Below are positions 1-64,000 of a DNA stretch of 64,000 nucleotides, in pieces. Both the position numbers and the translations under genes were made by a program. The stretch is taken from positions 568 to 64,567 of the forward strand of contig OMPX01000053.1 in NCBI GenBank assembly GCA_900313115.1, read 5' to 3'. The notes under the pieces were generated by a model. It worked only from the letters and a program-made list of their open reading frames with translations, had not been told where the DNA came from and searched no databases. Numbering within the stretch: the first letter of the stretch is position 1; each line of letters begins with the position of its first letter. Source of the DNA: an uncultured bacterium. GTDB taxonomy: Bacteria > Cyanobacteriota > Vampirovibrionia > Gastranaerophilales > Gastranaerophilaceae.

Positions 1-91
1 TGTTTTCAAACGGACGGTATTTTTGTTTTGGGAACATAGAATTGTACTTGTAGTAATCCAAATTACTGTAATTGTTGAAGTTGCTGATCAT
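1..91 (-). CDS. hypothetical protein, N-terminal fragment (gene runs off the left edge)
   Basis: ATG at 91-89 preceded by AAAGGA about 8 nt upstream. The frame stays open to position 1 (MISNFNNYSNLDYYKYNSMFPKQKYRPFEN...). Too short to judge. Confidence 0.25.
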   Translation of the reverse strand, partial: MISNFNNYSNLDYYKYNSMFPKQKYRPFEN

Positions 92-286
92 AATATTGTC
101 CTTTCTTTTTCTTGAGTAACGCTTACATTTTTCTAGTTCCTCAGGACAAAAAATTAATAGACAAACTTAACATTTGTTTACAATTACCACCTGTAATACA
201 GTCATAAAGAGGGTTTTATTTTTCACATTTAAAAAAAATATTTTCAATTCAAATTTTTTAATACTTTAAATCTGACAACAATATCT

Positions 287-1543
287 TTACTCATATCTGA
301 GGGCATCAATTGGTTTAAGCAATGATGCTTTATATGCAGGGTAGTAGCCAAAACCTATTCCAACTAAGCCGGAGAAACCTAATGATAAAAATATTGAAAA
401 TAATGATATTTTAACAGACATTTCTGATGCAAAAAAGCCTACAAGCAACGAACCTACAACCCCTACAAATACTCCGATTAGTCCGCCTATTATTGATAAC
501 AAAAAAGATTCAATCAAGAACTGCCATCTGATGTCCCATGCTCTTGCACCAATTGCCATTCTGATACCTATTTCTTTTGTTCGTTCTGTAACGGAAACCA
601 GCATTATGTTCATAATCCCGATACCGCCAACAAGCAGTGAAACTGAAGCTATTGATGCTAATAATATTGCAAATGTTGTAACTGTTGATTTCATTTTTTC
701 CTGAAACTCTGCTGAATTTCTAATCTCAAAATCTTTTGTTTGGTTTGCACTAATGTTGTGGCGCTTCATTAAAATTTCGTTTATATCTTCTATTGCAGTT
801 TCAATAGACTCATCGTCATAGCATTTTACAACAATTTGATCAACTGTGTTCGGAAATTCTGTACCAAAAATTTTTCTTTGACCTGTTGTTAGCGGGATAA
901 ATATTAAATCATCCTGATCGAACGGTCCTGTTTGTCCTTTTGCGGTAAGTGTTCCTATAACTTTAAAAGGCACTCCGCCTATTCTTATAGTTTTTCCGAG
1001 AGAATCAACATCTCCAAACAATTCTGTTTCAATAGTTTTTCCGATAATAGCTATATTTGCGGCATTTCTGACATCATCCATTGTAAATTTTCTGCCCTGA
1101 TCAATCTCAAAATTTTTGACATACATATAATCAGGCATAATACCATATATAGAAGTTGCCCAGTTCTGATTACCGTAAGTAACTTGTTTTGATTGAGATG
1201 AACAAGGTGATAAGGCATCAATTCCTCTTGCGTGTTGCCTGATTGCATGTGCATCTTTTGTGGTGAGTGTCGGAGTAGAGCCCATTCCCATACGTACACC
1301 TCCTGATGTGGCAGATGCACCTCTTAGTGTAAGAAGATTTGTTCCCATTGACTCCATATTTGCCTGAACTTTTTCCTGCGCACCTGTCCCTATTGCAAGC
1401 ATTATAATAACTGCACTGACACCAATAATAATACCCAGACTGGTCAGCATACTTCGCATATTGTTAACTTTTAGGGAAGTTAGTGCTATTTTTAATGTTG
1501 ATTTAAAATCTATCAAGTTTCTCTGCTCCTTTGTTTCATCCAT
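287..1543 (-). CDS. MacB/FtsX-family ABC transporter permease
   Basis: N-terminal LKVNNMRSMLTSLGIIIGVSAVI helix, a large periplasmic domain and a C-terminal FtsX-like 3-TM bundle. Overlaps the upstream ATPase gene. Confidence 0.9.
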   Translation of the reverse strand: MDETKEQRNLIDFKSTLKIALTSLKVNNMRSMLTSLGIIIGVSAVIIMLAIGTGAQEKVQANMESMGTNLLTLRGASATSGGVRMGMGSTPTLTTKDAHAIRQHARGIDALSPCSSQSKQVTYGNQNWATSIYGIMPDYMYVKNFEIDQGRKFTMDDVRNAANIAIIGKTIETELFGDVDSLGKTIRIGGVPFKVIGTLTAKGQTGPFDQDDLIFIPLTTGQRKIFGTEFPNTVDQIVVKCYDDESIETAIEDINEILMKRHNISANQTKDFEIRNSAEFQEKMKSTVTTFAILLASIASVSLLVGGIGIMNIMLVSVTERTKEIGIRMAIGARAWDIRWQFLIESFLLSIIGGLIGVFVGVVGSLLVGFFASEMSVKISLFSIFLSLGFSGLVGIGFGYYPAYKASLLKPIDALRYE

Positions 1544-2229
1544 TCTTCTTTTGGTAAGTCAGAAACAATCTGTCCGTCTTTGAATCTAATTATGCGTTTT
1601 GTATATTCGGCAATATCCGGTTCGTGCGTTACAAGAACAATGGTTTTCTTGTATTTCTGATTTAATTCAACAAAAAAATTCATAACATCAATACTTGTTT
1701 TTGTGTCAAGATTTCCGGTTGGTTCGTCTGCGAGAATAAGCGGTGCATCATTTACAATAGCTCTTGCAATAGCAACTCTTTGTTGCTGACCTCCTGACAT
1801 CTGATTTGGTAAGTGGTCTTCTCTGTTTTCAAGACCAACTATCTTTAAGGCATACCTTGCTCTTTTATGTCGTTCTTCTTCTGGAATACCTTTATATATC
1901 ATAGGCAGCTCTACATTTTCAAGTGCGGATGTTCTTGGTATCAGGTTAAACCCCTGAAAAACAAAACCTATTTTGACATTTCTGATATCAGATAATTCTT
2001 CAGACGTGAGCGACAAAACATCTACTCCGTCGAGATAGTAAGAACCTGATGTTGGGGTATCAAGTGTACCTAAAGTATTCATGCAGGTTGATTTTCCTGA
2101 ACCTGATGTTCCCATTATTGACACAAATTCGCCTTCTTCAATGCTAAAAGACACATCATTTAATGCGTTAAAGCTTTCTTCGCCTGTTTGATAGGTTTTT
2201 ATTAAATTTTTAACTTCAATTAGTGCCAT
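1513..2229 (-). CDS. ABC transporter ATP-binding protein (MacB/LolD type)
   Basis: Walker A GTSGSGKST, signature MSGGQQQRVAIARA, Walker B ILADEPTGNLD. Confidence 0.95.
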   Translation of the reverse strand: MALIEVKNLIKTYQTGEESFNALNDVSFSIEEGEFVSIMGTSGSGKSTCMNTLGTLDTPTSGSYYLDGVDVLSLTSEELSDIRNVKIGFVFQGFNLIPRTSALENVELPMIYKGIPEEERHKRARYALKIVGLENREDHLPNQMSGGQQQRVAIARAIVNDAPLILADEPTGNLDTKTSIDVMNFFVELNQKYKKTIVLVTHEPDIAEYTKRIIRFKDGQIVSDLPKEEWMKQRSRET

Positions 2230-2238
2230 TTTAATATC

Positions 2239-3435
2239 CTAGAATGGTGGTCGCATTCCTCTGCCGCCGCCGCTCATCGCTTTTGTTTTATTTTTTTTGT
2301 CGCCTTTTATTCCAATTATCACTTTATCTTTTTCTTTAATACTGTCGGATATGATTTCTGTATAAGAATCATCGCTTAATCCTGTTTTTACGGCAATACG
2401 TCTTGGTTTATGTCCTGCATAAATCCATATACCTTTTTCTTTGTATTTTTGTCCGTTTTTGTTCGGTGTGAATTTAAATGCAAAGTTTGGAACACATAAA
2501 ACGTGTTCGTGCTTTGACGTGATAATTGAAACATTCGCTGTCATCCCCGGTTTTAGTTTTAAATCTTCGTTATCAACAGCTACTACAACCGTATATGTTA
2601 CGACATTTGAAACAGTTGTTGGAGAGAGCCTAACCTGTCTTACTACACCCTTAAATGTTGTATCAGGATATCCGTCAAGTGTAAACTCTGCAAGTTGTCC
2701 TTCTTTTACATTTATAATATCTGCTTCCGATACATTAACTTCTATTTGCATTTTCTTTAAATCTTGTGCAATAACAAAGTGCTCAGGCGCTTGGAAACTT
2801 GCTGCAACAGGTTGACCTTCTTCTATTTTTTTTGAAATAACAACTCCGTCAACAGGAGATATTATTCTTGTAAAACTGAGATTGATTGTTGCATTTTTAT
2901 ACTGAGATTGTGTCCTTGTTATTTCATCTTTTGCTGAAGCAACTTTTGCCTTGCAAGAAAGATAATCACTTTCTGCCTGATCAAGTTCACTTTTTGGAAT
3001 AAAGTTTCTTCGATAAAGATTTCTGTATCGGTTCAAAGTCTTTTTACTCATATCGAGTTTTGATTGCATATCTCTAAGATTTTCTCTTGCAGCACTGACT
3101 TGTGCCATACTTTGATTTACATTTTCCTGAAAAGTTCTTGGATCAATTAATGCTAATAATTGCCCTTTTTTAACAGGAGAATTGTAGTCAGCATAAACAG
3201 CCGTAACAAGTCCTGATACAGTAGCACCGACACTGTATGTGTTGACAGGATTGATTGTTCCTGATGCTTCAACTACCTGTGTAATAGTTCGGTATTCTAC
3301 AGGTTTTGTCTCATATTTCGGCCCGTTAAATAGCCCCTTTATCGATAGTAATAAAACTATCACTATGCAAATAGTGACTCCCGTTAAAATTCTTTTATTT
3401 TTTAATTTTTCTTTTATCTGTTCGATTTGTATCAT
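2239..3435 (-). CDS. efflux periplasmic adaptor (HlyD/MacA family)
   Basis: N-terminal TM anchor, coiled-coil hairpin and beta-barrel regions typical of membrane fusion proteins. Operon context with the ABC pump and TolC. Confidence 0.85.
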   Translation of the reverse strand: MIQIEQIKEKLKNKRILTGVTICIVIVLLLSIKGLFNGPKYETKPVEYRTITQVVEASGTINPVNTYSVGATVSGLVTAVYADYNSPVKKGQLLALIDPRTFQENVNQSMAQVSAARENLRDMQSKLDMSKKTLNRYRNLYRRNFIPKSELDQAESDYLSCKAKVASAKDEITRTQSQYKNATINLSFTRIISPVDGVVISKKIEEGQPVAASFQAPEHFVIAQDLKKMQIEVNVSEADIINVKEGQLAEFTLDGYPDTTFKGVVRQVRLSPTTVSNVVTYTVVVAVDNEDLKLKPGMTANVSIITSKHEHVLCVPNFAFKFTPNKNGQKYKEKGIWIYAGHKPRRIAVKTGLSDDSYTEIISDSIKEKDKVIIGIKGDKKNKTKAMSGGGRGMRPPF

Positions 3436-4918
3436 TAACTTTATCCTCTAATGTAAGTGTTATCTTTTCTGAAGCAATTTCTTTTTCTATTGTAGCTCTT
3501 GCAACATTGTAATTAAATATATTTTGAATATATGTGTGCTGAGCACTGTTATAATTTGCTTTTGCGTCCTGAACCTCAATAAAATCGCCTAGTCCTACTT
3601 CATATCTTCCATCTGCTAATTCTAAATTTTCAAGTGTTTGTCTTACTTTAACGGAGTTAAGCGGAATTTGTTCCTCGTAGGCAATCATATCAACATACGT
3701 TTTTTGAATTTCAAAATACATGTTTTGTTTTAATTGATCTATGTCATTTTGTGCCATGTTAACTTGTATTTTTGCGTTGTCAATTTTGTGTTTTGTCTGA
3801 ATCGGATTTATTGATGATGTTAGTTCAACCGCAATATCAAAGGAATTTGAGCCGGTTATGTTACTATTCATATAACCATAACCAACCGAACCTGAAAGTT
3901 CCGGATAATACTCTCTTTTTGTGTATAAAAGAGCTTGTTTCATTGCATCTTTTGTTGCTTCTAATGATTTTAAGTCGTATCTGTTTTCATAGGCATATTG
4001 CACTGATTCATCAAACGACATCGGGAATTTGTTTTTAAATACATAGTCTTTGAGCACATTTTCATTTTTTTCACTTTTTGTTAATGTCGCATTAAAAACT
4101 TCTTCCGGCAGATTACTTATATCTTTGTAGTTTGTTATTTTAACTAAATTAACAGGCAGATAATTGTGGTCAAAGTTGAACGTATCAGTTCTTTTGATTG
4201 TAAAGTTTGGAGCATTTGCAACATACATTGTATTCCCAAGTGCAATAATAGCATTTTTGTATTCTTTTTCAGATTTGATAAGCGCTATTTTAGAGTCGCT
4301 CAAATAAACTTCTGCGTTAACTAAATCAATTTTAGAGCGAATACCTTCTTCAAAATATGCTTTTGTTCTTTGATAGTTTCTTTCATTTATTTGGACATTT
4401 GCTTTATCAATTTCAACTATCGCCTGAGCTGCCAACACTGCGTAATATTTTAGTTTGACTTGATAAATAGTTTCTATAACTTCTTGATTAAAGTCGTGTT
4501 CAGCTGCAATTTTATAGAATTTTTCCATCCTTATATTTGCGTTAGTTTTACCAAAATTCCAAATCATTTCTCTGAGTCTGACATCAACGCTCGGTAAAGA
4601 TCTTGTAGATGATGTATGTCGCCATGCTCTCGTCCAATCCTGATGATATCCTGCTCCTGCAGATAAAGTCGGAGCATACTGAGCTTTTGCAATACTAACA
4701 TTATGTTTTGCCATTTGCCAATAATATCTCATCTGTTTTATATTTGGACTTCTGGATAATGCAATATTTATGCAGTCATCTAACGAAAGATTAGCACCTT
4801 CTGTTATAGGCATTTCCTGAGCTGAAAGTTGGATTGGTTCAGCAGAAAAAGATGGTGCTATAAAAAATAGCAACATAGATATTATAAAAAACAAAACTCT
4901 AATCTTTTTCACTAACAT
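3395..4918 (-). CDS. TolC-family outer membrane efflux protein
   Basis: Signal peptide and two OEP-like repeat halves. First gene of the efflux operon. Confidence 0.8.
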   Translation of the reverse strand: MLVKKIRVLFFIISMLLFFIAPSFSAEPIQLSAQEMPITEGANLSLDDCINIALSRSPNIKQMRYYWQMAKHNVSIAKAQYAPTLSAGAGYHQDWTRAWRHTSSTRSLPSVDVRLREMIWNFGKTNANIRMEKFYKIAAEHDFNQEVIETIYQVKLKYYAVLAAQAIVEIDKANVQINERNYQRTKAYFEEGIRSKIDLVNAEVYLSDSKIALIKSEKEYKNAIIALGNTMYVANAPNFTIKRTDTFNFDHNYLPVNLVKITNYKDISNLPEEVFNATLTKSEKNENVLKDYVFKNKFPMSFDESVQYAYENRYDLKSLEATKDAMKQALLYTKREYYPELSGSVGYGYMNSNITGSNSFDIAVELTSSINPIQTKHKIDNAKIQVNMAQNDIDQLKQNMYFEIQKTYVDMIAYEEQIPLNSVKVRQTLENLELADGRYEVGLGDFIEVQDAKANYNSAQHTYIQNIFNYNVARATIEKEIASEKITLTLEDKVNDTNRTDKRKIKK

Positions 4919-4932
4919 TCTTTCTACAAATT

Positions 4933-5367
4933 TTAATTTTTCAAATAATTAATTAAGCCTTCCAATCCTAAAATATAAGAATCTTTTCCAAATCCAACAA
5001 CTTGCGCAATAGCTACACCTGATATTAAAGAAGTGTGTCTGAATTCTTCTCTTGCATGAATATTTGTCATATGTATTTCGACCGTAGGTATAGCAACAGA
5101 TGATATAGCATCTCTTAAAGATACACTTGTGTGCGTTAATCCACCTGCATTGATTAGTAAACCATCGTATTTGCCTTTGGCAGAGTGGATTGTATCTATT
5201 ATATCACCTTCGTGATTTGATTGAAAACAATCTAATTCAGCACCGTTATTTTTTGCATAGTGAGTTAAATTCAATTCTATATCACTTAGCGTTGTATTAC
5301 CGTATTTTTCCGGTTCTCTGGTCCCTAACAAATTCAAATTTGGCCCGTTTATAAGCAGTAATTTCAT
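4933..5367 (-). CDS. aroQ: type II 3-dehydroquinate dehydratase
   Basis: MKLLLINGPNLNLLGTREPEKYG, HEG and NAGGLTHTSVSLRDA motifs. SD AAGGGGGA upstream. Confidence 0.97.
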   Translation of the reverse strand: MKLLLINGPNLNLLGTREPEKYGNTTLSDIELNLTHYAKNNGAELDCFQSNHEGDIIDTIHSAKGKYDGLLINAGGLTHTSVSLRDAISSVAIPTVEIHMTNIHAREEFRHTSLISGVAIAQVVGFGKDSYILGLEGLINYLKN

Positions 5368-5447
5368 CTGTAATCCCCCTTATAATAGCTTATCATTACA
5401 ATGAGTCAGGTCAAATTATTTACGTTTCTTAGTTTAACTATAATTTA

Positions 5448-5825
5448 TTAATCATCACCAATTGCTATTCGTTTAAGTTTTTTATGCTCCATTTTAAGCT
5501 TGTTCATTCTCCAATCGATTTGATCAATATGTTTGAGTTGTTGGCGTTGCGTATTTATTATATCCATTTGCTGATGCATTTGGCGATTTTGAGCATCAAG
5601 TGCGTTATGCATTCTTTCAATTAAATCTTTGTTTTTTTGTAGTCTTGATTCCATTATTTTTATTGTCATAATTCTTTTTTCTAAAGCCGCTTCCAGAATT
5701 TTGATACTATCCGTCAGCGATTCAACTGATTTTGCAGGAATATAATCTTCCCCCATAAAGGTCAGAATTGCACCTCTTGGGGTTGTCCTAATCGAAAAAA
5801 TTTTACCGAAAAATTCTCTAATCAT
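5448..5825 (-). CDS. hypothetical coiled-coil protein
   Basis: 125-aa ORF whose C-terminal two thirds are heptad-like and rich in Q/K/M. No recognisable family. Confidence 0.5.
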   Translation of the reverse strand: MIREFFGKIFSIRTTPRGAILTFMGEDYIPAKSVESLTDSIKILEAALEKRIMTIKIMESRLQKNKDLIERMHNALDAQNRQMHQQMDIINTQRQQLKHIDQIDWRMNKLKMEHKKLKRIAIGDD

Positions 5826-6055
5826 ACTCTATATTTTAATAGTTTTTATTTCTATTTCAAGTGTTTTCATGCAAAGTTTATACTTTAGTATGATAAACAA
5901 GTTTTTACTATAGTAGCTAATTTTAATATTCAAACCTTATACATATACTTTGTGTTGCGATTTGTAACAGAACTTAGTCTTATTTATTAAAAAAAGCAAA
6001 TTTCTTAAAAAAAAATACTTTATAGAGATAAGAGTTAAGTATTTTGGGAATAATT

Positions 6056-8302
6056 ATGCTTGATAATGTAAGAAATTTAGCAAATAATAATATTTCTAAC
6101 GACGATGCGAGGATTAAATCGTCTGATTTTGCTAAACATCCTTCATTTAAAGGCAACCCAAATGCTGTTGACAATACTCCGACAGCAGATACATATTCAA
6201 CTCAATTACAGGCACCACCGCCTGAAATGAGCTTTGGACAAAAGTTCTTAAAATACATTATCCCGACATGGGGTGGTTTACATTTAGGGACAACTCTTTA
6301 TAATCACGCTAATTCAGGTGAATATGAAAAGAGTCTGGTAGGCAGATTAGGTAAATTAGGTGACAAACTATCTCAAACATCACTTATTAGAAATAGTTTT
6401 GTTGATAAATTGCGTGCGCACGGAAGTACGATAAGAGCAAACATTCAAAACTTTATTGACAGACACCCTACTTTGAGTGCAATGCAAAAAACACCTACAA
6501 AACCTGAATCATCAATGGTTACAAATTTCTTAGAAACTCAAAATGATGCAGATTTAAAAGAAGCTTCTGCTAAGTTAAAAGATTTTATGGAAAAAGGACC
6601 AAAAACTCTTCAGGAAGCAGGTGCAACAAAAGCTGAAATAAATGCTTTAAAAGCTAAATATGGTACAAATGCATTTGGAAGAATTAAAAACAGTTCAAAA
6701 GCCGTTGAAGAATTTTTGTTGAATAAGATAGGTGCAGATTTAGGTCATACAAATATAATGGCTACAATTGAAGCAAGAGAAGCTGCAATGCTTCAACAAC
6801 TGCAAAGATATCAAACAGCTTTGAATACTCCAAATTTGACACCTCAAGCAAGAGAATTTTTAACAAACAGAATAGCTCAAATAAGTAGTTTAACTGCGAA
6901 TTACAGAGCAAATACATTAAGCCAATTAAAATTAAGAGCTTTGGGACTGGATAAAGCAACAATGGGCGCTATTACTTCAAATCCTGAAGCTAACGGACAG
7001 GTTATTAATCAGGCTATCGGGAAGGCTACAAAGTATTCACCAAAACTATCACAATTTGCAAATAAAGTAAAAAGTATATTTGCACCAACAAGTAAACTTG
7101 GTAAATTCTTACCTAAAATGTCAAAACTCGGCATGAGAGGTTTGACATTCGGCGGCGGACTATTCAACAGTTTATTTGTAGCATTTTTCTTGGGGGATGC
7201 AGTAAAAAACACAATTGATGCCCCAAAAGATCAAAAAGTCGGCACAGCAGTCCACGGACTAATGGATGCAATGTCTTGGGTAATCGCAATGCCAATTGCA
7301 TTGAAAGGTATGCACGCTGTCAACGGTTTGAAGAATTTAGGAAAATCCGAGGCACAGGTAAAAGCATACGAAGCAGCTTTGAAAACATTTAATGAAAGTG
7401 CAAAAGCAGGCTTGTTTAAATCACATGCTCATTATAATAATGCTTGGAAAGCAGTTGAAACTCTTAAAAATGCAGGTACAGCACCAACTGGCTTTAAAAA
7501 AGTGTTGAGTAAAGTGGCAAGCTTCTTAAGTATCGGTTTAGGTCAAAAAGAAGCCTTCAGACGTAACACCGAAGGCTTAACAGGTGCAGCTAAACGTGCA
7601 GCTAAAATGGCCAATTTTAAAGGTAAATTGCCTAACTTCCTGAGAAATTGTGTAGGTTATCCGCTCAGATTTGCATTATATATGGTTGTATTCCAACCTA
7701 TAGTAGATAAAATCTTCTCCGGTATTACATCTGCTATTTTCGGAAAAGCTTATGACCCTGAAAAAATTAAAGAAGAATATGAAAAAGCTCATCAGGGTGA
7801 TTTTATGAAACAGCTTATGTTTGAAAACAGAGCTACAAACATCATGCCTAATCCTGAAGCTGTAAAAGGGTTAAGCACTGTACAAGAAGAAAATCTTGAT
7901 GACAAAAACTTGATAAAACAAGAATTAATAAGAAAAGGTATTTTAAAAGCATCTAATAATCAAAAGCCTGCAAATCAAAATCAATGGGATAATATAAATG
8001 GTGTTTCAGTAAATGTTTCAGACAGAAATAATAAACCGTTTATGCCGCCTGAAGGTCAAACTCAAAATGGCGCAGGAATGAATGGTGTTGGACAAGATAA
8101 CCAAAAGGATCCTAACAAAAGTGATTATGATGTTGTTCCAAGATCTTATGTTCCGCAAATAGATTGGAATAACCCTGTCCCTTACAACGATCCGATGGCT
8201 GATCCAAATGCTGAGATTAATTATTACAGAGCAAAACAACTTTTAGATAACTCTGACAAAGTAGCAGATGATGTCAGAAAATACTTAAAAGGCGATAAGT
8301 AA
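6056..8302 (+). CDS. hypothetical large membrane-associated protein
   Basis: Long ORF that opens at TTG 6044; the first ATG is at 6056. Ala/Lys-rich helical N-terminal half, at least two hydrophobic segments (GGGLFNSLFVAFFLG, AMSWVIAMPIAL), N/Q/P-rich C-terminus. No family recognised. Confidence 0.7.
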   Translation: MLDNVRNLANNNISNDDARIKSSDFAKHPSFKGNPNAVDNTPTADTYSTQLQAPPPEMSFGQKFLKYIIPTWGGLHLGTTLYNHANSGEYEKSLVGRLGKLGDKLSQTSLIRNSFVDKLRAHGSTIRANIQNFIDRHPTLSAMQKTPTKPESSMVTNFLETQNDADLKEASAKLKDFMEKGPKTLQEAGATKAEINALKAKYGTNAFGRIKNSSKAVEEFLLNKIGADLGHTNIMATIEAREAAMLQQLQRYQTALNTPNLTPQAREFLTNRIAQISSLTANYRANTLSQLKLRALGLDKATMGAITSNPEANGQVINQAIGKATKYSPKLSQFANKVKSIFAPTSKLGKFLPKMSKLGMRGLTFGGGLFNSLFVAFFLGDAVKNTIDAPKDQKVGTAVHGLMDAMSWVIAMPIALKGMHAVNGLKNLGKSEAQVKAYEAALKTFNESAKAGLFKSHAHYNNAWKAVETLKNAGTAPTGFKKVLSKVASFLSIGLGQKEAFRRNTEGLTGAAKRAAKMANFKGKLPNFLRNCVGYPLRFALYMVVFQPIVDKIFSGITSAIFGKAYDPEKIKEEYEKAHQGDFMKQLMFENRATNIMPNPEAVKGLSTVQEENLDDKNLIKQELIRKGILKASNNQKPANQNQWDNINGVSVNVSDRNNKPFMPPEGQTQNGAGMNGVGQDNQKDPNKSDYDVVPRSYVPQIDWNNPVPYNDPMADPNAEINYYRAKQLLDNSDKVADDVRKYLKGDK

Positions 8303-8408
8303 TTATTATATTTACCCCACACTGATATTAAAATAATATAAATAAAATCTAAAAAATTAATTATTTATATTATACTTTTAGTGTTAGATACGTAAAATGG
8401 AGAGAGAA

Positions 8409-9215
8409 ATGATAGATAAAACTGCAATAATTGATCCGTCAGCTCAAATTGACGAAACAGCAATAATTGGTCCTAATGTTGTAATAGGAAAAAATGTCAA
8501 AATCGGTGCAAGAACAAGAGTAATTGCAAATGCATACATTGAGTATTCAGAAATCGGTGAAGATTGTACAATAAGCCCGTTTGCTACTATTGGTTCTGAA
8601 CCTCAGGATTTGGGATACAAAGGAGAAGAAACAAAAGTTGTTATTGGTAACGGCACTATAATCAAGGAAAATGTGACAATTCACAGAGGTGCAGCTTGCG
8701 GTGATTTTACAACAAGAGTTGGGAACAAGTGTTTACTGATGGTTGGGTCACACGTTGCTCATAACTGTGTTCTTGAAGATGAAGTAATTTTGGCAAACTT
8801 AGTTACTTTAGGCGGACACATTCACGTCGGATTCGGTGCATTCATCGGTGGTATGAGTGTATTCCATCAAAATATCAGAATCGGGAAGATGGCAATTATC
8901 AGCGGATTTTCTGCAGCAAGACAAGATATTCTTCCGTTCTCTAAAGGCGAAGGCAGACCTCCTGTAGCAAGAGGTTTGAATGTAGTTGCACTAAAGAGAA
9001 GAGGATATTCAATGGACGATATCAATATCGCAAGACATGCGTTTAAGTATTTGATATCTGACGAATATAATACAACTCAGGCTATTGAAAAAATCAGAGA
9101 AGACGGAAAAATAAACTCTATTGTCGAAGAAATGATTGAGTTTGTTCAGACATCAAAAAGAGGGGTGACTCTAAAAAACCATAAAACAGGTTTCAGAAGT
9201 CTTGATGAAGAATAG
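8409..9215 (+). CDS. lpxA: acyl-ACP--UDP-N-acetylglucosamine O-acyltransferase
   Basis: Left-handed beta-helix hexapeptide repeats followed by an LpxA-type helical C-terminus. The ORF opens at 8397, but ATG 8409 follows the SD GGAGAGAG. Confidence 0.85.
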   Translation: MIDKTAIIDPSAQIDETAIIGPNVVIGKNVKIGARTRVIANAYIEYSEIGEDCTISPFATIGSEPQDLGYKGEETKVVIGNGTIIKENVTIHRGAACGDFTTRVGNKCLLMVGSHVAHNCVLEDEVILANLVTLGGHIHVGFGAFIGGMSVFHQNIRIGKMAIISGFSAARQDILPFSKGEGRPPVARGLNVVALKRRGYSMDDINIARHAFKYLISDEYNTTQAIEKIREDGKINSIVEEMIEFVQTSKRGVTLKNHKTGFRSLDEE

Positions 9216-9232
9216 TAAAATAACGTATAACC

Positions 9233-9265
9233 AAAAAAGAGAAGTTTTAGAACTTCTCTTTTTTT
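9233..9265. terminator. bidirectional intrinsic terminator between lpxA and the U32-like gene
   Basis: AAGAGAAGTT / TTAG / AACTTCTCTT stem-loop flanked by an A-run and a T-run. Confidence 0.75.
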
Positions 9266-10925
9266 ATGCCATTTTGTTTAATAATTTTGTAAGTAATACT
9301 GAAATATAGCAAGGTGCAAGATTTGAAAAGTCAAATACAAACTCGTTTATTCCTGCATTAATATAGGTGTCAAGATTATCAAAATCTTGCAGAACCTGAT
9401 CTTCAAACATGTGCATTCTGCAAAAACCATCGCAAGTAAACGGTATAATCTTTTTTAAAGACGGATCTTTGAGTGCAAAATTCCCTGTATGACAAGGTGC
9501 AGGGCATCTTAGCCTTGAAATTATTGCGCTGTCGTTGTTTAGAGGGCAAAGTCCTAAAGATGGAATTTTTTTATTTCCCGCAATTGTTAATTTCCGCTCC
9601 GGAATATTATTTTTTAGAGCTTTTAGAGTTTTTAAAATATTTTCAACTTTTTCAAATGACGTAAAATCAATTGATTCAATCGGGTGAAGTTGATTTAGGC
9701 AATTGATTGACATACTGTTAAGCAAATCTATCCCCTGACCGATTTCAATAGGTATATCAGCCAAATCCGGATCATTTATCACTGCCCAAAAATATCCGAT
9801 ATTATTGATAATTAATAAATCAGGTTTTGGGTCAAGCAGAATTAAGCTTTTACTGTATTCATAAACTCTGTCAAAATCTCTTTCAATAAGTATTCTCGGG
9901 GTAGAAAGATGAAATTTTACACCACTTGATGCACAAAAACGCTTAACTTTATCTATTATTTCACTGTAACTGCTTGTTGATAAGTCTTTTGTTGAAAGTA
10001 ATTCTCCGTATTCAATTGAGTAAATCGGGTTATATCTTAATCTTTTCAGATATCGTTTTAGTCGATTTATGTGTTCTAATCTTGATAATCTTAAATTTAT
10101 TCTTGGCAGAGGTAAATCATTGTTTTTAATCCGTTCTAAAACTTCAGGTTTTATACGAGAACGTGTGACTGACCATTCGTGTTTTAGTATATGTCTGCTG
10201 AATTTGAAATCTTTTCCGTCAGTGCTAATCATTTCGCCGGAGAAATGATTTGTTTGATAAATACTTTTCCTTACGTGCTTGAACGGTAGTTTTTGATTTT
10301 TAAACATTTTAGGCTTATCGAGAATTTTTTCAACAAGTTCAATACCTTCCAATATATCATCCGAAGTTTCAAACTTACCTTTTATTACAACATTATCAAT
10401 AGCCCCAAGTGCTTGAATATCTTCCGCACACCAAGGTAAATTATCAGAATCTATTGCTAAGGATAAATTTGTGTATTTTTTTATTTTTGCAATATTTTTC
10501 ATATAGATTTCTTCCGTAATAATTATTTGATCAATTTTATGGAAGTTGTTAAGAAAATCTATACCTTGCAGATTGTGAATATCAAAGTAAGAATCTGCAA
10601 TAACTTTAAATGGAAGTTTAAAACATTTTATCCCTTCTATGATTGCAAAACTATTGATAAAAATACCATCAATTTTGGTTGTTTTAAGATATTTTATAAA
10701 TTTCTTTATTTCTTTCAGGTCTTCTTCCGAAATATTGTGTTTGAAGTTAAGATAGATTCGTGAGTTATTTTTGTGAGCCTCTTCAATAAATTCATTAACA
10801 TATTCAAAATTGTTGTTAAGAAATTTATGATGATAAACATAGAAATCACGGCATTTTACGTGAGGAATAAAGGCTTTTATATCCTCAGGTTTTTTAATAG
10901 GTGCAATAACTTCAATCTCTTTCAT
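9264..10925 (-). CDS. peptidase U32-like family protein (distant, two-lobed)
   Basis: The N-terminus (IEVIAPIKKPEDIKAF...IYLNF...IDGIFINS) resembles the U32 barrel and a similar second half follows. C-terminal Cys cluster LCP...RCPAPCH...CDGFC. Confidence 0.5.
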   Translation of the reverse strand: MKEIEVIAPIKKPEDIKAFIPHVKCRDFYVYHHKFLNNNFEYVNEFIEEAHKNNSRIYLNFKHNISEEDLKEIKKFIKYLKTTKIDGIFINSFAIIEGIKCFKLPFKVIADSYFDIHNLQGIDFLNNFHKIDQIIITEEIYMKNIAKIKKYTNLSLAIDSDNLPWCAEDIQALGAIDNVVIKGKFETSDDILEGIELVEKILDKPKMFKNQKLPFKHVRKSIYQTNHFSGEMISTDGKDFKFSRHILKHEWSVTRSRIKPEVLERIKNNDLPLPRINLRLSRLEHINRLKRYLKRLRYNPIYSIEYGELLSTKDLSTSSYSEIIDKVKRFCASSGVKFHLSTPRILIERDFDRVYEYSKSLILLDPKPDLLIINNIGYFWAVINDPDLADIPIEIGQGIDLLNSMSINCLNQLHPIESIDFTSFEKVENILKTLKALKNNIPERKLTIAGNKKIPSLGLCPLNNDSAIISRLRCPAPCHTGNFALKDPSLKKIIPFTCDGFCRMHMFEDQVLQDFDNLDTYINAGINEFVFDFSNLAPCYISVLLTKLLNKMA

Positions 10926-10961
10926 ATTTAGTATTTTACTAAATTATTCCTCAGTTCGCAA

Positions 10962-12257
10962 CTAGAAAACAAATTTATCATAAATAGCATCAACATTTCT
11001 CAGATATTCATTTTGTTGAAAACAGTCATCTAAATCATCAGTTGATAAAACCTCTAATACGTCATCATCGTGTTCAAGATTATATCTAAAGTTTCCATCG
11101 TTTTCAAAAGCATCAAGAGCATTTTTTTGTACTATTCTGTATGCCTCTTCTCTTGTCAGGCCATTTTCTATTAAAGCTAAAAGTATTTTTTGGGAATAAA
11201 CAATACCGCCAAACAAGTTTGTGTTCTTTTTCATGTTATTTTCTTTAACAACTAGATTAGATAAGACATTATTTAGCCTATTAAGCATAAAGTCAATGAG
11301 AGTGAGAGAATCAGGAAAAATAATTCTTTCTGCCGAACTGTGTGAAATATCTCTTTCGTGCCATAAAACAACATTTTCCATTGCTGTATTGACGTTGTTT
11401 CTGACGACACGGGCAAGACCGCATAAGTTTTCTGAAAGAACTGGATTCTTTTTGTGCGGCATAGCTGATGAGCCCTTTTGATTCTTTGAGAATCCTTCTT
11501 CAACCTCTCTGACTTCTGTTCTTTGCAGGTGTCTTATTTCTGTAGCAATTTGCTCAATTACAGATGCTATAAGCCCTAAACTTTGCATAAATCTGGCATG
11601 ATAATCTCTTGCTATAATTTGAGTCGAAATTCTTGCAGGTTTAAGCCCGAGATTTTCGCAAACTATTGGTTCCAGTTCAATCGGAAGATTACTGTATGTT
11701 CCGACAGGACCTGATATTTGCCCTACTCTTATTTCTTCTGCTGAATCAACAAAGTTTTTATAAACACGTTCGAGCATATCATATATATTTAGCAGTTTTA
11801 GCCCAAAAGTCGTTATTTCAGCGTGTATACCGTGAGAACGCCCGATACAGGCAGTGTATTTGTATCTTTGCGCCATTATTCTGACTGTTTCAAGAAGTGT
11901 GTCAAAATCATCTCTGATAATTTCAGAACTATCTTGAATTTGCAGGGCAAAAGCAGTATCTATTACATCAGAACTTGTCATTCCGACATGCATGTATCTT
12001 GATAGCTTAGGACCGAGTGATTCATTTACACAGGTCAAAAATGCTATTACATCGTGATGTACTTCTGCTTCAATTTTATCAATTCGCTCTATAGAGAACT
12101 TTGCTTTTTTGCGTACTTTTTCTATTTCATCTTTGGGGAAATGACCTAATTGGGCATATCCGTCACAGACTGCAAGCTCTACTTTTAAATAATATTCAAA
12201 TTTTGAATTTAAGTCCCAAATTTTTGCCATTTCGGGACGAGAATATCTGTCTATCAT
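10962..12257 (-). CDS. purB: adenylosuccinate lyase
   Basis: MIDRYSRPEM start and the fumarate-lyase signature GSSAMPHKKNP. Confidence 0.97.
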   Translation of the reverse strand: MIDRYSRPEMAKIWDLNSKFEYYLKVELAVCDGYAQLGHFPKDEIEKVRKKAKFSIERIDKIEAEVHHDVIAFLTCVNESLGPKLSRYMHVGMTSSDVIDTAFALQIQDSSEIIRDDFDTLLETVRIMAQRYKYTACIGRSHGIHAEITTFGLKLLNIYDMLERVYKNFVDSAEEIRVGQISGPVGTYSNLPIELEPIVCENLGLKPARISTQIIARDYHARFMQSLGLIASVIEQIATEIRHLQRTEVREVEEGFSKNQKGSSAMPHKKNPVLSENLCGLARVVRNNVNTAMENVVLWHERDISHSSAERIIFPDSLTLIDFMLNRLNNVLSNLVVKENNMKKNTNLFGGIVYSQKILLALIENGLTREEAYRIVQKNALDAFENDGNFRYNLEHDDDVLEVLSTDDLDDCFQQNEYLRNVDAIYDKFVF

Positions 12258-12274
12258 AAGATAATTGTATAATT

Positions 12275-12309
12275 AATAGTGAATAGTGAATAGTAGATAA
12301 TGAATAGTG
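12275..12309. repeat. tandem heptamer array (AATAGTG x5, two units degenerate) in the purB leader
   Basis: AATAGTG AATAGTG AATAGTA GATAATG AATAGTG read directly, 18-52 nt upstream of the purB ATG. Confidence 0.9.
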
Positions 12310-12384
12310 TTTAATAAAATTTACAATTTACTCAGATTGACAATTCAAACAGGTTTGGCAAAACAACATATATAGTTACCAAAA

Positions 12385-12855
12385 TTATTTATGATAAGTC
12401 TCATTATTTAGAATTTTAAAGGCTCTATATATTTGTTCAATAAGTATAAGTCTTGTAAATTGGTGCAAAAAAGTCATTTTAGATAAACTAAGCTTAAAAT
12501 TTGCTCTTTTAGAGACCAAACTTGATAGTCCGCAAGAAGAACCAATTACAAACACAAGTTCAGAAACACCGTCATTTGTTATCTCAAATATTTTTTGAGA
12601 AAATTCTTCTGAAGAAAGTTGTTTTCCTTTTATTTCCATCGTTATAACAAAATCTGTCGGTTTAATTAATGATAATATTTTTTCGCCTTCCTGATCAAGA
12701 ATTTTTTCCGTAAGATTTTCATCTCGAATTTCTATTGGCTGAAGCTCAGCAATTTCTACGGCTGCATATGGCGTTAGTCGTTTTAAAAACTCATCAATAC
12801 CGTCTTTAAGAAATTTATCTTTAATCTTACCTAAGGCTACAATCTTAATTTTCAT
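12385..12855 (-). CDS. rlmH: 23S rRNA (pseudouridine1915-N3)-methyltransferase
   Basis: 156-aa SPOUT protein, MKIKIVALGK...EQIYRAFKILNNETYHK. Confidence 0.95.
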   Translation of the reverse strand: MKIKIVALGKIKDKFLKDGIDEFLKRLTPYAAVEIAELQPIEIRDENLTEKILDQEGEKILSLIKPTDFVITMEIKGKQLSSEEFSQKIFEITNDGVSELVFVIGSSCGLSSLVSKRANFKLSLSKMTFLHQFTRLILIEQIYRAFKILNNETYHK

Positions 12856-13684
12856 CTTTTCTCACATATATTGTTCTGGATGGGAATGCAAAACCTAATC
12901 CGTTTTCTCTAAAACGTCTTAGAACATTTTTGTATAATCTGTCTTTTATAGCAAGAAATTTCATCCAATCATTAGTTGTTGTGTTTGCAATAAGTTGAAG
13001 TTTTATTGCATTTTCGCCTAATGCTGATATCCTTGCAATATAATTTTTTTGAATATCCTCATCATTTTGTGCTATATCCCTTAAAATAGATAAACCTTCT
13101 TCAATTTTTTCATCTGATGTATCATATTCGACATCAAATGTTTCAATAAGTCTGAAGAATTCCGATTCACTTCTGTTGTGAACAATTGTATCGGCAGTGA
13201 TATTATTTGGGATGGTAATCAGTGTATTAGCGATAGTTCTTATTTTTGTAGAACGAAAATTAACTGTTTCAACAATACCTTCAACATCGTTAATTGATAC
13301 ATAATCGCCAATTTTATAGACTCTATCTGTCATAATAGATATTGAACCGAGAACACTCGCAAGCATTTCTTTTGCTGCTAAACCAACTGCCAAACCGGTT
13401 ATTCCCAAACCTGTTATCAGAGATGTTAAAGAATATCCTCTACATTGAAGGAATGAACCTAAAATAAGTATGACAACGATTACTTTTATAAACTTTGTCA
13501 TAAATAATAATAAATTTAAAAGACTTGTATTATTTGAATTATCATATATTTTTTGTTTTATATTTACTACCGCATTATCGATTATATACATTACTACTAC
13601 CAATAGCGCAAAATGAATCGCAATTTGCGACAATAAATCCGAATTATTTTGAAAAAAATCTCCTATTTTTATAAGAAACTTCAT
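12845..13684 (-). CDS. mechanosensitive ion channel (MscS family)
   Basis: Three N-terminal TM helices and the MscS beta-domain IGDYVSINDVEGIVETVNFRSTKIRT. Confidence 0.9.
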   Translation of the reverse strand: MKFLIKIGDFFQNNSDLLSQIAIHFALLVVVMYIIDNAVVNIKQKIYDNSNNTSLLNLLLFMTKFIKVIVVILILGSFLQCRGYSLTSLITGLGITGLAVGLAAKEMLASVLGSISIMTDRVYKIGDYVSINDVEGIVETVNFRSTKIRTIANTLITIPNNITADTIVHNRSESEFFRLIETFDVEYDTSDEKIEEGLSILRDIAQNDEDIQKNYIARISALGENAIKLQLIANTTTNDWMKFLAIKDRLYKNVLRRFRENGLGFAFPSRTIYVRKDEN

Positions 13685-13826
13685 TGTAATCTCCTTATAT
13701 CAACTATACTAATTTAATCATAATTAAATTTATATAGCAAATTTAATAATTAAACGGATTGATAATATATAGTTATACCAACAAATCATAATTCTTACTC
13801 ACCGTTTACTGATAAAATTTTACAAA

Positions 13827-15860
13827 TTATAATTTTATACAAGTAATCAATATTTTTTTAATATCATCCACTTCTGTACCTTTGTAATTAATGTGAGATG
13901 ACGTTATTGGTTGTTTGTAATCATATTTATTAATAGAACGTGACTCAACAATAACAGATGGCGGAAGAATTGACCATTTATACAATGATGTTGACATCCT
14001 TCTGTAGAATTTATCTAACCACTCTGTTTTTTGTTCCTTAGTAACTTCGTTATTTTTCTCATATAAAAACTTAGAGTCAATCATATCCTGATAATATTCG
14101 TGTTTGTTTTCAATTCTCCAAATCACTTCGTCTAAAAATTCATACGGCATAAGAGCATCTTCTGCAATCAAAGGTTTTCCTGTTCTTTCATCAATCGCAA
14201 GTTCTGCCCCCGGACGTTTTAGAATAATAGCTTCAGGTATAGCATTTTTCACTTCTCTATTTTTATTCAACCATCTTGCAAAAGCGAACAACTTCGTTTT
14301 TGGCACATCCGCAATTGGTGCAAATCCGCCTGACATATCACCATTAATGGTTGCATACCCCATATATAATTCTGATTTGTCGGAAGTTGCAATAGGAACA
14401 CAGCTTGCAAATTCATTCGCTATGCCCCAAAGATACATTGCTCTTGAACGAGCTTGAATATTATCTTGAGTAAAAGATTTTTTATAACGGCAATCCCACT
14501 TAGATTCAACCTGTTCAAATAAATTATTAAACATTCTGTTCGTTGTATCTACCATATCTTTTATCGGCATTTCCGCAAAATTAATTCCCAAATTTTCTGC
14601 AAGTTGTTCAGCATCACTCCTGCTTTCTTTGCTTGTAATTTTAGATGGCATACTTACACCAAAAACATTTTCTTTACCTAATGCATCAGCAAGCAAAACG
14701 GCACACACGGTAGAATCAAGCCCGCCAGACAGTCCAAGACAAGCTCTTTTTAAACCATTTTTACTAAAATAATCACGAATACCCTGCGTAATTGTTTTAT
14801 ATGTTCTTTCTAAATCATTCTCATAGTCAAGTGTAAAGACTTTTTCTTCCGTTAAAGATTTTTCAAGACCTTTAGTCAAAGGATAAACTTTACCTACAGC
14901 TTGAAGAGGATTAACAATTAAGAATTGTTCTTCAAAAGATTTAGCTCTTGCTAAAAGCTTGCCGTCCCTGTCAAAAACCCTGCTTGAACCGTCAAAGGAA
15001 CTATTATCAACAGCACCTACCTGATTAACATAAACCATTGGAGTTTTATAATTTTCTGAAATAAATGCCAACATATTATGTTTTAACTGTTCTTTTTTAG
15101 CCCTGCTTGGAGAGGCTGAACAGTTCACAAATACATTTGGCTTTTCTTTTGATAACACATCAATAGGATCAATATTATACATATTTGACGAGAAAAATGC
15201 TCTGTTATTCCAACAATCTTCACAGATTGAAAAACCGTATTTTAAACCGCCAATAACATTGGTTTTAGGACAATCTTTAATATTTTCCTCATCGAACAAT
15301 GCCAATGTTTCAGACGGTTGTGAACCAATCACGGGAGACGGTTCGATATATCTGTAGTCATTAAATTCAGAATAATTCGGAAGCAAAGATTTCCTGATTA
15401 TATGCTGAATTTTTCCGTCATACATAACAGCTAAAGAATTATAATATTTCTTACCTGTATTATATTTACCCCTTCTTGGTTCAACAAAACCAACAACTGC
15501 TGCAGTTGTCGTTGTGAGTTTTGCTATTTCTTTTAACCATTTGAGATTTTCTTCTACAATAATCGGATGCCTGTCTATTGTATCTTCTATCGGATAACCC
15601 ATAATTGCAAGTTCAGGAAACACAACCATATCCAAATCTAAAGCTGTTGCATAGGCTATATATTTCATTATTTTTTTTGAATTATATTCTATATCGCCGA
15701 CAATCGGATTCAATTGCGCTAACCCCAAAGAACCCTGTTTGAATGAAGAAACAATTTCTTTTAATTCAACAATAATATCTTTTAAATTGCTATTGCTATC
15801 TTTATCCTGTAAAATTAAATCGGCAATCTCTGATAATTCATACAATCTTTTTGTGTTCAT
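13827..15860 (-). CDS. nadE: glutamine-dependent NAD+ synthetase
   Basis: N-terminal CN-hydrolase domain (LAQLNPIVGDIEYN) plus a synthetase domain with the SGGLDS P-loop. About 40 aa of N-terminal extension. Confidence 0.93.
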   Translation of the reverse strand: MNTKRLYELSEIADLILQDKDSNSNLKDIIVELKEIVSSFKQGSLGLAQLNPIVGDIEYNSKKIMKYIAYATALDLDMVVFPELAIMGYPIEDTIDRHPIIVEENLKWLKEIAKLTTTTAAVVGFVEPRRGKYNTGKKYYNSLAVMYDGKIQHIIRKSLLPNYSEFNDYRYIEPSPVIGSQPSETLALFDEENIKDCPKTNVIGGLKYGFSICEDCWNNRAFFSSNMYNIDPIDVLSKEKPNVFVNCSASPSRAKKEQLKHNMLAFISENYKTPMVYVNQVGAVDNSSFDGSSRVFDRDGKLLARAKSFEEQFLIVNPLQAVGKVYPLTKGLEKSLTEEKVFTLDYENDLERTYKTITQGIRDYFSKNGLKRACLGLSGGLDSTVCAVLLADALGKENVFGVSMPSKITSKESRSDAEQLAENLGINFAEMPIKDMVDTTNRMFNNLFEQVESKWDCRYKKSFTQDNIQARSRAMYLWGIANEFASCVPIATSDKSELYMGYATINGDMSGGFAPIADVPKTKLFAFARWLNKNREVKNAIPEAIILKRPGAELAIDERTGKPLIAEDALMPYEFLDEVIWRIENKHEYYQDMIDSKFLYEKNNEVTKEQKTEWLDKFYRRMSTSLYKWSILPPSVIVESRSINKYDYKQPITSSHINYKGTEVDDIKKILITCIKL

Positions 15861-15982
15861 ATATTATATATATCATAAAAAAAGTTATATTATATTAACT
15901 TATGTAACGCAAAATAAAATTAAAACGCAAAAAAGTTTTTTATGATACTTATAAACAACGTAACAATTTCAAAGGTGAGTTT

Positions 15983-16777
15983 ATGAGTGTAGGCATAAAC
16001 GATAACATATCAAAAATTTATCAAGCACAACAAACTGTAAGACAAACAACATCCAATCAGACTGCTGTTGCCAATAGTTTTTCTGCGCAAAATAAAAAAT
16101 CAGAAAAATTAAAAAAGATTGGTATTGGCGTCTGTGCCGCACTTGGTGTTGCTGCAAGTTTAGCAGTTTTGGCAAAGTTTGATAAATCAAAATCTTACAC
16201 AATAAATCCTTTGAAAATGTTTAGGGGTAAGTTAAAAGACTCCTATATATTTAGCACGGAATATAAAACCAAAGAAATCGTTACAATAGGCTCCGGTTCA
16301 ATCATTGGAGGTTTAATTGGCGGAACGGTTCTCGGAAATAAAAAAGATTTTAAATCAAAGCTCAGAGAAGGTATCGTTCAAATAGCTAATATAACATTTC
16401 CGATTGCATTGGTCGAAGCACTAAGTTCCGGAGGAACTGCACTGGCTGAAAAAACAATGCCAAATTGGTGTAACTCAAAAAATGTTGTCAAGCAAGCAGC
16501 AACAAAATTTCCTGCAGCCGCAGGCGCAATGATTGGTTTGCTCACAGGTATGTATATCGGAAATAAATTTTCAAACAAGTTAAATGAAAAAATATTCCAT
16601 AAAAAAGAAAACAGACCAATCGCATACACCGATTTTTCAGCACACGTGGATGATATCGGAGTTGCCGCAACATTTGTTGCCCCAAACAACTTCATAACAA
16701 AAACAATATCAAGACTAATTCCTCCCGCACTTATAGTTGCCGGCTATGAAACCGGAATCAAAAAAGAATCTGTCTAA
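15983..16777 (+). CDS. hypothetical multi-pass membrane protein
   Basis: SD AAAGGTGAG. Polar N-terminal 45 aa followed by several Gly/Ala-rich hydrophobic segments. No family recognised. Confidence 0.65.
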   Translation: MSVGINDNISKIYQAQQTVRQTTSNQTAVANSFSAQNKKSEKLKKIGIGVCAALGVAASLAVLAKFDKSKSYTINPLKMFRGKLKDSYIFSTEYKTKEIVTIGSGSIIGGLIGGTVLGNKKDFKSKLREGIVQIANITFPIALVEALSSGGTALAEKTMPNWCNSKNVVKQAATKFPAAAGAMIGLLTGMYIGNKFSNKLNEKIFHKKENRPIAYTDFSAHVDDIGVAATFVAPNNFITKTISRLIPPALIVAGYETGIKKESV

Positions 16778-16918
16778 AAAATATTCTTTTAAGTTTTATG
16801 AAAATTTATTAAGAACTAAACAAAAAGACTAGATTTCTAATATTTTAGTAGTACCATTAAGTTGGTATTAAGCCGAATTTAAACAACAGATAGTAGTAAA
16901 ACAAGAAAACACAATAGT

Positions 16919-18691
16919 ATGGGAAAGAAGACTATGAAAACAAATAAATTATTACTTTTGGCTGCAGCGCTTGTTTTAGCGGTTCCAACAATCGCAGAAG
17001 CAAATGCTCCTATAAATACAGAAGGAGCAGGAATTTATAATCCAATGACAAGACAACAGTTGATTGATATCAAGAAAGATAAAATCATCAATGAAACAAC
17101 AAATATCGAAGAAGATAAAATTGATGAAGCATTTGAAATGGATGTTCAAAAAGATTACTTTAAAGATGGTGTAATCTACAATCCGCAATTTCACGTAAGC
17201 GAAATTGTTTTCGAAGGAAATACAAAAGTTAAAGATGCATCACTTAACAAATTAGCTGATGGCGTTCTTGGTGAAGATATCTACTTTGAAGATCTTGTAA
17301 GACTGGCTCACAGAATTACAAAATATTATCAATCAAAAGGTTTCTTGACAAGTTACGCATTTATACCATCACAAAACATTAAAAATGGTGTTGTAACCAT
17401 TTGTATCATAGAAAGTAAAGTTGACAACATTGAAATTGAAGGAAACCGTTGGGCTCGTAAATGGTATCTAAAAAATATCGTTATGGGTAAAAAAGGTATC
17501 CGTGAAGGCGATGTATTCAACGCAAAAGCTCTACAAGGTGCATTAAGAGAAATAAATGAAGAAAACTATATAGAAGCTCAATCTGTAGTTTCTAAAAAAG
17601 ATGATAATACAGTTTTAAAACTTGATGTAAAAGACAGATTCCCATTAAAATTCGATTTTTCTTGGGATGATTACGGAAGAAAATACACAGGTGATCAAAG
17701 AGCATCATTCTTACTTGGCTTGGATAACGTAACAGGTATGGGTGACAAAATTTATGGCGGAACAATTCTTTCACGTCGTTCAACCGGTGTTTTAGCAGGC
17801 TATTCAATTCCTATCAGTCCGTACGGAACAAGATTATCATTTGACTTTTCTAACTCAAACATCAATCTTGGCGGTCCATACAAGGCTCTTAACGTAAAAG
17901 GTAAAGCAAGAAGTTTTGCTATAAGAATTTCTCATCCGCTGATTGAAACAGCAAAAACAAGTTTAGTTGCATATACAGGTATAGATTTTGTTAACGCAGA
18001 AACTGAATCAAGAGCATTAAATGCAAAACTATCTGATTACCATTTATACGTACTCAGATCAGGTTTCCACGGGATGACTGATGACAAATACGGCCGTTGG
18101 ATTGGTACATTAGGAGCTGATGTCGGTTTACCGGGGGCTTCAAATGAAGGTCACGGAGGTCCTCAAGGTGTATTCTTCAAATTTATCGCAGGCGCTACTC
18201 GTGTTCAAAGATTATTTGGAAGAACATTAGGTATCTTACGTGTTAACGGTCAATACTCTCCAAACAGACTATACACTGCAGAGCAAATGCAAATTGGCGG
18301 ACCATACACACTTAGAGGTTACCAACCTGCTGAACTTATCGGTGATTATGGTGTAACCGGTACTGTTGAAATCAGAACTCCAATTCCGGGGCTAAGACAC
18401 ATATTACCAAACAAACTTAAATTTATTGATGATAAAGTCAGACTTGCAGCATTTTATGATTTTGGCTGGGTAAAAGAACATAATCATTTGTATGATTACC
18501 CACAAAACTTCTTGCACAGTGTCGGCTTTGGTTCATACATTAGTTTAACAGATTGGATTTCATTACAATTTGGTGTAGGTATCCCTATAGGTAAGAAATA
18601 CTATGGTGAAAACAGTGCCAGATTCTACTTTGGCTTGAATTCAGAATTAGACAACTTAATTCCTAAGAAAAGCCATACCGAACAATTATAA
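16919..18691 (+). CDS. ShlB/FhaC/HecB-family (TpsB, Omp85 superfamily) outer membrane transporter
   Basis: Signal peptide ...AVPTIAEA, POTRA region (VSEIVFEGNTKV...) and beta-barrel with the conserved QIGGPYTLRGY motif. An alternative start is ATG 16934. Confidence 0.85.
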   Translation: MGKKTMKTNKLLLLAAALVLAVPTIAEANAPINTEGAGIYNPMTRQQLIDIKKDKIINETTNIEEDKIDEAFEMDVQKDYFKDGVIYNPQFHVSEIVFEGNTKVKDASLNKLADGVLGEDIYFEDLVRLAHRITKYYQSKGFLTSYAFIPSQNIKNGVVTICIIESKVDNIEIEGNRWARKWYLKNIVMGKKGIREGDVFNAKALQGALREINEENYIEAQSVVSKKDDNTVLKLDVKDRFPLKFDFSWDDYGRKYTGDQRASFLLGLDNVTGMGDKIYGGTILSRRSTGVLAGYSIPISPYGTRLSFDFSNSNINLGGPYKALNVKGKARSFAIRISHPLIETAKTSLVAYTGIDFVNAETESRALNAKLSDYHLYVLRSGFHGMTDDKYGRWIGTLGADVGLPGASNEGHGGPQGVFFKFIAGATRVQRLFGRTLGILRVNGQYSPNRLYTAEQMQIGGPYTLRGYQPAELIGDYGVTGTVEIRTPIPGLRHILPNKLKFIDDKVRLAAFYDFGWVKEHNHLYDYPQNFLHSVGFGSYISLTDWISLQFGVGIPIGKKYYGENSARFYFGLNSELDNLIPKKSHTEQL

Positions 18692-18792
18692 TTTGTAACA
18701 AATTGTAAACCATGTTCAAAAGACTAGCAAAATAAATTTTTACGAACATTAAAATACATGAAAGACATTTTAATAAAGGAGGAATATATAAA

Positions 18793-19122
18793 ATGGCAAT
18801 TGAAGCATTAAAAGCAATCGGAACAAAAATCGCAAGTAAAATAAGCGCACCTAAAGCTGAAAAAGCAGCTAGCGTAGCTATTAAAGATGGTGAAAAAATG
18901 ATGGCAGCAGGACAAGATGCAGCAGCTATTCAAGGTAAAGCAATGATTAAACCTTATGTAAAACCTGAAATGAAAACAACTAACATTAAAAAAGAAAACA
19001 TGTTAGCTGCATCAGGAGATCCTAATACAAACCCAACAGTTCAACCTTCTCCAGATATGCCTGGTGGTTCATTCGGAGCTAGATCTTCATCAAATGTTTG
19101 GGGCGATGTTTGGGGTGAATAA
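18793..19122 (+). CDS. hypothetical small Ala/Lys-rich protein
   Basis: Strong SD AAAGGAGG 9 nt upstream and a strong terminator downstream. No signal peptide. C-terminal VWGDVWGE is encoded by a 12-nt tandem duplication (19094-19117). Confidence 0.7.
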   Translation: MAIEALKAIGTKIASKISAPKAEKAASVAIKDGEKMMAAGQDAAAIQGKAMIKPYVKPEMKTTNIKKENMLAASGDPNTNPTVQPSPDMPGGSFGARSSSNVWGDVWGE

Positions 19123-19144
19123 TCACTCAACAAAATTTTAAATA

Positions 19145-19180
19145 AAAAAGAGGTACATTTGATTGATGTACCTCTTTTTT
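19145..19180. terminator. bidirectional intrinsic terminator
   Basis: GAGGTACAT / TTGATTG / ATGTACCTC stem-loop, with an A-run before and T6 after. Confidence 0.85.
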
Positions 19181-19194
19181 ATATTGTAAATTTA

Positions 19195-19425
19195 CTACTT
19201 TAATTTTCCCTTTATTGCCATAACAAGTCCTACAATACCAACAACACTCACACCAAATATATATGACATCTGTTTTAAACATTTACCATAATCAAATTCA
19301 AAACGATCATTCGAATTTTCAGGCAAAGGTTTTTGGACAGAACAACAATTTGCCGAGGATGAAAATTTAGGAATATTTTTAGTTAAATATGAACCATTCA
19401 CACAAGAATTAACTTTCATAAACAC
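19195..19425 (-). CDS. hypothetical small C-terminally anchored membrane protein
   Basis: 76-aa ORF with a single C-terminal TM (IFGVSVVGIVGLVMAI). No family recognised. Confidence 0.4.
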   Translation of the reverse strand: MFMKVNSCVNGSYLTKNIPKFSSSANCCSVQKPLPENSNDRFEFDYGKCLKQMSYIFGVSVVGIVGLVMAIKGKLK

Positions 19426-19484
19426 ATTCCTTCATACAAAAAACAACAATTTCATTATATACTATGTTTTTAAAATACACAAGA

Positions 19485-20327
19485 CTAAACTAATTCTTTT
19501 TGTGTATCAATAATTGCCATTGGAATATAATTCAATAAATCAGACGCCAAAACAGAATACTCACTCAACATTCCTGATGCAATTTCGCCTGCTTTGCCAT
19601 GCAGATAAACACCTAATTGAGCAGCATCAAAAGATGACATTCCCTGTGCACACAAGCCGGAAATCATGCCTGTCAAAACATCACCTGAGCCTGCCTTTGC
19701 CAAAGCACTATTTCCCGTTTCATTAACATAAACGTCTAAATCCTGAGAACAAACAACCGTACTATGCATTTTCAAAACCGTAGTTGAATTGTATTTTTCT
19801 GTCAGCTCTTTTGCATATTGTATTGGTTTGTCTAATATATCATCAACTTCAACCTTCAATAAACGAGATGCCTCTTTTGGATGCGGAGTAATAATTAAAT
19901 TTTTCGGTAAATCCACACCATCTTTCATTTTTGATAAAAGATTTAATCCGTCTGCATCAATAATTACAGGGACATCAAGCTTTGATAAAGTTTCCAAGGT
20001 TGATTTAAACATTATAGAGGCGCTTACACCTGTTGATAAACCACAGCCAATTGATACCACATTAAAGTCATGAACTTTTTTCTTTAATTCATCTATTGGG
20101 AGAAACACAATATCAGATGAGCGTAAAGCTATTGTATTTAAGACTTTTGGCGAGCTTGATAACGCAACATATCCGCAGCCCACTTTTAAAGCAGAAATAG
20201 AAGACAAATACGCAGCACCAGTATAATATTCTGAACCTGCAATATTTAAAACTTTTCCAAAAGTAGATTTATTGGAAAACTGTTCCCTTTTGGGTAACTT
20301 AAACTTATTTGTCTTTTTAGATACCAT
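19485..20327 (-). CDS. nnrD: ADP-dependent NAD(P)H-hydrate dehydratase (YjeF C-terminal type)
   Basis: Ribokinase-like fold with the GSGDVLTGMISGL motif. Confidence 0.9.
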   Translation of the reverse strand: MVSKKTNKFKLPKREQFSNKSTFGKVLNIAGSEYYTGAAYLSSISALKVGCGYVALSSSPKVLNTIALRSSDIVFLPIDELKKKVHDFNVVSIGCGLSTGVSASIMFKSTLETLSKLDVPVIIDADGLNLLSKMKDGVDLPKNLIITPHPKEASRLLKVEVDDILDKPIQYAKELTEKYNSTTVLKMHSTVVCSQDLDVYVNETGNSALAKAGSGDVLTGMISGLCAQGMSSFDAAQLGVYLHGKAGEIASGMLSEYSVLASDLLNYIPMAIIDTQKELV

Positions 20328-20769
20328 TTTGCCTTATCACCTCATAGACAGTTATTGCAACCGAATTTGAAAGATTCAAGCTTCTTTGCCCTTCCTTCAT
20401 TGGCAGCGTAACTGCTGTATCACGTGTAACATACTCAGATGGGAGTCCTCTTGACTCAGGACCAAATACAACAAAATCCCCATCTTTATATTTTACATCA
20501 GTATATAATTTTTTGCTTTTTGTTGTCAAATAATAAAACGTCGCATTTGGGTTATCTTTTTGAATATCTTCAATTGAATTAACTTTGCGTATATTTACAC
20601 TATCCCAATAATCAAGCCCTGCTCTTTTTGTATATTTATCAGTTAAAGCAAAACCAAGTTTACCAACAAGATATAAATCAGCCCCGCAACAAGCACACAG
20701 ACGTGCAATATTACCCGTATTCTGAGGAATCTCAGGTTCATACAAAACAACATTTATTTTTGCTGCCAT
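20317..20769 (-). CDS. trmL: tRNA (cytidine/uridine-2'-O-)-methyltransferase TrmL
   Basis: 150-aa SPOUT protein, VVLYEPEIPQNTGNIARLCA. Confidence 0.93.
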   Translation of the reverse strand: MAAKINVVLYEPEIPQNTGNIARLCACCGADLYLVGKLGFALTDKYTKRAGLDYWDSVNIRKVNSIEDIQKDNPNATFYYLTTKSKKLYTDVKYKDGDFVVFGPESRGLPSEYVTRDTAVTLPMKEGQRSLNLSNSVAITVYEVIRQNGI

Positions 20770-21362
20770 TACTCAGCATCTCCTACAACAGACTTTGCTT
20801 CAATAACAACAGGTAAACCTCTGACTACACAAAGAACAATAGCAACTAATGCTAACCAATATCCTAATCTGTACATAGGTCCTGAATATGCTTCCAAGTA
20901 TGGTACTTTAGATGCTACTATGACAATAAATGCCAACACTTTTGCAACTGCATAAGTTATTCTCATAAACTTTGAACCTGTAATCCATTTACATACCGGA
21001 TTTTTTTGCATACCAAATGGGGTTAAACCCTTTTCCATTGCTGCACTTCTAATTGTGTCCGTAACAAAACCTCTTGTAATAGCAACAAGCGGAAACCATA
21101 TCGGGAGCCAAGACATTACTGCAAAGACAATCCAATATGTATTTTCGACTATTCTGTCACTCATAATATCAAGAAGAGCACCAAATTTAGATTCTTCATG
21201 GAATTTTCTGGCAACGTAGCCATCAAGACCATCTAAAGCAAAGGCTAAAATAGTTAATATAAGCGCCCAAATATAAGCTGTTGAATTATATTGACAAGAT
21301 ACAATCAAATACACACCGATAAACATTAAAAATACTCTAAAAATTGTTATAAAATTTGCCAC
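20769..21362 (-). CDS. CDP-alcohol phosphatidyltransferase family protein
   Basis: DGLDGYVARKF(x7)GALLDIMSDR matches DG(x2)AR(x8)G(x3)D(x3)D. Multi-pass membrane protein. Confidence 0.85.
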   Translation of the reverse strand: MANFITIFRVFLMFIGVYLIVSCQYNSTAYIWALILTILAFALDGLDGYVARKFHEESKFGALLDIMSDRIVENTYWIVFAVMSWLPIWFPLVAITRGFVTDTIRSAAMEKGLTPFGMQKNPVCKWITGSKFMRITYAVAKVLAFIVIVASKVPYLEAYSGPMYRLGYWLALVAIVLCVVRGLPVVIEAKSVVGDAE

Positions 21363-21401
21363 TTGTTTCTCCCTTCAATTTTAGTTAACCAATAGTAACC
21401 T

Positions 21402-22409
21402 TTACCCTTGCTTTGTTCTGGAAAGTGCAAAGTTTCTCTCATTAAGCTTTGCTAAATCAGAGCCAAGCATAATCTTTTCAGCTTCCTCTAATATTTTTGT
21501 AATACTATACCCGTTTTCACCATCAGAACGTGCATGTTTACCCTGTTCACAGCATCTGATAAAGTGCTGACATTCCAGTTTTAGAGGTTCAATTTCAAGA
21601 TAATCCAATGGTATATCTTGTGTCTTGCCTGCTGCAAAATTATCATATAGTTTGAGTTTGTTTTCTTGAACAGTATCATCTAATATAGCCGTTGCCTTAG
21701 TTCCTCTGACAAGCAAGGTTACGTGCTTTTGCGGAGTAATCCAGCTATCTGAAATATATCCTATTACACCGTCTTCAAATTCAATACAAATATGAGTAAT
21801 ATCCATAACGGCATTTTTATTTGTAGAACAACCAACCGCAGATAAAACCTTTTCAGGATTTTTACCTGTCACATAAGAAATCATTGAAACATCATGCGGT
21901 GCTAAATCCCACATAACACTTCTGTCATTAGTGAAGTAATTAACATTTAATCTGTCACTTTGTGCATAAACAATATCGCCCAACTCTCCTGATTCTACAA
22001 GCATTTTTAATCTGTTCACGGCAGGGTGATAAAGTAACAAGTGCCCAACCATCAACACTAACCCCTTTTCGTTGGCTAAATCCATAAGGTCTTTAGCTTC
22101 CTGTGCAACAGTTGAAATAGGTTTTTCAACATAAACATTTTTGCCTGCCTCAAGCATAGTTTTAACTATTTTATAGTGGGTATGACTAGGTGTAACAACT
22201 GCAACAGAAGTAATCTCAGGATTATTTATAATCTCATTCATATCACTTATTACATTTACAGAAGGATACAGAGATTTAATCTTTTCACGTGTTTCAGCAT
22301 CAAGGTCACAAACCGTATCTAAAACATTCAGATTATAAAAATTACGGACAATATTTTTGCCCCACATTCCGTAACCGATTACCGCTATTTTTTGTTCAGA
22401 CATTATCAA
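21402..22409 (-). CDS. Gfo/Idh/MocA family oxidoreductase
   Basis: N-terminal Rossmann motif KIAVIGYGMWG and the EKP motif (VYVEKP). Confidence 0.85.
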   Translation of the reverse strand: MIMSEQKIAVIGYGMWGKNIVRNFYNLNVLDTVCDLDAETREKIKSLYPSVNVISDMNEIINNPEITSVAVVTPSHTHYKIVKTMLEAGKNVYVEKPISTVAQEAKDLMDLANEKGLVLMVGHLLLYHPAVNRLKMLVESGELGDIVYAQSDRLNVNYFTNDRSVMWDLAPHDVSMISYVTGKNPEKVLSAVGCSTNKNAVMDITHICIEFEDGVIGYISDSWITPQKHVTLLVRGTKATAILDDTVQENKLKLYDNFAAGKTQDIPLDYLEIEPLKLECQHFIRCCEQGKHARSDGENGYSITKILEEAEKIMLGSDLAKLNERNFALSRTKQG

Positions 22410-22465
22410 ACTCCCTAAATATAATTAAAACTATAATACCATTCTATTAAAAAAAAATACTGTTA

Positions 22466-23323
22466 TCAAGAATTAAGCAATATATTATCTATCAATCTTA
22501 CACCTTGCACTCTGCATGCAATAAGCACAAGCGTGTTATCATCGGCAACTTCTTTATCCTCAAGGTTATCTTTATCAACAAACTCAAGATACTCAAGCTC
22601 GTGCGCATCCGTTAAAAATGAAAACGCAGTTTCTTTAAGTGCATCAATATTATTAATCCCTTTATCATAACAAGATTTTATATTATTCAAAATCTTGCTG
22701 AGTACGAGCGCATCTTCATGTCCTTTTTCATCTAAATATTTATTTCTTGAAGACAAAGCCAAACCGCTTTCCTCACGAACAATAGGACAACCTATTAACT
22801 CTATCGGCATATTCAAATCTTTAACCATTTTTCTTATAATAATCAACTGTTGTGCATCTTTTTGCCCAAAGAAACCATAGTCCGCCTGAGTAATATTAAA
22901 CAGTTTCATAACAACAGTACAAACCCCGTCAAAATGTCCTACTCTTGATTTGCCACATAACTTATTTACAAAGAAAAACGGCGGTACAACATACGTCAAA
23001 GTGTCATTAGAAAGTCTTTGCCCTTCTCCGTACATTTCATCAGCAGACGGTGCAAAAACGATATCCGCTCCGATACTTTCAGCTAATTCAACATCAGCCT
23101 CAAGTGTTCTTGGATATTTGTCAAAATCCTCAGATGGTCCGAATTGTATTGGATTAACAAACACTGACACAATTACTTTATCACATTTTTCAACAGCTTT
23201 TCTGATTAGTGACGCATGTCCTTCGTGCAGAGCGCCCATCGTAGGAACTACACCTATCGTAAGCCCTTGTTTTTTCCACTCTTTTACATTTACCCCAACT
23301 TCTGATATCTTATGAATTAACAT
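22466..23323 (-). CDS. panC: pantoate--beta-alanine ligase
   Basis: VPTMGALHEGHASLI HIGH-type motif; length 285 aa. Confidence 0.97.
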   Translation of the reverse strand: MLIHKISEVGVNVKEWKKQGLTIGVVPTMGALHEGHASLIRKAVEKCDKVIVSVFVNPIQFGPSEDFDKYPRTLEADVELAESIGADIVFAPSADEMYGEGQRLSNDTLTYVVPPFFFVNKLCGKSRVGHFDGVCTVVMKLFNITQADYGFFGQKDAQQLIIIRKMVKDLNMPIELIGCPIVREESGLALSSRNKYLDEKGHEDALVLSKILNNIKSCYDKGINNIDALKETAFSFLTDAHELEYLEFVDKDNLEDKEVADDNTLVLIACRVQGVRLIDNILLNS

Positions 23324-23328
23324 TATAT

Positions 23329-24165
23329 TTACCCCAATAACTTTTCTTTCTCTTCTTCTTTTAAATTAAAAACTTCTTTTTCAGACGGATATTTTTCGTC
23401 TTTAATATCTTGACAAAACTGTTTTGCCGAATCCAATATTATTGACTTCAAATTAACATACTTACGAACAAAAGTAGGCTGATAATCAGAAAATTTGCCT
23501 AACATATCGTCAGAAACCATTACATGACCGGAACAAAATCTCCCTGCACCAATTCCAATTGTAGGTACAGATATATTTTCAGTTATATATTTTGCACTTT
23601 CCTCAGGAACAAGCTCAAGGACAATCGCAAAAACTCCTGCTTCTTCTAACTTTTTAGCTTCGTCTAATATTTTATTTACTGCATCTACTGTCTTGCCCTG
23701 AATTGTATGACCACCGATTTGATTTGATGATTGCGGTGTATAACCCAAATGCCCTAAAACAGGGATTCCCGATTGAGTACAATGTCTTATAAGTTTTATT
23801 AAATAATCATTACATCCCTCAATTTTAACAGCATTAGCACCTGCTTTAACCATTTCGCCAATATTTGTCATTGCCTGTTCAATAGATGTGTTATAACTCA
23901 TAAAAGGCATATCCCCGACAACTAAGGCTCTATTTACCCCTCTTGCAACTGCGCCGGTAAAAATAGTCATTTCATTCATCCCGACAGATTGCGTTGAATT
24001 ATAACCCAGTGCAACATTTGCTAATGAGTCCCCGACTAATATAATATCAACACCCGCTTCATCAAGATATTTTGCGGTTGAATAGTCATAAGCAGTTAAA
24101 ACGGCAATTTTCTCGCCGTTGTTTTTCATATTTTGAATAGTATTTACTGTTGTCTTTTTTATCAT
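23329..24165 (-). CDS. panB: 3-methyl-2-oxobutanoate hydroxymethyltransferase
   Basis: LTAYDYSTAKYLDEAGVDIILVGDSL and the KIEG motif. Confidence 0.97.
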   Translation of the reverse strand: MIKKTTVNTIQNMKNNGEKIAVLTAYDYSTAKYLDEAGVDIILVGDSLANVALGYNSTQSVGMNEMTIFTGAVARGVNRALVVGDMPFMSYNTSIEQAMTNIGEMVKAGANAVKIEGCNDYLIKLIRHCTQSGIPVLGHLGYTPQSSNQIGGHTIQGKTVDAVNKILDEAKKLEEAGVFAIVLELVPEESAKYITENISVPTIGIGAGRFCSGHVMVSDDMLGKFSDYQPTFVRKYVNLKSIILDSAKQFCQDIKDEKYPSEKEVFNLKEEEKEKLLG

Positions 24166-24168
24166 AAT

Positions 24169-25470
24169 TTACTTTCTTAAAGACTTTCTGTACCAATAAT
24201 AAACCGCTCTTGCAACTCTTGATGAACTGTGTCTTACAAGCCCGCTCTTACTCTTTTCTTCCTCAAGCAATTTAGTTGAGACAAGCTTTACACCTGTCGG
24301 ATTAAGGTTCTCATTATCTAACACAACAGGATAAGAGTTGTGCTCTGCATAAGCAGGCGAAATATTTTTAGGAATACTATTATTAACCAAAACCGCATCA
24401 AGTACATCAGAACTTCCTGCATGCGTTAATATAGCATTAACGTGACTTGATACGGAATAATTATCTGTTTCTCCCGGTTGAGTCATTATGTTGCATACAT
24501 ATATTTTCTTAGCTTTAGCTTTAGCGACTGCCTGTGCTATCTCTTTTACCAACAAATTAGGAATAACACTTGTGTATAAACTTCCGGGTCCCATAATAAT
24601 CAGGTCGGCATTTTTAATAGCAGTTAAAACTTCAGGTAAAGCCTTACATTCAGCAGGTTCTGTAAACAATCTTTTTATCTTCCCGTGCGCTTCAGGAATA
24701 GCAGATTCCCCGTGAATAACACGTCCGTCCTCCATTTCAGCAGCCAATTTCATATCGTCCAGAGTAGCAGGAAGAACTCTTCCTCTGATTGACAATACGT
24801 TTGATGACTCTTTTACGGCTCTGACCATATTACCCGTAATTGAACATAATGCAGTCAAGAAAAGATTACCAAAACTGTGACCTTTTAACCCTTCACCCAT
24901 ATCAAAACGATACTGAAAAAGTTTAGTAATTAAATCTTCATCATCAGCTAATGCAGCAATACAATTTCTTATATCGCCCGGAGGAAGCACACCCATTTCT
25001 TCTCTCAGACGTCCTGAACTGCCGCCATCATCACCTACGGTAACGACTGCAGTAATGTTATTGGTTACTTTTTTTATACCTCTTAATAACATAGAGAGCC
25101 CTGTGCCGCCGCCTATAGCAACTATTTTAGGACCTTTATTCAATTTTTTACGTCTGTATAATGTTTCTAAAACATTTTCTTTTTCTTTTTCATCATGAAT
25201 ATCTAACATTGAAAGGTTTGTTTTTTGCCAGCCCTTAAAGAAAAATATTGAACCTAAAAGAATTGAAATAAACGCTACCAAATCAACATTAACAGAGGAT
25301 TTTAAATCTCTTAGAAACAAATAAACTTGTTTTGGATCAGACAATGTCAAAATCCCCGCAATTATCAAAACAGAACCTAAAAATATCAAAGCAAACCAAC
25401 GTTTGATTTCCAATCCGGGAATAAGCCATCCTGCTGTTTTAGGTATTCTGTTTTTAAATATATTTTTCAT
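24169..25470 (-). CDS. YvcK/CofD-like (gluconeogenesis factor family) protein with an N-terminal membrane anchor
   Basis: IVAIGGGTGLSMLLRGIK and DDGGSSGRLR motifs. About 100 extra N-terminal residues with 2-3 hydrophobic helices. Confidence 0.88.
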   Translation of the reverse strand: MKNIFKNRIPKTAGWLIPGLEIKRWFALIFLGSVLIIAGILTLSDPKQVYLFLRDLKSSVNVDLVAFISILLGSIFFFKGWQKTNLSMLDIHDEKEKENVLETLYRRKKLNKGPKIVAIGGGTGLSMLLRGIKKVTNNITAVVTVGDDGGSSGRLREEMGVLPPGDIRNCIAALADDEDLITKLFQYRFDMGEGLKGHSFGNLFLTALCSITGNMVRAVKESSNVLSIRGRVLPATLDDMKLAAEMEDGRVIHGESAIPEAHGKIKRLFTEPAECKALPEVLTAIKNADLIIMGPGSLYTSVIPNLLVKEIAQAVAKAKAKKIYVCNIMTQPGETDNYSVSSHVNAILTHAGSSDVLDAVLVNNSIPKNISPAYAEHNSYPVVLDNENLNPTGVKLVSTKLLEEEKSKSGLVRHSSSRVARAVYYWYRKSLRK

Positions 25471-25555
25471 ACTGTTAAATCCTTGTTCATACTATATACA
25501 AATTTTGAGGAATGAATTGTTGTGACTCAAATATTTCAATACACACAACTTACTC

Positions 25556-25572
25556 ATTTACCCATTTACCCC
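25556..25572 (-). repeat. two tandem copies of the GGGGTAAAT-family motif just after the pxpA stop
   Basis: The plus strand reads ATTTACCC ATTTACCCC, 1 nt from the stop codon at 25574-25576. Confidence 0.9.
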
Positions 25573-25573
25573 T

Positions 25574-26368
25574 TTAGTCAACCCAACCTGAAGCTTTGAC
25601 TCTGCCATATCTGACAGGTTCAGGTTTAATCAGACTGTTTGCTCTTTGTATTATTTCTAAAGAGTTAGAATGTTTGTTGCTAAAATGAATAGAATCAATA
25701 TTTGCAATAGTCAAACCATCTGACGAATTGTTAACCTGAGAAGTATGCAGAATTGTTTGCAAACGCTTTATACATGTTTCTGTATCTGTTATATCAGGAA
25801 GATTATATTCTATTGCCAAATCTTGTGTATATTGTTTATCTATAATAATTTCCTCACATACAGGAATTTTTATATAATCGGCAATTTTTTCGATAATTTC
25901 ACCTGATAACCCGCAATATGTAAGCCATTGAGAGCATTTTTGAATAGAACGTGCAATTACTGTCGCAAAGCGGAAATCTTCAGCAGCTCTCTTATACATA
26001 GCACCGTGTGGTCTTACGTGTTCAATTTCAAGATTATATGCTTTAGCAAAAGACATTATTGCACCAACTTGGTATATAACCAGAGCTTCCAACTCATCGT
26101 CGCTTAAATCCATCGCACGATAGCCAAAACCTTGAATATCGGCAAAACCTATATGAGCACCTATTACTATATTTTTTTCTTTCGCAGTTAGCAAGGCTTT
26201 TTTGATAGTCTGCGGATCTCCTGCATGAAAACCGCAAGAAATATTAACAGAACTAACGTAATCTAAAAAATCATATTCAGATGTATTTTTATATACTCCG
26301 TATCCTTGTGCTAAATCACAATTAAAATCTAATGTTTTAATACTCTTTTTAACGGGTGTTTTTTGCAT
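25574..26368 (-). CDS. pxpA: 5-oxoprolinase subunit A (LamB/YcsF family)
   Basis: DFNCDLAQGYG, CGFHAGDP and HVRPHGAMY motifs. Confidence 0.85.
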   Translation of the reverse strand: MQKTPVKKSIKTLDFNCDLAQGYGVYKNTSEYDFLDYVSSVNISCGFHAGDPQTIKKALLTAKEKNIVIGAHIGFADIQGFGYRAMDLSDDELEALVIYQVGAIMSFAKAYNLEIEHVRPHGAMYKRAAEDFRFATVIARSIQKCSQWLTYCGLSGEIIEKIADYIKIPVCEEIIIDKQYTQDLAIEYNLPDITDTETCIKRLQTILHTSQVNNSSDGLTIANIDSIHFSNKHSNSLEIIQRANSLIKPEPVRYGRVKASGWVD

Positions 26369-26521
26369 TATATACCTCTTCCTTATTCTACAAATACATT
26401 ATACAACTAACATAAAAATATTGGTAAAACATTATTCAACAAAATTATAAATACAATAAACAAAATAAATATATCCATAGATTATGAAGTGTTATAATTA
26501 TAAAGGATAGGAGATAAATTA

Positions 26522-27205
26522 ATGAATAAACACACAAAATCATTATTTATTACCGCTACAGGTACTGATATCGGTAAAACATACATATCAGGATTGATTG
26601 TAAAAAAAATGAGAGAATCAGGTTTTAACTGCGGATATTACAAGCCTGTTCTCAGTGGCGCTATTTTGCAAAACGGCATTATGATTCCGGGAGATTGCAA
26701 GCACGTTGTTGATGTTTCAGGTCTTAAAATTGAACCTGCAAAATGTCTTTCGTATTGTTTTGAAGAAGCAGTTTCTCCTCACCTTGCTTCAAAAAGAGCA
26801 GGGGTAAATATTGGTATTAATAAAATAAAATCAGATTATGCAAATCTGTCAAAAGAATTTGATTACATGTTAATTGAAGGCGCAGGTGGGATAACTTGTC
26901 CGATAAAAGATGATAAATATCTTATGTGGAATTTGATAAAAGATTTAGAGGTAAATGTCTTAATTGTTGCAGACGGCGGACTCGGAACCATAAATTCTGT
27001 TCTTACAACGGTGGAATATATAGAAAAACGAGATATAAAAATTCAGGGACTTGTTCTCAATAACTATGATAAATCAAGCTTTATGCACAGAGATAATCTT
27101 GAAATGGTTGAAAAAATGACAGGCTATAAAGTTGTTTCAACCGTCAAGAAAAATGAAATAGATATAGATATAGATAAAAATATTTTGAAAGGATTGTTTG
27201 AATAA
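26522..27205 (+). CDS. bioD: dethiobiotin synthase
   Basis: LFITATGTDIGKTYISG P-loop; adjacent to and overlapping bioA. Confidence 0.9.
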   Translation: MNKHTKSLFITATGTDIGKTYISGLIVKKMRESGFNCGYYKPVLSGAILQNGIMIPGDCKHVVDVSGLKIEPAKCLSYCFEEAVSPHLASKRAGVNIGINKIKSDYANLSKEFDYMLIEGAGGITCPIKDDKYLMWNLIKDLEVNVLIVADGGLGTINSVLTTVEYIEKRDIKIQGLVLNNYDKSSFMHRDNLEMVEKMTGYKVVSTVKKNEIDIDIDKNILKGLFE

Positions 27206-28551
27206 TGACAGATTGGGCAAAAGAAGATTTGAAATATATATGGCATCCATGTTCTCAGATGAAGGACTATGAAGAATTACCGCCGATTGTTATAGATTAC
27301 GCAAAAGGAATAAACTTATATGATATTGACGGCAACTGCTACAAAGATGTCGTTAGTTCTTGGTGGTGCAACCTTTTAGGACATTGTAATCCACGTATAA
27401 ATCAGGCTATAAAAAAACAATTAGACAGACTTGAACACGTTATTTTTGCAAATTTTACCCACAAAACAGCTATTACATTGTGTCAAAAATTGATGAATGT
27501 TGTGCCAAAAGGGTTATGTAAATTCAATTTTGCAGATAACGGTTCTGCCTCTATCGAGATGGCAATGAAGATGAGTTTTCAATATCATCAGCAAACAGGG
27601 AACACTCAAAAGAAAAGATTTATGGCATTAACTGATGCGTATCACGGGGAAACAATCGGTGCGTTATCCGTTGGTGCGTGTGATTTGTATTCTTCAATCT
27701 ATAAACCGATATTGATGGATATAGTCAGAGTAAATGGGCCTGATTGTTTCAGATGTCCTTATGGTAAAGACAGGGACAACTGTCAATGTGAATGTTTTAA
27801 AAATGCTGAAAAAACTTTTGAACAATATGGCAAAGAAACCTGTGCCATTTTAGTTGAACCTTTATTACAAGGTTCTGCAGGAATGAAGATTTATCCTCCG
27901 TTGTACTTAAAGAAGCTCAGAGAGCTTTGTGATAAATACAATGTTCATCTGATAGCAGATGAAATAGCTACAGGATATGGAAGAACAGGTAAAATGTTCG
28001 CTTTTGACCACGCAGGTGTATCACCTGATATAATGTGTTTGTCAAAAGGTTTAACGGGCGGATATATGCCAATGTCATTATGTGTTACTACTCAGGAAAT
28101 ATATGATGCGTTTTATGCCGACTATTCAACAGGAAAAGCATTTATGCATTCTCATACCTATGCAGGTAATCCGCTTGGATGTTCGGCAGGAATAGAAGTT
28201 TTAAATATTTTAAAAGATGAAAATATTATTGAAAATGCTCAAAAAAATGCAATTTATTTTAATAATATTATTAAAGAAAAATTTTTAGGACTAAAAAATG
28301 TAGGAGAAGTCCGTCATATAGGTTTAATCAATGCAATTGAGCTTGTAAAAGATAAAAACTCAAAAGAGGCTTTTGACGGAAAGTTAAGATTAGGATATCA
28401 AATATATAAAAAAGCACTAAAAAAAGGTGTTTTACTTAGACCACTAGGTGATGTAATCTATTTTAATCCGCCATTGATTATTGAAAAAGATGATATGGAT
28501 TTTGTTACAGATGTTGCACTGGAATGTACAAAAGAAATTCTTGATTTGTAA
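27205..28551 (+). CDS. bioA: adenosylmethionine-8-amino-7-oxononanoate aminotransferase
   Basis: Class III aminotransferase with the BioA-like N-terminus DLKYIWHPCSQM. The DEI..G motif and PLP lysine context (LSKGLTGG) are present. Confidence 0.9.
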   Translation: MTDWAKEDLKYIWHPCSQMKDYEELPPIVIDYAKGINLYDIDGNCYKDVVSSWWCNLLGHCNPRINQAIKKQLDRLEHVIFANFTHKTAITLCQKLMNVVPKGLCKFNFADNGSASIEMAMKMSFQYHQQTGNTQKKRFMALTDAYHGETIGALSVGACDLYSSIYKPILMDIVRVNGPDCFRCPYGKDRDNCQCECFKNAEKTFEQYGKETCAILVEPLLQGSAGMKIYPPLYLKKLRELCDKYNVHLIADEIATGYGRTGKMFAFDHAGVSPDIMCLSKGLTGGYMPMSLCVTTQEIYDAFYADYSTGKAFMHSHTYAGNPLGCSAGIEVLNILKDENIIENAQKNAIYFNNIIKEKFLGLKNVGEVRHIGLINAIELVKDKNSKEAFDGKLRLGYQIYKKALKKGVLLRPLGDVIYFNPPLIIEKDDMDFVTDVALECTKEILDL

Positions 28552-28574
28552 ATTGAAGGATTCTTCAACAAAAA

Positions 28575-28615
28575 AATAACGACGCAGATTGCAAAATCTG
28601 TGTCGTTATTTTACA
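28575..28615 (+). terminator. intrinsic terminator after bioA
   Basis: 16-bp stem AATAACGACGCAGATT / AATCTGTGTCGTTATT (one G-U pair) followed by a T-run. Confidence 0.8.
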
Positions 28616-28631
28616 TATTTATTGATTACTC

Positions 28632-28653
28632 ATTTACCCCGGTTATTTACCCC
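28632..28653 (-). repeat. two copies of the GGGGTAAAT motif abutting the permease stop codon
   Basis: The plus strand reads ATTTACCCC GGTT ATTTACCCC. The last C is the first base of the stop codon complement (28653-28655). Confidence 0.9.
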
Positions 28654-29975
28654 TATAAAAATCTTAACCAGATATAAGCGGAAGATAATACTAGAGAAAT
28701 AACCATACATCCAAAACCGTATTTAAGATATTTCATAAATTCAATCGGATGTCCTTTTGCTGCAGATGTTTCAGAAACGATTACATTTGCTGCTGCACCG
28801 ATAATAGTCATATTTCCTCCAAGGCAAGCACCTAATGATAAACACCACCATAATGGAAGAGCAAAGGCTTGACCTTTCACTGCAGCGATTTCGGCAATCA
28901 TAGGTGTCATAGTAGCAGTATAAGGAATATTATCAATTATACCTGACAAAATTCCTGAGCCCCAAAGTATAACCATTGATGCAAGTGATTGAGAACCGTG
29001 AGTTACATCAATCAGCCATTTTGCCATAATCTCTATACCGCCTGCTTTTTCAAAACCACCAATGATAACAAACAAACCGATGAAGAAGAAGATAGTGCTC
29101 CATTCAACATCTGTTAATATATCAGTAGGTTTTTCAAAGATTAGCAAGAAACTTGCACCTGCCATTGCACAAACACTTGTTTGTATGTGAGTAATATCGT
29201 GTGTTATAAATCCTAAAATAACAAGACCTAATACAGCTAAAGAGCGAATTAAAAGTCCTTTGTCCTTAATTGTGTTACTATTATCAAGATTTGCAACCGC
29301 TTCCATTCTTTCAGGTGTTGTAACAAGTTTCTTTCTGAAAATAAATGTCATTATTCCCACAACTACAAGTAAAATAACTACAACAATACCTGTTAATTCA
29401 TTTATAAAGTCCATGAACGAAAGTCCTGCAGCACTACCTATAATAATATTAGGAGGATCGCCTATTAGTGTGGCAGTTCCACCAATATTCGATGCCATAA
29501 TTTCCGTAATCAAGAAAGGTATCGGATTTATATCCAATTTTTCCGCAACAACAAATGTGATTGGCATAATAAGAATAACAGTAGTTACGTTATCTAAGAA
29601 TGCTGATGCAAAAGCCGTAAATACTGCTAAACAAAATAATGTCGTTTTCGGATGTCCTTTTGTTTTTCTGAGCATTTCATTTGCTACCCAATTAAACATA
29701 CCGCTTCTTGTTGCAATTGATACAATTATCATCATTGATACAAGCAAGAATATTACATTCCAATCAACATAATTTATAAAATAAAATTGATTAAGCACTC
29801 CGTCAATTTTTGCATTTTGACCTAAAAGACCAAGCAGCAATGTAGCTGAAGCACCCAATAAAGCTACCGTAACTTTCGGAATTTTTTCGGTAGCAATAAA
29901 AATATACGCAAGAATAAGGATTGATGTAGATATAATCAAAGCATTACTCTGCGCAAACGCTAATAATGTTTCCAT
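28653..29975 (-). CDS. ArsB/NhaD-superfamily (CitMHS-like) ion transporter
   Basis: About 11-12 TM helices and the SNIGGTATLIGDPPNIII motif typical of this permease superfamily. Confidence 0.78.
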   Translation of the reverse strand: METLLAFAQSNALIISTSILILAYIFIATEKIPKVTVALLGASATLLLGLLGQNAKIDGVLNQFYFINYVDWNVIFLLVSMMIIVSIATRSGMFNWVANEMLRKTKGHPKTTLFCLAVFTAFASAFLDNVTTVILIMPITFVVAEKLDINPIPFLITEIMASNIGGTATLIGDPPNIIIGSAAGLSFMDFINELTGIVVVILLVVVGIMTFIFRKKLVTTPERMEAVANLDNSNTIKDKGLLIRSLAVLGLVILGFITHDITHIQTSVCAMAGASFLLIFEKPTDILTDVEWSTIFFFIGLFVIIGGFEKAGGIEIMAKWLIDVTHGSQSLASMVILWGSGILSGIIDNIPYTATMTPMIAEIAAVKGQAFALPLWWCLSLGACLGGNMTIIGAAANVIVSETSAAKGHPIEFMKYLKYGFGCMVISLVLSSAYIWLRFL

Positions 29976-30120
29976 ATTTTTCTCCTCTTATGTGTCTATA
30001 CAAGTTTAGTCTAACACAAATATATTTTATTCAGAAAATTTTTCTATATTAATAAATATGAAAATTTACAACAAAGCTATACAAAATGGTATTCAGTCCA
30101 CTATACAAAGATTTAATTTA

Positions 30121-30152
30121 ATAAAAGCAAAAGGTGCCACAAAAATGGCACC
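30121..30152 (-). terminator. intrinsic terminator downstream of the 67-aa ORF
   Basis: The minus strand reads GGTGCCA TTTTTG TGGCACC followed by TTTTGCTTTTAT. Confidence 0.75.
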
Positions 30153-30217
30153 ATCAAATCCGGTAATTACCTTGCTTTCCCCTTTAATTTATAATCTCTC
30201 CAGTTTTAATTCTTCTG

Positions 30218-30421
30218 TTAAACAGGTTCTCCATATACAGATTTTAGAACCTCTACAACTTTTGGCATTTGACATACAAAAGAATAGTTTCCTTTTGAAA
30301 TTGAACACATTTTACAATTACCACCAAGGTTGTAACATTCCAATGCCTGTTCAGTCCAATTCTGAGTAATGGAATCTGATAATTCTCCATTAGTTTGCGG
30401 ATAAAAAACATCTTGTAACAT
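30218..30421 (-). CDS. hypothetical small Cys-containing protein
   Basis: 67-aa ORF with SD GAGAGGAA and its own terminator. Cys pattern C-x7-C-x2-C-x11-C. Family not recognised. Confidence 0.55.
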   Translation of the reverse strand: MLQDVFYPQTNGELSDSITQNWTEQALECYNLGGNCKMCSISKGNYSFVCQMPKVVEVLKSVYGEPV

Positions 30422-30445
30422 AAATTAAATTCCTCTCAAACTCTC

Positions 30446-30462
30446 TTGGCAAAAATTGCCAA
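30446..30462. promoter_or_regulatory. perfect 7-bp inverted repeat TTGGCAA-AAA-TTGCCAA (possible operator)
   Basis: Read directly; lies 25-41 nt upstream of the 67-aa ORF start. Confidence 0.4.
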
Positions 30463-30580
30463 CATCTCCCACAATTACTATATCAAAATTAGTCATGTTG
30501 TTTCATCATTCATATAGATGATTAATTGTCATGGATAAATTTTCAAAAAAAATATCCATACCGCTCTTAAAAATATCTTA

Positions 30581-30602
30581 TATAGTCTGTATTCAGACTA
30601 TA
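30581..30602. promoter_or_regulatory. perfect 9-bp inverted repeat TATAGTCTG-TATT-CAGACTATA
   Basis: Read directly, in the 335-nt divergent intergenic region upstream of the aminotransferase gene. Confidence 0.4.
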
Positions 30603-30656
30603 CATCACAGGTCTTTTATACTGATATGTCAATATTATAAAAAATTTACAAAAGTT

Positions 30657-30678
30657 AATGGTCTGAGCTGAGACCATT
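30657..30678. promoter_or_regulatory. 8-bp inverted repeat AATGGTCT-GAGCTG-AGACCATT (operator or attenuator hairpin)
   Basis: Read directly. Shares a GTCTG...AGAC core with the repeat at 30581 and is followed by TTTACTTTT. Confidence 0.4.
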
Positions 30679-30756
30679 TACTTTTAAGAATGGATATGCT
30701 ATTTTGAATTACACATGGTATAAATTGCCTTAGAAAAATTTTAGTGAGGAAAAAAT

Positions 30757-32154
30757 ATGATTTGTTTAGAAGAAGAAAAAAGACTTACGGATGCTGAGAT
30801 TAAAGAAATGGATGCAGAATACGATTCATACGGTGACACAGTTCACTATTCTCCTGATCCAAAAGTTTTTGCAGGTTGTGAAGGATCATATATGTATGAT
30901 TCAAATGACACACCTTATTTAGATTTACAGATGATGTATTCAGCTTGTAACTTTGGTTACAGAAATCAAAGAATCAATGATGCAATATTAGATCAAATGA
31001 ATACAATGCCACAACTTTGTCCAAAATATTTATATGATTACAAACCAATGTTGGCAAAGAAAATGGCTGATATGAACTATAAAAGATTTGGCGAAAAGGG
31101 CAGAATCCACTTTAACGTAGGTGGCGCTCAAGCAAACGAAGATGCCCTAAAAGTTATAAGAAACTATACAGGTCGTAATGCTGTATTTGCGTTCCAAGGC
31201 GGTTACCACGGAAGAACAATTGGTGCAACATGTATGACATCATCATTCCGTTACAGAGAAAAATATGGACACTTTGGTGATAGAGCTCAATTTATCCCAT
31301 TCCCATATTGTTTCCGTTGCCCATACGGTATGAAATGTGACTCTTGTAACCACTTCTGCGTTAAGCAAGTAGCTAAGATGTTTGAAAGTGAATACAATTC
31401 ATACTATGATCCTAAGACAGGGGAATGTGAATATAAAGCATTCTATTGCGAACCAATCTTAGGTACAGGCGGATATATTAATCCACCTGAATGGTACTTT
31501 AAAGAATTAAAAGAAATTTTAGACGAACATAACATCATGTTATGTGTTGATGAAGTTCAAATGGGTATGTTCAGAACAGGTAAACTTTGGGCTATTGAAA
31601 ACTATGGAGTTACACCTGACATTCTTTCTTTTGCAAAATCAATTACAAACGGTATGAATCCGTTGGCAGGTTTCTGGGCTAAGGAAAAATTTGTAGCACC
31701 TGACGTGTTCACACCTGGTTCTGCTCACTCTACATACTGTTCTAATCCAATGGGTGTTAGAGCTGCTTATGAAGTAATGAGCATCGTAGAGGAAGATGAA
31801 AAGAAATTAGAACACGATATTCCTATCAAATCAGCAAGATTTATGAACGGATTGAAATATTTACAATCTAAATATAAATCAATTGGTGATGTTGATGGTA
31901 TCGGTTTCGCATTAAGAATTGAATTAACACAAAAAGACGGTATCACGCCAAACAGAGAGTTGTGTGATGCTATGCAAGAAGAAGGATTGAAGGGCGACTT
32001 ATCATACAATGGTAAGAAGTGTGGTCTTGTTCTTAACAACGGTGGTTTCTATAAGAACATTATTACACTTGTTCCACAATTGTACATTTCTAATGAAGAA
32101 ATTGATATGGCAATTGATTTGTTTGACCAGTTGTTTAGCAGATTGGATAAATAG
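30757..32154 (+). CDS. class III (PLP-dependent) aminotransferase, substrate unknown
   Basis: GGAQANEDALK, FQGGYHGRT, DEVQMGMFRTG and FAKSITNG (PLP Lys) motifs. SD GTGAGGAAAA. Confidence 0.88.
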   Translation: MICLEEEKRLTDAEIKEMDAEYDSYGDTVHYSPDPKVFAGCEGSYMYDSNDTPYLDLQMMYSACNFGYRNQRINDAILDQMNTMPQLCPKYLYDYKPMLAKKMADMNYKRFGEKGRIHFNVGGAQANEDALKVIRNYTGRNAVFAFQGGYHGRTIGATCMTSSFRYREKYGHFGDRAQFIPFPYCFRCPYGMKCDSCNHFCVKQVAKMFESEYNSYYDPKTGECEYKAFYCEPILGTGGYINPPEWYFKELKEILDEHNIMLCVDEVQMGMFRTGKLWAIENYGVTPDILSFAKSITNGMNPLAGFWAKEKFVAPDVFTPGSAHSTYCSNPMGVRAAYEVMSIVEEDEKKLEHDIPIKSARFMNGLKYLQSKYKSIGDVDGIGFALRIELTQKDGITPNRELCDAMQEEGLKGDLSYNGKKCGLVLNNGGFYKNIITLVPQLYISNEEIDMAIDLFDQLFSRLDK

Positions 32155-32156
32155 TC

Positions 32157-32984
32157 GTGTCATTAGACTTTGAACTATTAAATGAAGATAGAACTACGAG
32201 TCGTGCCGTGTTATTATTTCACGGCATGACAGGTAGTCCGTACGAGATGAAGAAGTACGGACAATTTTTGTGTTCTCTTGGCTACGATGTTTATTGTGAT
32301 TGTTTACCCGGACACGGCGATAAAGTAGAAGAAATTTATACAGTTACATATCAAGATTGGCTTAATCACGCATACAAAAGATTTGAAGAACTCAAGAGTA
32401 AATATGATGAAGTATATTTATCAGGTTTGTGTTTAGGTGCTGTTTTAGCTGTTGCCGTTGCGGAAAAATATCCTGATGATGTTTCAGGAATTGTTGCGCT
32501 TTCTACAACACTATTTTTAGACGGTTGGAGATTACCTTGGTATAAAATTTTTATACCGATTGGATTGTCAAGTATCATCAGATTTTATTACACCTATCCT
32601 GAATGTGAACCGCACGGAATTAAAAACGAAAGAACTCGTGCTGTTGTAAAAAAATTGTTAGAAAAAAGTGATGTCGGGATGATGGATTTTCCAATGACGT
32701 GTATTTTTGAGCTATTAAAATTATCAAGACAGGTCAGAAATAAAAAACGCCTGAGCAAAGTTACCGCACCGATATTATTTATTCACTCAAAAGAAGATGA
32801 CTTAACAAGCACAAAAAGTGCAAAAGTTGTTTATGAGGGGATTTCATCAACTGATAAAAACATGATTATTTTATACGATAGTTATCACATGGTTTTATAT
32901 GATAACGAAAAAGAATTTGTATTTAATACAGTTGGGGAATTTTTTAATTCGCACTCAAAAGTAAAGGAGTGTGTACCGTGCTAA
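32157..32984 (+). CDS. alpha/beta hydrolase (esterase-like) with Cys at the nucleophile elbow
   Basis: LLFHGMTGSP oxyanion region; the elbow is G-L-C-L-G (Cys92, nt 32430-32432) instead of GxSxG. Asp (SKEDDL) and His (SYHMV) candidates are present. GTG start. Confidence 0.8.
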   Translation: MSLDFELLNEDRTTSRAVLLFHGMTGSPYEMKKYGQFLCSLGYDVYCDCLPGHGDKVEEIYTVTYQDWLNHAYKRFEELKSKYDEVYLSGLCLGAVLAVAVAEKYPDDVSGIVALSTTLFLDGWRLPWYKIFIPIGLSSIIRFYYTYPECEPHGIKNERTRAVVKKLLEKSDVGMMDFPMTCIFELLKLSRQVRNKKRLSKVTAPILFIHSKEDDLTSTKSAKVVYEGISSTDKNMIILYDSYHMVLYDNEKEFVFNTVGEFFNSHSKVKECVPC

Positions 32985-33310
32985 TGACAATTTTTAAATA
33001 TTTATTTGTAATAAATGCAATAATATTTGGCTCTATGATTGTGTATGGCAAATGTTTTGTATTCAGAAAAAAGAAACCTCAATTTGTGTCAGATTATTGC
33101 GCTACACTAGCAGTTTTCTTAGGATTATATTCAATCCTGTCAATTATTTTAGTATGGTTTCTTCCATCAACGGCATCTAAATTATTAATGCTTGCCTTTG
33201 GTATATCTCCATTTTTAATCGGAGCATTGGCAACTTACCATACTGAAAAATATTTTACGGCAATACAGGTTATACTTATTGCAGCAAGTGCAGGATACGT
33301 GCTATTATAG
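32984..33310 (+). CDS. hypothetical small membrane protein
   Basis: Three or four hydrophobic helices. The ORF opens at 32969, but ATG 32984 overlaps the upstream stop (TAATG coupling). Confidence 0.5.
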   Translation: MTIFKYLFVINAIIFGSMIVYGKCFVFRKKKPQFVSDYCATLAVFLGLYSILSIILVWFLPSTASKLLMLAFGISPFLIGALATYHTEKYFTAIQVILIAASAGYVLL

Positions 33311-33319
33311 GGCATAAAT

Positions 33320-34036
33320 ATGACTTATGTATTTTTAGATTTTGACGGAGTTTTGTTTAACACATTAAAAGAAGCCTATATCCTATGCAGGTATGCTTTT
33401 TGTGGGACTGATTACTTTGAGCCCGTTAATGAAAATGAATATCAAAAATTGTATAGATTCAAATTTCTTGTATATAATTCATGGCAATATTACTATTTAA
33501 TGAGTTTAATAAAAGAAAATCTGTCAGATAGCGAACTTATGTCAAAATATGACAAATTTATGAATAATCGCAATAATAAAGCTGAAAAGATGTTCGATGA
33601 AAAATATTATTCTGCAAGAAGTGATTTAATGCAAAATTATCACGAATTTTGGGATAAATTAGAAACACCGTTTGAGTTTTTTGAAGAAATAAAAAATTTG
33701 TACGACAGCAACAAAATCACCCCGATAATCGTATCAAAAAAGAATAAAACAGCCATTGAATACAGGCTTAAACAGTATGGACTGAATATCGACAATAGCG
33801 ATATCTTCGGCAAAGATGAACTAATTAAATACGATACAAAAGCAGATTTTATTAACAATTATATGAATAAAAAGAATATACTGTCATCATTTTTTGTTGA
33901 TGATAATTCTAATAATTTAATACCCTGCAAAAAATACCCAAATATCACACCTTTACTTGCAGGTTGGGGTAATATTGCAATAAATGAAAAAGGTTTAACC
34001 GAATCTAAAATTATTGATGTGTTACGTAACCGTTAA
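33320..34036 (+). CDS. HAD-superfamily hydrolase
   Basis: Motif I FLDFDGVLFNT, IVSKKNK (motif II/III region) and a C-terminal FFVDDN acidic motif. Confidence 0.7.
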   Translation: MTYVFLDFDGVLFNTLKEAYILCRYAFCGTDYFEPVNENEYQKLYRFKFLVYNSWQYYYLMSLIKENLSDSELMSKYDKFMNNRNNKAEKMFDEKYYSARSDLMQNYHEFWDKLETPFEFFEEIKNLYDSNKITPIIVSKKNKTAIEYRLKQYGLNIDNSDIFGKDELIKYDTKADFINNYMNKKNILSSFFVDDNSNNLIPCKKYPNITPLLAGWGNIAINEKGLTESKIIDVLRNR

Positions 34037-34040
34037 TCAT

Positions 34041-34835
34041 TTACCCCTCAGAAACAGGAGAAACTCCCCAATTTAGCTTATTTCTCAGGACAGGATAGAA
34101 ATTATAATCTTTTGGGAAAGCAAGTTTTGCTCTATATTCATATTGTTCAATTGTGACTTCTTTTAGTTCTGTAATTTTTTCCTGACCATCAGCAGAGACA
34201 TCAAGGACATCTTCCGTACTTTTAATAACAATTTTCTCGGTTGCAGGAACGACAAGAGGTCTTGCAGTCATTGTGTGTGCGCAAATTGGTACAATTACCA
34301 TTGCTTCCAATCTTGGATAGACAATAGGTCCTCCTGCTGATAAACCGTATGCCGTTGAACCGGTTGGAGTTGCAACAATTATCCCATCTGCTATATAGTC
34401 ACTGACTAATTTATCATTGATAAACAAATTAAACTTTGATGTTCTGATTGAAGAATGTCCTTTCACAACAAAATCGTTCAGAGCCGATAAATTTTCCGAT
34501 TTCAACATTAATCGTTCTCTGACTTTATAATCTTCATTTCTGATAATATCACCCAATGATTTTGCATCACTGTGAGTAATTAAGGATAAAAAACCTAATC
34601 TGCCTGCATTTATACCCATAACAGGGGTTGAATATTTCGCATAAAATCTTGATGATTTTAGAACTGTACCATCCCCGCCTACAGCGCAGACCAAATCATA
34701 ACCATTTTTCAAATTATCAATATCCAACAAATCATAACTAATACCATTTTTATCAAGATTTGATTTAATGGATTCAATTATACTTTCTGTAGATTTTGCT
34801 TTTCTGTTTATAACAACTGCAAGCTTTTTTGTCAT
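34041..34835 (-). CDS. nadK: NAD+ kinase
   Basis: GGDGT motif (AVGGDGTVLK) and TPTGSTAY motif. Confidence 0.95.
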   Translation of the reverse strand: MTKKLAVVINRKAKSTESIIESIKSNLDKNGISYDLLDIDNLKNGYDLVCAVGGDGTVLKSSRFYAKYSTPVMGINAGRLGFLSLITHSDAKSLGDIIRNEDYKVRERLMLKSENLSALNDFVVKGHSSIRTSKFNLFINDKLVSDYIADGIIVATPTGSTAYGLSAGGPIVYPRLEAMVIVPICAHTMTARPLVVPATEKIVIKSTEDVLDVSADGQEKITELKEVTIEQYEYRAKLAFPKDYNFYPVLRNKLNWGVSPVSEG

Positions 34836-34880
34836 TTTAAACCTTTCTTTTTAACCGATAAATTACAAACTCTGTTCAAC

Positions 34881-34920
34881 ATTTACCCCTATTTACCCCT
34901 ATTTACCCCTATTTACCCCT
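34881..34920 (-). repeat. four perfect tandem copies of the decamer AGGGGTAAAT (plus strand ATTTACCCCT)
   Basis: Read directly, between the TPR gene stop (34925) and the nadK start (34835). Confidence 0.98.
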
Positions 34921-34924
34921 GTCT

Positions 34925-37426
34925 TTAGCCGACGTTTTTGTAGTTTATCATCATTTTTTTAGATTGCATCATATATTTTTTTGTGTCCTCATTTTCAGGG
35001 TTTAGGTCATAAGCCTTTGAAAAATCAAGATATGCTTTCGGGTAATCTCTCAGCATATAATATGACATTCCTCTGTTAAAATATGCTCTTTCATCATCAG
35101 GGTTCATCTCAATAACCTTTGAACAATCATCAATAGCGCCTTCATAATCTTTTACGACATATCTTAAAGCACCACGATTCGTTAAAGCTTTTAAATGATT
35201 TGGATTTAAAGATATAGCTTTATTGTAATCTCTCAAAGCAAGCTCTTTATTATTAAGCTTATGAGCCAAGACACCTCTGTTATAGTATGCATCAGCATCT
35301 GTTTGGCAAATAAGTATAGCACTGTTCATATCTTCAAGCGCTTTTTTATCTTTTCCGTCTTTTGCATATAAAAGCCCTCTTGCTGTATATGCCTGATAAC
35401 ATTTTGGATTAAAATCAATTGCCTTTGTGTAATTGATTATGGCAGAATCATCGTTTCCAAGTTGTTCTTCAACGACGGCCTTATTAAAATATAACTTTGA
35501 GTCATCAGGTTTAAAAGAGATAGCTTTCGTAAAATCTTTTACGGCACCTGCCATATCTTGCATTTCATACTTTGCTATCCCTCTGTTGTAATAAATATCA
35601 GATGAGCGCTTTGCATAAGTCAGAGCAATTGTGTAATCAGCGATTGCGTCTTGGTAGTTTTGTTTCTTCATTTTTAACAGCGCTCTTGCATTATACCCTG
35701 CAACATTTTTAGGATCTAACTCTAACAGTTTTGTGTAGTCTGCCATAGCCTTTTCATCATCACCAAGTTTTTGATATGCATACGCACGTTGTGAATAATT
35801 TGAACTTATTGTTTTATCTAATGCGATACTTTTTGAAAAATATGTTATTGCAGATTTATAATCTTCAAGGTTCATATAATCAACACCTATTGCGTACAAA
35901 ATTGGCGCATCAGAATTTGAAAGCACTAATGCTTTATTATAATGGCTTATAGCTTTTTCATACTCTTTTTGTTTATCATACATGCCTGCCAGAGCCAAGT
36001 GAGAAGCGGGGTCTGCGCCATTGATTTCTGCCAACTGTTCATAATCATCAAGCGCTGCTTTAGGGTTATTCATTTTTTCATAAACAACCGCTCTGTTTAT
36101 GAGCGCATCTTTTGATTTTGGGTTAAATTCAAGAGCCTTTGTATAGTCTTCAACAGCACCCTTTAAATCATTTTGTTTTTCATATTTTATATTGCCTCTC
36201 ATCACATAAGCGTAATCAGACTCTTTCAGATATAATGCTCTTTTTAAATCTTTAAGAGCTTCTTCAGTTTTATCAAGATTCATTTCTGCGACTGCTCTTG
36301 CATAATACGCCTTTTCATACATAGGCTTGAACTCAAGTATTTGATTACATTCTTCTAATGCTTCATTATACATTTGGCGATTTAGATAATGTTCAGCTCT
36401 TGCATAATACAAATCTATATTTGTATTATTTTTCTTTATTTTGGCATTTATAATATCTAATTCTTTATCTCTTTCTATCTTTGGCTCTTCAACTGTTTTG
36501 ACAAGTTCTTCGGAAGTTATTTCTTTATTAACTTTTTTATTTTCTTTGTTATTTTGGTTTAGATTTTTTTTAACTTGTTCTTGTAATTCTATGCTATTAG
36601 AAATAATTGATTCATCAATTTGTTCAAGCACCATTTCTTTATTATTTTCAGATTTGTTCTCATTTTTTATATCATTTTGGGTTTCAGCTACAGGTTTTAC
36701 AGCTTCAAATATTTCTGATATTTCTGATGCTTTTTGATTGTTATCTTCTTCACTCTTTTTGTAATCACCTATAGTTGTTATAACTTCACTATCATCAAAC
36801 TCTTTTACAGATGATATTGCTGAAAGATTAGGATTATTATCAACACCTGTATCTTCCGAATTTTTTTCAATTTTATTATTTTTAGCAGTTTTTTGTTGTT
36901 TTGGTTCAGCCTGCACCGTACCTAATTTTTCAGAATCACTTAATTCTAAATCAATTTCTTTCGGTAATTTTTTAACTTGCTTTTCTTGAACTTTTGGAGC
37001 TGATGTTATAAAAGTAATTTCATTTAAGTTTTCTTCTTTTTCTTCATTATCTTCTGAAAATGTAATTTTTTCTTGCTTTATTGTGTCTTTTGTAGAATAC
37101 CCTTCATAAAAATTATAATCATCGTTTTCATATATTTTTTTATCAGATTCAGAATAAGTTAAAACATTAAAGTCATCCTCTTCATACTCAATCCCCGAAA
37201 AAGAGCTAACTTTATAGAAACGCTCTGTATCTTCAGTTATATCTACGCAAGGGGCAACAAAATTATCATAATAATCATAAGATTCATCAAAGACATCAAC
37301 ACATGGCGCAATATAATCAAAATCTTTAATATCATCCGTTTTTGAATTTTTTGCAAAGGCACTTTGTTGTATGCATAAAGTTAATAATAATAAAATTAAA
37401 TACTTACTAAATCTTTTAATCATCAT
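34925..37426 (-). CDS. secreted/periplasmic TPR-repeat protein
   Basis: Signal peptide ...QQSAFA, acidic/Lys-rich low-complexity linker, then about 13 consecutive 34-aa TPR units (YYNRG.A...A..D...AI..NP). Confidence 0.85.
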   Translation of the reverse strand: MMIKRFSKYLILLLLTLCIQQSAFAKNSKTDDIKDFDYIAPCVDVFDESYDYYDNFVAPCVDITEDTERFYKVSSFSGIEYEEDDFNVLTYSESDKKIYENDDYNFYEGYSTKDTIKQEKITFSEDNEEKEENLNEITFITSAPKVQEKQVKKLPKEIDLELSDSEKLGTVQAEPKQQKTAKNNKIEKNSEDTGVDNNPNLSAISSVKEFDDSEVITTIGDYKKSEEDNNQKASEISEIFEAVKPVAETQNDIKNENKSENNKEMVLEQIDESIISNSIELQEQVKKNLNQNNKENKKVNKEITSEELVKTVEEPKIERDKELDIINAKIKKNNTNIDLYYARAEHYLNRQMYNEALEECNQILEFKPMYEKAYYARAVAEMNLDKTEEALKDLKRALYLKESDYAYVMRGNIKYEKQNDLKGAVEDYTKALEFNPKSKDALINRAVVYEKMNNPKAALDDYEQLAEINGADPASHLALAGMYDKQKEYEKAISHYNKALVLSNSDAPILYAIGVDYMNLEDYKSAITYFSKSIALDKTISSNYSQRAYAYQKLGDDEKAMADYTKLLELDPKNVAGYNARALLKMKKQNYQDAIADYTIALTYAKRSSDIYYNRGIAKYEMQDMAGAVKDFTKAISFKPDDSKLYFNKAVVEEQLGNDDSAIINYTKAIDFNPKCYQAYTARGLLYAKDGKDKKALEDMNSAILICQTDADAYYNRGVLAHKLNNKELALRDYNKAISLNPNHLKALTNRGALRYVVKDYEGAIDDCSKVIEMNPDDERAYFNRGMSYYMLRDYPKAYLDFSKAYDLNPENEDTKKYMMQSKKMMINYKNVG

Positions 37427-37433
37427 CTGCTAC

Positions 37434-38096
37434 CTATAATTCTACACTTTCTTCAAATTTTAATACTAATGGCGTTTTATTCTTAGCAGAAATATTTTTC
37501 TTAAATAATTCTATATCTGCATTTATTTGAGGGAAAGTATTATAATGCATAGGAATTATTGTTTTTGCCCCTATCCAATCTGAAGCAATAGTTGCATTTT
37601 CAATATCCATTGTAAAATGTCCTCCAATAGGTAAAATTGCAATATCAGGTTTATATACTTCGCCTAAGACTTTCATTTCAGAGTTTAGACAAGTATCACC
37701 TGCGTGAAAAATTCTTTTCCCTTCAATTTCAAATAAGTAACCGACAGGACAACCTGCATAAACACCATCATCGGTAGAGCTTGAATGGAACGCAGGAATT
37801 GCAATTACTTTACCCCAGTCAAAATTTATCCACCCTCCGACAGAAATCCCATTTACATTAACACCATATCTTGCACAATATTTTGCTAATTCAAAAACAG
37901 CGGTGATAAGAGCACCCGTTTTCATTGCAATTTGCGGAGCTTTTCCCAAATGATCAGCGTGCCCGTGCGTCACAAAAATGTCAGTTGTTCCTGAGTAATC
38001 ATAATCAGGACACTTTACCAAAAACGGGTCTATCAATATTTTTCCGTTTGAAGTTTCAATTTCAAAAGCACTGTGTCCTAAATATTTTAATTTCAT
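37434..38096 (-). CDS. metal-dependent hydrolase, UPF0173/MBL fold
   Basis: MKLKYLGHSAF..., THGHADHLG zinc motif; 220 aa. Confidence 0.85.
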   Translation of the reverse strand: MKLKYLGHSAFEIETSNGKILIDPFLVKCPDYDYSGTTDIFVTHGHADHLGKAPQIAMKTGALITAVFELAKYCARYGVNVNGISVGGWINFDWGKVIAIPAFHSSSTDDGVYAGCPVGYLFEIEGKRIFHAGDTCLNSEMKVLGEVYKPDIAILPIGGHFTMDIENATIASDWIGAKTIIPMHYNTFPQINADIELFKKNISAKNKTPLVLKFEESVEL

Positions 38097-38158
38097 GTCA
38101 AGCTCCTATTTTGTATGATAGCGGATTTTCTATAATAAAATTTTACCATTCTCAAGTT

Positions 38159-38572
38159 TTAGTGTAAATATTCTTTGAATTCTTTATTTACACTAAATGA
38201 ATATCCGCATCCTTCAAGTGTTTGTCCGTTATTCTTAATAAAATCAGGAATAATGAACGGATATTCTCTGCAAAACATTGAGCGTATCCAATAAGCTCCA
38301 CATTTTCCATCATCTTTTAAAGATTTACATTTGAAAGTTAAAGCCCCATCAGTTTCGTCTATTCCTGAAATTTCAAACATATTCATTCGTTTGTTTTTTA
38401 ATTTTGCCTTCTCAAACTGTTCTTCTGTTTTAATTAGTTCATTGCCATCGTAAAAAACAATAGAACGACAGCATTTCCCACAGGCTTTACATTTGCCTTT
38501 TACAATATATTTTGAAGAAAATGTTTTGTTGTATAAAAATTTAATATGTTGATATAAGGTTTTTAAAAACAT
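38159..38572 (-). CDS. YkgJ-family cysteine-cluster protein
   Basis: CKACGKCC (CxxCxxCC) plus a second Cys group (CKSLKDDGKCGAY...CREYP). Confidence 0.75.
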   Translation of the reverse strand: MFLKTLYQHIKFLYNKTFSSKYIVKGKCKACGKCCRSIVFYDGNELIKTEEQFEKAKLKNKRMNMFEISGIDETDGALTFKCKSLKDDGKCGAYWIRSMFCREYPFIIPDFIKNNGQTLEGCGYSFSVNKEFKEYLH

Positions 38573-38779
38573 AACTCAATCTTATACTTAATATTTATTG
38601 TTGTAAATGAATAAATATTCAAAAAATAGTCCAATTGTCTAATGATTATATTTTTTAAGTCATGTACATTTTTCTATTTTTAATTTATTATATTAATGTT
38701 GTAGATTAGTTTAGGGATGAGGTATATATAGCTATCACTATAATATAAAACCTCTGTGAATATTCATAACGGAGAGCTT

Positions 38780-39982
38780 ATGCGAAAACGAATTACTATA
38801 ATTGTGTGTGTGGTATTTGGGTTGATTTTAGCAAGATATTTAATAACCTTGTTTAATACCCATATGCAAAAGGTAAATATGCAAAAAGTTGCAATGCCTG
38901 AAATTGTTGTTGAGAAAGTCGGTTCAAAAGATATTATAAAAAGCTATGAATCGCCGGCACGTGTTGTTTCAAAATATCAGGTTAATGTTGAGGCAAGAAT
39001 TGACGGATACTTAATGCGCAGTTATTTTAAAGAAGGAGATTTTGTAAAAGCAGGTCAGGTTCTTTTTGAAATTGAACCTCAAGGGTATCAATATGCCCTC
39101 CAACAAGCTCAAGCTAATGTAAAGAGTGCTAAAGCAAAACAAGTCTATTACGATAAACAAAGTGCAAGAGCAAAACAATTAGTAGATAAAGATTATATTG
39201 CAAAGGCAGATTATGATAACGCCGTAGCTCAGCGTGATTCATTCAGGGCAGATTACCAAAGATCATTAAGTGTGTATAACGATGCAAAAAGAAATCTTGG
39301 TTATACAAAGGTTAAAGCACCTGTTTCAGGCAGAGTCGGTATGATTACGGTAACGGTAGGGAACTATGTAAGAATGAATGCGGGTTCTTTAACAACTATA
39401 TACAGTATGAATCCAATGTATGTTACCTTTCCTATGGAGGCAAACGATTTTAACGAGTTAGCAAGAATTGACGGTTCAGCAAATGTAAAACGCAGAGTTG
39501 AATATATATTCAGCAATGGTAAAAAGTATGAATTTTACGGAGAACAAAACTTCTTTGATAACAAAATTGATGAAGCAAGCGGGACTATCACCCTTCGTGC
39601 AACTTTCCCAAATGAAGGATATCGTTTAATGGCAGGTGATTACGGAAGAGCTATAATTTATTCTAATAAAACAGATCCGACACCTGTCATCAAGACAAAA
39701 GCTATTCAGGAAAACCAAGAAGGTAAGTATGTTTATAAAGTTGATAAAAAGGGAGTCCCAACTCTTACTTATATAAAAGTTTTAGAACACAAGGGCGACT
39801 ATACATTAGTCAAATCAGGTTTAGATATAGGCGATACAATAGCTGTCGGCGGTTTGCAACAGATAATTCCGGGTGTACCTGCAAAAATCGTTGATTATCT
39901 TCCTCCTGAACCACAAAAGAAGCCTAATATTTTTGTAAGAATTTTTAATAAGATAAAAAGGATTTTAAAGGGTAGTAAGTAA
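38780..39982 (+). CDS. RND efflux periplasmic adaptor subunit
   Basis: TM anchor, lipoyl/hairpin/beta-barrel pattern (AGQVLFEIEP...KAPVSGRVG). The ORF opens at GTG 38756; ATG 38780 follows the SD GGAGAG. Confidence 0.9.
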   Translation: MRKRITIIVCVVFGLILARYLITLFNTHMQKVNMQKVAMPEIVVEKVGSKDIIKSYESPARVVSKYQVNVEARIDGYLMRSYFKEGDFVKAGQVLFEIEPQGYQYALQQAQANVKSAKAKQVYYDKQSARAKQLVDKDYIAKADYDNAVAQRDSFRADYQRSLSVYNDAKRNLGYTKVKAPVSGRVGMITVTVGNYVRMNAGSLTTIYSMNPMYVTFPMEANDFNELARIDGSANVKRRVEYIFSNGKKYEFYGEQNFFDNKIDEASGTITLRATFPNEGYRLMAGDYGRAIIYSNKTDPTPVIKTKAIQENQEGKYVYKVDKKGVPTLTYIKVLEHKGDYTLVKSGLDIGDTIAVGGLQQIIPGVPAKIVDYLPPEPQKKPNIFVRIFNKIKRILKGSK

Positions 39983-42900
39983 TGGCAGGGAATTTATTCG
40001 TCAGAAGACCTAAATTAGCTATAGTAATTTCACTTGCAATCATACTTGCAGGTTTGATTACTTTAGTACATCTTCCTGTCGAAGAATATCCGTCAATTAC
40101 TCCTCCGCAAGTTATTGTATCAGCTACGTATGCAGGTGCGAGTTCTGACGTAATTGCATCAACCGTTGCTGCGCCTATTGAATTGCAGGTCAACGGTGTT
40201 GACAATATGATTTATATGTCATCAGATTCAATGAACGGTCAGTATAAATTGACAATATATTTTGCAGTAGGAACGAACCCTGATATGGCATTGGTTAACG
40301 TCCAAAACCAATTACAGTTAGTAACTCCTCGTTTGCCTGAAGAAGTTAGAAAATATGGTTTAACTGTTCGTAAATCAACAGGTGGACCCGGGGTATTGAT
40401 GATGTCTTTGCGTTCTCCACACGGAACGTATGATTCATTATATCTTGCAAACTATGCGATAAGAAACATAAAAGACGAAATCGAACGTATCAGAGAAGTT
40501 GGGGAAGTAAATGTATATGGCGCTGGCGAATATGCTATGCGTATATGGTTAAAGCCTGACAGAATGGCAAGCTTAGGAATTTCTCCTACGGATATATCTG
40601 CTGCCATTCAATCTCAAAACCTCCAATCTCCTGCAGGTGACTTGGGCGGTCAACCTATGAAAAATCCTCAAATGATGAAGTTCACCCTCAAAACAAAAGG
40701 TCGTCTAAAAACCGTTGAAGAATTTGAAAATATTGTAATTAAATCAGATGCAAACGGGGCAAATGTTAAAATTAAAGATGTTGCAAGAGTTGAATTAGGG
40801 GCTAATACGTATACTTCAGTTTCCCGTGTTGACGGTTTAAAAATGGCAATTATATCTGTTTCACAATTGCCAAATGCTAATGCTATCAGCTTAGCAAACA
40901 AAATTCAGGATAAAATGAAGGTTATTGCTAAATCATTCCCGCCTGATATGGTTTGGGCAGTTCAATATGATAATACCCTATTCGTAAGAGAATCAATTCA
41001 CGAAGTTATTAGTGCAATATTGCTTGCTATTTTACTTGTAAGTATAGTTACTTATTTATTCTTAGGTACAGCAAGAGCTGCGTTTATTCCGTTCTGTGCA
41101 ATTCCTGTTTCGCTGATTGGGGTATTCATTTTTATGGGTGCAATAGGTTTTTCTCTGAACCTGTTGATATTATTCGGTCTTGTACTTGCAGTAGGTTTAG
41201 TTGTAGATGATGCTATTGTTGTATTGGAAAATACCCAAAGACATATTCAGGAGGGTAAAGATCCAAAAACTGCAACAGAAATTACTATGGAAGAAGTTTT
41301 TGGTGCAGTTGTCGCAACATCGTTGGTATTGATGGCGGTATTTGTTCCTGTTTCATTTATGGGAGGCATTACAGGTCAGATGTTCAGACAATTTGGTTTA
41401 TGTTTGGCTACTTCTATCGGTTTATCAACCTTAGTTGCTCTCACATTGTCCCCTGCATTATGTTCAATGATTTTGAAAGAAGGCACAGAAAAAGCTGACT
41501 TTGAATTTATCCAAAAATTTGATGATTGGTTTGATTCAATTAAGGGTAAATATTTAAATGTTGTAAAATACTTTGTTGACAGACCAAAAAACACCGTGAA
41601 ATTATTAGGTTTATTCTTACTATTTATTGTATTTATGTTCACAATAATTCCAAAGGGCTTTTTGCCTGATGAAGACAGAGGTGCATTATTTACACAAATT
41701 CAGTTGCCAGACGGTTCTTCTTTAGACAGAACTGATGCAGTCGGTCAAGAGATTGTAAAATATATATCTACAATTCCCGGTGTAAAAAGTGTGTTAGAAA
41801 TATCAGGTTTCAATGGCGAGAATATGGCTCTTATTGTATCAGAGCTTGATGAATGGGCTGAACGTAAAAGTTCAAAAAAATCATTAAACGCTATAGCAAG
41901 AAAAATAAACGGAAGATACAGACATTTTCCTGAAGCATCTACTGCAACATTTGCTCCTCCTGCTATAACAGGTATGAGTATGTTTGGCGGGTTTGAGTAC
42001 AGATTATTAGATAAAGGTGACAGAACACCTGAAGAATTATATGATGTTTCCCAAGATTTCTTGAGAAAAATTGGTAAAAATCCAAAATTCTCTAAAATCT
42101 TCTCAACCTACACAGCGACTTTACCGCAAATTAAAGTGACGGTTGATGATGAAAAAGCAATGGCACTTGGGGTAAACATTGCAGATATTTATACGACATT
42201 AGCAGCTCAATTAGGCTCATCCTACATAAACGACTTCAACCAATTTGGGCGTGTTTATCGTGTATATATTCAGGCAGATTCTCAATACAGAGAGCAAAAA
42301 AGAAACTTAGAAGGAATATATGTTCGCAACAGAAATGGCGGAATGGTTCCTATTACAGCTTTAGTAAAATTAGAAGATACTACAGGCCCATATACAATAT
42401 CAAGATATAATATGTACCCTGCCGTAATGATAAACGGTCAGCCTGCAAACAATATCAGTTCTGGGCAGGCAATGGCTGAAATGGAAGAATTATCTGACAA
42501 GTATTTAAGCAGGGATATGGGTTATGAATGGTCAGGTACTTCACTGCAGGAAAAAGAATCAGCAGGGCAAATTGGTCCGATTTTGGCATTGGCATTAACT
42601 TTTGTTTATTTGTTCCTTGTTGCATTATATGAAAGCTGGACATTACCGCTTGCCGTTATGCTAATTTCTCCTATTGCACTTGTTGGTGCGTTGTTCTTCC
42701 AATATGTATCAGGTTACACACTTGACTTATATGCTCAAATCGGTCTTGTAATGTTGGTAGGTTTAGGTACGAAGCAAGCTATTTTGATTGTAGAGTTTGC
42801 AAAAGATGCAATGGAAAAAAATGGGCTGAATTATATTGAAGCAGCTATGCAGGCAGCAACATTACGTTTCAGAGCCGTTATGATGACAAATATTGCATTT

Positions 42901-43188
42901 ATCTTAGGGCTTGTTCCTTTGATTACTGCAAGCGGTGCCGGAGCAGGGAGCAGACATTCTATCGGTATGACTGTATTTGGCGGTATGATAGCAGTTTCAT
43001 TTATCGGCAGTATTTTAGTTCCTGCATTCTTTGTTTGTGTAAATAAAATGAAAGAATGGGCTCAAAACGGCGGACTAAAAGAATTTTTACATAAATATTT
43101 TGGTCTTTTTATTGAATTGACTAAAAAGCTTAAAAATCAAATTTTAGAAGAAATTAAAAAATTAAGAGGGGGAAAAAACGGTGATTAA
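39982..43188 (+). CDS. RND efflux permease (AcrB/HAE1 family)
   Basis: 1068 aa with 12 TM helices and two large periplasmic loops. Conserved VVDDAIVVLEN TM4 motif. Confidence 0.95.
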   Translation: MAGNLFVRRPKLAIVISLAIILAGLITLVHLPVEEYPSITPPQVIVSATYAGASSDVIASTVAAPIELQVNGVDNMIYMSSDSMNGQYKLTIYFAVGTNPDMALVNVQNQLQLVTPRLPEEVRKYGLTVRKSTGGPGVLMMSLRSPHGTYDSLYLANYAIRNIKDEIERIREVGEVNVYGAGEYAMRIWLKPDRMASLGISPTDISAAIQSQNLQSPAGDLGGQPMKNPQMMKFTLKTKGRLKTVEEFENIVIKSDANGANVKIKDVARVELGANTYTSVSRVDGLKMAIISVSQLPNANAISLANKIQDKMKVIAKSFPPDMVWAVQYDNTLFVRESIHEVISAILLAILLVSIVTYLFLGTARAAFIPFCAIPVSLIGVFIFMGAIGFSLNLLILFGLVLAVGLVVDDAIVVLENTQRHIQEGKDPKTATEITMEEVFGAVVATSLVLMAVFVPVSFMGGITGQMFRQFGLCLATSIGLSTLVALTLSPALCSMILKEGTEKADFEFIQKFDDWFDSIKGKYLNVVKYFVDRPKNTVKLLGLFLLFIVFMFTIIPKGFLPDEDRGALFTQIQLPDGSSLDRTDAVGQEIVKYISTIPGVKSVLEISGFNGENMALIVSELDEWAERKSSKKSLNAIARKINGRYRHFPEASTATFAPPAITGMSMFGGFEYRLLDKGDRTPEELYDVSQDFLRKIGKNPKFSKIFSTYTATLPQIKVTVDDEKAMALGVNIADIYTTLAAQLGSSYINDFNQFGRVYRVYIQADSQYREQKRNLEGIYVRNRNGGMVPITALVKLEDTTGPYTISRYNMYPAVMINGQPANNISSGQAMAEMEELSDKYLSRDMGYEWSGTSLQEKESAGQIGPILALALTFVYLFLVALYESWTLPLAVMLISPIALVGALFFQYVSGYTLDLYAQIGLVMLVGLGTKQAILIVEFAKDAMEKNGLNYIEAAMQAATLRFRAVMMTNIAFILGLVPLITASGAGAGSRHSIGMTVFGGMIAVSFIGSILVPAFFVCVNKMKEWAQNGGLKEFLHKYFGLFIELTKKLKNQILEEIKKLRGGKNGD

Positions 43189-44830
43189 AAAAGTTTTATC
43201 ATTAGTTTTATCCGTTCTCTTGTTATCTTCCAACTTTGTTTTTGCAGAAGAGTTAGGAAAGTCGTTCACAAAAGATGAGTATCCCGATAGCGATTTAGTA
43301 GCACCTGTTATTGATAATAAAAGTAATGTTACCGTTCACGGAAGTGTACAAAATACATTAGATGTTACTCTTGATGATTGTCTAAAATTGGCACTAGGGA
43401 ACAATCCACGAATACAAGCAGCTATTCAGGACGTATTTGCATCTGATTCAAGAATTAAACAGGCATGGTCAAATTGGTTTCCTCAAATATCTTGGCAGAC
43501 AGGATATACAAGAATAAGACAGCTTCAACTTGCTGATGCTCTTGGAAAAGCTCTCGTTTACAATTATTATACTTTAGGTCAAATTTCATTATCAGAAATG
43601 TTATATGACTTCGGCATCACCCAAAATCAGGTAACCATTAAGAAATTAGAAAATGAGCAGTATAAAATAATGCTGACAGAAACCATCAATGATGTTATTT
43701 GTGATGTTAAAAATGCATATTACAATGTGCTATTTGTCATTGAACAGAAAAAAGTTGCGGAAGAGATGGTTAAACGCTACGAATTATTTTATGATCAGGC
43801 AAAAGCATATTACAATGCAGGAACAAAACCGAAGGTAGATTTAACTATTGCACAGGTCAATTTAAGTAATTCAAAATTAAACCTAATTGAGGCAGAAAAC
43901 GCTGTCGATATTGCTATGGCAAAATTAAATAACACAATGGGTTTGCCGTATATGATGCGCTATAATATCAATGATATTTTAAAATATAATCCTTGCTCTG
44001 TTACATTAGACGGAGCTGTAGAAATAGCAAAAGAATCAAGACCTGATTATAAATTGGCGAATGTAAAAGTTGAAACAGCCAGACAAAATCTTCAATTGGT
44101 AAAAAAATCTTGGGCTCCTCAGTTATCTGTTGAAGGTCAGTTCGAAATTGGTGGTAAAAGTTTTACGTCAAACCACGGTTATAACTTTGGGGCATATTTG
44201 AATTTTCCGACATTTAACGCAATGATGCTAAAAGAAGGAATAAAAGAGGCAAAGACTCTCCATTCAAAAGAAATAGCAAATGCAATGAATACTCAAAATA
44301 ATATATATTTAGAAATTCAAAATGCATATTATATGCTAAGGGAAAAGAAAAATAAAATTCCGGTAGCCACAGTGAATGTAAAACAAGCAAAAGAGAATTA
44401 TGAATTATCATTTGGCAGATATAAAGTTGGAGTTGGAGATCCTGTTGAATTAAAAGAAGCACAGGTTCAGCTTCAAAATGCCGAATTAAAATATTACAAT
44501 ACTCTATTTGAGTATAATTGCGCAAGAGCAAATTTAGAAAAGGCTATCGGTAAAAATATTGTAGAAAATCAAATTTCGCTGGATTTAGATAAAGATAAAC
44601 TAAATACCGAAAATAAAAAACTAAAAGAACAAGCTCGCCAAGCTGCAGAAGAAGATAAAGCTCTTAGAAAAGCTGATTCCGCAAATCAAAAAAAATTAAA
44701 TAAAAAACAGAGAAAAACCATAACGATAGATTTAAATGATAATAATGCCGGTATAAAAAACATTACGGCAAATGACTCAACATTCAATACTGATAAAAAA
44801 GTATCAAATAAAAAGAAGCAACGAAAATAA
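43181..44830 (+). CDS. TolC-family outer membrane factor
   Basis: Signal peptide ...NFVFA and two OEP repeats. GTG start overlapping the acrB-like stop. Lys-rich C-terminal tail. Confidence 0.85.
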   Translation: MIKKVLSLVLSVLLLSSNFVFAEELGKSFTKDEYPDSDLVAPVIDNKSNVTVHGSVQNTLDVTLDDCLKLALGNNPRIQAAIQDVFASDSRIKQAWSNWFPQISWQTGYTRIRQLQLADALGKALVYNYYTLGQISLSEMLYDFGITQNQVTIKKLENEQYKIMLTETINDVICDVKNAYYNVLFVIEQKKVAEEMVKRYELFYDQAKAYYNAGTKPKVDLTIAQVNLSNSKLNLIEAENAVDIAMAKLNNTMGLPYMMRYNINDILKYNPCSVTLDGAVEIAKESRPDYKLANVKVETARQNLQLVKKSWAPQLSVEGQFEIGGKSFTSNHGYNFGAYLNFPTFNAMMLKEGIKEAKTLHSKEIANAMNTQNNIYLEIQNAYYMLREKKNKIPVATVNVKQAKENYELSFGRYKVGVGDPVELKEAQVQLQNAELKYYNTLFEYNCARANLEKAIGKNIVENQISLDLDKDKLNTENKKLKEQARQAAEEDKALRKADSANQKKLNKKQRKTITIDLNDNNAGIKNITANDSTFNTDKKVSNKKKQRK

Positions 44831-44869
44831 AAGTACACTAATTTAATATAAGTTTATTTGTTGAGCCGC

Positions 44870-45484
44870 TTAGTTCTTTTTCCCGTCCCAAAGTTTCCCA
44901 TCATTTGTCATTCCACCGATTCTATCATCAGCAGGTGATACATGGATAAATTTTCCGTCTTCTGTCATACCGCCAATGATTCCGTCAATTACACCGTTTT
45001 CACCTCTGTGTATTCCGGGAGCATTGATTCCGGGAATTTTTGGTTCAGGTTTTTGAACTTTTACACCGTCCCACATTTTGCCGTCTGCTGTTCTTCCACC
45101 AATTCTGTCATCAGCAGGAGATACGTGAATAAAGTTTCCGTCTTCTGTCATACCGCCAATGATTCCGTCAATTACACCTTTTTCATCTCTGTGTATTCCG
45201 GGAGCATTGATGCCGGGGATTTTAACTTCTTTCTTTGTGTTATTAAATTCCACTGTGTCTTTTTCAGGATGGTATTTTTTTGCAAATTTGGCTTTTAGCG
45301 AATCTGCAAGTTTTATAACAGGTGTTAATGAAACGGGTCTGTTAGTTCTTTGAATAACATTGTTTAGCAGTTGTTGATTTGTAAAATCATTTTGTTCCTG
45401 AATAAATCTAAATTGATCTTGCATAATTTGATTGTTAATATTTTGTTGAACAAACTGATTATGCATTGACATCGGATCACACAT
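44870..45484 (-). CDS. hypothetical protein with a Q/N-rich N-terminus and two 61-aa tandem repeats
   Basis: The ORF opens at GTG 45508; ATG 45484 follows the SD TAGGAGA. Repeats KIPGINAPGIHR..GVIDGIIGGMTEDG.FIHVSPADDRIGG.T.DGK.WDG. Confidence 0.7.
   Translation of the reverse strand: MCDPMSMHNQFVQQNINNQIMQDQFRFIQEQNDFTNQQLLNNVIQRTNRPVSLTPVIKLADSLKAKFAKKYHPEKDTVEFNNTKKEVKIPGINAPGIHRDEKGVIDGIIGGMTEDGNFIHVSPADDRIGGRTADGKMWDGVKVQKPEPKIPGINAPGIHRGENGVIDGIIGGMTEDGKFIHVSPADDRIGGMTNDGKLWDGKKN
44885..45225. repeat. 183-nt tandem duplication inside the CDS
   Basis: Units start at 44885 and 45068. Cores 44955-45040 and 45138-45223 differ at about 4 of 86 positions. Confidence 0.9.
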
Positions 45485-45627
45485 AGAGAAATCTCCTATA
45501 TTACACACTACTTATGCTTATATAAAGTAATTTTATTTTATATTATTGCTAATTTGTAAAGATAATTTAATTTAAATATTTTAAATAAGGTTTGCACAGT
45601 ATTTCTATCTCGTGATAATATATATCT

Positions 45628-46368
45628 ATGAAAAATGAAAATAAAGCAAAAGTAAAAGAAATATTTTCTTCTATTCAGGGAGAAGGTCCGTTTATCGGTT
45701 CAAAACAAATTTTTATTCGTTTTTGCGCGTGTAATTTGAATTGTTGCTATTGTGATACGGATTTTTATCCGACAAATATTAATGATAAAAATACGTTTTT
45801 TGAATTTGAACCTGATGAATTAGTTAGTTATCTGAAAGAAAATTTTGATTTGGAATCGACACACTCAATATCTTTAACAGGTGGAGAACCACTTATTTGG
45901 GCTGATTTTTTAAAGGAATTTATGCCAAAATTAAATATAAAATATTATCTGGAAACAAATGCAACGATTGACGATAATGCAAAAGAGATTTTGCCGTTAA
46001 CAGATATTTTAGCAGCGGACATTAAGCTCCCTAGTTGTTCAGGTATTGTGAATGCATTTGAGCTGCACGAAAAATTTTTCAATGTTGTAAAAGTAACTAA
46101 AAATAAAACAAGAGAATATTTTTCGGTTGCAAATAATAATAGTTTTGCAAAAGTTGTGTTCGATGACAATATTTCTGATGATGAAATATCCGCTACGGTT
46201 GATTTAGCAAAAAGATATGATTTTGAAATTATACTTCAGCCTCGTATGCAGGAGGACAAACTTTCTATAAATTCTGATTGTATGATGGAAGTTTTTGAAA
46301 AATTTGTAAGAAAATATAAACACGTAAGACTTATTCCTCAGGTTCATAAGTTTATTGATGTTGAGTAA
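45628..46368 (+). CDS. queE: 7-carboxy-7-deazaguanine synthase (radical SAM)
   Basis: EIFSSIQGEGPFIGSKQIFIRFCACNLNCCYCDT cluster motif. Confidence 0.9.
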   Translation: MKNENKAKVKEIFSSIQGEGPFIGSKQIFIRFCACNLNCCYCDTDFYPTNINDKNTFFEFEPDELVSYLKENFDLESTHSISLTGGEPLIWADFLKEFMPKLNIKYYLETNATIDDNAKEILPLTDILAADIKLPSCSGIVNAFELHEKFFNVVKVTKNKTREYFSVANNNSFAKVVFDDNISDDEISATVDLAKRYDFEIILQPRMQEDKLSINSDCMMEVFEKFVRKYKHVRLIPQVHKFIDVE

Positions 46369-46417
46369 GTTGAATTTGTGATAAAATTTAGTTGTTATAT
46401 TAAATAAGGAGAATACA

Positions 46418-46702
46418 ATGGAAAAAGTTAGAGCAAGTCATATTTTGGTTAAAACAGAAGAAGAAGCTAATGATTTGTTAGCAAAGTTAAATGATGGTGC
46501 AGATTTTGGCGAGTTAGCACAAGAATATTCATTATGTCCATCAAAAAGAGATGGCGGTGATTTACGATTCTTTGGCAGAGGTATGATGGTTAAACCTTTT
46601 GAAGATGCAGCTTTCGCTCTTGAAGTAGGTCAAATTTCTGCTCCCGTTGAAACTCAATTCGGATGGCACTTAATCAAGTTAACTGATAAAAAAGAAGCAT
46701 AG
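46418..46702 (+). CDS. ppiC: parvulin-type peptidyl-prolyl cis-trans isomerase (single domain)
   Basis: 94 aa, ASHILV...CPSKRDGGDLRFFGRGMMVKPFEDAAF...GWHLIK. Confidence 0.92.
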   Translation: MEKVRASHILVKTEEEANDLLAKLNDGADFGELAQEYSLCPSKRDGGDLRFFGRGMMVKPFEDAAFALEVGQISAPVETQFGWHLIKLTDKKEA

Positions 46703-46728
46703 TGGTAAATGGGGTAAATGGGGTAAAT
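46702..46728 (+). repeat. three tandem 9-mers GTGGTAAAT GGGGTAAAT GGGGTAAAT starting in the ppiC stop codon
   Basis: Read directly; 13 nt upstream of the next gene's GTG start. Confidence 0.95.
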
Positions 46729-46741
46729 AAAGGAAATTACA

Positions 46742-48304
46742 GTGATAGACCTCAGTTTATTGGATGTAGATTACTTATTAGTTAATACAACGAATCAATT
46801 TCTGTTGGAGTATGCTCCCATAGAAGAAAATTCTTGTCACAAACTTACAGGCTTTACCGGAGACACAGGAGATTCTCTTTTGTGTCCGGATGGAAAAGCC
46901 TTGCTTTTTGTCGACGGGAGATACCATACTCAGGCAGATAAGGAAGTCGATTCAGATAAAGTAAAAGTTGTTAAGTTAGAATTAGGTCAAAAACAAGACG
47001 ATGCTATTTGCGAAAATATAAAGCCTGATTCAATTCTTGGAATTGTCGCAAAAAAAGTTTCACAAAAAAGATTAGAATATCTTGAAACATTGTTAAAAGT
47101 TATTAATGTAAAAGTAAAACTTTTAGAAACAGATGTTTTTGAAGATGCTTTTTTGTTTAAACAGGCTTGTGCGACTGTTATTTCAGAAGAATTGGCAGGT
47201 GAAAGTTTTTCTCAGAAAATAAAAAAATTAAAAAAGCCTGTTTTGATTACTAATTCTGAAGAAATTTCATATATTTGTAATTTACGTGATTTCACCCAGC
47301 AAAATGCCGTAAAGATTGATGGTAAATTATTGGTTCAAAATGATAGGGTTATTTTGTTTACAAATGCAGAAATTAAAGGTAATGTTGATTTTGAAGTAAA
47401 ACCTCTAAACGAGTTTTATAATCAGGAATACTGCGGATTGCTTGTTGATAAAAGTACAATAAATGCGTATGATTTTTCAAAGATAACAAATCCTGTTATT
47501 GCTGATTCGCAGGTTAAATTTATGAAATCCATAAAAAATATTTCTGAAATCCAACATTTAAAATATTGTTTTGAAATGACAGATAAGGCATTAACGGACA
47601 CAAGAGATTTTATTTTAAATAACAATAATTTATCGGAATATGATATTGATAAAGAATTGGAAAAGAATTTTAAAAAATATGGTGCAAAATCGCTCAGTTT
47701 TAAATCAATAGTTGCAAGAAATCAAAATTCAGCTCTTGCTCATTATATGAAGTCTTCGAAAGAAGAAATTGTGCAAGACGGTGATTTGATACTGATTGAT
47801 TGCGGCGGGTATTATGATGGCGGTCTTGCTACCGATATTACAAGAGTTTTTGTTAAAGGAAAACCATCCGAGAAACAAAAAGAAGTTTATACAACTGTAT
47901 TAAAAATGTTTTTAAATGCTTTCAATTATCCTGTAACAGAAGGTAAAACATCAGGTTTTGATATTGATAAATTCACAAGAGAATATCTTGATAAAAATAA
48001 AATTGAAGGTTTTGTATTTTCTCACGGTTTAGGGCACGGTATAGGGGTTTGTGTCCATGAAGCACCTCCTAATCTGAGTAAAAATGAAATCGCAAAAACC
48101 CCGATTAAAAATAACATGTGTTTTACAATTGAACCCGGATTATATAATGAAAAAATGTTTGGGGTAAGATTAGAAAATTCTTGTTATCTGGAAAATGGTG
48201 TTATAAAATCATTTACAAATATGTGTTATGAAAATAATCTGATAAATTATGATATGCTTACAGATATTGAAAAAGAATGGCTTTCAAAATTTGAGGTAAA
48301 ATAG
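46742..48304 (+). CDS. Xaa-Pro aminopeptidase (M24B family)
   Basis: Pita-bread domain metal ligands: DCGG..DGG.ATDITR, HGLGHGIGV.VHE, EPG, LEN. GTG start after the SD AAAGGAAA. Confidence 0.85.
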   Translation: MIDLSLLDVDYLLVNTTNQFLLEYAPIEENSCHKLTGFTGDTGDSLLCPDGKALLFVDGRYHTQADKEVDSDKVKVVKLELGQKQDDAICENIKPDSILGIVAKKVSQKRLEYLETLLKVINVKVKLLETDVFEDAFLFKQACATVISEELAGESFSQKIKKLKKPVLITNSEEISYICNLRDFTQQNAVKIDGKLLVQNDRVILFTNAEIKGNVDFEVKPLNEFYNQEYCGLLVDKSTINAYDFSKITNPVIADSQVKFMKSIKNISEIQHLKYCFEMTDKALTDTRDFILNNNNLSEYDIDKELEKNFKKYGAKSLSFKSIVARNQNSALAHYMKSSKEEIVQDGDLILIDCGGYYDGGLATDITRVFVKGKPSEKQKEVYTTVLKMFLNAFNYPVTEGKTSGFDIDKFTREYLDKNKIEGFVFSHGLGHGIGVCVHEAPPNLSKNEIAKTPIKNNMCFTIEPGLYNEKMFGVRLENSCYLENGVIKSFTNMCYENNLINYDMLTDIEKEWLSKFEVK

Positions 48305-49068
48305 TGGAAATTACGGCAATAAACAATAATTTAGTAAAGGATACGGTAAAACTTCAGCAAAAAAAATACAGAACTGAAACAGGTAAATTTTTGTTAGAAG
48401 GTGAAAAATGTGTTAAAGAAGCATTTGAGTCAGGGATACAATTAGAATATGTATTTGTTTTATCCGATAAAGCCAAAGAATATGACTTTATCAGCGATAA
48501 ATTGATTTTGACAAATAAAGCCGTATTGAAAAAGATTTCTACGACTGATTCTGCGCCTGACATTGTTGGAGTTGGATATCAGCTTAAAAATAATATTGAT
48601 AAATTAAAACAATCAAAAAAGGTTGTATTATTAGAGAATATATCGGATGCAGGGAATTTGGGTACAATAATCAGAAGTGCTGTTGCGTTCAACATTGATA
48701 CAATTATTTTATACGGGAATACTGTTGATTTGTATAATCCAAAATGCGTGCGTTCTGCAGTTGGTAATTTATGGAAAATAAATATTATTCACATTGATAA
48801 AATAAGTGAACTAAAATCTATAATTAACGGATTTGAGTGCGTTGCAACATTACCCAAAACAAAAAATAGTGTATGGTTTAAAGATTGGAAGCCTGCAAGC
48901 AAGTCTGTTGTAATGTTCGGTTCGGAAGCAGACGGATTATCAGATGAACTAATTAGTATTGCAGACAAAAATCTAACAATTGAAATGAATAAAAAAGTGG
49001 AGTCTCTCAACCTATCCGTTTCGGCAAGTGTATTGATGTATAAATTAGGACAGGACTCTGATAACTAA
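48304..49068 (+). CDS. TrmH-family RNA 2'-O-methyltransferase
   Basis: SPOUT motifs LLENISDAGNLGTIIRSAVAF, FGSEADGLS, LNLSVSASV. GTG start overlaps the upstream stop. Confidence 0.85.
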   Translation: MEITAINNNLVKDTVKLQQKKYRTETGKFLLEGEKCVKEAFESGIQLEYVFVLSDKAKEYDFISDKLILTNKAVLKKISTTDSAPDIVGVGYQLKNNIDKLKQSKKVVLLENISDAGNLGTIIRSAVAFNIDTIILYGNTVDLYNPKCVRSAVGNLWKINIIHIDKISELKSIINGFECVATLPKTKNSVWFKDWKPASKSVVMFGSEADGLSDELISIADKNLTIEMNKKVESLNLSVSASVLMYKLGQDSDN

Positions 49069-49167
49069 CATATTTATATAATAATTTAACATTCTCTTTT
49101 AAATTTAAAATATTTATGTTATCATCAGTTTAAAATAGTATACTCATAAACATAATAAGGAGCTTAT

Positions 49168-49725
49168 ATGATTTCTGTAAACGATTTTAAAACAGGTTTA
49201 ACACTACAATTAGACAATGGTCTTTGGTCAGTAGTAGAATTTCTACACGTAAAACCGGGTAAAGGCGCTGCGTTTGTACGTTCAAAACTAAAAAACGTAG
49301 AAACAGGTCAAGTTGTTGAAAAAACATTCAGAGCAGGTGAAAAAGTTGCAAAAGCTACTTTAGACAGACGTGAAATGCAATATTTATATAAAGAAGGAAA
49401 AGATTTCGTTATGATGGATAACGAATCTTATGAACAAATGCAATTAACAGAAGCTCAAATAGGAAGCGGAATTAAGTATCTGAAAGAAAATATGATTGTT
49501 CAGGTTCTTATGCACGATGGAAGCATCATTGGTGTTGATATTCCTGCTCACGTTGAGTTAGAAGTTGTTGATACTCCGCCTGCTGAAAAGGGTAATACAG
49601 CTCAAGGCGGTACTAAACCTGCTACATTAGAAACAGGTGCCGTTGTTAACGTTCCGTTCTTTGTTTCAAATGGGGACGTTATCAGAGTTGATACTCGTTC
49701 TAATGAATACTTAGACAGAGTATAA
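49168..49725 (+). CDS. efp: elongation factor P
   Basis: [13 protein letters not shown]...[16 protein letters not shown]. Strong SD TAAGGAG. Confidence 0.98.
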
Positions 49726-49749
49726 ACACATTCACTGAAAGGATAGATA

Positions 49750-50202
49750 ATGAAATTTGATACAGATTATATAGAAAAAATAGCAAAGATTATTGCAGAA
49801 AACGGTTTAACCGAAATTTCAATGGAAGATGGAGAACAAGCTATAACAATCAGAAAAGATTTGCCTGAAGTTATAGCAGCACCTTCAATGCCTATTGCAG
49901 CACCGATAGCTCAAACACCTGCTGCAACATCATCAGCTCCTGCTGAGGCAAAATCTGAAGAGAAAAAAGGTAATGCCATTGTTTCACCAATGGTCGGAAC
50001 TTTTTACAGCAAACCATCTCCTGATGCTGAGCCATTTGTAAAACTTGGTGATACAGTATCGGCAGGTGACGTTGTTTGTATTGTTGAAGCTATGAAGATG
50101 ATGAATGAAATCGAATCTGAATTTTCAGGTAAAATCGTTGAAATTTGCGTAGAAGACGGTCAGACAGTTGAATACGGTCAACCGATTATGTACGTAGAAT
50201 AA
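49750..50202 (+). CDS. accB: acetyl-CoA carboxylase biotin carboxyl carrier protein
   Basis: Ala/Pro linker and the biotinyl motif VEAMKMMNEIE. Confidence 0.97.
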   Translation: MKFDTDYIEKIAKIIAENGLTEISMEDGEQAITIRKDLPEVIAAPSMPIAAPIAQTPAATSSAPAEAKSEEKKGNAIVSPMVGTFYSKPSPDAEPFVKLGDTVSAGDVVCIVEAMKMMNEIESEFSGKIVEICVEDGQTVEYGQPIMYVE

Positions 50203-50208
50203 AGTATT

Positions 50209-50240
50209 AAAGGGCAGATGTGAATACGTCTGCCTTTTTT
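50209..50240 (+). terminator. intrinsic terminator/attenuator between accB and accC
   Basis: GGCAGATG / TGAATA / CGTCTGCC stem-loop followed by T6. Confidence 0.7.
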
Positions 50241-50268
50241 AATAAGCCGAAGTAAAAGGATATGGGAT

Positions 50269-51621
50269 ATGTTTAAAAAAGTTTTAATAGCAAATAGAGG
50301 TGAAATTGCAGTTAGAGTAATAAGAGCTTGCAGAGAATTAGGTATTCCTACCGTAGCGATTTATTCAACTGCTGATGCGGAATCTTTACACGTAAGATTA
50401 GCAACAGATTCATATTGTATCGGACCTGCTCCAAGCAGCGAAAGTTATTTGGATATCGGAAGAATCATGTCAGTTGCTAGTGTATCAGGCGCTGATGCAA
50501 TCCATCCGGGATATGGTTTCTTATCAGAACGTGCTGATTTTGCAGAAATTTGCGAAAAAAGCGGGGTGAAATTTATCGGACCAACATCTGATGCTATGAA
50601 AAAAATGGGAGATAAAGCAACTGCCCGTAAAACAATGATTGAAAACGATGTTCCTGTAACTCCCGGAACAGGTATTGTAAAAACAGCCGAAGAAGTTATG
50701 GCTTTTGGAAACAAGGTTGGCTATCCTATTATCCTTAAAGCGACTGCAGGCGGCGGCGGCAAGGGAATGAGAGTTTGTCGTTCTGACGAAGATGTAGAAT
50801 CTAATCTAAATCTTTGTCAACAAGAGGCTCAAAATTTCTTTGGAAATCCTGATGTTTACGCAGAAAAATTCTTGGAAAATCCAAGACATATTGAAGTACA
50901 AATTCTTGGCGACAGCTTTGGAAATGTTATTCACTTAGGTGAACGTGATTGTTCTATTCAAAGACGTCACCAAAAATTGTTAGAAGAAGCCCCTTCTCCT
51001 GCGATTGATGAAAAAACAAGACAAGAAATGGGAGCTGCAGCAGTTAGAGCTGCAAAAGCCATAAATTATGAAGGTGCAGGGACTTGCGAATTTTTACTTG
51101 ATCACGACGGAAAATGGTATTTCATGGAAATGAATACTCGTGTTCAAGTTGAACACTGTGTTACAGAAATGATTTCAAGAGTAGATATTGTTCGTGAACA
51201 GATAAGAGTTGCAGCAGGCGAAAAACTTAGCTACAGCCAAAACGACGTTAAACTAAGAGGACACGCAATTGAATGTCGTATCAATGCAGAAAACCCTGAA
51301 AAAGATTTCATGCCTTGTCCCGGAAAAATTGACGGATACTTTGCTCCGGGAGGATTTGGTATAAGAGTAGACTCTCATGTTTATCCGGGGTATTCTATTC
51401 CTCCATATTATGATTCTATGATTGGGAAATTGATTTGTTGGGGTGAAACCAGAAATGAAGCAAGACGCAGAATGTATCAAGCTTTGAAAGAATATGTCAT
51501 TACAGGTATTTGTACAACTATTCCGTTCCATCAAGGAATCATTGAAGACGAAGTATTTATCAGCGGCAAATTCAATACAGGCTTCATTGAAGATTACTAT
51601 AAGAGAATAGGAAAACAATAG
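50269..51621 (+). CDS. accC: acetyl-CoA carboxylase biotin carboxylase subunit
   Basis: MFKKVLIANRGEIAVRVIRAC, ATP-grasp GGGGKGMR, EMNTRVQVEH. Confidence 0.98.
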   Translation: MFKKVLIANRGEIAVRVIRACRELGIPTVAIYSTADAESLHVRLATDSYCIGPAPSSESYLDIGRIMSVASVSGADAIHPGYGFLSERADFAEICEKSGVKFIGPTSDAMKKMGDKATARKTMIENDVPVTPGTGIVKTAEEVMAFGNKVGYPIILKATAGGGGKGMRVCRSDEDVESNLNLCQQEAQNFFGNPDVYAEKFLENPRHIEVQILGDSFGNVIHLGERDCSIQRRHQKLLEEAPSPAIDEKTRQEMGAAAVRAAKAINYEGAGTCEFLLDHDGKWYFMEMNTRVQVEHCVTEMISRVDIVREQIRVAAGEKLSYSQNDVKLRGHAIECRINAENPEKDFMPCPGKIDGYFAPGGFGIRVDSHVYPGYSIPPYYDSMIGKLICWGETRNEARRRMYQALKEYVITGICTTIPFHQGIIEDEVFISGKFNTGFIEDYYKRIGKQ

Positions 51622-51629
51622 AACTTAAA

Positions 51630-52388
51630 ATGCCTAAATTTGAACAATATAGACATAAAGGAGCCGTTTTTCAGGTAAGCATACCACTTGAGTGGGATGA
51701 CTTTGATGATTATATTGAATTTGATGGGATAAAATTTTCCAAAATGGTTAATCTTATCGGTTTCTTTGAAGTGTTCGGAAGAAAAGACTACGAATTTGGC
51801 GGATTAAATGACTGCATATTTATTGATGTTGGAGCGAATGTTGCGGACTCAACTCTGTTTGCTGCAAAATTATCTAATGTAAAAAAAGTGTATGCTTATG
51901 AGCCTTTTCCTGAGGTTTATAAAGTTGCACTAAAAAATATTGAACTCAATCCCGAACTTAAAAATAAAATTCAACTATACCCAACTGCTTGGTACAGTAA
52001 AAACGGTAGAGTATCAACGGATGAGGTTAATGATATTAATGCATCGGCAATAAATACATTCCTTTCAGACTTTGCTCAACCGATAAAATCAGATAAATTA
52101 CACAGAGTACAAATTGAAACCAGACGTGCTTCAGAGATTCTAAAAGAAATTATTAATGAAAACAACGACTCTAATATCGTATTAAAAATGGATATTGAGG
52201 GCGCTGAATATGAATGTTTTAAAGATTTAGACAAATCAGGTTTATTAAAAAACATAAAGCAAATTTTTGTTGAATGGCATAACCTTGGCCACGAACAAAT
52301 AACTAAAATATTAGAGAAACACGGTTTTGTATGGATGAATGAAAATTTGGGCGCAAAAGTCGGATTTATAAGAGCAATAAAACCGTAA
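51630..52388 (+). CDS. FkbM-family methyltransferase
   Basis: SAM-binding FIDVGANVADSTLFAA and a C-terminal MDIEGAEYE motif. Confidence 0.75.
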   Translation: MPKFEQYRHKGAVFQVSIPLEWDDFDDYIEFDGIKFSKMVNLIGFFEVFGRKDYEFGGLNDCIFIDVGANVADSTLFAAKLSNVKKVYAYEPFPEVYKVALKNIELNPELKNKIQLYPTAWYSKNGRVSTDEVNDINASAINTFLSDFAQPIKSDKLHRVQIETRRASEILKEIINENNDSNIVLKMDIEGAEYECFKDLDKSGLLKNIKQIFVEWHNLGHEQITKILEKHGFVWMNENLGAKVGFIRAIKP

Positions 52389-52478
52389 CCTATTTGTAAC
52401 CATACGTTAAAAATCCCGTAAAAATGCTTTTTTTTAATGTTATTTTTTGATATGATTCTAATGAGAATTAGGGATATT

Positions 52479-53810
52479 ATGAAAGAGAGAATACTTTTAT
52501 TTACGATACTATCAGCATTATGGACTTTTATTTATGTCTTTCAATACCATGTGGATACAATTAGAGGCTTAATAATACTTTTGTGCTTTATGACATTGTA
52601 TGGGGTGTATAATTCACTGGCAATTTGGCATAATAAACGTAAATTAAGAAAGAATCCGATTGAGCCCGACACATCTTATCGCCCGTTTGTGTCAGTGATG
52701 ATTCCTGCGCACAATGAAGAATCTGTCATTGAGCACACTGTTAACAACATAAGAAATATGGCTTATCCTAATTTTGAAATAATATTAATTGATGACAGAA
52801 GTGAAGATAACACGTTAGGCGTAATAAAAAATTTAGCAGAAAAATATGATAATGTTAAGTATTTACACAGAGAAAAAGGTGCATTCCCCGGCAAATCAGC
52901 CGTACTAAATGATGCCTTAGCAATAGCCAAAGGAGATGCAATTTTAGTATTTGATGCAGATGCAACTGTTGAACCGGACTTTTTATCAAAGCTTATTCCT
53001 AATCTTGCACCTGAAGATGTTGGGGCTGTTCAGGCAAGGAAAGTTATAAGAGAAGCTGATACAAATATTCTTACAAAGTGTCAGAATAATGAATATACCC
53101 TAGATACATATCTTCAGGTGGGTAGAGATGCAATTAAAGGTGCAGTTGAACTTCGTGGTAACGGGGAATTGATAAAACGAAAAGCTCTTGAAGATATCGG
53201 GGGATGGAACAATTATACAATAACTGATGACCTTGATATGGCAACAAGACTTCATATCAAAGGATGGGACGTACGTTACTGCTTAGATGCAGTTGTAAAC
53301 GAAGAAGGTGTAAAATATATTGTACCGCTATTCAGACAACGCAGAAGATGGCTTGAAGGTACAATAAGAAGATACCTTGAATATTTCTTCCAAGCAGTAT
53401 TTTCAAAGAAAATGTCTTTAAGGGCAAAGCTTGATATGATTATATATATAACTCAGTTCATTATGCCATTATGGTTTTTATTTGAGTTATTAATAAGAGG
53501 ATTTAAAGTTCTCACTCATAAGCCGGGAATTGGTATACACAATGAACTTATGTCCTCAGTCATTATCTCATTTGCTGTTGCATTTGGTTTCTTTTTTGCA
53601 ATTAGATACAGCTTGAGACGATATGGTTTTATGAAAAGATGGGATGCCTTTGTTCAAGCAAGTTATACTGCAATATATATGCTTATAATTTGGTTTCCTA
53701 TGGTTTTATATATTTGTGCAAAAATCTTGTTTAGACCAAAAGACATGAATTGGGGTAAAACAACACACGGCTTAATCGTTGAAGAAGAACAGAGTATGGT
53801 TGTTCAATAA
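52479..53810 (+). CDS. family 2 glycosyltransferase, processive type (Q-x-x-R-W)
   Basis: VSVMIPAHNEE, DDRSED, FDADA, TDDLD and QRRRW motifs. N- and C-terminal TM helices. The ORF opens at 52437 and the start is uncertain. Confidence 0.85.
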   Translation: MKERILLFTILSALWTFIYVFQYHVDTIRGLIILLCFMTLYGVYNSLAIWHNKRKLRKNPIEPDTSYRPFVSVMIPAHNEESVIEHTVNNIRNMAYPNFEIILIDDRSEDNTLGVIKNLAEKYDNVKYLHREKGAFPGKSAVLNDALAIAKGDAILVFDADATVEPDFLSKLIPNLAPEDVGAVQARKVIREADTNILTKCQNNEYTLDTYLQVGRDAIKGAVELRGNGELIKRKALEDIGGWNNYTITDDLDMATRLHIKGWDVRYCLDAVVNEEGVKYIVPLFRQRRRWLEGTIRRYLEYFFQAVFSKKMSLRAKLDMIIYITQFIMPLWFLFELLIRGFKVLTHKPGIGIHNELMSSVIISFAVAFGFFFAIRYSLRRYGFMKRWDAFVQASYTAIYMLIIWFPMVLYICAKILFRPKDMNWGKTTHGLIVEEEQSMVVQ

Positions 53811-53843
53811 AAGTTTAGCAGATAATTTACATGAGGTTGAAAT

Positions 53844-54383
53844 ATGTTATTAGAAGAAGTTAGAAATACAATAAGACAAGTTCCAAATTTTCCAAAAGAG
53901 GGAATACAGTTTCTTGATATAACAACAGGGGTGAAAAATCCTGAAGCATTCAAAGAAATGATTGATTATTTGTATGAACAGTTTAAAGATAAAAAGATTG
54001 ATTACGTTGCAGGTATCGAATCAAGAGGTTTTGTTTTTGGTGCGCCTCTTGCGTTAAGACTTGGTGCAGGTTTTGTGATGATTAGAAAACCGAACAAACT
54101 TCCTGCAGAAACAATTAGTGAAACATACGAATTAGAATATGGAACAGATACCATCCATATGCACAAAGATGCCATTGAAGAAGGTTCAAACGTTGTAGTA
54201 ATAGATGATTTACTGGCAACAGGCGGTACAGCTTGCGCTGCTTGCAACCTTATTAAAAAAGCAGGCGGAAAAGTTGAAGCGGCTGCCTTTATTATAGAAT
54301 TAACACCTCTAAAGGGCGCTCAAAAAATCAAAGAAAAATCAGGTGTTGAAACTATTTCAATGTTAAAATATGACTTAGATTAA
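53844..54383 (+). CDS. apt: adenine phosphoribosyltransferase
   Basis: PRPP motif VVVIDDLLATGGT; 179 aa. Confidence 0.95.
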   Translation: MLLEEVRNTIRQVPNFPKEGIQFLDITTGVKNPEAFKEMIDYLYEQFKDKKIDYVAGIESRGFVFGAPLALRLGAGFVMIRKPNKLPAETISETYELEYGTDTIHMHKDAIEEGSNVVVIDDLLATGGTACAACNLIKKAGGKVEAAAFIIELTPLKGAQKIKEKSGVETISMLKYDLD

Positions 54384-54415
54384 GTTTTGAGATAATTATA
54401 CATAATTATCAAAAT

Positions 54416-55012
54416 TTATTTTGTATAATTAAAACCGTAAACATTGTTTCTGTATTTTACACCAATAAATGAGCCCTTGTCAGAAAATATATACATAGTA
54501 TCAGGAGCTTGAAGATACATTGCTCTGACAAGTTTTCCGTTGATTGCATATTTCTTTGTATAATAAGGGCATTCAGGATAACCGCCATATCTAAAATCTA
54601 TGAATTTAAGTCTGCCCATTGCATCATAATAGAAAGTTTTTTGCGGCGATTTTGTATATTGAAGTGCATACATATATACAAATTTAGATTTTCCTGCAAA
54701 AAACGGTTGTAAATCAACATCACGATATCTTGTATACCCTGCACAAACTGCCTCATAGTGCGCTTCATGATTTACGTCTTTAAGATAGTTTTTGAGTTTC
54801 TGCTTTAAGAATCCTCTTGGGAAATTGGTAACGTAACCTTTAGGAAACATTATCTTAAATATTTCCTGAACTCTGTCTTTTCTTTCAACATTTGATAAAT
54901 ACAACCAATCAAAACTACCGCCGACGTAGTCATAACTTTCTGCAAATACAGGTGTTATTGAGGTGATTATTACGCTTAAAAATACTATCCAACTAATAAA
55001 AATTTTCTTCAT
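54416..55012 (-). CDS. hypothetical secreted protein
   Basis: Signal peptide MKKIFISWIVFLSVIITSITPVFA. Tyr-rich mature part. No family recognised. Confidence 0.6.
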   Translation of the reverse strand: MKKIFISWIVFLSVIITSITPVFAESYDYVGGSFDWLYLSNVERKDRVQEIFKIMFPKGYVTNFPRGFLKQKLKNYLKDVNHEAHYEAVCAGYTRYRDVDLQPFFAGKSKFVYMYALQYTKSPQKTFYYDAMGRLKFIDFRYGGYPECPYYTKKYAINGKLVRAMYLQAPDTMYIFSDKGSFIGVKYRNNVYGFNYTK

Positions 55013-55056
55013 AAATAGATTATAACATGTATTTACATTTGTTGTATAATCTATTT

Positions 55057-56922
55057 ATGGGATATTTAGAAAACAAGTTTGACATAATTGTAGCGGGTGG
55101 CGGGCACGCAGGTTGTGAGGCTGCGATATCTGCAGCAAGATTGGGGGCAAAAGTTCTGCTATGTTCACTAAATTTGGACAATATTGCTTTAATGCCTTGT
55201 AACCCTGCTATTGGCGGTCCAGCTAAATCTACATTGGTTAGAGAAATTGATGCACTCGGCGGTGTTATGGGAGAAGCTGCCGATGCTACATACGTTCAAA
55301 TGAAGATGCTAAATTCTTCTAAAGGTCCTGCCGTTCGTGCTTTGCGTGCTCAATCTGATAAAAAAGAATATATGGCATATATGAGAAATGTCATAGAAAG
55401 TACGGATAACATATATCTAAAGCAGTGCTGTATAACGGATTTGCTCGTTAAAGACGAAAGGATTGTTGGGGCAGTCGATGAATATGGGAATGAATATACT
55501 GCGCCGGTTGTAATCTTAACAACAGGAACATCTTTAGACGGAAGAATTTTTATCGGGCTAAAATCCTACAGAGCAGGACGATTGGGAGAAATGCCCGCAA
55601 TCGGTTTGTCTGACTCTTTGAGGAATTTAGGTTTTACCGTAAAGAAATTAAAAACAGGTACACCGTGCCGTGTTGATAAGAGAACGGTTGATTATTCAAA
55701 AATGACAGTTCAACCGGGAGATGAAAAACTTCATTTTTATTCGTTCAAACCAAACAGACCAACAAGACCACAAGTTCCTTGTTATCTGACAAGAACAACC
55801 GAAGAAACGCATAGAATTATAAAAGAAAATCTTGACAAATCTCCAATGTATCAGGGATTAATACACGGAGTCGGACCAAGATATTGCCCTTCGATTGAGG
55901 ATAAAATTGTTCGTTTTGCTTCAAATCCTTCTCATCATATTTTTATTGAACCTGAAGGATTGGGTACGTATGAACTTTATATTCAGGGGTTTTCAACAAG
56001 CTTACCGGCTGATGTACAGGTAAAGATGGTTCGTTCTCTTCCGGGACTTGAAAAGGCGCATATAATTAAACCTGCTTATGCAGTGGAATATGATTATATT
56101 CCTGCAATTCAGACAACACATTCTTTGATGACAAAAAGAATAAAAGGGCTTTTCTGTGCAGGACAAATCAATGGTACGAGCGGATATGAAGAAGCCGCAG
56201 CTCAAGGACTATTGGCAGGTATAAATGCATACAATTATATAAATGGCTCAGAAATGCTTGAGTTATCAAGAAGTTCTTCGTATTTAGGCACACTTGTTGA
56301 TGATTTGGTTACAAAAGATATAGAAGAGCCATACAGAATGTTAACTTCTCGCTCAGAGTACAGATTGTTATTAAGACAGGATAATGCTGATGCAAGATTA
56401 ACAGAAATCGGTTATAAAGTCGGACTTGTTGATGATTTACAATATAATCGTTTTAGAGCAAAACAGGCAGAAATTAAAAGAGAAATAGAAATATTATCTG
56501 ACACAAAAGTATCTGCAACATCTGAAGTGAATAATATTTTGGCAAAATACGGTGAGCATATTGACAGAGGTATTCGTTTGGCGGAATTGTTAAAACGACC
56601 AAATATTGATTATAACGTGATAAAAGAACTCAATTATGAAACCGCTATAAGAGAATTATCTGATGATGTTACTGATGAAGTTGAAGTCTTAATAAAATAT
56701 GACGGATACTTAAAACGTCAGGAAATACAAGTTGAGCAGGCAAGCAAACTTGAAAAATATCACATCCCTGACAATATTGATTATTCAAAAATCGACCATA
56801 TATCAACCGAAACAAAGGAAAAATTAGAAAAAATCAGACCAAAAACATTAGCTCAAGCGGCAAGAATTGGCGGAGTAAAACCTGCTGATATATCAGTGTT
56901 GATGGTTATGCTAAAGGGGTAA
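55057..56922 (+). CDS. mnmG: tRNA uridine 5-carboxymethylaminomethyl modification enzyme
   Basis: FDIIVAGGGHAGCEAA FAD motif and full-length GidA similarity. The ORF opens at 55027, but ATG 55057 gives the canonical N-terminus. Confidence 0.97.
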   Translation: MGYLENKFDIIVAGGGHAGCEAAISAARLGAKVLLCSLNLDNIALMPCNPAIGGPAKSTLVREIDALGGVMGEAADATYVQMKMLNSSKGPAVRALRAQSDKKEYMAYMRNVIESTDNIYLKQCCITDLLVKDERIVGAVDEYGNEYTAPVVILTTGTSLDGRIFIGLKSYRAGRLGEMPAIGLSDSLRNLGFTVKKLKTGTPCRVDKRTVDYSKMTVQPGDEKLHFYSFKPNRPTRPQVPCYLTRTTEETHRIIKENLDKSPMYQGLIHGVGPRYCPSIEDKIVRFASNPSHHIFIEPEGLGTYELYIQGFSTSLPADVQVKMVRSLPGLEKAHIIKPAYAVEYDYIPAIQTTHSLMTKRIKGLFCAGQINGTSGYEEAAAQGLLAGINAYNYINGSEMLELSRSSSYLGTLVDDLVTKDIEEPYRMLTSRSEYRLLLRQDNADARLTEIGYKVGLVDDLQYNRFRAKQAEIKREIEILSDTKVSATSEVNNILAKYGEHIDRGIRLAELLKRPNIDYNVIKELNYETAIRELSDDVTDEVEVLIKYDGYLKRQEIQVEQASKLEKYHIPDNIDYSKIDHISTETKEKLEKIRPKTLAQAARIGGVKPADISVLMVMLKG

Positions 56923-56925
56923 ATA

Positions 56926-57876
56926 TTATTGATTAGTGTTTATTGCACTACATCTTACTTTATGGGTATCGGATATATTTACAAAATCAGGACAAGATAG
57001 TGTACACTTGTCTTCTGTGTGTGAACATCTTGATGCAAATTTGCAGCCTTGAGGAAGTTCAATCGGCAAATCGCCTTTCAGGATAGTTTCGGTCGTTTTT
57101 CCAAATTTTGGAATTGCATTTAATAATGCTTTTGTATATGGGTGGCTTGGATTGTTAAAGATTTCATCTGTTGTACCAATTTCCATAATTTCCCCTAAGT
57201 ACATAATAGCAACTCTGTCTGCCAGAAATTTTATTACACTCAAATCGTGTGAAATAAATATCATTGTAAGATTAAATTCGTGTTTAAGTTCATTTAACAT
57301 ATTAAGAATTTGCGCTTGAACACTTGCGTCAAGAGCGCTCACAGGTTCATCAGCAATGATTAGCTCAGGCTCTAAGATGAGAGCTCTTGCAATAGCAATT
57401 CTTTGCCTTTGTCCGCCTGAAAACTCGTGCGGGTATAATTCCAATTGCTTTTTATCAAGCCCGACTTTTTCAATGATATTTTCAACTTTTTTTGATATTT
57501 CTGATTTCTTTAGATTTGTGTTTATTTCTAAAGGTTCTGATAAAATTTGTTTTATTTTCATTTTTGGATTCAGGCTGGAGTATGGATTTTGAAATACCAT
57601 TTGTACCTTTTTACGATAATCTTTTAAATCAGTATTTTTGTAATCTTTTGTGTTGTTTCCCATATATAAAATGTTGCCTGATTTTATTGGAACCAGATTC
57701 ATTATAGCTTTTGCCAAAGTTGATTTTCCGCATCCCGATTCACCTGCTATGGCAAAAATTTCGCCCTTATTTAAATAAAAAGATACGCCGTTTACTGCTT
57801 TAACCGTTTTTGTACCGTTGATTTGAGCTGTTTTGTATTCAATTTTAAGATTATCTATTTCAAGCAAATTTGTCAT
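56926..57876 (-). CDS. oligopeptide/dipeptide ABC transporter ATP-binding protein (OppF/DppF type)
   Basis: Walker A GESGCGKST, signature FSGGQRQRIAIARA, Walker B IIADEP and the Cys-containing Opp C-terminal extension. No partner opp genes are adjacent. Confidence 0.9.
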   Translation of the reverse strand: MTNLLEIDNLKIEYKTAQINGTKTVKAVNGVSFYLNKGEIFAIAGESGCGKSTLAKAIMNLVPIKSGNILYMGNNTKDYKNTDLKDYRKKVQMVFQNPYSSLNPKMKIKQILSEPLEINTNLKKSEISKKVENIIEKVGLDKKQLELYPHEFSGGQRQRIAIARALILEPELIIADEPVSALDASVQAQILNMLNELKHEFNLTMIFISHDLSVIKFLADRVAIMYLGEIMEIGTTDEIFNNPSHPYTKALLNAIPKFGKTTETILKGDLPIELPQGCKFASRCSHTEDKCTLSCPDFVNISDTHKVRCSAINTNQ

Positions 57877-58012
57877 AATTCTATTTTATAACAATTTGTG
57901 CAAAAACAGCAATATACAAATGGACAAGTTTCTCATTTTGCCTAAACCATTTACTATAGACGAAAAGCATTGTAATAGTGTATAATTGTTTTGAGTTTGA
58001 AAGGAAAAAATT

Positions 58013-59749
58013 ATGAGAGAGTATGAATTAAATTTAAGCATGGAAGAGTTAGAAAAAAGAACTCATAAAGACTATTTGGTAACAAAAAAAATGTTGGCAG
58101 AAGATGCCCCTGAATACACAAGCCTTGCTGACGGCGACAAAGAAGCGCTTAAACATTTAGTTAAGGCTGCATACATTTTAGAAGGTATAAATAAAAAATT
58201 AGATAATGTTCACAATTTACCATTTGAAGAATTTCTCAATAAAGAAATCAAGAACGGAAATAAACAAGCAGAGCTTACAAAAATATTATATGATGCGCAA
58301 AAAGGCGTATGTGCGCTAGACAGAGAAACTAATATAATTGAACTTGCAAAAGGTGTACACGTAACTCCCGGAAAAGGTGTTTATCCTGAAGATTTGCGAA
58401 AAGAAGAGTTTCAACAAATCGTTTTAAAAATGCTTAAAGCAGGAAAAGTCGATGAAGTAAAAACTATACTAAACCAAAGATCAGTTGTTGAAAGAAATGG
58501 TGATGAACTTAAAGCAACTGATTATATTGATAAATATAAAGAAGAATTTTCAGCAATGGCTGATGAATTGGAAAAAGCATCAAAAGTTTCAACAAATAAA
58601 GATTTCAATGAATATTTGGAGCTTCAGGTCAAAGCTTTGAGAAAAGCTGATCCGATGTTGGATGCATACGCTGATAAAAAATGGGCAGAATTACAGGATA
58701 CACCGCTTGAGTTCACCATAACTAGAGAAAATTATTCTGATGAACTAACAGAAAGTGCCGTAGAAAATGAAGAATTAAAATCTTTGCTGGAGCAACACAA
58801 CATTACACCTGTCGGTAAAGATTTTTTAGGCGGCAGAGTCGGTATAATAAACAAAAAAGGCACTGAAGCATTACTAAAAGTAAAAGAATACTTACCACTT
58901 ATGGCAGAAAATATGCCGTATAAAAATGAATATGTACAAAACATTTCTCCTGACAAAGAGTCAAAACAAACAATGGTTGATGTTGATTTAGTAACCGTGT
59001 CAGGCGATGTCGGTGAATTTAGAGCAGGTATAACTTTAGCAGAAAATCTTCCAAACGATGACAAGCTATCTTTAACCATTGGTGGCGGGAGAAGAAATGT
59101 TTACCACAGACAAATTCGTTTAATAACAAGTGAAGATTCACGTAAAAAATTGCAAGAAAGATTAGATGCAATACTAAATCACGATCAGCACAAATATTAT
59201 AACGATGAAGCAGACCACTGGTTCACAATCGGGCATGAGAATGCGCATTCACTTGGTCCAAATTCCGGAACTGAAGCACTTGGAAAATATAAATCCATCA
59301 TTGAAGAAAATAAAGCTGATATAACTTCTTTAGCTATGCTTGATGTTTTAGAGCAGAACGGAATGTATACAAAAGAAGAAAAAGAACAAATTATTGTTAC
59401 CTATGCAGCAGATAATATGTTGAAATCAAAACCAACATTGAGCCAAGCACACAGAGTACGTTCCGTAATGCAAAACTACTACTTCTTAAAAGAGGGCGCA
59501 ATGGAAATCAGCGAAGATGGTGTCCTAACAGTACATATTGATAAGATGATTCCTACTGCACAAAAAATGCTCAAAGAAATTATCAGAATACAAATAGACG
59601 GAAATTTCGAAAATGGTGAAAAATATGTACTTGATAATTTCCAATGGACAAAAGAAATGGAAGTTATGGCAGAAAAAATTAAAAAAGTTTCTAAGTCCTT
59701 AAACGGTAAAGTTGAAGAACCTTTAGCCAAGAAACTTTTAGAAGAATAA
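58013..59749 (+). CDS. zinc metallopeptidase, DPP III (M49)-like with a pentapeptide HExxH motif
   Basis: HENAH followed about 27 aa later by EENKAD, resembling the two M49 zinc motifs (HExxGH / EExxAE). The assignment is tentative. Confidence 0.55.
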   Translation: MREYELNLSMEELEKRTHKDYLVTKKMLAEDAPEYTSLADGDKEALKHLVKAAYILEGINKKLDNVHNLPFEEFLNKEIKNGNKQAELTKILYDAQKGVCALDRETNIIELAKGVHVTPGKGVYPEDLRKEEFQQIVLKMLKAGKVDEVKTILNQRSVVERNGDELKATDYIDKYKEEFSAMADELEKASKVSTNKDFNEYLELQVKALRKADPMLDAYADKKWAELQDTPLEFTITRENYSDELTESAVENEELKSLLEQHNITPVGKDFLGGRVGIINKKGTEALLKVKEYLPLMAENMPYKNEYVQNISPDKESKQTMVDVDLVTVSGDVGEFRAGITLAENLPNDDKLSLTIGGGRRNVYHRQIRLITSEDSRKKLQERLDAILNHDQHKYYNDEADHWFTIGHENAHSLGPNSGTEALGKYKSIIEENKADITSLAMLDVLEQNGMYTKEEKEQIIVTYAADNMLKSKPTLSQAHRVRSVMQNYYFLKEGAMEISEDGVLTVHIDKMIPTAQKMLKEIIRIQIDGNFENGEKYVLDNFQWTKEMEVMAEKIKKVSKSLNGKVEEPLAKKLLEE

Positions 59750-59767
59750 CTTTTTTAAACCTGAAAA

Positions 59768-59808
59768 AGCACACACAGTAGTATTTAATACTGTGTGTGC
59801 TTTGTTTT
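59768..59808. terminator. bidirectional intrinsic terminator between the peptidase gene and recR
   Basis: 13-bp stem AGCACACACAGTA / TACTGTGTGTGCT, with an A-run before and TTGTTTTAT after. Confidence 0.85.
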
Positions 59809-59822
59809 ATTATTTTCTTATA

Positions 59823-60425
59823 CTATATTGATAATTCTCTTCTTCCTTCAATCGCTTTTGCAATTGTTACTTCATCTGCGTATTCTAAATCAGCACCGAC
59901 AGGAAGCCCAAAGGCAATTCTTGATATTTTTATACCAAACGGCTTTATTAATTTTGTTAAATAAAGACTTGTAGCTTCCCCCTCAACTGATGGAGATAAA
60001 GCTAAAATAATTTCCTGAACACTTTCATTAGTAAGTCGGGTTAACAACTCCTTTATACGAATATCATCAGCTCCAATTCCTTCCATTGGAGAAATCAAGC
60101 CTTGCAGTACATGATAAAGTCCGTTATATTCATTTGTTTTTTCAATAGCGATTAAATCTTTTGTCTCCGCAACAACACAAATGATTGATCTGTCACGTTT
60201 AGTCGATTGACAAATTTCACACGGACTTGTATTAGATAAATTAAAACATATCTCACAAGCACACGTTTGAGATTTTGCGTCAACAACAGCGTCAGCAAAC
60301 TTCTTTACCTCTTCAAGAGGCATTTTAAGTATCTGAAAAGCCATCCTCTGAGCCGATTTTGGTCCAACAGAGGGAAACTTTTGGAAATATTCAATAAGTG
60401 TTGCTATTGGTTTTGGATAAATCAT
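59823..60425 (-). CDS. recR: recombination protein RecR
   Basis: HhH N-terminus, C4 zinc finger (CEICFNLS...CEIC) and Toprim domain. Confidence 0.97.
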
Positions 60426-60434
60426 TTTTATACC

Positions 60435-60767
60435 TTAGCATAATCCCGGAATACTGATACCACCTGTTACTGACTTAATCTTTGCTTCCATTTCTGCTGA
60501 TGCTTTATCAGAGGTTTGCTTGATTGCTGTAATTATAGCATCTTCCAATGTTTCAATAGTATCTTCATCAACTGACTCAGGATTTTCCGGATTAATTAAT
60601 TCTGCAGATAACTTAATAGACTTAAATTTACCTTGTCCGTCACAAATAACCTTAACTGCACCACCAAGCGCTTCACCTTCCACCTCTTGTTCTGAAAGTT
60701 CTTTTTGAACATCTTTAAGTCTTTTTTGGATATTTTGTGCTTGTTGCATCATTTGCATAATATTCAT
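60435..60767 (-). CDS. ybaB: nucleoid-associated protein YbaB/EbfC
   Basis: MNIMQMMQQAQNIQKRLKDVQKEL...; 110 aa, immediately upstream of recR. Confidence 0.93.
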   Translation of the reverse strand: MNIMQMMQQAQNIQKRLKDVQKELSEQEVEGEALGGAVKVICDGQGKFKSIKLSAELINPENPESVDEDTIETLEDAIITAIKQTSDKASAEMEAKIKSVTGGISIPGLC

Positions 60768-60865
60768 TAAAATTTCCTCCTTAAATATTTTACCATCAGG
60801 ATTGTATTTTTCTAATATTTCCCAAATCTATTACTTTATTGCGTATTTTATTATACAATAAAAAT

Positions 60866-61696
60866 ATGGAAATAAAAAGTTATCTTAATGGAAGTGTAAA
60901 GAAGGGTTACTTGCTAAGATGGCAAAGAATGCCATTATCTGTCTTTATAGCCCCAATGAAATTCTACTCAAAACAAGGAGAAGATTTAGCATACAGGAAA
61001 TTAGTGCTTCAGGCATTAGAAACTTGGGAAAGAGCAAGCGAAGGCTTGGTTCAGTTCCATGTTGTAGATAACTTACTAAGTTCACAAATAAATGTAGATT
61101 GGAGAAGGGTAGATAGAAAAGCTCTCGGTCACTGTCAATATAACTATGATACCTGGATGCGCTTGTATGGAGCAGAAGTGTCCATTGGGCTTACAGATGG
61201 CAAAATTCATCAAGCATACGACTCACAAGCAGAAGTTTATCACACTATACTTCACGAAATAGGGCATGCTCTCGGTCTGGGACACAGTCCATATGATACA
61301 GATATTATGTACACACCTCACAAATACGGCGTTGTGGAATTATCCGAAAATGACATTTTCTCAATCCAATGTCTTTATTCTTTCCCTGCAGGGAAAAGTG
61401 TAAAAGAAATTGGCATGCAATATTCTATTCCTACAAATGACGACATAGATTTAGTTATTAGAAAACTTGATGAAAAATATGCACAAGAAATAGAAGAAGA
61501 ACAAGGAATTACAAAAACATCAGATAACAATGCAGCTACGGAATATCCATCTGTTATTAAAACAGAACGGGATTTACTTGATGAAACCACGGGTATTGGG
61601 GACATCAGACGTTACAATATGATGATGCAAAATATCGGACTATCAAAAAAAATGCAGGATTTTTTCAATAGCCAACACAGAGATAGTGGGAAATAA
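60866..61696 (+). CDS. matrixin-like (M10, metzincin) zinc metalloprotease
   Basis: HEIGHALGLGHS (HExxHxxGxxH) with a downstream DIMY Met-turn. The ORF opens at TTG 60839. No obvious signal peptide. Confidence 0.75.
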   Translation: MEIKSYLNGSVKKGYLLRWQRMPLSVFIAPMKFYSKQGEDLAYRKLVLQALETWERASEGLVQFHVVDNLLSSQINVDWRRVDRKALGHCQYNYDTWMRLYGAEVSIGLTDGKIHQAYDSQAEVYHTILHEIGHALGLGHSPYDTDIMYTPHKYGVVELSENDIFSIQCLYSFPAGKSVKEIGMQYSIPTNDDIDLVIRKLDEKYAQEIEEEQGITKTSDNNAATEYPSVIKTERDLLDETTGIGDIRRYNMMMQNIGLSKKMQDFFNSQHRDSGK

Positions 61697-61730
61697 TAAA
61701 AAAAAGGGGTTGAAAATTTTCATCAACCCC
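61693..61730 (-). terminator. intrinsic terminator after rplA
   Basis: The minus strand reads GGGGTTGA-loop-TCAACCCC followed by T8. Confidence 0.85.
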
Positions 61731-61758
61731 AAAGTATCAACCAACAATCTTTGTTGAA

Positions 61759-62484
61759 TTACCCAACTATTTCTTTAACTTCAGCAGCTAAACCTTTACT
61801 GTCTAACTTTATGCTTGGTCCCATAGTTGTAGTAATATAAACTGACTTAACGAATGTACCTTTTGTTGAAGATGGTTTTGCTTTAATAATAGCATCAGCC
61901 AAAGTAGCAAAGTTCTTAACGATATCGTCAGCTGAGAATTGAACTTTTCCAACAGGACAGTGAATCATACCTTGCTTGTCAGCACGGAATTCAACTTTAC
62001 CTGCTTTAGCAGCCTTAACTGCACCTGCAACATCTAATGTAACAGTACCTGTCTTAGGGTTTGGCATTAAGCCTTTTGGACCTAACACTCTACCTAATTT
62101 ACCTAACATACCCATACAATCAGGTGTTGCAATCAATGTATCAAATTCAAACCAACCGCCTGAAATCTTATCAATAATATCTTCAGTACCGGCAAAGTCT
62201 GCACCTGCCTGAGTTGCTTCATTAACTTTAGCACCCTTAGCGATAACACAAACTCTGACTTCTTTACCTAAACCTGCAGGTAAAACTACTGTAGATCTGA
62301 TTTGTTGATCAGCGTGTTTTACATCAATACCTAATCTCATGTGGCATTCAACTGTTTCATCAAACTTTGCAACTGCCTTAGAGATTTCTTGCAATTTTTC
62401 AACTGCTGATTTTATAGTAGATGGTTGTTCAAAACCTTCTAATAATTCATTTACTTTTTGTTGTCTTTTTGTTAATTTTGCCAT
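61759..62484 (-). CDS. rplA: 50S ribosomal protein L1
   Basis: [10 protein letters not shown]..., full-length L1 similarity; follows rplK. Confidence 0.98.
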
Positions 62485-62499
62485 TTTTATTTTCCTTTC

Positions 62500-62528
62500 A
62501 TGGTCGTAACGGACTGATGTCCTTCCAT
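62500..62528 (-). promoter_or_regulatory. conserved leader hairpin immediately upstream of the rplA SD
   Basis: The minus strand reads ATGG-AA-GGAC-ATCA-GTCC-GTTACGA-CCAT followed by GAAAGGAAAATAAAAATG. Paralogous to the hairpin at 63060-63087. Confidence 0.55.
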
Positions 62529-62536
62529 ACTTTAAA

Positions 62537-62568
62537 GATACTAAGATACTGAGGCACTAAGGCACTAT
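62537..62568. repeat. tandem octamer array in the rplA leader
   Basis: GATACTAA GATACTGA GGCACTAA GGCACTAT read directly. Confidence 0.9.
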
Positions 62569-62581
62569 ATTATTCCGTTCT
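62569..62581 (-). promoter_or_regulatory. 13-mer box AGAACGGAATAAT shared with the rplK leader
   Basis: Identical 13-mer at 63117-63129, in the same position relative to the repeats, hairpin and SD. Confidence 0.5.
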
Positions 62582-62602
62582 CTTTTTGAGGTTTGATAAT
62601 AT

Positions 62603-62617
62603 ATTTACCCCTACCCC
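62603..62617 (-). repeat. GGGGTA GGGGTAAAT motif directly after the rplK stop
   Basis: The plus strand reads ATTTACCCC TACCCC, abutting the stop codon at 62618-62620. Confidence 0.9.
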
Positions 62618-63043
62618 TTATTCTTCTACTGTAACACCCATAGAGCTGCAAGAACCTGCAATCATTTTTACTGCTGCATCCATATCTCTTGCATTTAAGT
62701 CATTCATTTTGATTTTAGCAATTTCTTCTAATTGTGCTCTTGTTATAGAACCAACTTTATCCTTTTTAGGATTAGAAGAACCTTTAGGAAGGTTTAGAGC
62801 TTTCTTAATCAAAATTGGAGCAGGAGGTGACTTGATAACAAAAGTAAAACTTCTGTCTTCATATACATCAATAATAACCGGAATGATGTAACCTGCTTTA
62901 TCTTGTGTTTGAGCATTAAATTGCTTACAAAAATCCATGATGTTAACACCGTGTTGACCTAATGCAGGACCAACAGGAGGTGATGGATTTGCTTTACCTG
63001 CTTCGATTTGAAGCTTAATTTTTCCTACTACTTTCTTTGCCAT
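62618..63043 (-). CDS. rplK: 50S ribosomal protein L11
   Basis: [35 protein letters not shown]. Confidence 0.99.
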
Positions 63044-63059
63044 TTATTTTTCTCCTTTC

Positions 63060-63087
63060 GTGGTGCAAACGGGACGAACCCTTCCAC
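63060..63087 (-). promoter_or_regulatory. conserved leader hairpin immediately upstream of the rplK SD
   Basis: The minus strand reads GTGG-AA-GGG-TTCGT-CCC-GTTTGCA-CCAC followed by GAAAGGAGAAAAATAAATG. Confidence 0.55.
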
Positions 63088-63096
63088 TTGTCTAAT

Positions 63097-63117
63097 TGGA
63101 AAATGGAAAATGGGAAA
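63097..63117. repeat. tandem heptamer array in the rplK leader
   Basis: TGGAAAA TGGAAAA TGGGAAA read directly. Confidence 0.85.
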
Positions 63118-63129
63118 TTATTCCGTTCT
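63117..63129 (-). promoter_or_regulatory. 13-mer box AGAACGGAATAAT shared with the rplA leader
   Basis: Identical to the box at 62569-62581. Confidence 0.5.
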
Positions 63130-63163
63130 ACATATTCTATTTTCCGCTATCTATTATACTGTT

Positions 63164-63817
63164 TTATATTTTTTGAATTTGCTTGTATTCCAACTCAACC
63201 GGTGTTTCACGACCAAAGATTGATACATTAGCACGCAATTTAGATTTATCAGGATAAACTTCTGTAATATCACCAATAAATTCAGCGAACGGACCTGATG
63301 TAATTCTGACTTTGTCGCCAACCTTGACATCAAGCTCGATTTTTTGAGTTTGAGCACCTGCTCTGTTGATAATCTTCTTGATTTCGCTATCTTTTGCAGG
63401 GATAGGTTTCTTAGCTGAACCAACGAACTTTGTAACACCTGCAGTATGTCTTACTACATACCAGCTATCTTCGTCCATTATCATCTCAACAAGAACATAT
63501 CCTGGGAAAATCTTTTCATCTTTTTCCTGTTTCTTGCCGCCTTTTATCTGAGTAACAGTCTTTTGAGGAACTTCTACTCTGAAAATTTTATCTGACATAT
63601 TCATATATTCAATACGTTTTTCAAGATTGCCTTTAACCTTGTTTTCATAACCTGAATAAGTATGAACTATGTACCATCTTTTTTCATTCTTTTTAGATGC
63701 TTTTTTAACATTTGATGTACGAGTTGCGTCCTGAACAGTTTCAAGCTCTCCTGTTGAATCATCAATCACATCTTCATTTTCTAAAAAGTTTTCTTCGTTT
63801 TCAACCATTCTTGTCAC
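63164..63817 (-). CDS. nusG: transcription termination/antitermination factor NusG
   Basis: KRWYIVHTYSGYENKV NGN domain and a C-terminal KOW domain (GDKVRITSGPFAEFIG). About 45-aa acidic N-terminal extension. Confidence 0.96.
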   Translation of the reverse strand: MTRMVENEENFLENEDVIDDSTGELETVQDATRTSNVKKASKKNEKRWYIVHTYSGYENKVKGNLEKRIEYMNMSDKIFRVEVPQKTVTQIKGGKKQEKDEKIFPGYVLVEMIMDEDSWYVVRHTAGVTKFVGSAKKPIPAKDSEIKKIINRAGAQTQKIELDVKVGDKVRITSGPFAEFIGDITEVYPDKSKLRANVSIFGRETPVELEYKQIQKI

Positions 63818-63824
63818 CTATATT

Positions 63825-64000
63825 TTACATTGTCGGGATTAACCCTAAAATTGCCTTAAAAATAATATCGATTAAGTAAACAGCAACCGTGAACAAAAAT
63901 ACAATCGCAACAACTGCAATAGTTTCAGCAATAACCTGTTTTCTTTCAGGCCAAGTAATCTTTGCCCATTCAAGCTTAACTGATTTCAAATATGCAACTA
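63825..64000 (-). CDS. secE: preprotein translocase subunit SecE (C-terminal part; gene runs off the right edge)
   Basis: My translation ...AYLKSVKLEWAKITWPERKQVIAETIAVVAIVFLFTVAVYLIDIIFKAILGLIPTM*, with the typical SecE K.V.WP motif plus TM. Conserved secE-nusG-rplK-rplA order. Confidence 0.85.
   Translation of the reverse strand, partial: VAYLKSVKLEWAKITWPERKQVIAETIAVVAIVFLFTVAVYLIDIIFKAILGLIPTM

Follow-up and report, generated by a model that had tools for sequence, protein, structure and literature searches.

A short G-rich word at stop codons that looks like an apparently undescribed gene-end signal in an uncultured gut cyanobacterium

Why does one exact 9-mer, GGGGTAAAT, recur at the ends of so many genes on a single stretch of bacterial DNA? 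Its host is an uncultured member of the Gastranaerophilales (Melainabacteria), a non-photosynthetic cyanobacterium from the gut; the genome is very compact, with 33% G+C. The motif lies on or directly past the stop codon in about one gene in six. Here, we follow up a preliminary description of it in a 64,000-nt window (the whole stretch of DNA that was analyzed), together with strains of the same species and 80 related species.

A sharply defined word at stop codons

All 18 exact copies listed in the preliminary description were found again at their coordinates and strands. Dinucleotide-preserving shuffles of the window gave an expectation of 0.42 copies and a maximum of 3, in line with the earlier estimate of fewer than one copy by chance, and the k-mer check that had been proposed, run against a third-order Markov background, ranked the word first among all 9-mers in the window (18 versus 0.47 expected). 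Variants with one mismatch stayed at background level in the window (15 versus ~12), and the word is thus sharply defined. Its loci occur about once per 5–6 kb, most of them as a single copy. In the flanks, 17 of the 18 copies have A or T at position −1, all have a purine at +10, and C is scarce; extended conservation was not found in the flanks of these 18 copies, which indicates that no larger repeat surrounds the word. The alternative raised earlier, that the copies are fragments of a longer dispersed repeat or MITE, was accordingly rejected. The 14-mer GGGGTAAATATAAT contains three of the copies: one in an intergenic spacer (8305..8318), one in nadE, and one at the panB stop.

The copies are concentrated outside coding sequence. 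Intergenic DNA makes up 4,074 of the 64,000 nt (6.4%), yet it houses 78% of them, and the earlier count of 14 of 18 copies (9 of 13 loci) that are intergenic or overlap a stop codon was reproduced. At 8 of the 13 loci in the window, the 5′ G of the motif sits between −4 and +11 of a same-strand stop codon; random placement yielded a mean of 0.10 such loci, and none of 20,000 trials reached 8. Motif copies occupy the first nucleotides of spacers that are 39–133 nt long, and they account for 12 of the 15 intergenic GGGG runs in the window. The gene names used earlier also hold (panB, nadK, mnmG, pxpA as LamB_YcsF, the ArsB/CitMHS-type permease, ppiC, rplK, bioD, nadE, panC, and the TPR gene).

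At three genes the TAA within the motif is itself the stop codon, as had been described: panB (23322..23335, minus strand), nadK (34039..34047, minus strand), and mnmG (56916..56924, plus strand). The nadK and mnmG copies lie at convergent junctions with spacers of 4 and 3 nt, respectively, too tight for a hairpin. The nadK-end copy is unchanged in 10 of 10 other strains, and the mnmG-end copy is unchanged in 7 other strains and missing at the same position in 78 of the 80 related species. Elsewhere the motif had been said to start 0–5 nt after the stop, which holds for two arrays on the minus strand. The pxpA array (25550..25572), which reads GGGGTAAAT GGGTAAAT GAGTAAGT with a period of 8 and has an exact copy at 25564-25572, begins 1 nt past the stop, and its length depends on the strain. 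The array after the TPR gene (34881..34920), four exact units with a period of 10 (GGGGTAAATA), begins 5 nt past the stop; other strains carry 4 or 5 units there, including AGGGTAAAT, GGGTTAAAT, and GTGGTAAAT, with G rather than A as spacer.

At three other genes the claim needed adjustment. The exact copies behind ppiC and rplK start 8 and 6 nt past the stop, and the gap is filled by a degenerate or partial unit that abuts it. The ppiC array (46702..46728, plus strand, period 9) opens with GTGGTAAAT overlapping the TAG stop and continues with two exact units; behind it lie the ribosome-binding site and the GTG start codon of the downstream gene, and the array is unchanged in 4 other strains. 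The rplK-end site (62603..62617, minus strand) consists of GGGGTA and then an exact unit, and is unchanged in 7 other strains. After the permease gene, two copies 13 nt apart (28632..28653, minus strand) do not follow the stop but begin within it, the first sharing one G with the TAG (TAG GGG TAA). Beyond this pair lies a canonical hairpin-plus-T terminator, so that both copies, flanked by stop and terminator, belong to the 3′ untranslated region. Two strains (L088 and L089) have CAG in place of this TAG, and their stop is the TAA inside the motif.

Orientation with respect to genes

Strand assignments upheld the earlier statement that 17 of the 18 copies read in the sense of their gene, with the copy at 8310 as the only exception. 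That copy (8305..8318, minus strand) lies in a 94-nt spacer between two plus-strand genes, 8 nt past the stop of the gene at 6044-8302, and is the only one antisense to its neighbors; 5 other strains retain it, apart from a single change in the flank. In ~96 kb of the same species (the window plus further sequence), we counted 17 loci, of which 11 are stop-adjacent and sense, 1 is intergenic and antisense, and 5 are coding and sense. Five loci in or after genes that oppose the local direction trend (bioD, rplK, a histidine kinase gene, MetRS, and GcvH) discriminate between gene and chromosome strand: all five follow the gene, so that a replication-oriented reading fails, and the proposal that orientation tracks transcription is borne out.

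The four coding copies in the window are in sense orientation too, as noted before: nadE (gene 13827-15860; copy 15464..15472, minus strand, in the frame xGG GGT AAA T), panC close to its start (23288..23296, minus strand, GGG GTA AAT or Gly-Val-Asn), panB (23932..23940, minus strand, Gly-Val-Asn), and bioD (26801..26809, plus strand, Gly-Val-Asn). However, they carry little evidential weight, because coding GGGG runs here generally share this bias (73 sense versus 19 antisense). The sense bias is therefore partly trivial, a point that the preliminary description had missed. The bioD copy is polymorphic among strains (GGGATAAAT, GGGGTAAAA), and a second bioD site, at 26948, reads GAGGTAAAT in this sequence and matches the motif exactly in four other strains.

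Turnover among strains and recurrence across the order

Tandem arrays change in copy number and hold degenerate units even between strains that are 97–98% identical. The period of the arrays depends on the locus (6, 8, 9, 10, 13, and 14 nt), and L230 has a coding array of period 9 that encodes (Gly-Val-Asn)x3. Between strains, 2 of 93 motif columns vary versus 87 of 2,762 other intergenic columns, a low-power comparison in which no extra conservation of the motif was found.

In the comparison with related genomes that had been suggested earlier, the element recurs across the order at a low and very uneven density. Among the 80 related species, GGGGTAAA(T/G) is in excess just past stop codons, on the sense strand and at non-orthologous genes. 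Stop-proximal GGGGTAA occurs 17 times in sense and 2 times in antisense, and TAA-containing control words reach about one-third of its stop-proximal share. Sixteen of the 17 sense sites extend by A and then by T, G, or A. Measured from the first nucleotide of the stop codon, the sense sites lie at −4 (three loci that supply the stop through their own TAA) or at +2 to +25. Variant forms appear in related species (GGGGTAAAG in L032, GGGGTAAT in L006). The arrangement TAG GGG TAA is found at the permease gene and GcvH, twice in L032, in L080, and twice in L246, and a contig with a terminase gene (phage) has TA[G GGGTAAAT] at the ends of two successive genes. Three close relatives (L008, L009, and L011) have zero copies in ~22 kb each, and no conservation of motif sites at orthologous gene ends was seen beyond the species. 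Neither the variation of the arrays between strains nor the order-wide, patchy occurrence figured in the preliminary description.

Candidate functions of the motif

Folding revealed no common secondary structure at the motif sites, the motif itself has no hairpin or dyad symmetry, an Rfam search returned no matching family, and no candidate trans-acting factor was found. The G-run of the motif is predicted to be unpaired more than other G-runs (0.42 versus 0.26). The reading that we tentatively prefer, from sequence comparison, is that GGGGTAAAT(R) is a cis signal, expanded in this lineage and read in the direction of transcription, which marks the 3′ limit of reading frames. We infer that it would be recognized in one of two forms: in the RNA, as an unpaired G-run with an A/U tail and possibly through a trans-acting factor, or in the non-template DNA strand while the gene is being transcribed. 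Its most probable effect would be an RNA end that is formed or protected directly behind the stop codon, whether at a hairpin-free pause or termination site, at an endonuclease processing site, or by a bound factor that blocks exonucleases. Tandem arrays would be born by replication slippage and either be tolerated or be favored for offering multiple binding sites, and the coding copies, mostly Gly-Val-Asn, would be by-products. In favor of such a signal count the enrichment of a sharply defined word, its stop-adjacent sense placement in this species and in the relatives, the permease pair ahead of its terminator, the tight convergent junctions, the phage gene ends, the accessible G-run, and, as a precedent, the RNase E cleavage described below. 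Besides the negative results on structure, Rfam, and a trans-acting factor, several findings count against it: strain comparison shows motif columns under no more constraint than the rest of the intergenic DNA, one copy between genes is antisense, and sites are not conserved at orthologous genes beyond the species. The patchy density also counts against a general signal, since a conserved reader should give a more even spread, and the canonical intrinsic terminators in the same genome indicate that the motif is not needed for termination generally.

Known systems share some of these traits. Chloroplast PPR-protein footprints and Bacillus STAB-SD sites are RNA sites occupied by a protein or a ribosome, and the bound factor blocks exonucleases and sets RNA termini. 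Like the motif, whose action on RNA is putative, they are hairpin-free, sequence-specific, sense-strand, and intergenic; PPR sites are longer, however, STAB-SD sites lie in 5′ leaders, each factor there serves few sites, and the motif has no known or predicted binding factor. The REP/BIME elements of enterobacteria and pseudomonads can shield upstream mRNA from 3′ exonucleases and are likewise dispersed repeats confined to particular lineages, which gather just downstream of genes, often in clusters. In contrast to the motif, which has neither dyad symmetry nor a predicted common structure, REPs are imperfect palindromes of 20–40 nt, function as hairpins, and are associated with RAYT transposases. 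Cleavage by RNase E 2 nt past stop codons, described in Synechocystis, Salmonella, and Vibrio, resembles the motif in its placement immediately past the stop (PMC8682795). These hotspots and 3′-UTR-derived small RNAs are RNA-level events, as the putative action of the motif would be. RNase E sites, however, follow a degenerate A/U-rich pattern (A at −3, U at +2) and not an exact G-rich 9-mer.

A rather doubtful, though still serious, alternative is a short dispersed repeat that has no function, or is selfish, that is prone to slippage and local duplication, and that survives only where a very compact genome tolerates it, at the 3′ edges of genes. The motif would then resemble the short tandemly repeated repetitive (STRR) heptamers of heterocystous cyanobacteria, for which a unit reportedly given by Mazel et al. 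in 1990 is CCCCAGT, or ACTGGGG on the opposite strand. Unlike STRR, with its 7-nt unit, the motif has a unit of 9–10 nt, is mostly single-copy, forms arrays with periods of 6–14 nt, and is tied in position to the stop and in orientation to the gene; to our knowledge, neither of these ties is a defining STRR trait. Both are short, non-palindromic, G4/C4-containing, and tandem, in gene-adjoining non-coding DNA of the cyanobacterial phylum, and transcript stability or translational coupling have been suggested as roles for STRR (PMC2670836). The differing unit numbers and periods, the coding array in L230, the absence of extra constraint, and the patchy, non-orthologous sites all fit a functionless repeat. 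Stop codons would moreover be its natural birthplaces, because the motif has an internal TAA: three sites use this TAA as the stop, and the CAG/TAG polymorphism shifts the stop by two codons. However, a strand-symmetric DNA process combined with tolerance does not predict the intergenic sense bias (11:1 in the species, 17:2 in the relatives), nor the placement at the very start of spacers of 39–133 nt, and most loci are single-copy, with the same word at unrelated gene ends in many species.

We consider it unlikely that the G-run acts like a Shine-Dalgarno sequence by pairing with the 16S ribosomal RNA tail, holding ribosomes after termination for coupling, standby, or mRNA shielding, although GGGGU and the CCUCC tail are able to pair if one G-U wobble is allowed. 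The SD-like role proposed earlier fits at the panB-panC junction, where the G-run lies 8 nt upstream of the panC ATG and is the only ribosome-binding sequence, so that the panB-end copy may double as the panC ribosome-binding site. GGGGG is also the ribosome-binding site of the gene at 4933-5367, and 8 of the 11 stop-adjacent loci have a same-direction downstream gene. It does not fit elsewhere: three sites (mnmG, nadK, and the permease gene) lie at convergent ends without a downstream gene, the G-run at other junctions is 19–50 nt or more from the next start, and the downstream genes there have AAGGAG-type sites of their own. Furthermore, GGGG occurs in only 45 of 1,295 true ribosome-binding windows, and the invariant TAAAT half is left unexplained.

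A DNA-level oriented or uptake signal, such as a DNA uptake sequence, a Chi-like recombination hotspot, or an FtsK-orienting (KOPS-like) element, is very improbable and largely refuted. An exact G-rich 9-mer at this density, with variants in related species, would suit it, and in the window alone the motif strand flips with the GC skew. This flip (at ~38.6 kb) comes from gene orientation only, as the coding-strand skew is similar (0.105–0.150) in all four gene classes; 5 of 17 loci break a replication-oriented rule versus 1 of 17 breaking the transcription rule, and Chi and KOPS are mostly coding. Neisseria DUS and Pasteurellaceae USS resemble the motif as exact 9- to 10-mers with very strong excess, non-coding enrichment, and species-level variants. 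They show no orientation bias and no downstream-of-gene bias, and are in excess in mismatched forms as well (PMC1939737), traits that are all absent from the sense-oriented, stop-adjacent, and often tandem motif.

The least probable reading, to which we give hardly any credence, is a back-up stop module (an in-frame GGG-TAA after a leaky TAG, or periods not divisible by 3 that stop all frames): the recurrent TAG GGG TAA, the excess of in-frame stops at +2 after TAG (14.4% versus 7.0% after TAA), and arrays of period 10 or 11 that put TAG and TAA in all three frames would fit, but the +2 excess is made of motif copies and overlapping ATGA starts and is thus not general to TAG genes, chance stops occur in all frames within a few codons at 33% G+C, and the first unit is out of frame at pxpA, rplK, the histidine kinase gene, and MetRS. 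Its variant, RNA or DNA G-quadruplexes, suits the four-unit TPR array, a textbook motif with a predicted −26 kcal/mol versus −0.7 without the quadruplex, but this is the only one of 11 loci with four G-runs.

The preferred gene-end signal, if true, would be especially useful in a very compact genome such as this one, where convergent genes are separated by 3–4 nt, a gap too short to hold a hairpin terminator.

A nine-nucleotide word at gene ends

A search of both strands of the window returned exactly the 18 copies of the 9-mer GGGGTAAAT, at 13 loci, that the preliminary description had counted and positioned. Its excess over an expectation of less than one copy was likewise confirmed: Shuffles that preserved dinucleotides yielded 0.42 copies (maximum 3), and against a third-order Markov background the word tops the enriched 9-mers of the window, with 18 copies versus 0.47 expected. 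The motif is sharply defined, since one-mismatch forms add only 15 further sites versus ~12 expected. A or T directly precedes it in 17 of 18 copies and a purine follows it in all 18, within C-depleted flanks, and an alignment of the 18 copies held no information beyond the 9-mer core. As the flanks are unrelated across copies, the copies are not pieces of a longer repeat, which rules out the fragments of a longer repeat or MITE that had been named beforehand as a refuting outcome. Three copies (named, as throughout, by start position: 8310, 15464, and 23327) have a 14-mer in common, GGGGTAAATATAAT, at 8305-8318, 15459-15472, and 23322-23335, all on the − strand, where 0 are expected. This 14-mer includes a perfect TATAAT; one of its sites is the sole antisense intergenic copy, one lies within nadE, and one runs across the panB stop and the panC start. 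A second word, TCCGGGAG / CTCCCGGA, is over-represented in the window as well (6 copies versus ~0.4 expected; 26686, 45014, 45197, 50667, 51345, and 58372), on either strand, always in coding sequence and in one codon phase.

The host belongs to the Gastranaerophilales (Melainabacteria). The nearest relatives of its mnmG protein in a species-representative genome set are MAGs at 75-89% identity, and several ENA gut-metagenome contigs encode the identical protein. The window has a G+C content of 33%, and coding sequence fills 93.6% of it, leaving 4,074 intergenic bases. The gene names assigned earlier hold, both for panB, nadK, mnmG, pxpA, bioD, ppiC, rplK, and the permease (Pfam) and for nadE, panC, and the TPR gene. 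No tRNA or tmRNA genes were found in the window, nor was an rRNA gene present in any retrieved locus, where it was sought for a complement of the motif in 16S rRNA. At five convergent gene pairs, a single shared hairpin with A-run and T-run flanks (9216-9263, 19123-19194, 28552-28652, 59750-59822, and 61697-61758) looks like a bidirectional intrinsic terminator, which indicates that the lineage uses canonical termination. Two tandem repeats were seen in passing: an 8-nt unit, ACTAAGGC / AAGATACT, in ~3.5 copies in the rplK-rplA spacer downstream of the motif (62535-62567), and a 24-nt unit in 13.5 copies on contig L001 (20932-21254), ~3 kb past the right end of the window, within a gene for a protein of 355-520 aa without Pfam domains. 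It is at this coding repeat that most contigs and assemblies of the species break.

As had been claimed, 14 of the 18 copies, at 9 of the 13 loci, lie between genes or on a stop codon, and 78% of the copies thus fall within the intergenic 6.4% of the window. The TAA inside the motif is indeed the stop codon of panB, nadK, and mnmG, and at the permease gene the motif takes its first G from the TAG stop. A start 0-5 nt after the stop, proposed for several genes, was found at pxpA (1 nt) and the TPR gene (5 nt), but at ppiC and rplK a degenerate or partial unit adjoins the stop and the exact units come next. At 8 of the 13 loci, the 5′ end lies at −4 to +11 from a stop on the same strand, whereas random placement gave a mean of 0.10 such loci and 0 of 20,000 trials reached 8; random placement confined to intergenic DNA likewise failed to account for the adjacency. 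The spacers that carry the motif measure 39-133 nt, and it always occupies their first nucleotides. Co-directional and convergent junctions bear it alike, two convergent spacers being only 3-4 nt long, and 12 of the 15 intergenic G-runs in the window are motif copies. The four coding copies are all in sense, in agreement with the initial account; this is weak evidence, because coding GGGG runs are already biased 73 sense versus 19 antisense.

Orientation relative to transcription and replication

The strand of the motif, considered in the window alone, switches at ~38.6 kb, the same place as the GC skew, whose minimum lies at ~38-40 kb. This coincidence made a replication-oriented word of the Chi/KOPS type a serious rival to the earlier claim that orientation tracks transcription rather than the chromosome strand. 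No DnaA-box cluster was found in the window, where the skew minimum had suggested an origin. Coding-strand GC skew is equal in the four gene classes defined by side of the flip and strand (0.105, 0.143, 0.150, and 0.125), and the skew flips because gene direction changes there.

Contigs carrying identical proteins extended the species to ~96 kb and added four motif loci. Three are stop-adjacent and in sense: the ends of a histidine-kinase gene (TAA directly followed by GGGGTAAATAGGGGTAAATAGGGGTAAAA), of the MetRS gene (TAAAGGGGTA GGGGTAAAT), and of gcvH (TA[G GGGTAAAT]AAATGGGGGTAAAT). The fourth is a coding array on contig L230 (3688-3714, − strand, in the ORF at 3287-3724), GGAGTAAAT GGGGTAAAT GGGGTAAAT, whose translation, (Gly-Val-Asn)x3, spans codons 6-14 in a protein of 145 aa without a Pfam match. 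Over ~96 kb, 11 of the 17 loci are stop-adjacent and in sense, 5 are coding and in sense, and 1 (8310) is intergenic and antisense, lying in the spacer between two genes that oppose the local trend and reading antisense to both. All five loci in or after genes that oppose the local trend (bioD, rplK, the histidine kinase, MetRS, and gcvH) follow the gene, which upholds the claim. A Chi/KOPS-type word is thus contradicted by a motif strand that follows the gene, by a skew that reflects gene direction, and by the extended loci; it would also be expected to spread in proportion to the coding share, contrary to the intergenic concentration of the copies.

Variation among strains and related species

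In contigs from other samples, 97-98% identical to the window, single-copy stop-adjacent sites were unchanged in every covering strain (5 to 10 strains per site), and the arrays varied in the manner of variable-number repeats. Four versions of the TPR array occur, of 4 or 5 units, with units including AGGGTAAAT, GGGTTAAAT, and GTGGTAAAT and a spacer that is A in the window and G in other strains; the MetRS array has 2 or 4 units and the kinase array 2 or 3. The bioD coding copies are polymorphic. In two strains, the permease TAG is changed to CAG, so that the TAA of the motif becomes the stop and the protein is longer by two residues. No extra purifying selection was detectable on the motif, with 2 of 93 motif columns variable versus 87 of 2,762 other intergenic columns, a comparison of low power.

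Among 80 related species, the motif is absent from almost all orthologous mnmG ends; it lies 25 nt behind the stop in one (L007), and two others (L055 and L053) end in GGGGTAAAG-like sequence. Its density is uneven, with 0 copies in ~22 kb each of L008, L009, and L011 and 5-7 copies in L080, L083, and L031. Across 1,291 gene ends of relatives, 30 carry a G-run between positions −6 and +12 relative to the stop, 12 of them GGGGTAAA followed by T, G, or A, and a frequent form is TA[G GGG TAA A...]. Stop-proximal GGGGTAA occurs 17 times in sense versus 2 in antisense, while control words containing TAA reach about one third of its stop-proximal share and lack such a strand ratio. A k-mer screen of the relatives for species-specific variants had low power at the 20-kb scale.

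A conserved unit that includes a promoter-like site was seen in three related species (L019 18700-19120, − strand; L013 near 20269; L021 near 15571): TTGACT-N17-TATAAAAT, then ~55 nt that begin GGGGTAAATG and close in a hairpin and T-run. It had no Rfam match and may represent a leader or a small RNA. In L019, the one locus of the three where downstream sequence was read, about three direct repeats of ~60 nt come next (TTTTTTATCATGTTAC...CCGGTTT). The flank of copy 8310 (AGTGTGGGGTAAAT) resembles the start of this unit.

A metagenome scan for motif pairs returned 120 matches, mostly unrelated repeats of other organisms, and was uninformative. A repeat family of ~80 nt with two or three GGGGTAAAT words (…CAGTGGTTCTTAACCTGGGGTAAATTTACCCCTGGGGTAAATTTCATCTTCCAAGGGGTAAATTTACTGAACCATAAATTGCAGC…) recurred there on contigs of ~39-41% G+C from a few metagenomes (L096, L100, L105, L118, L121, L150, L168, L177, and others; JGI24021/24022/24158 and Ga0210059 contigs); unrelated to the window motif, it probably represents a dispersed element from some other organism. 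A viral scan for tandem pairs gave 53 matches versus 28, 78, and 29 for three control words of the same composition, and such comparable counts leave no special viral signal. The only contig of that scan resembling the host pattern was L246 (IMG/VR, 34% G+C), which encodes a large terminase subunit: Eight tandem GGGGTAAATTA units of period 11 (8184-8271) begin on the TAG that ends the terminase gene, and the gene after it has one copy (9211-9219) on its own TAG stop. The pattern on this contig would fit a signal used in gene expression.

Known element classes and interpretation

By kind, the motif belongs with short dispersed intergenic repeats (STRR, REP, and uptake sequences), and it fails their defining features where these are testable. 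Like REP/BIME elements it is intergenic, mostly downstream of genes, and often clustered; those elements are imperfect palindromes or stem-loops, whereas the motif and its flanks have neither dyad symmetry nor a shared fold. Like cyanobacterial STRR repeats it is noncoding and gene-adjacent in a member of the cyanobacterial phylum, but STRR is a tandem 7-nt unit and the motif has a core of 9 nt, repeated at periods of 6-14 nt; 6 of the 11 stop-adjacent loci have no more than a single exact copy and a partial unit. With no hairpin and no T-run, it is also unlike an intrinsic (Rho-independent) terminator. The permease pair (28632-28653) lies between the stop and a hairpin-plus-T terminator downstream, which places the motif in the 3′ UTR there and not as the terminator itself. 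The window had no Rfam match at the gathering score, and folding revealed no structure common to the motif sites, although the predicted accessibility of the G-run in the motif is somewhat higher than that of other G-runs (unpaired, 0.42 versus 0.26). No described element was found with its sequence or combination of properties; the word appears in no relevant paper of the searchable literature, and nothing turned up on repeats or competence in Melainabacteria.

Our leading reading, held tentatively, is that the motif would be a signal that is read along the direction of transcription, either on RNA or from the non-template strand, with formation or protection of RNA ends as the likeliest outcome. 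A signal of this type most simply explains six features: an exact unstructured word, its position at stops, its orientation with the gene on either strand, its presence at co-directional and convergent junctions, its site upstream of a terminator, and its order-wide recurrence at nonorthologous genes. REP elements and the footprints of chloroplast PPR proteins are precedents for such formation or protection of RNA ends. Others are the cuts reported for RNase E 2 nt past stop codons (PMC8682795) and the stabilizing or coupling role proposed for cyanobacterial STRR repeats (PMC2670836).

The motif may instead be a repeat without function, prone to slippage and surviving only where the 3′ edge of genes tolerates it, though we doubt it: This reading explains the strong lineage-specific expansion, the slippage-type variation of the arrays, and the absence of measurable constraint on motif columns, but leaves both the strand ratio and the strict stop adjacency unexplained. 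Capture of ribosomes by a Shine-Dalgarno-like G-run is improbable and fits fewer facts. The SD-like AGGGG role raised at the outset could apply at panB-panC, 1 of the 11 stop-adjacent loci, where the G-run has the 5-10 nt distance from the start codon that a purine-rich anti-SD complement should have; three others are convergent ends, and elsewhere 19 nt or more separate the motif from the next start. Ribosome-binding windows follow the usual AAGGAG consensus and rarely contain GGGG. DNA-level signals, which again fit fewer facts, are very improbable. Uptake sequences occur in both orientations about equally, without bias to genes or chromosome (PMC1939737), and are contradicted by orientation, the intergenic loci here being 11 sense to 1 antisense and those of the relatives 17 to 2; they should also have enriched one-mismatch forms, contrary to the near-expected number found. 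Of the competence machinery with a sequence-specific receptor that they would call for, no genes were seen in 96 kb of the species. Back-up stops or G-quadruplex modules are also very improbable and fit fewer facts: Leaky TAG codons with back-up stops left no general signal after removal of motif copies and ATGA overlaps, and only 34881-34920 (predicted −26 kcal/mol) has four G-runs of at least 3 with short loops, other loci having 1-3 runs.

Returning to a signal read in the sense of transcription, a more specific and rather speculative form is this: Gastranaerophilales would carry a hairpin-free exact signal, (TA)GGGGTAAAT, on or behind stops, read by a dedicated trans-acting factor that sets or protects mRNA 3′ ends, in a bacterial parallel to chloroplasts, where proteins define RNA termini. 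The reader might be an RNA-binding protein, a ribonuclease, or a C-rich small RNA (for example, with AUUUACCCC), and this gene-end signal system would have expanded to ~15% of genes in the species.

In the usual view, hairpin terminators or Rho mark where bacterial genes end, and a dispersed repeat found there is as a rule palindromic. Here, by contrast, the stop codon and the direction of the gene set the place and orientation of an exact 9-mer without structure, which is found again and again in an uncultured sister order of the photosynthetic cyanobacteria. The variable arrays offer ready-made strain markers, and even a neutral repeat would show cleanly how repeats can be steered to stop codons by genome compactness together with an internal TAA. 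There is some chance, well short of even, that the motif is a new type of gene-end signal, in which case it would point to sequence-specific making, processing, or protecting of RNA ends.
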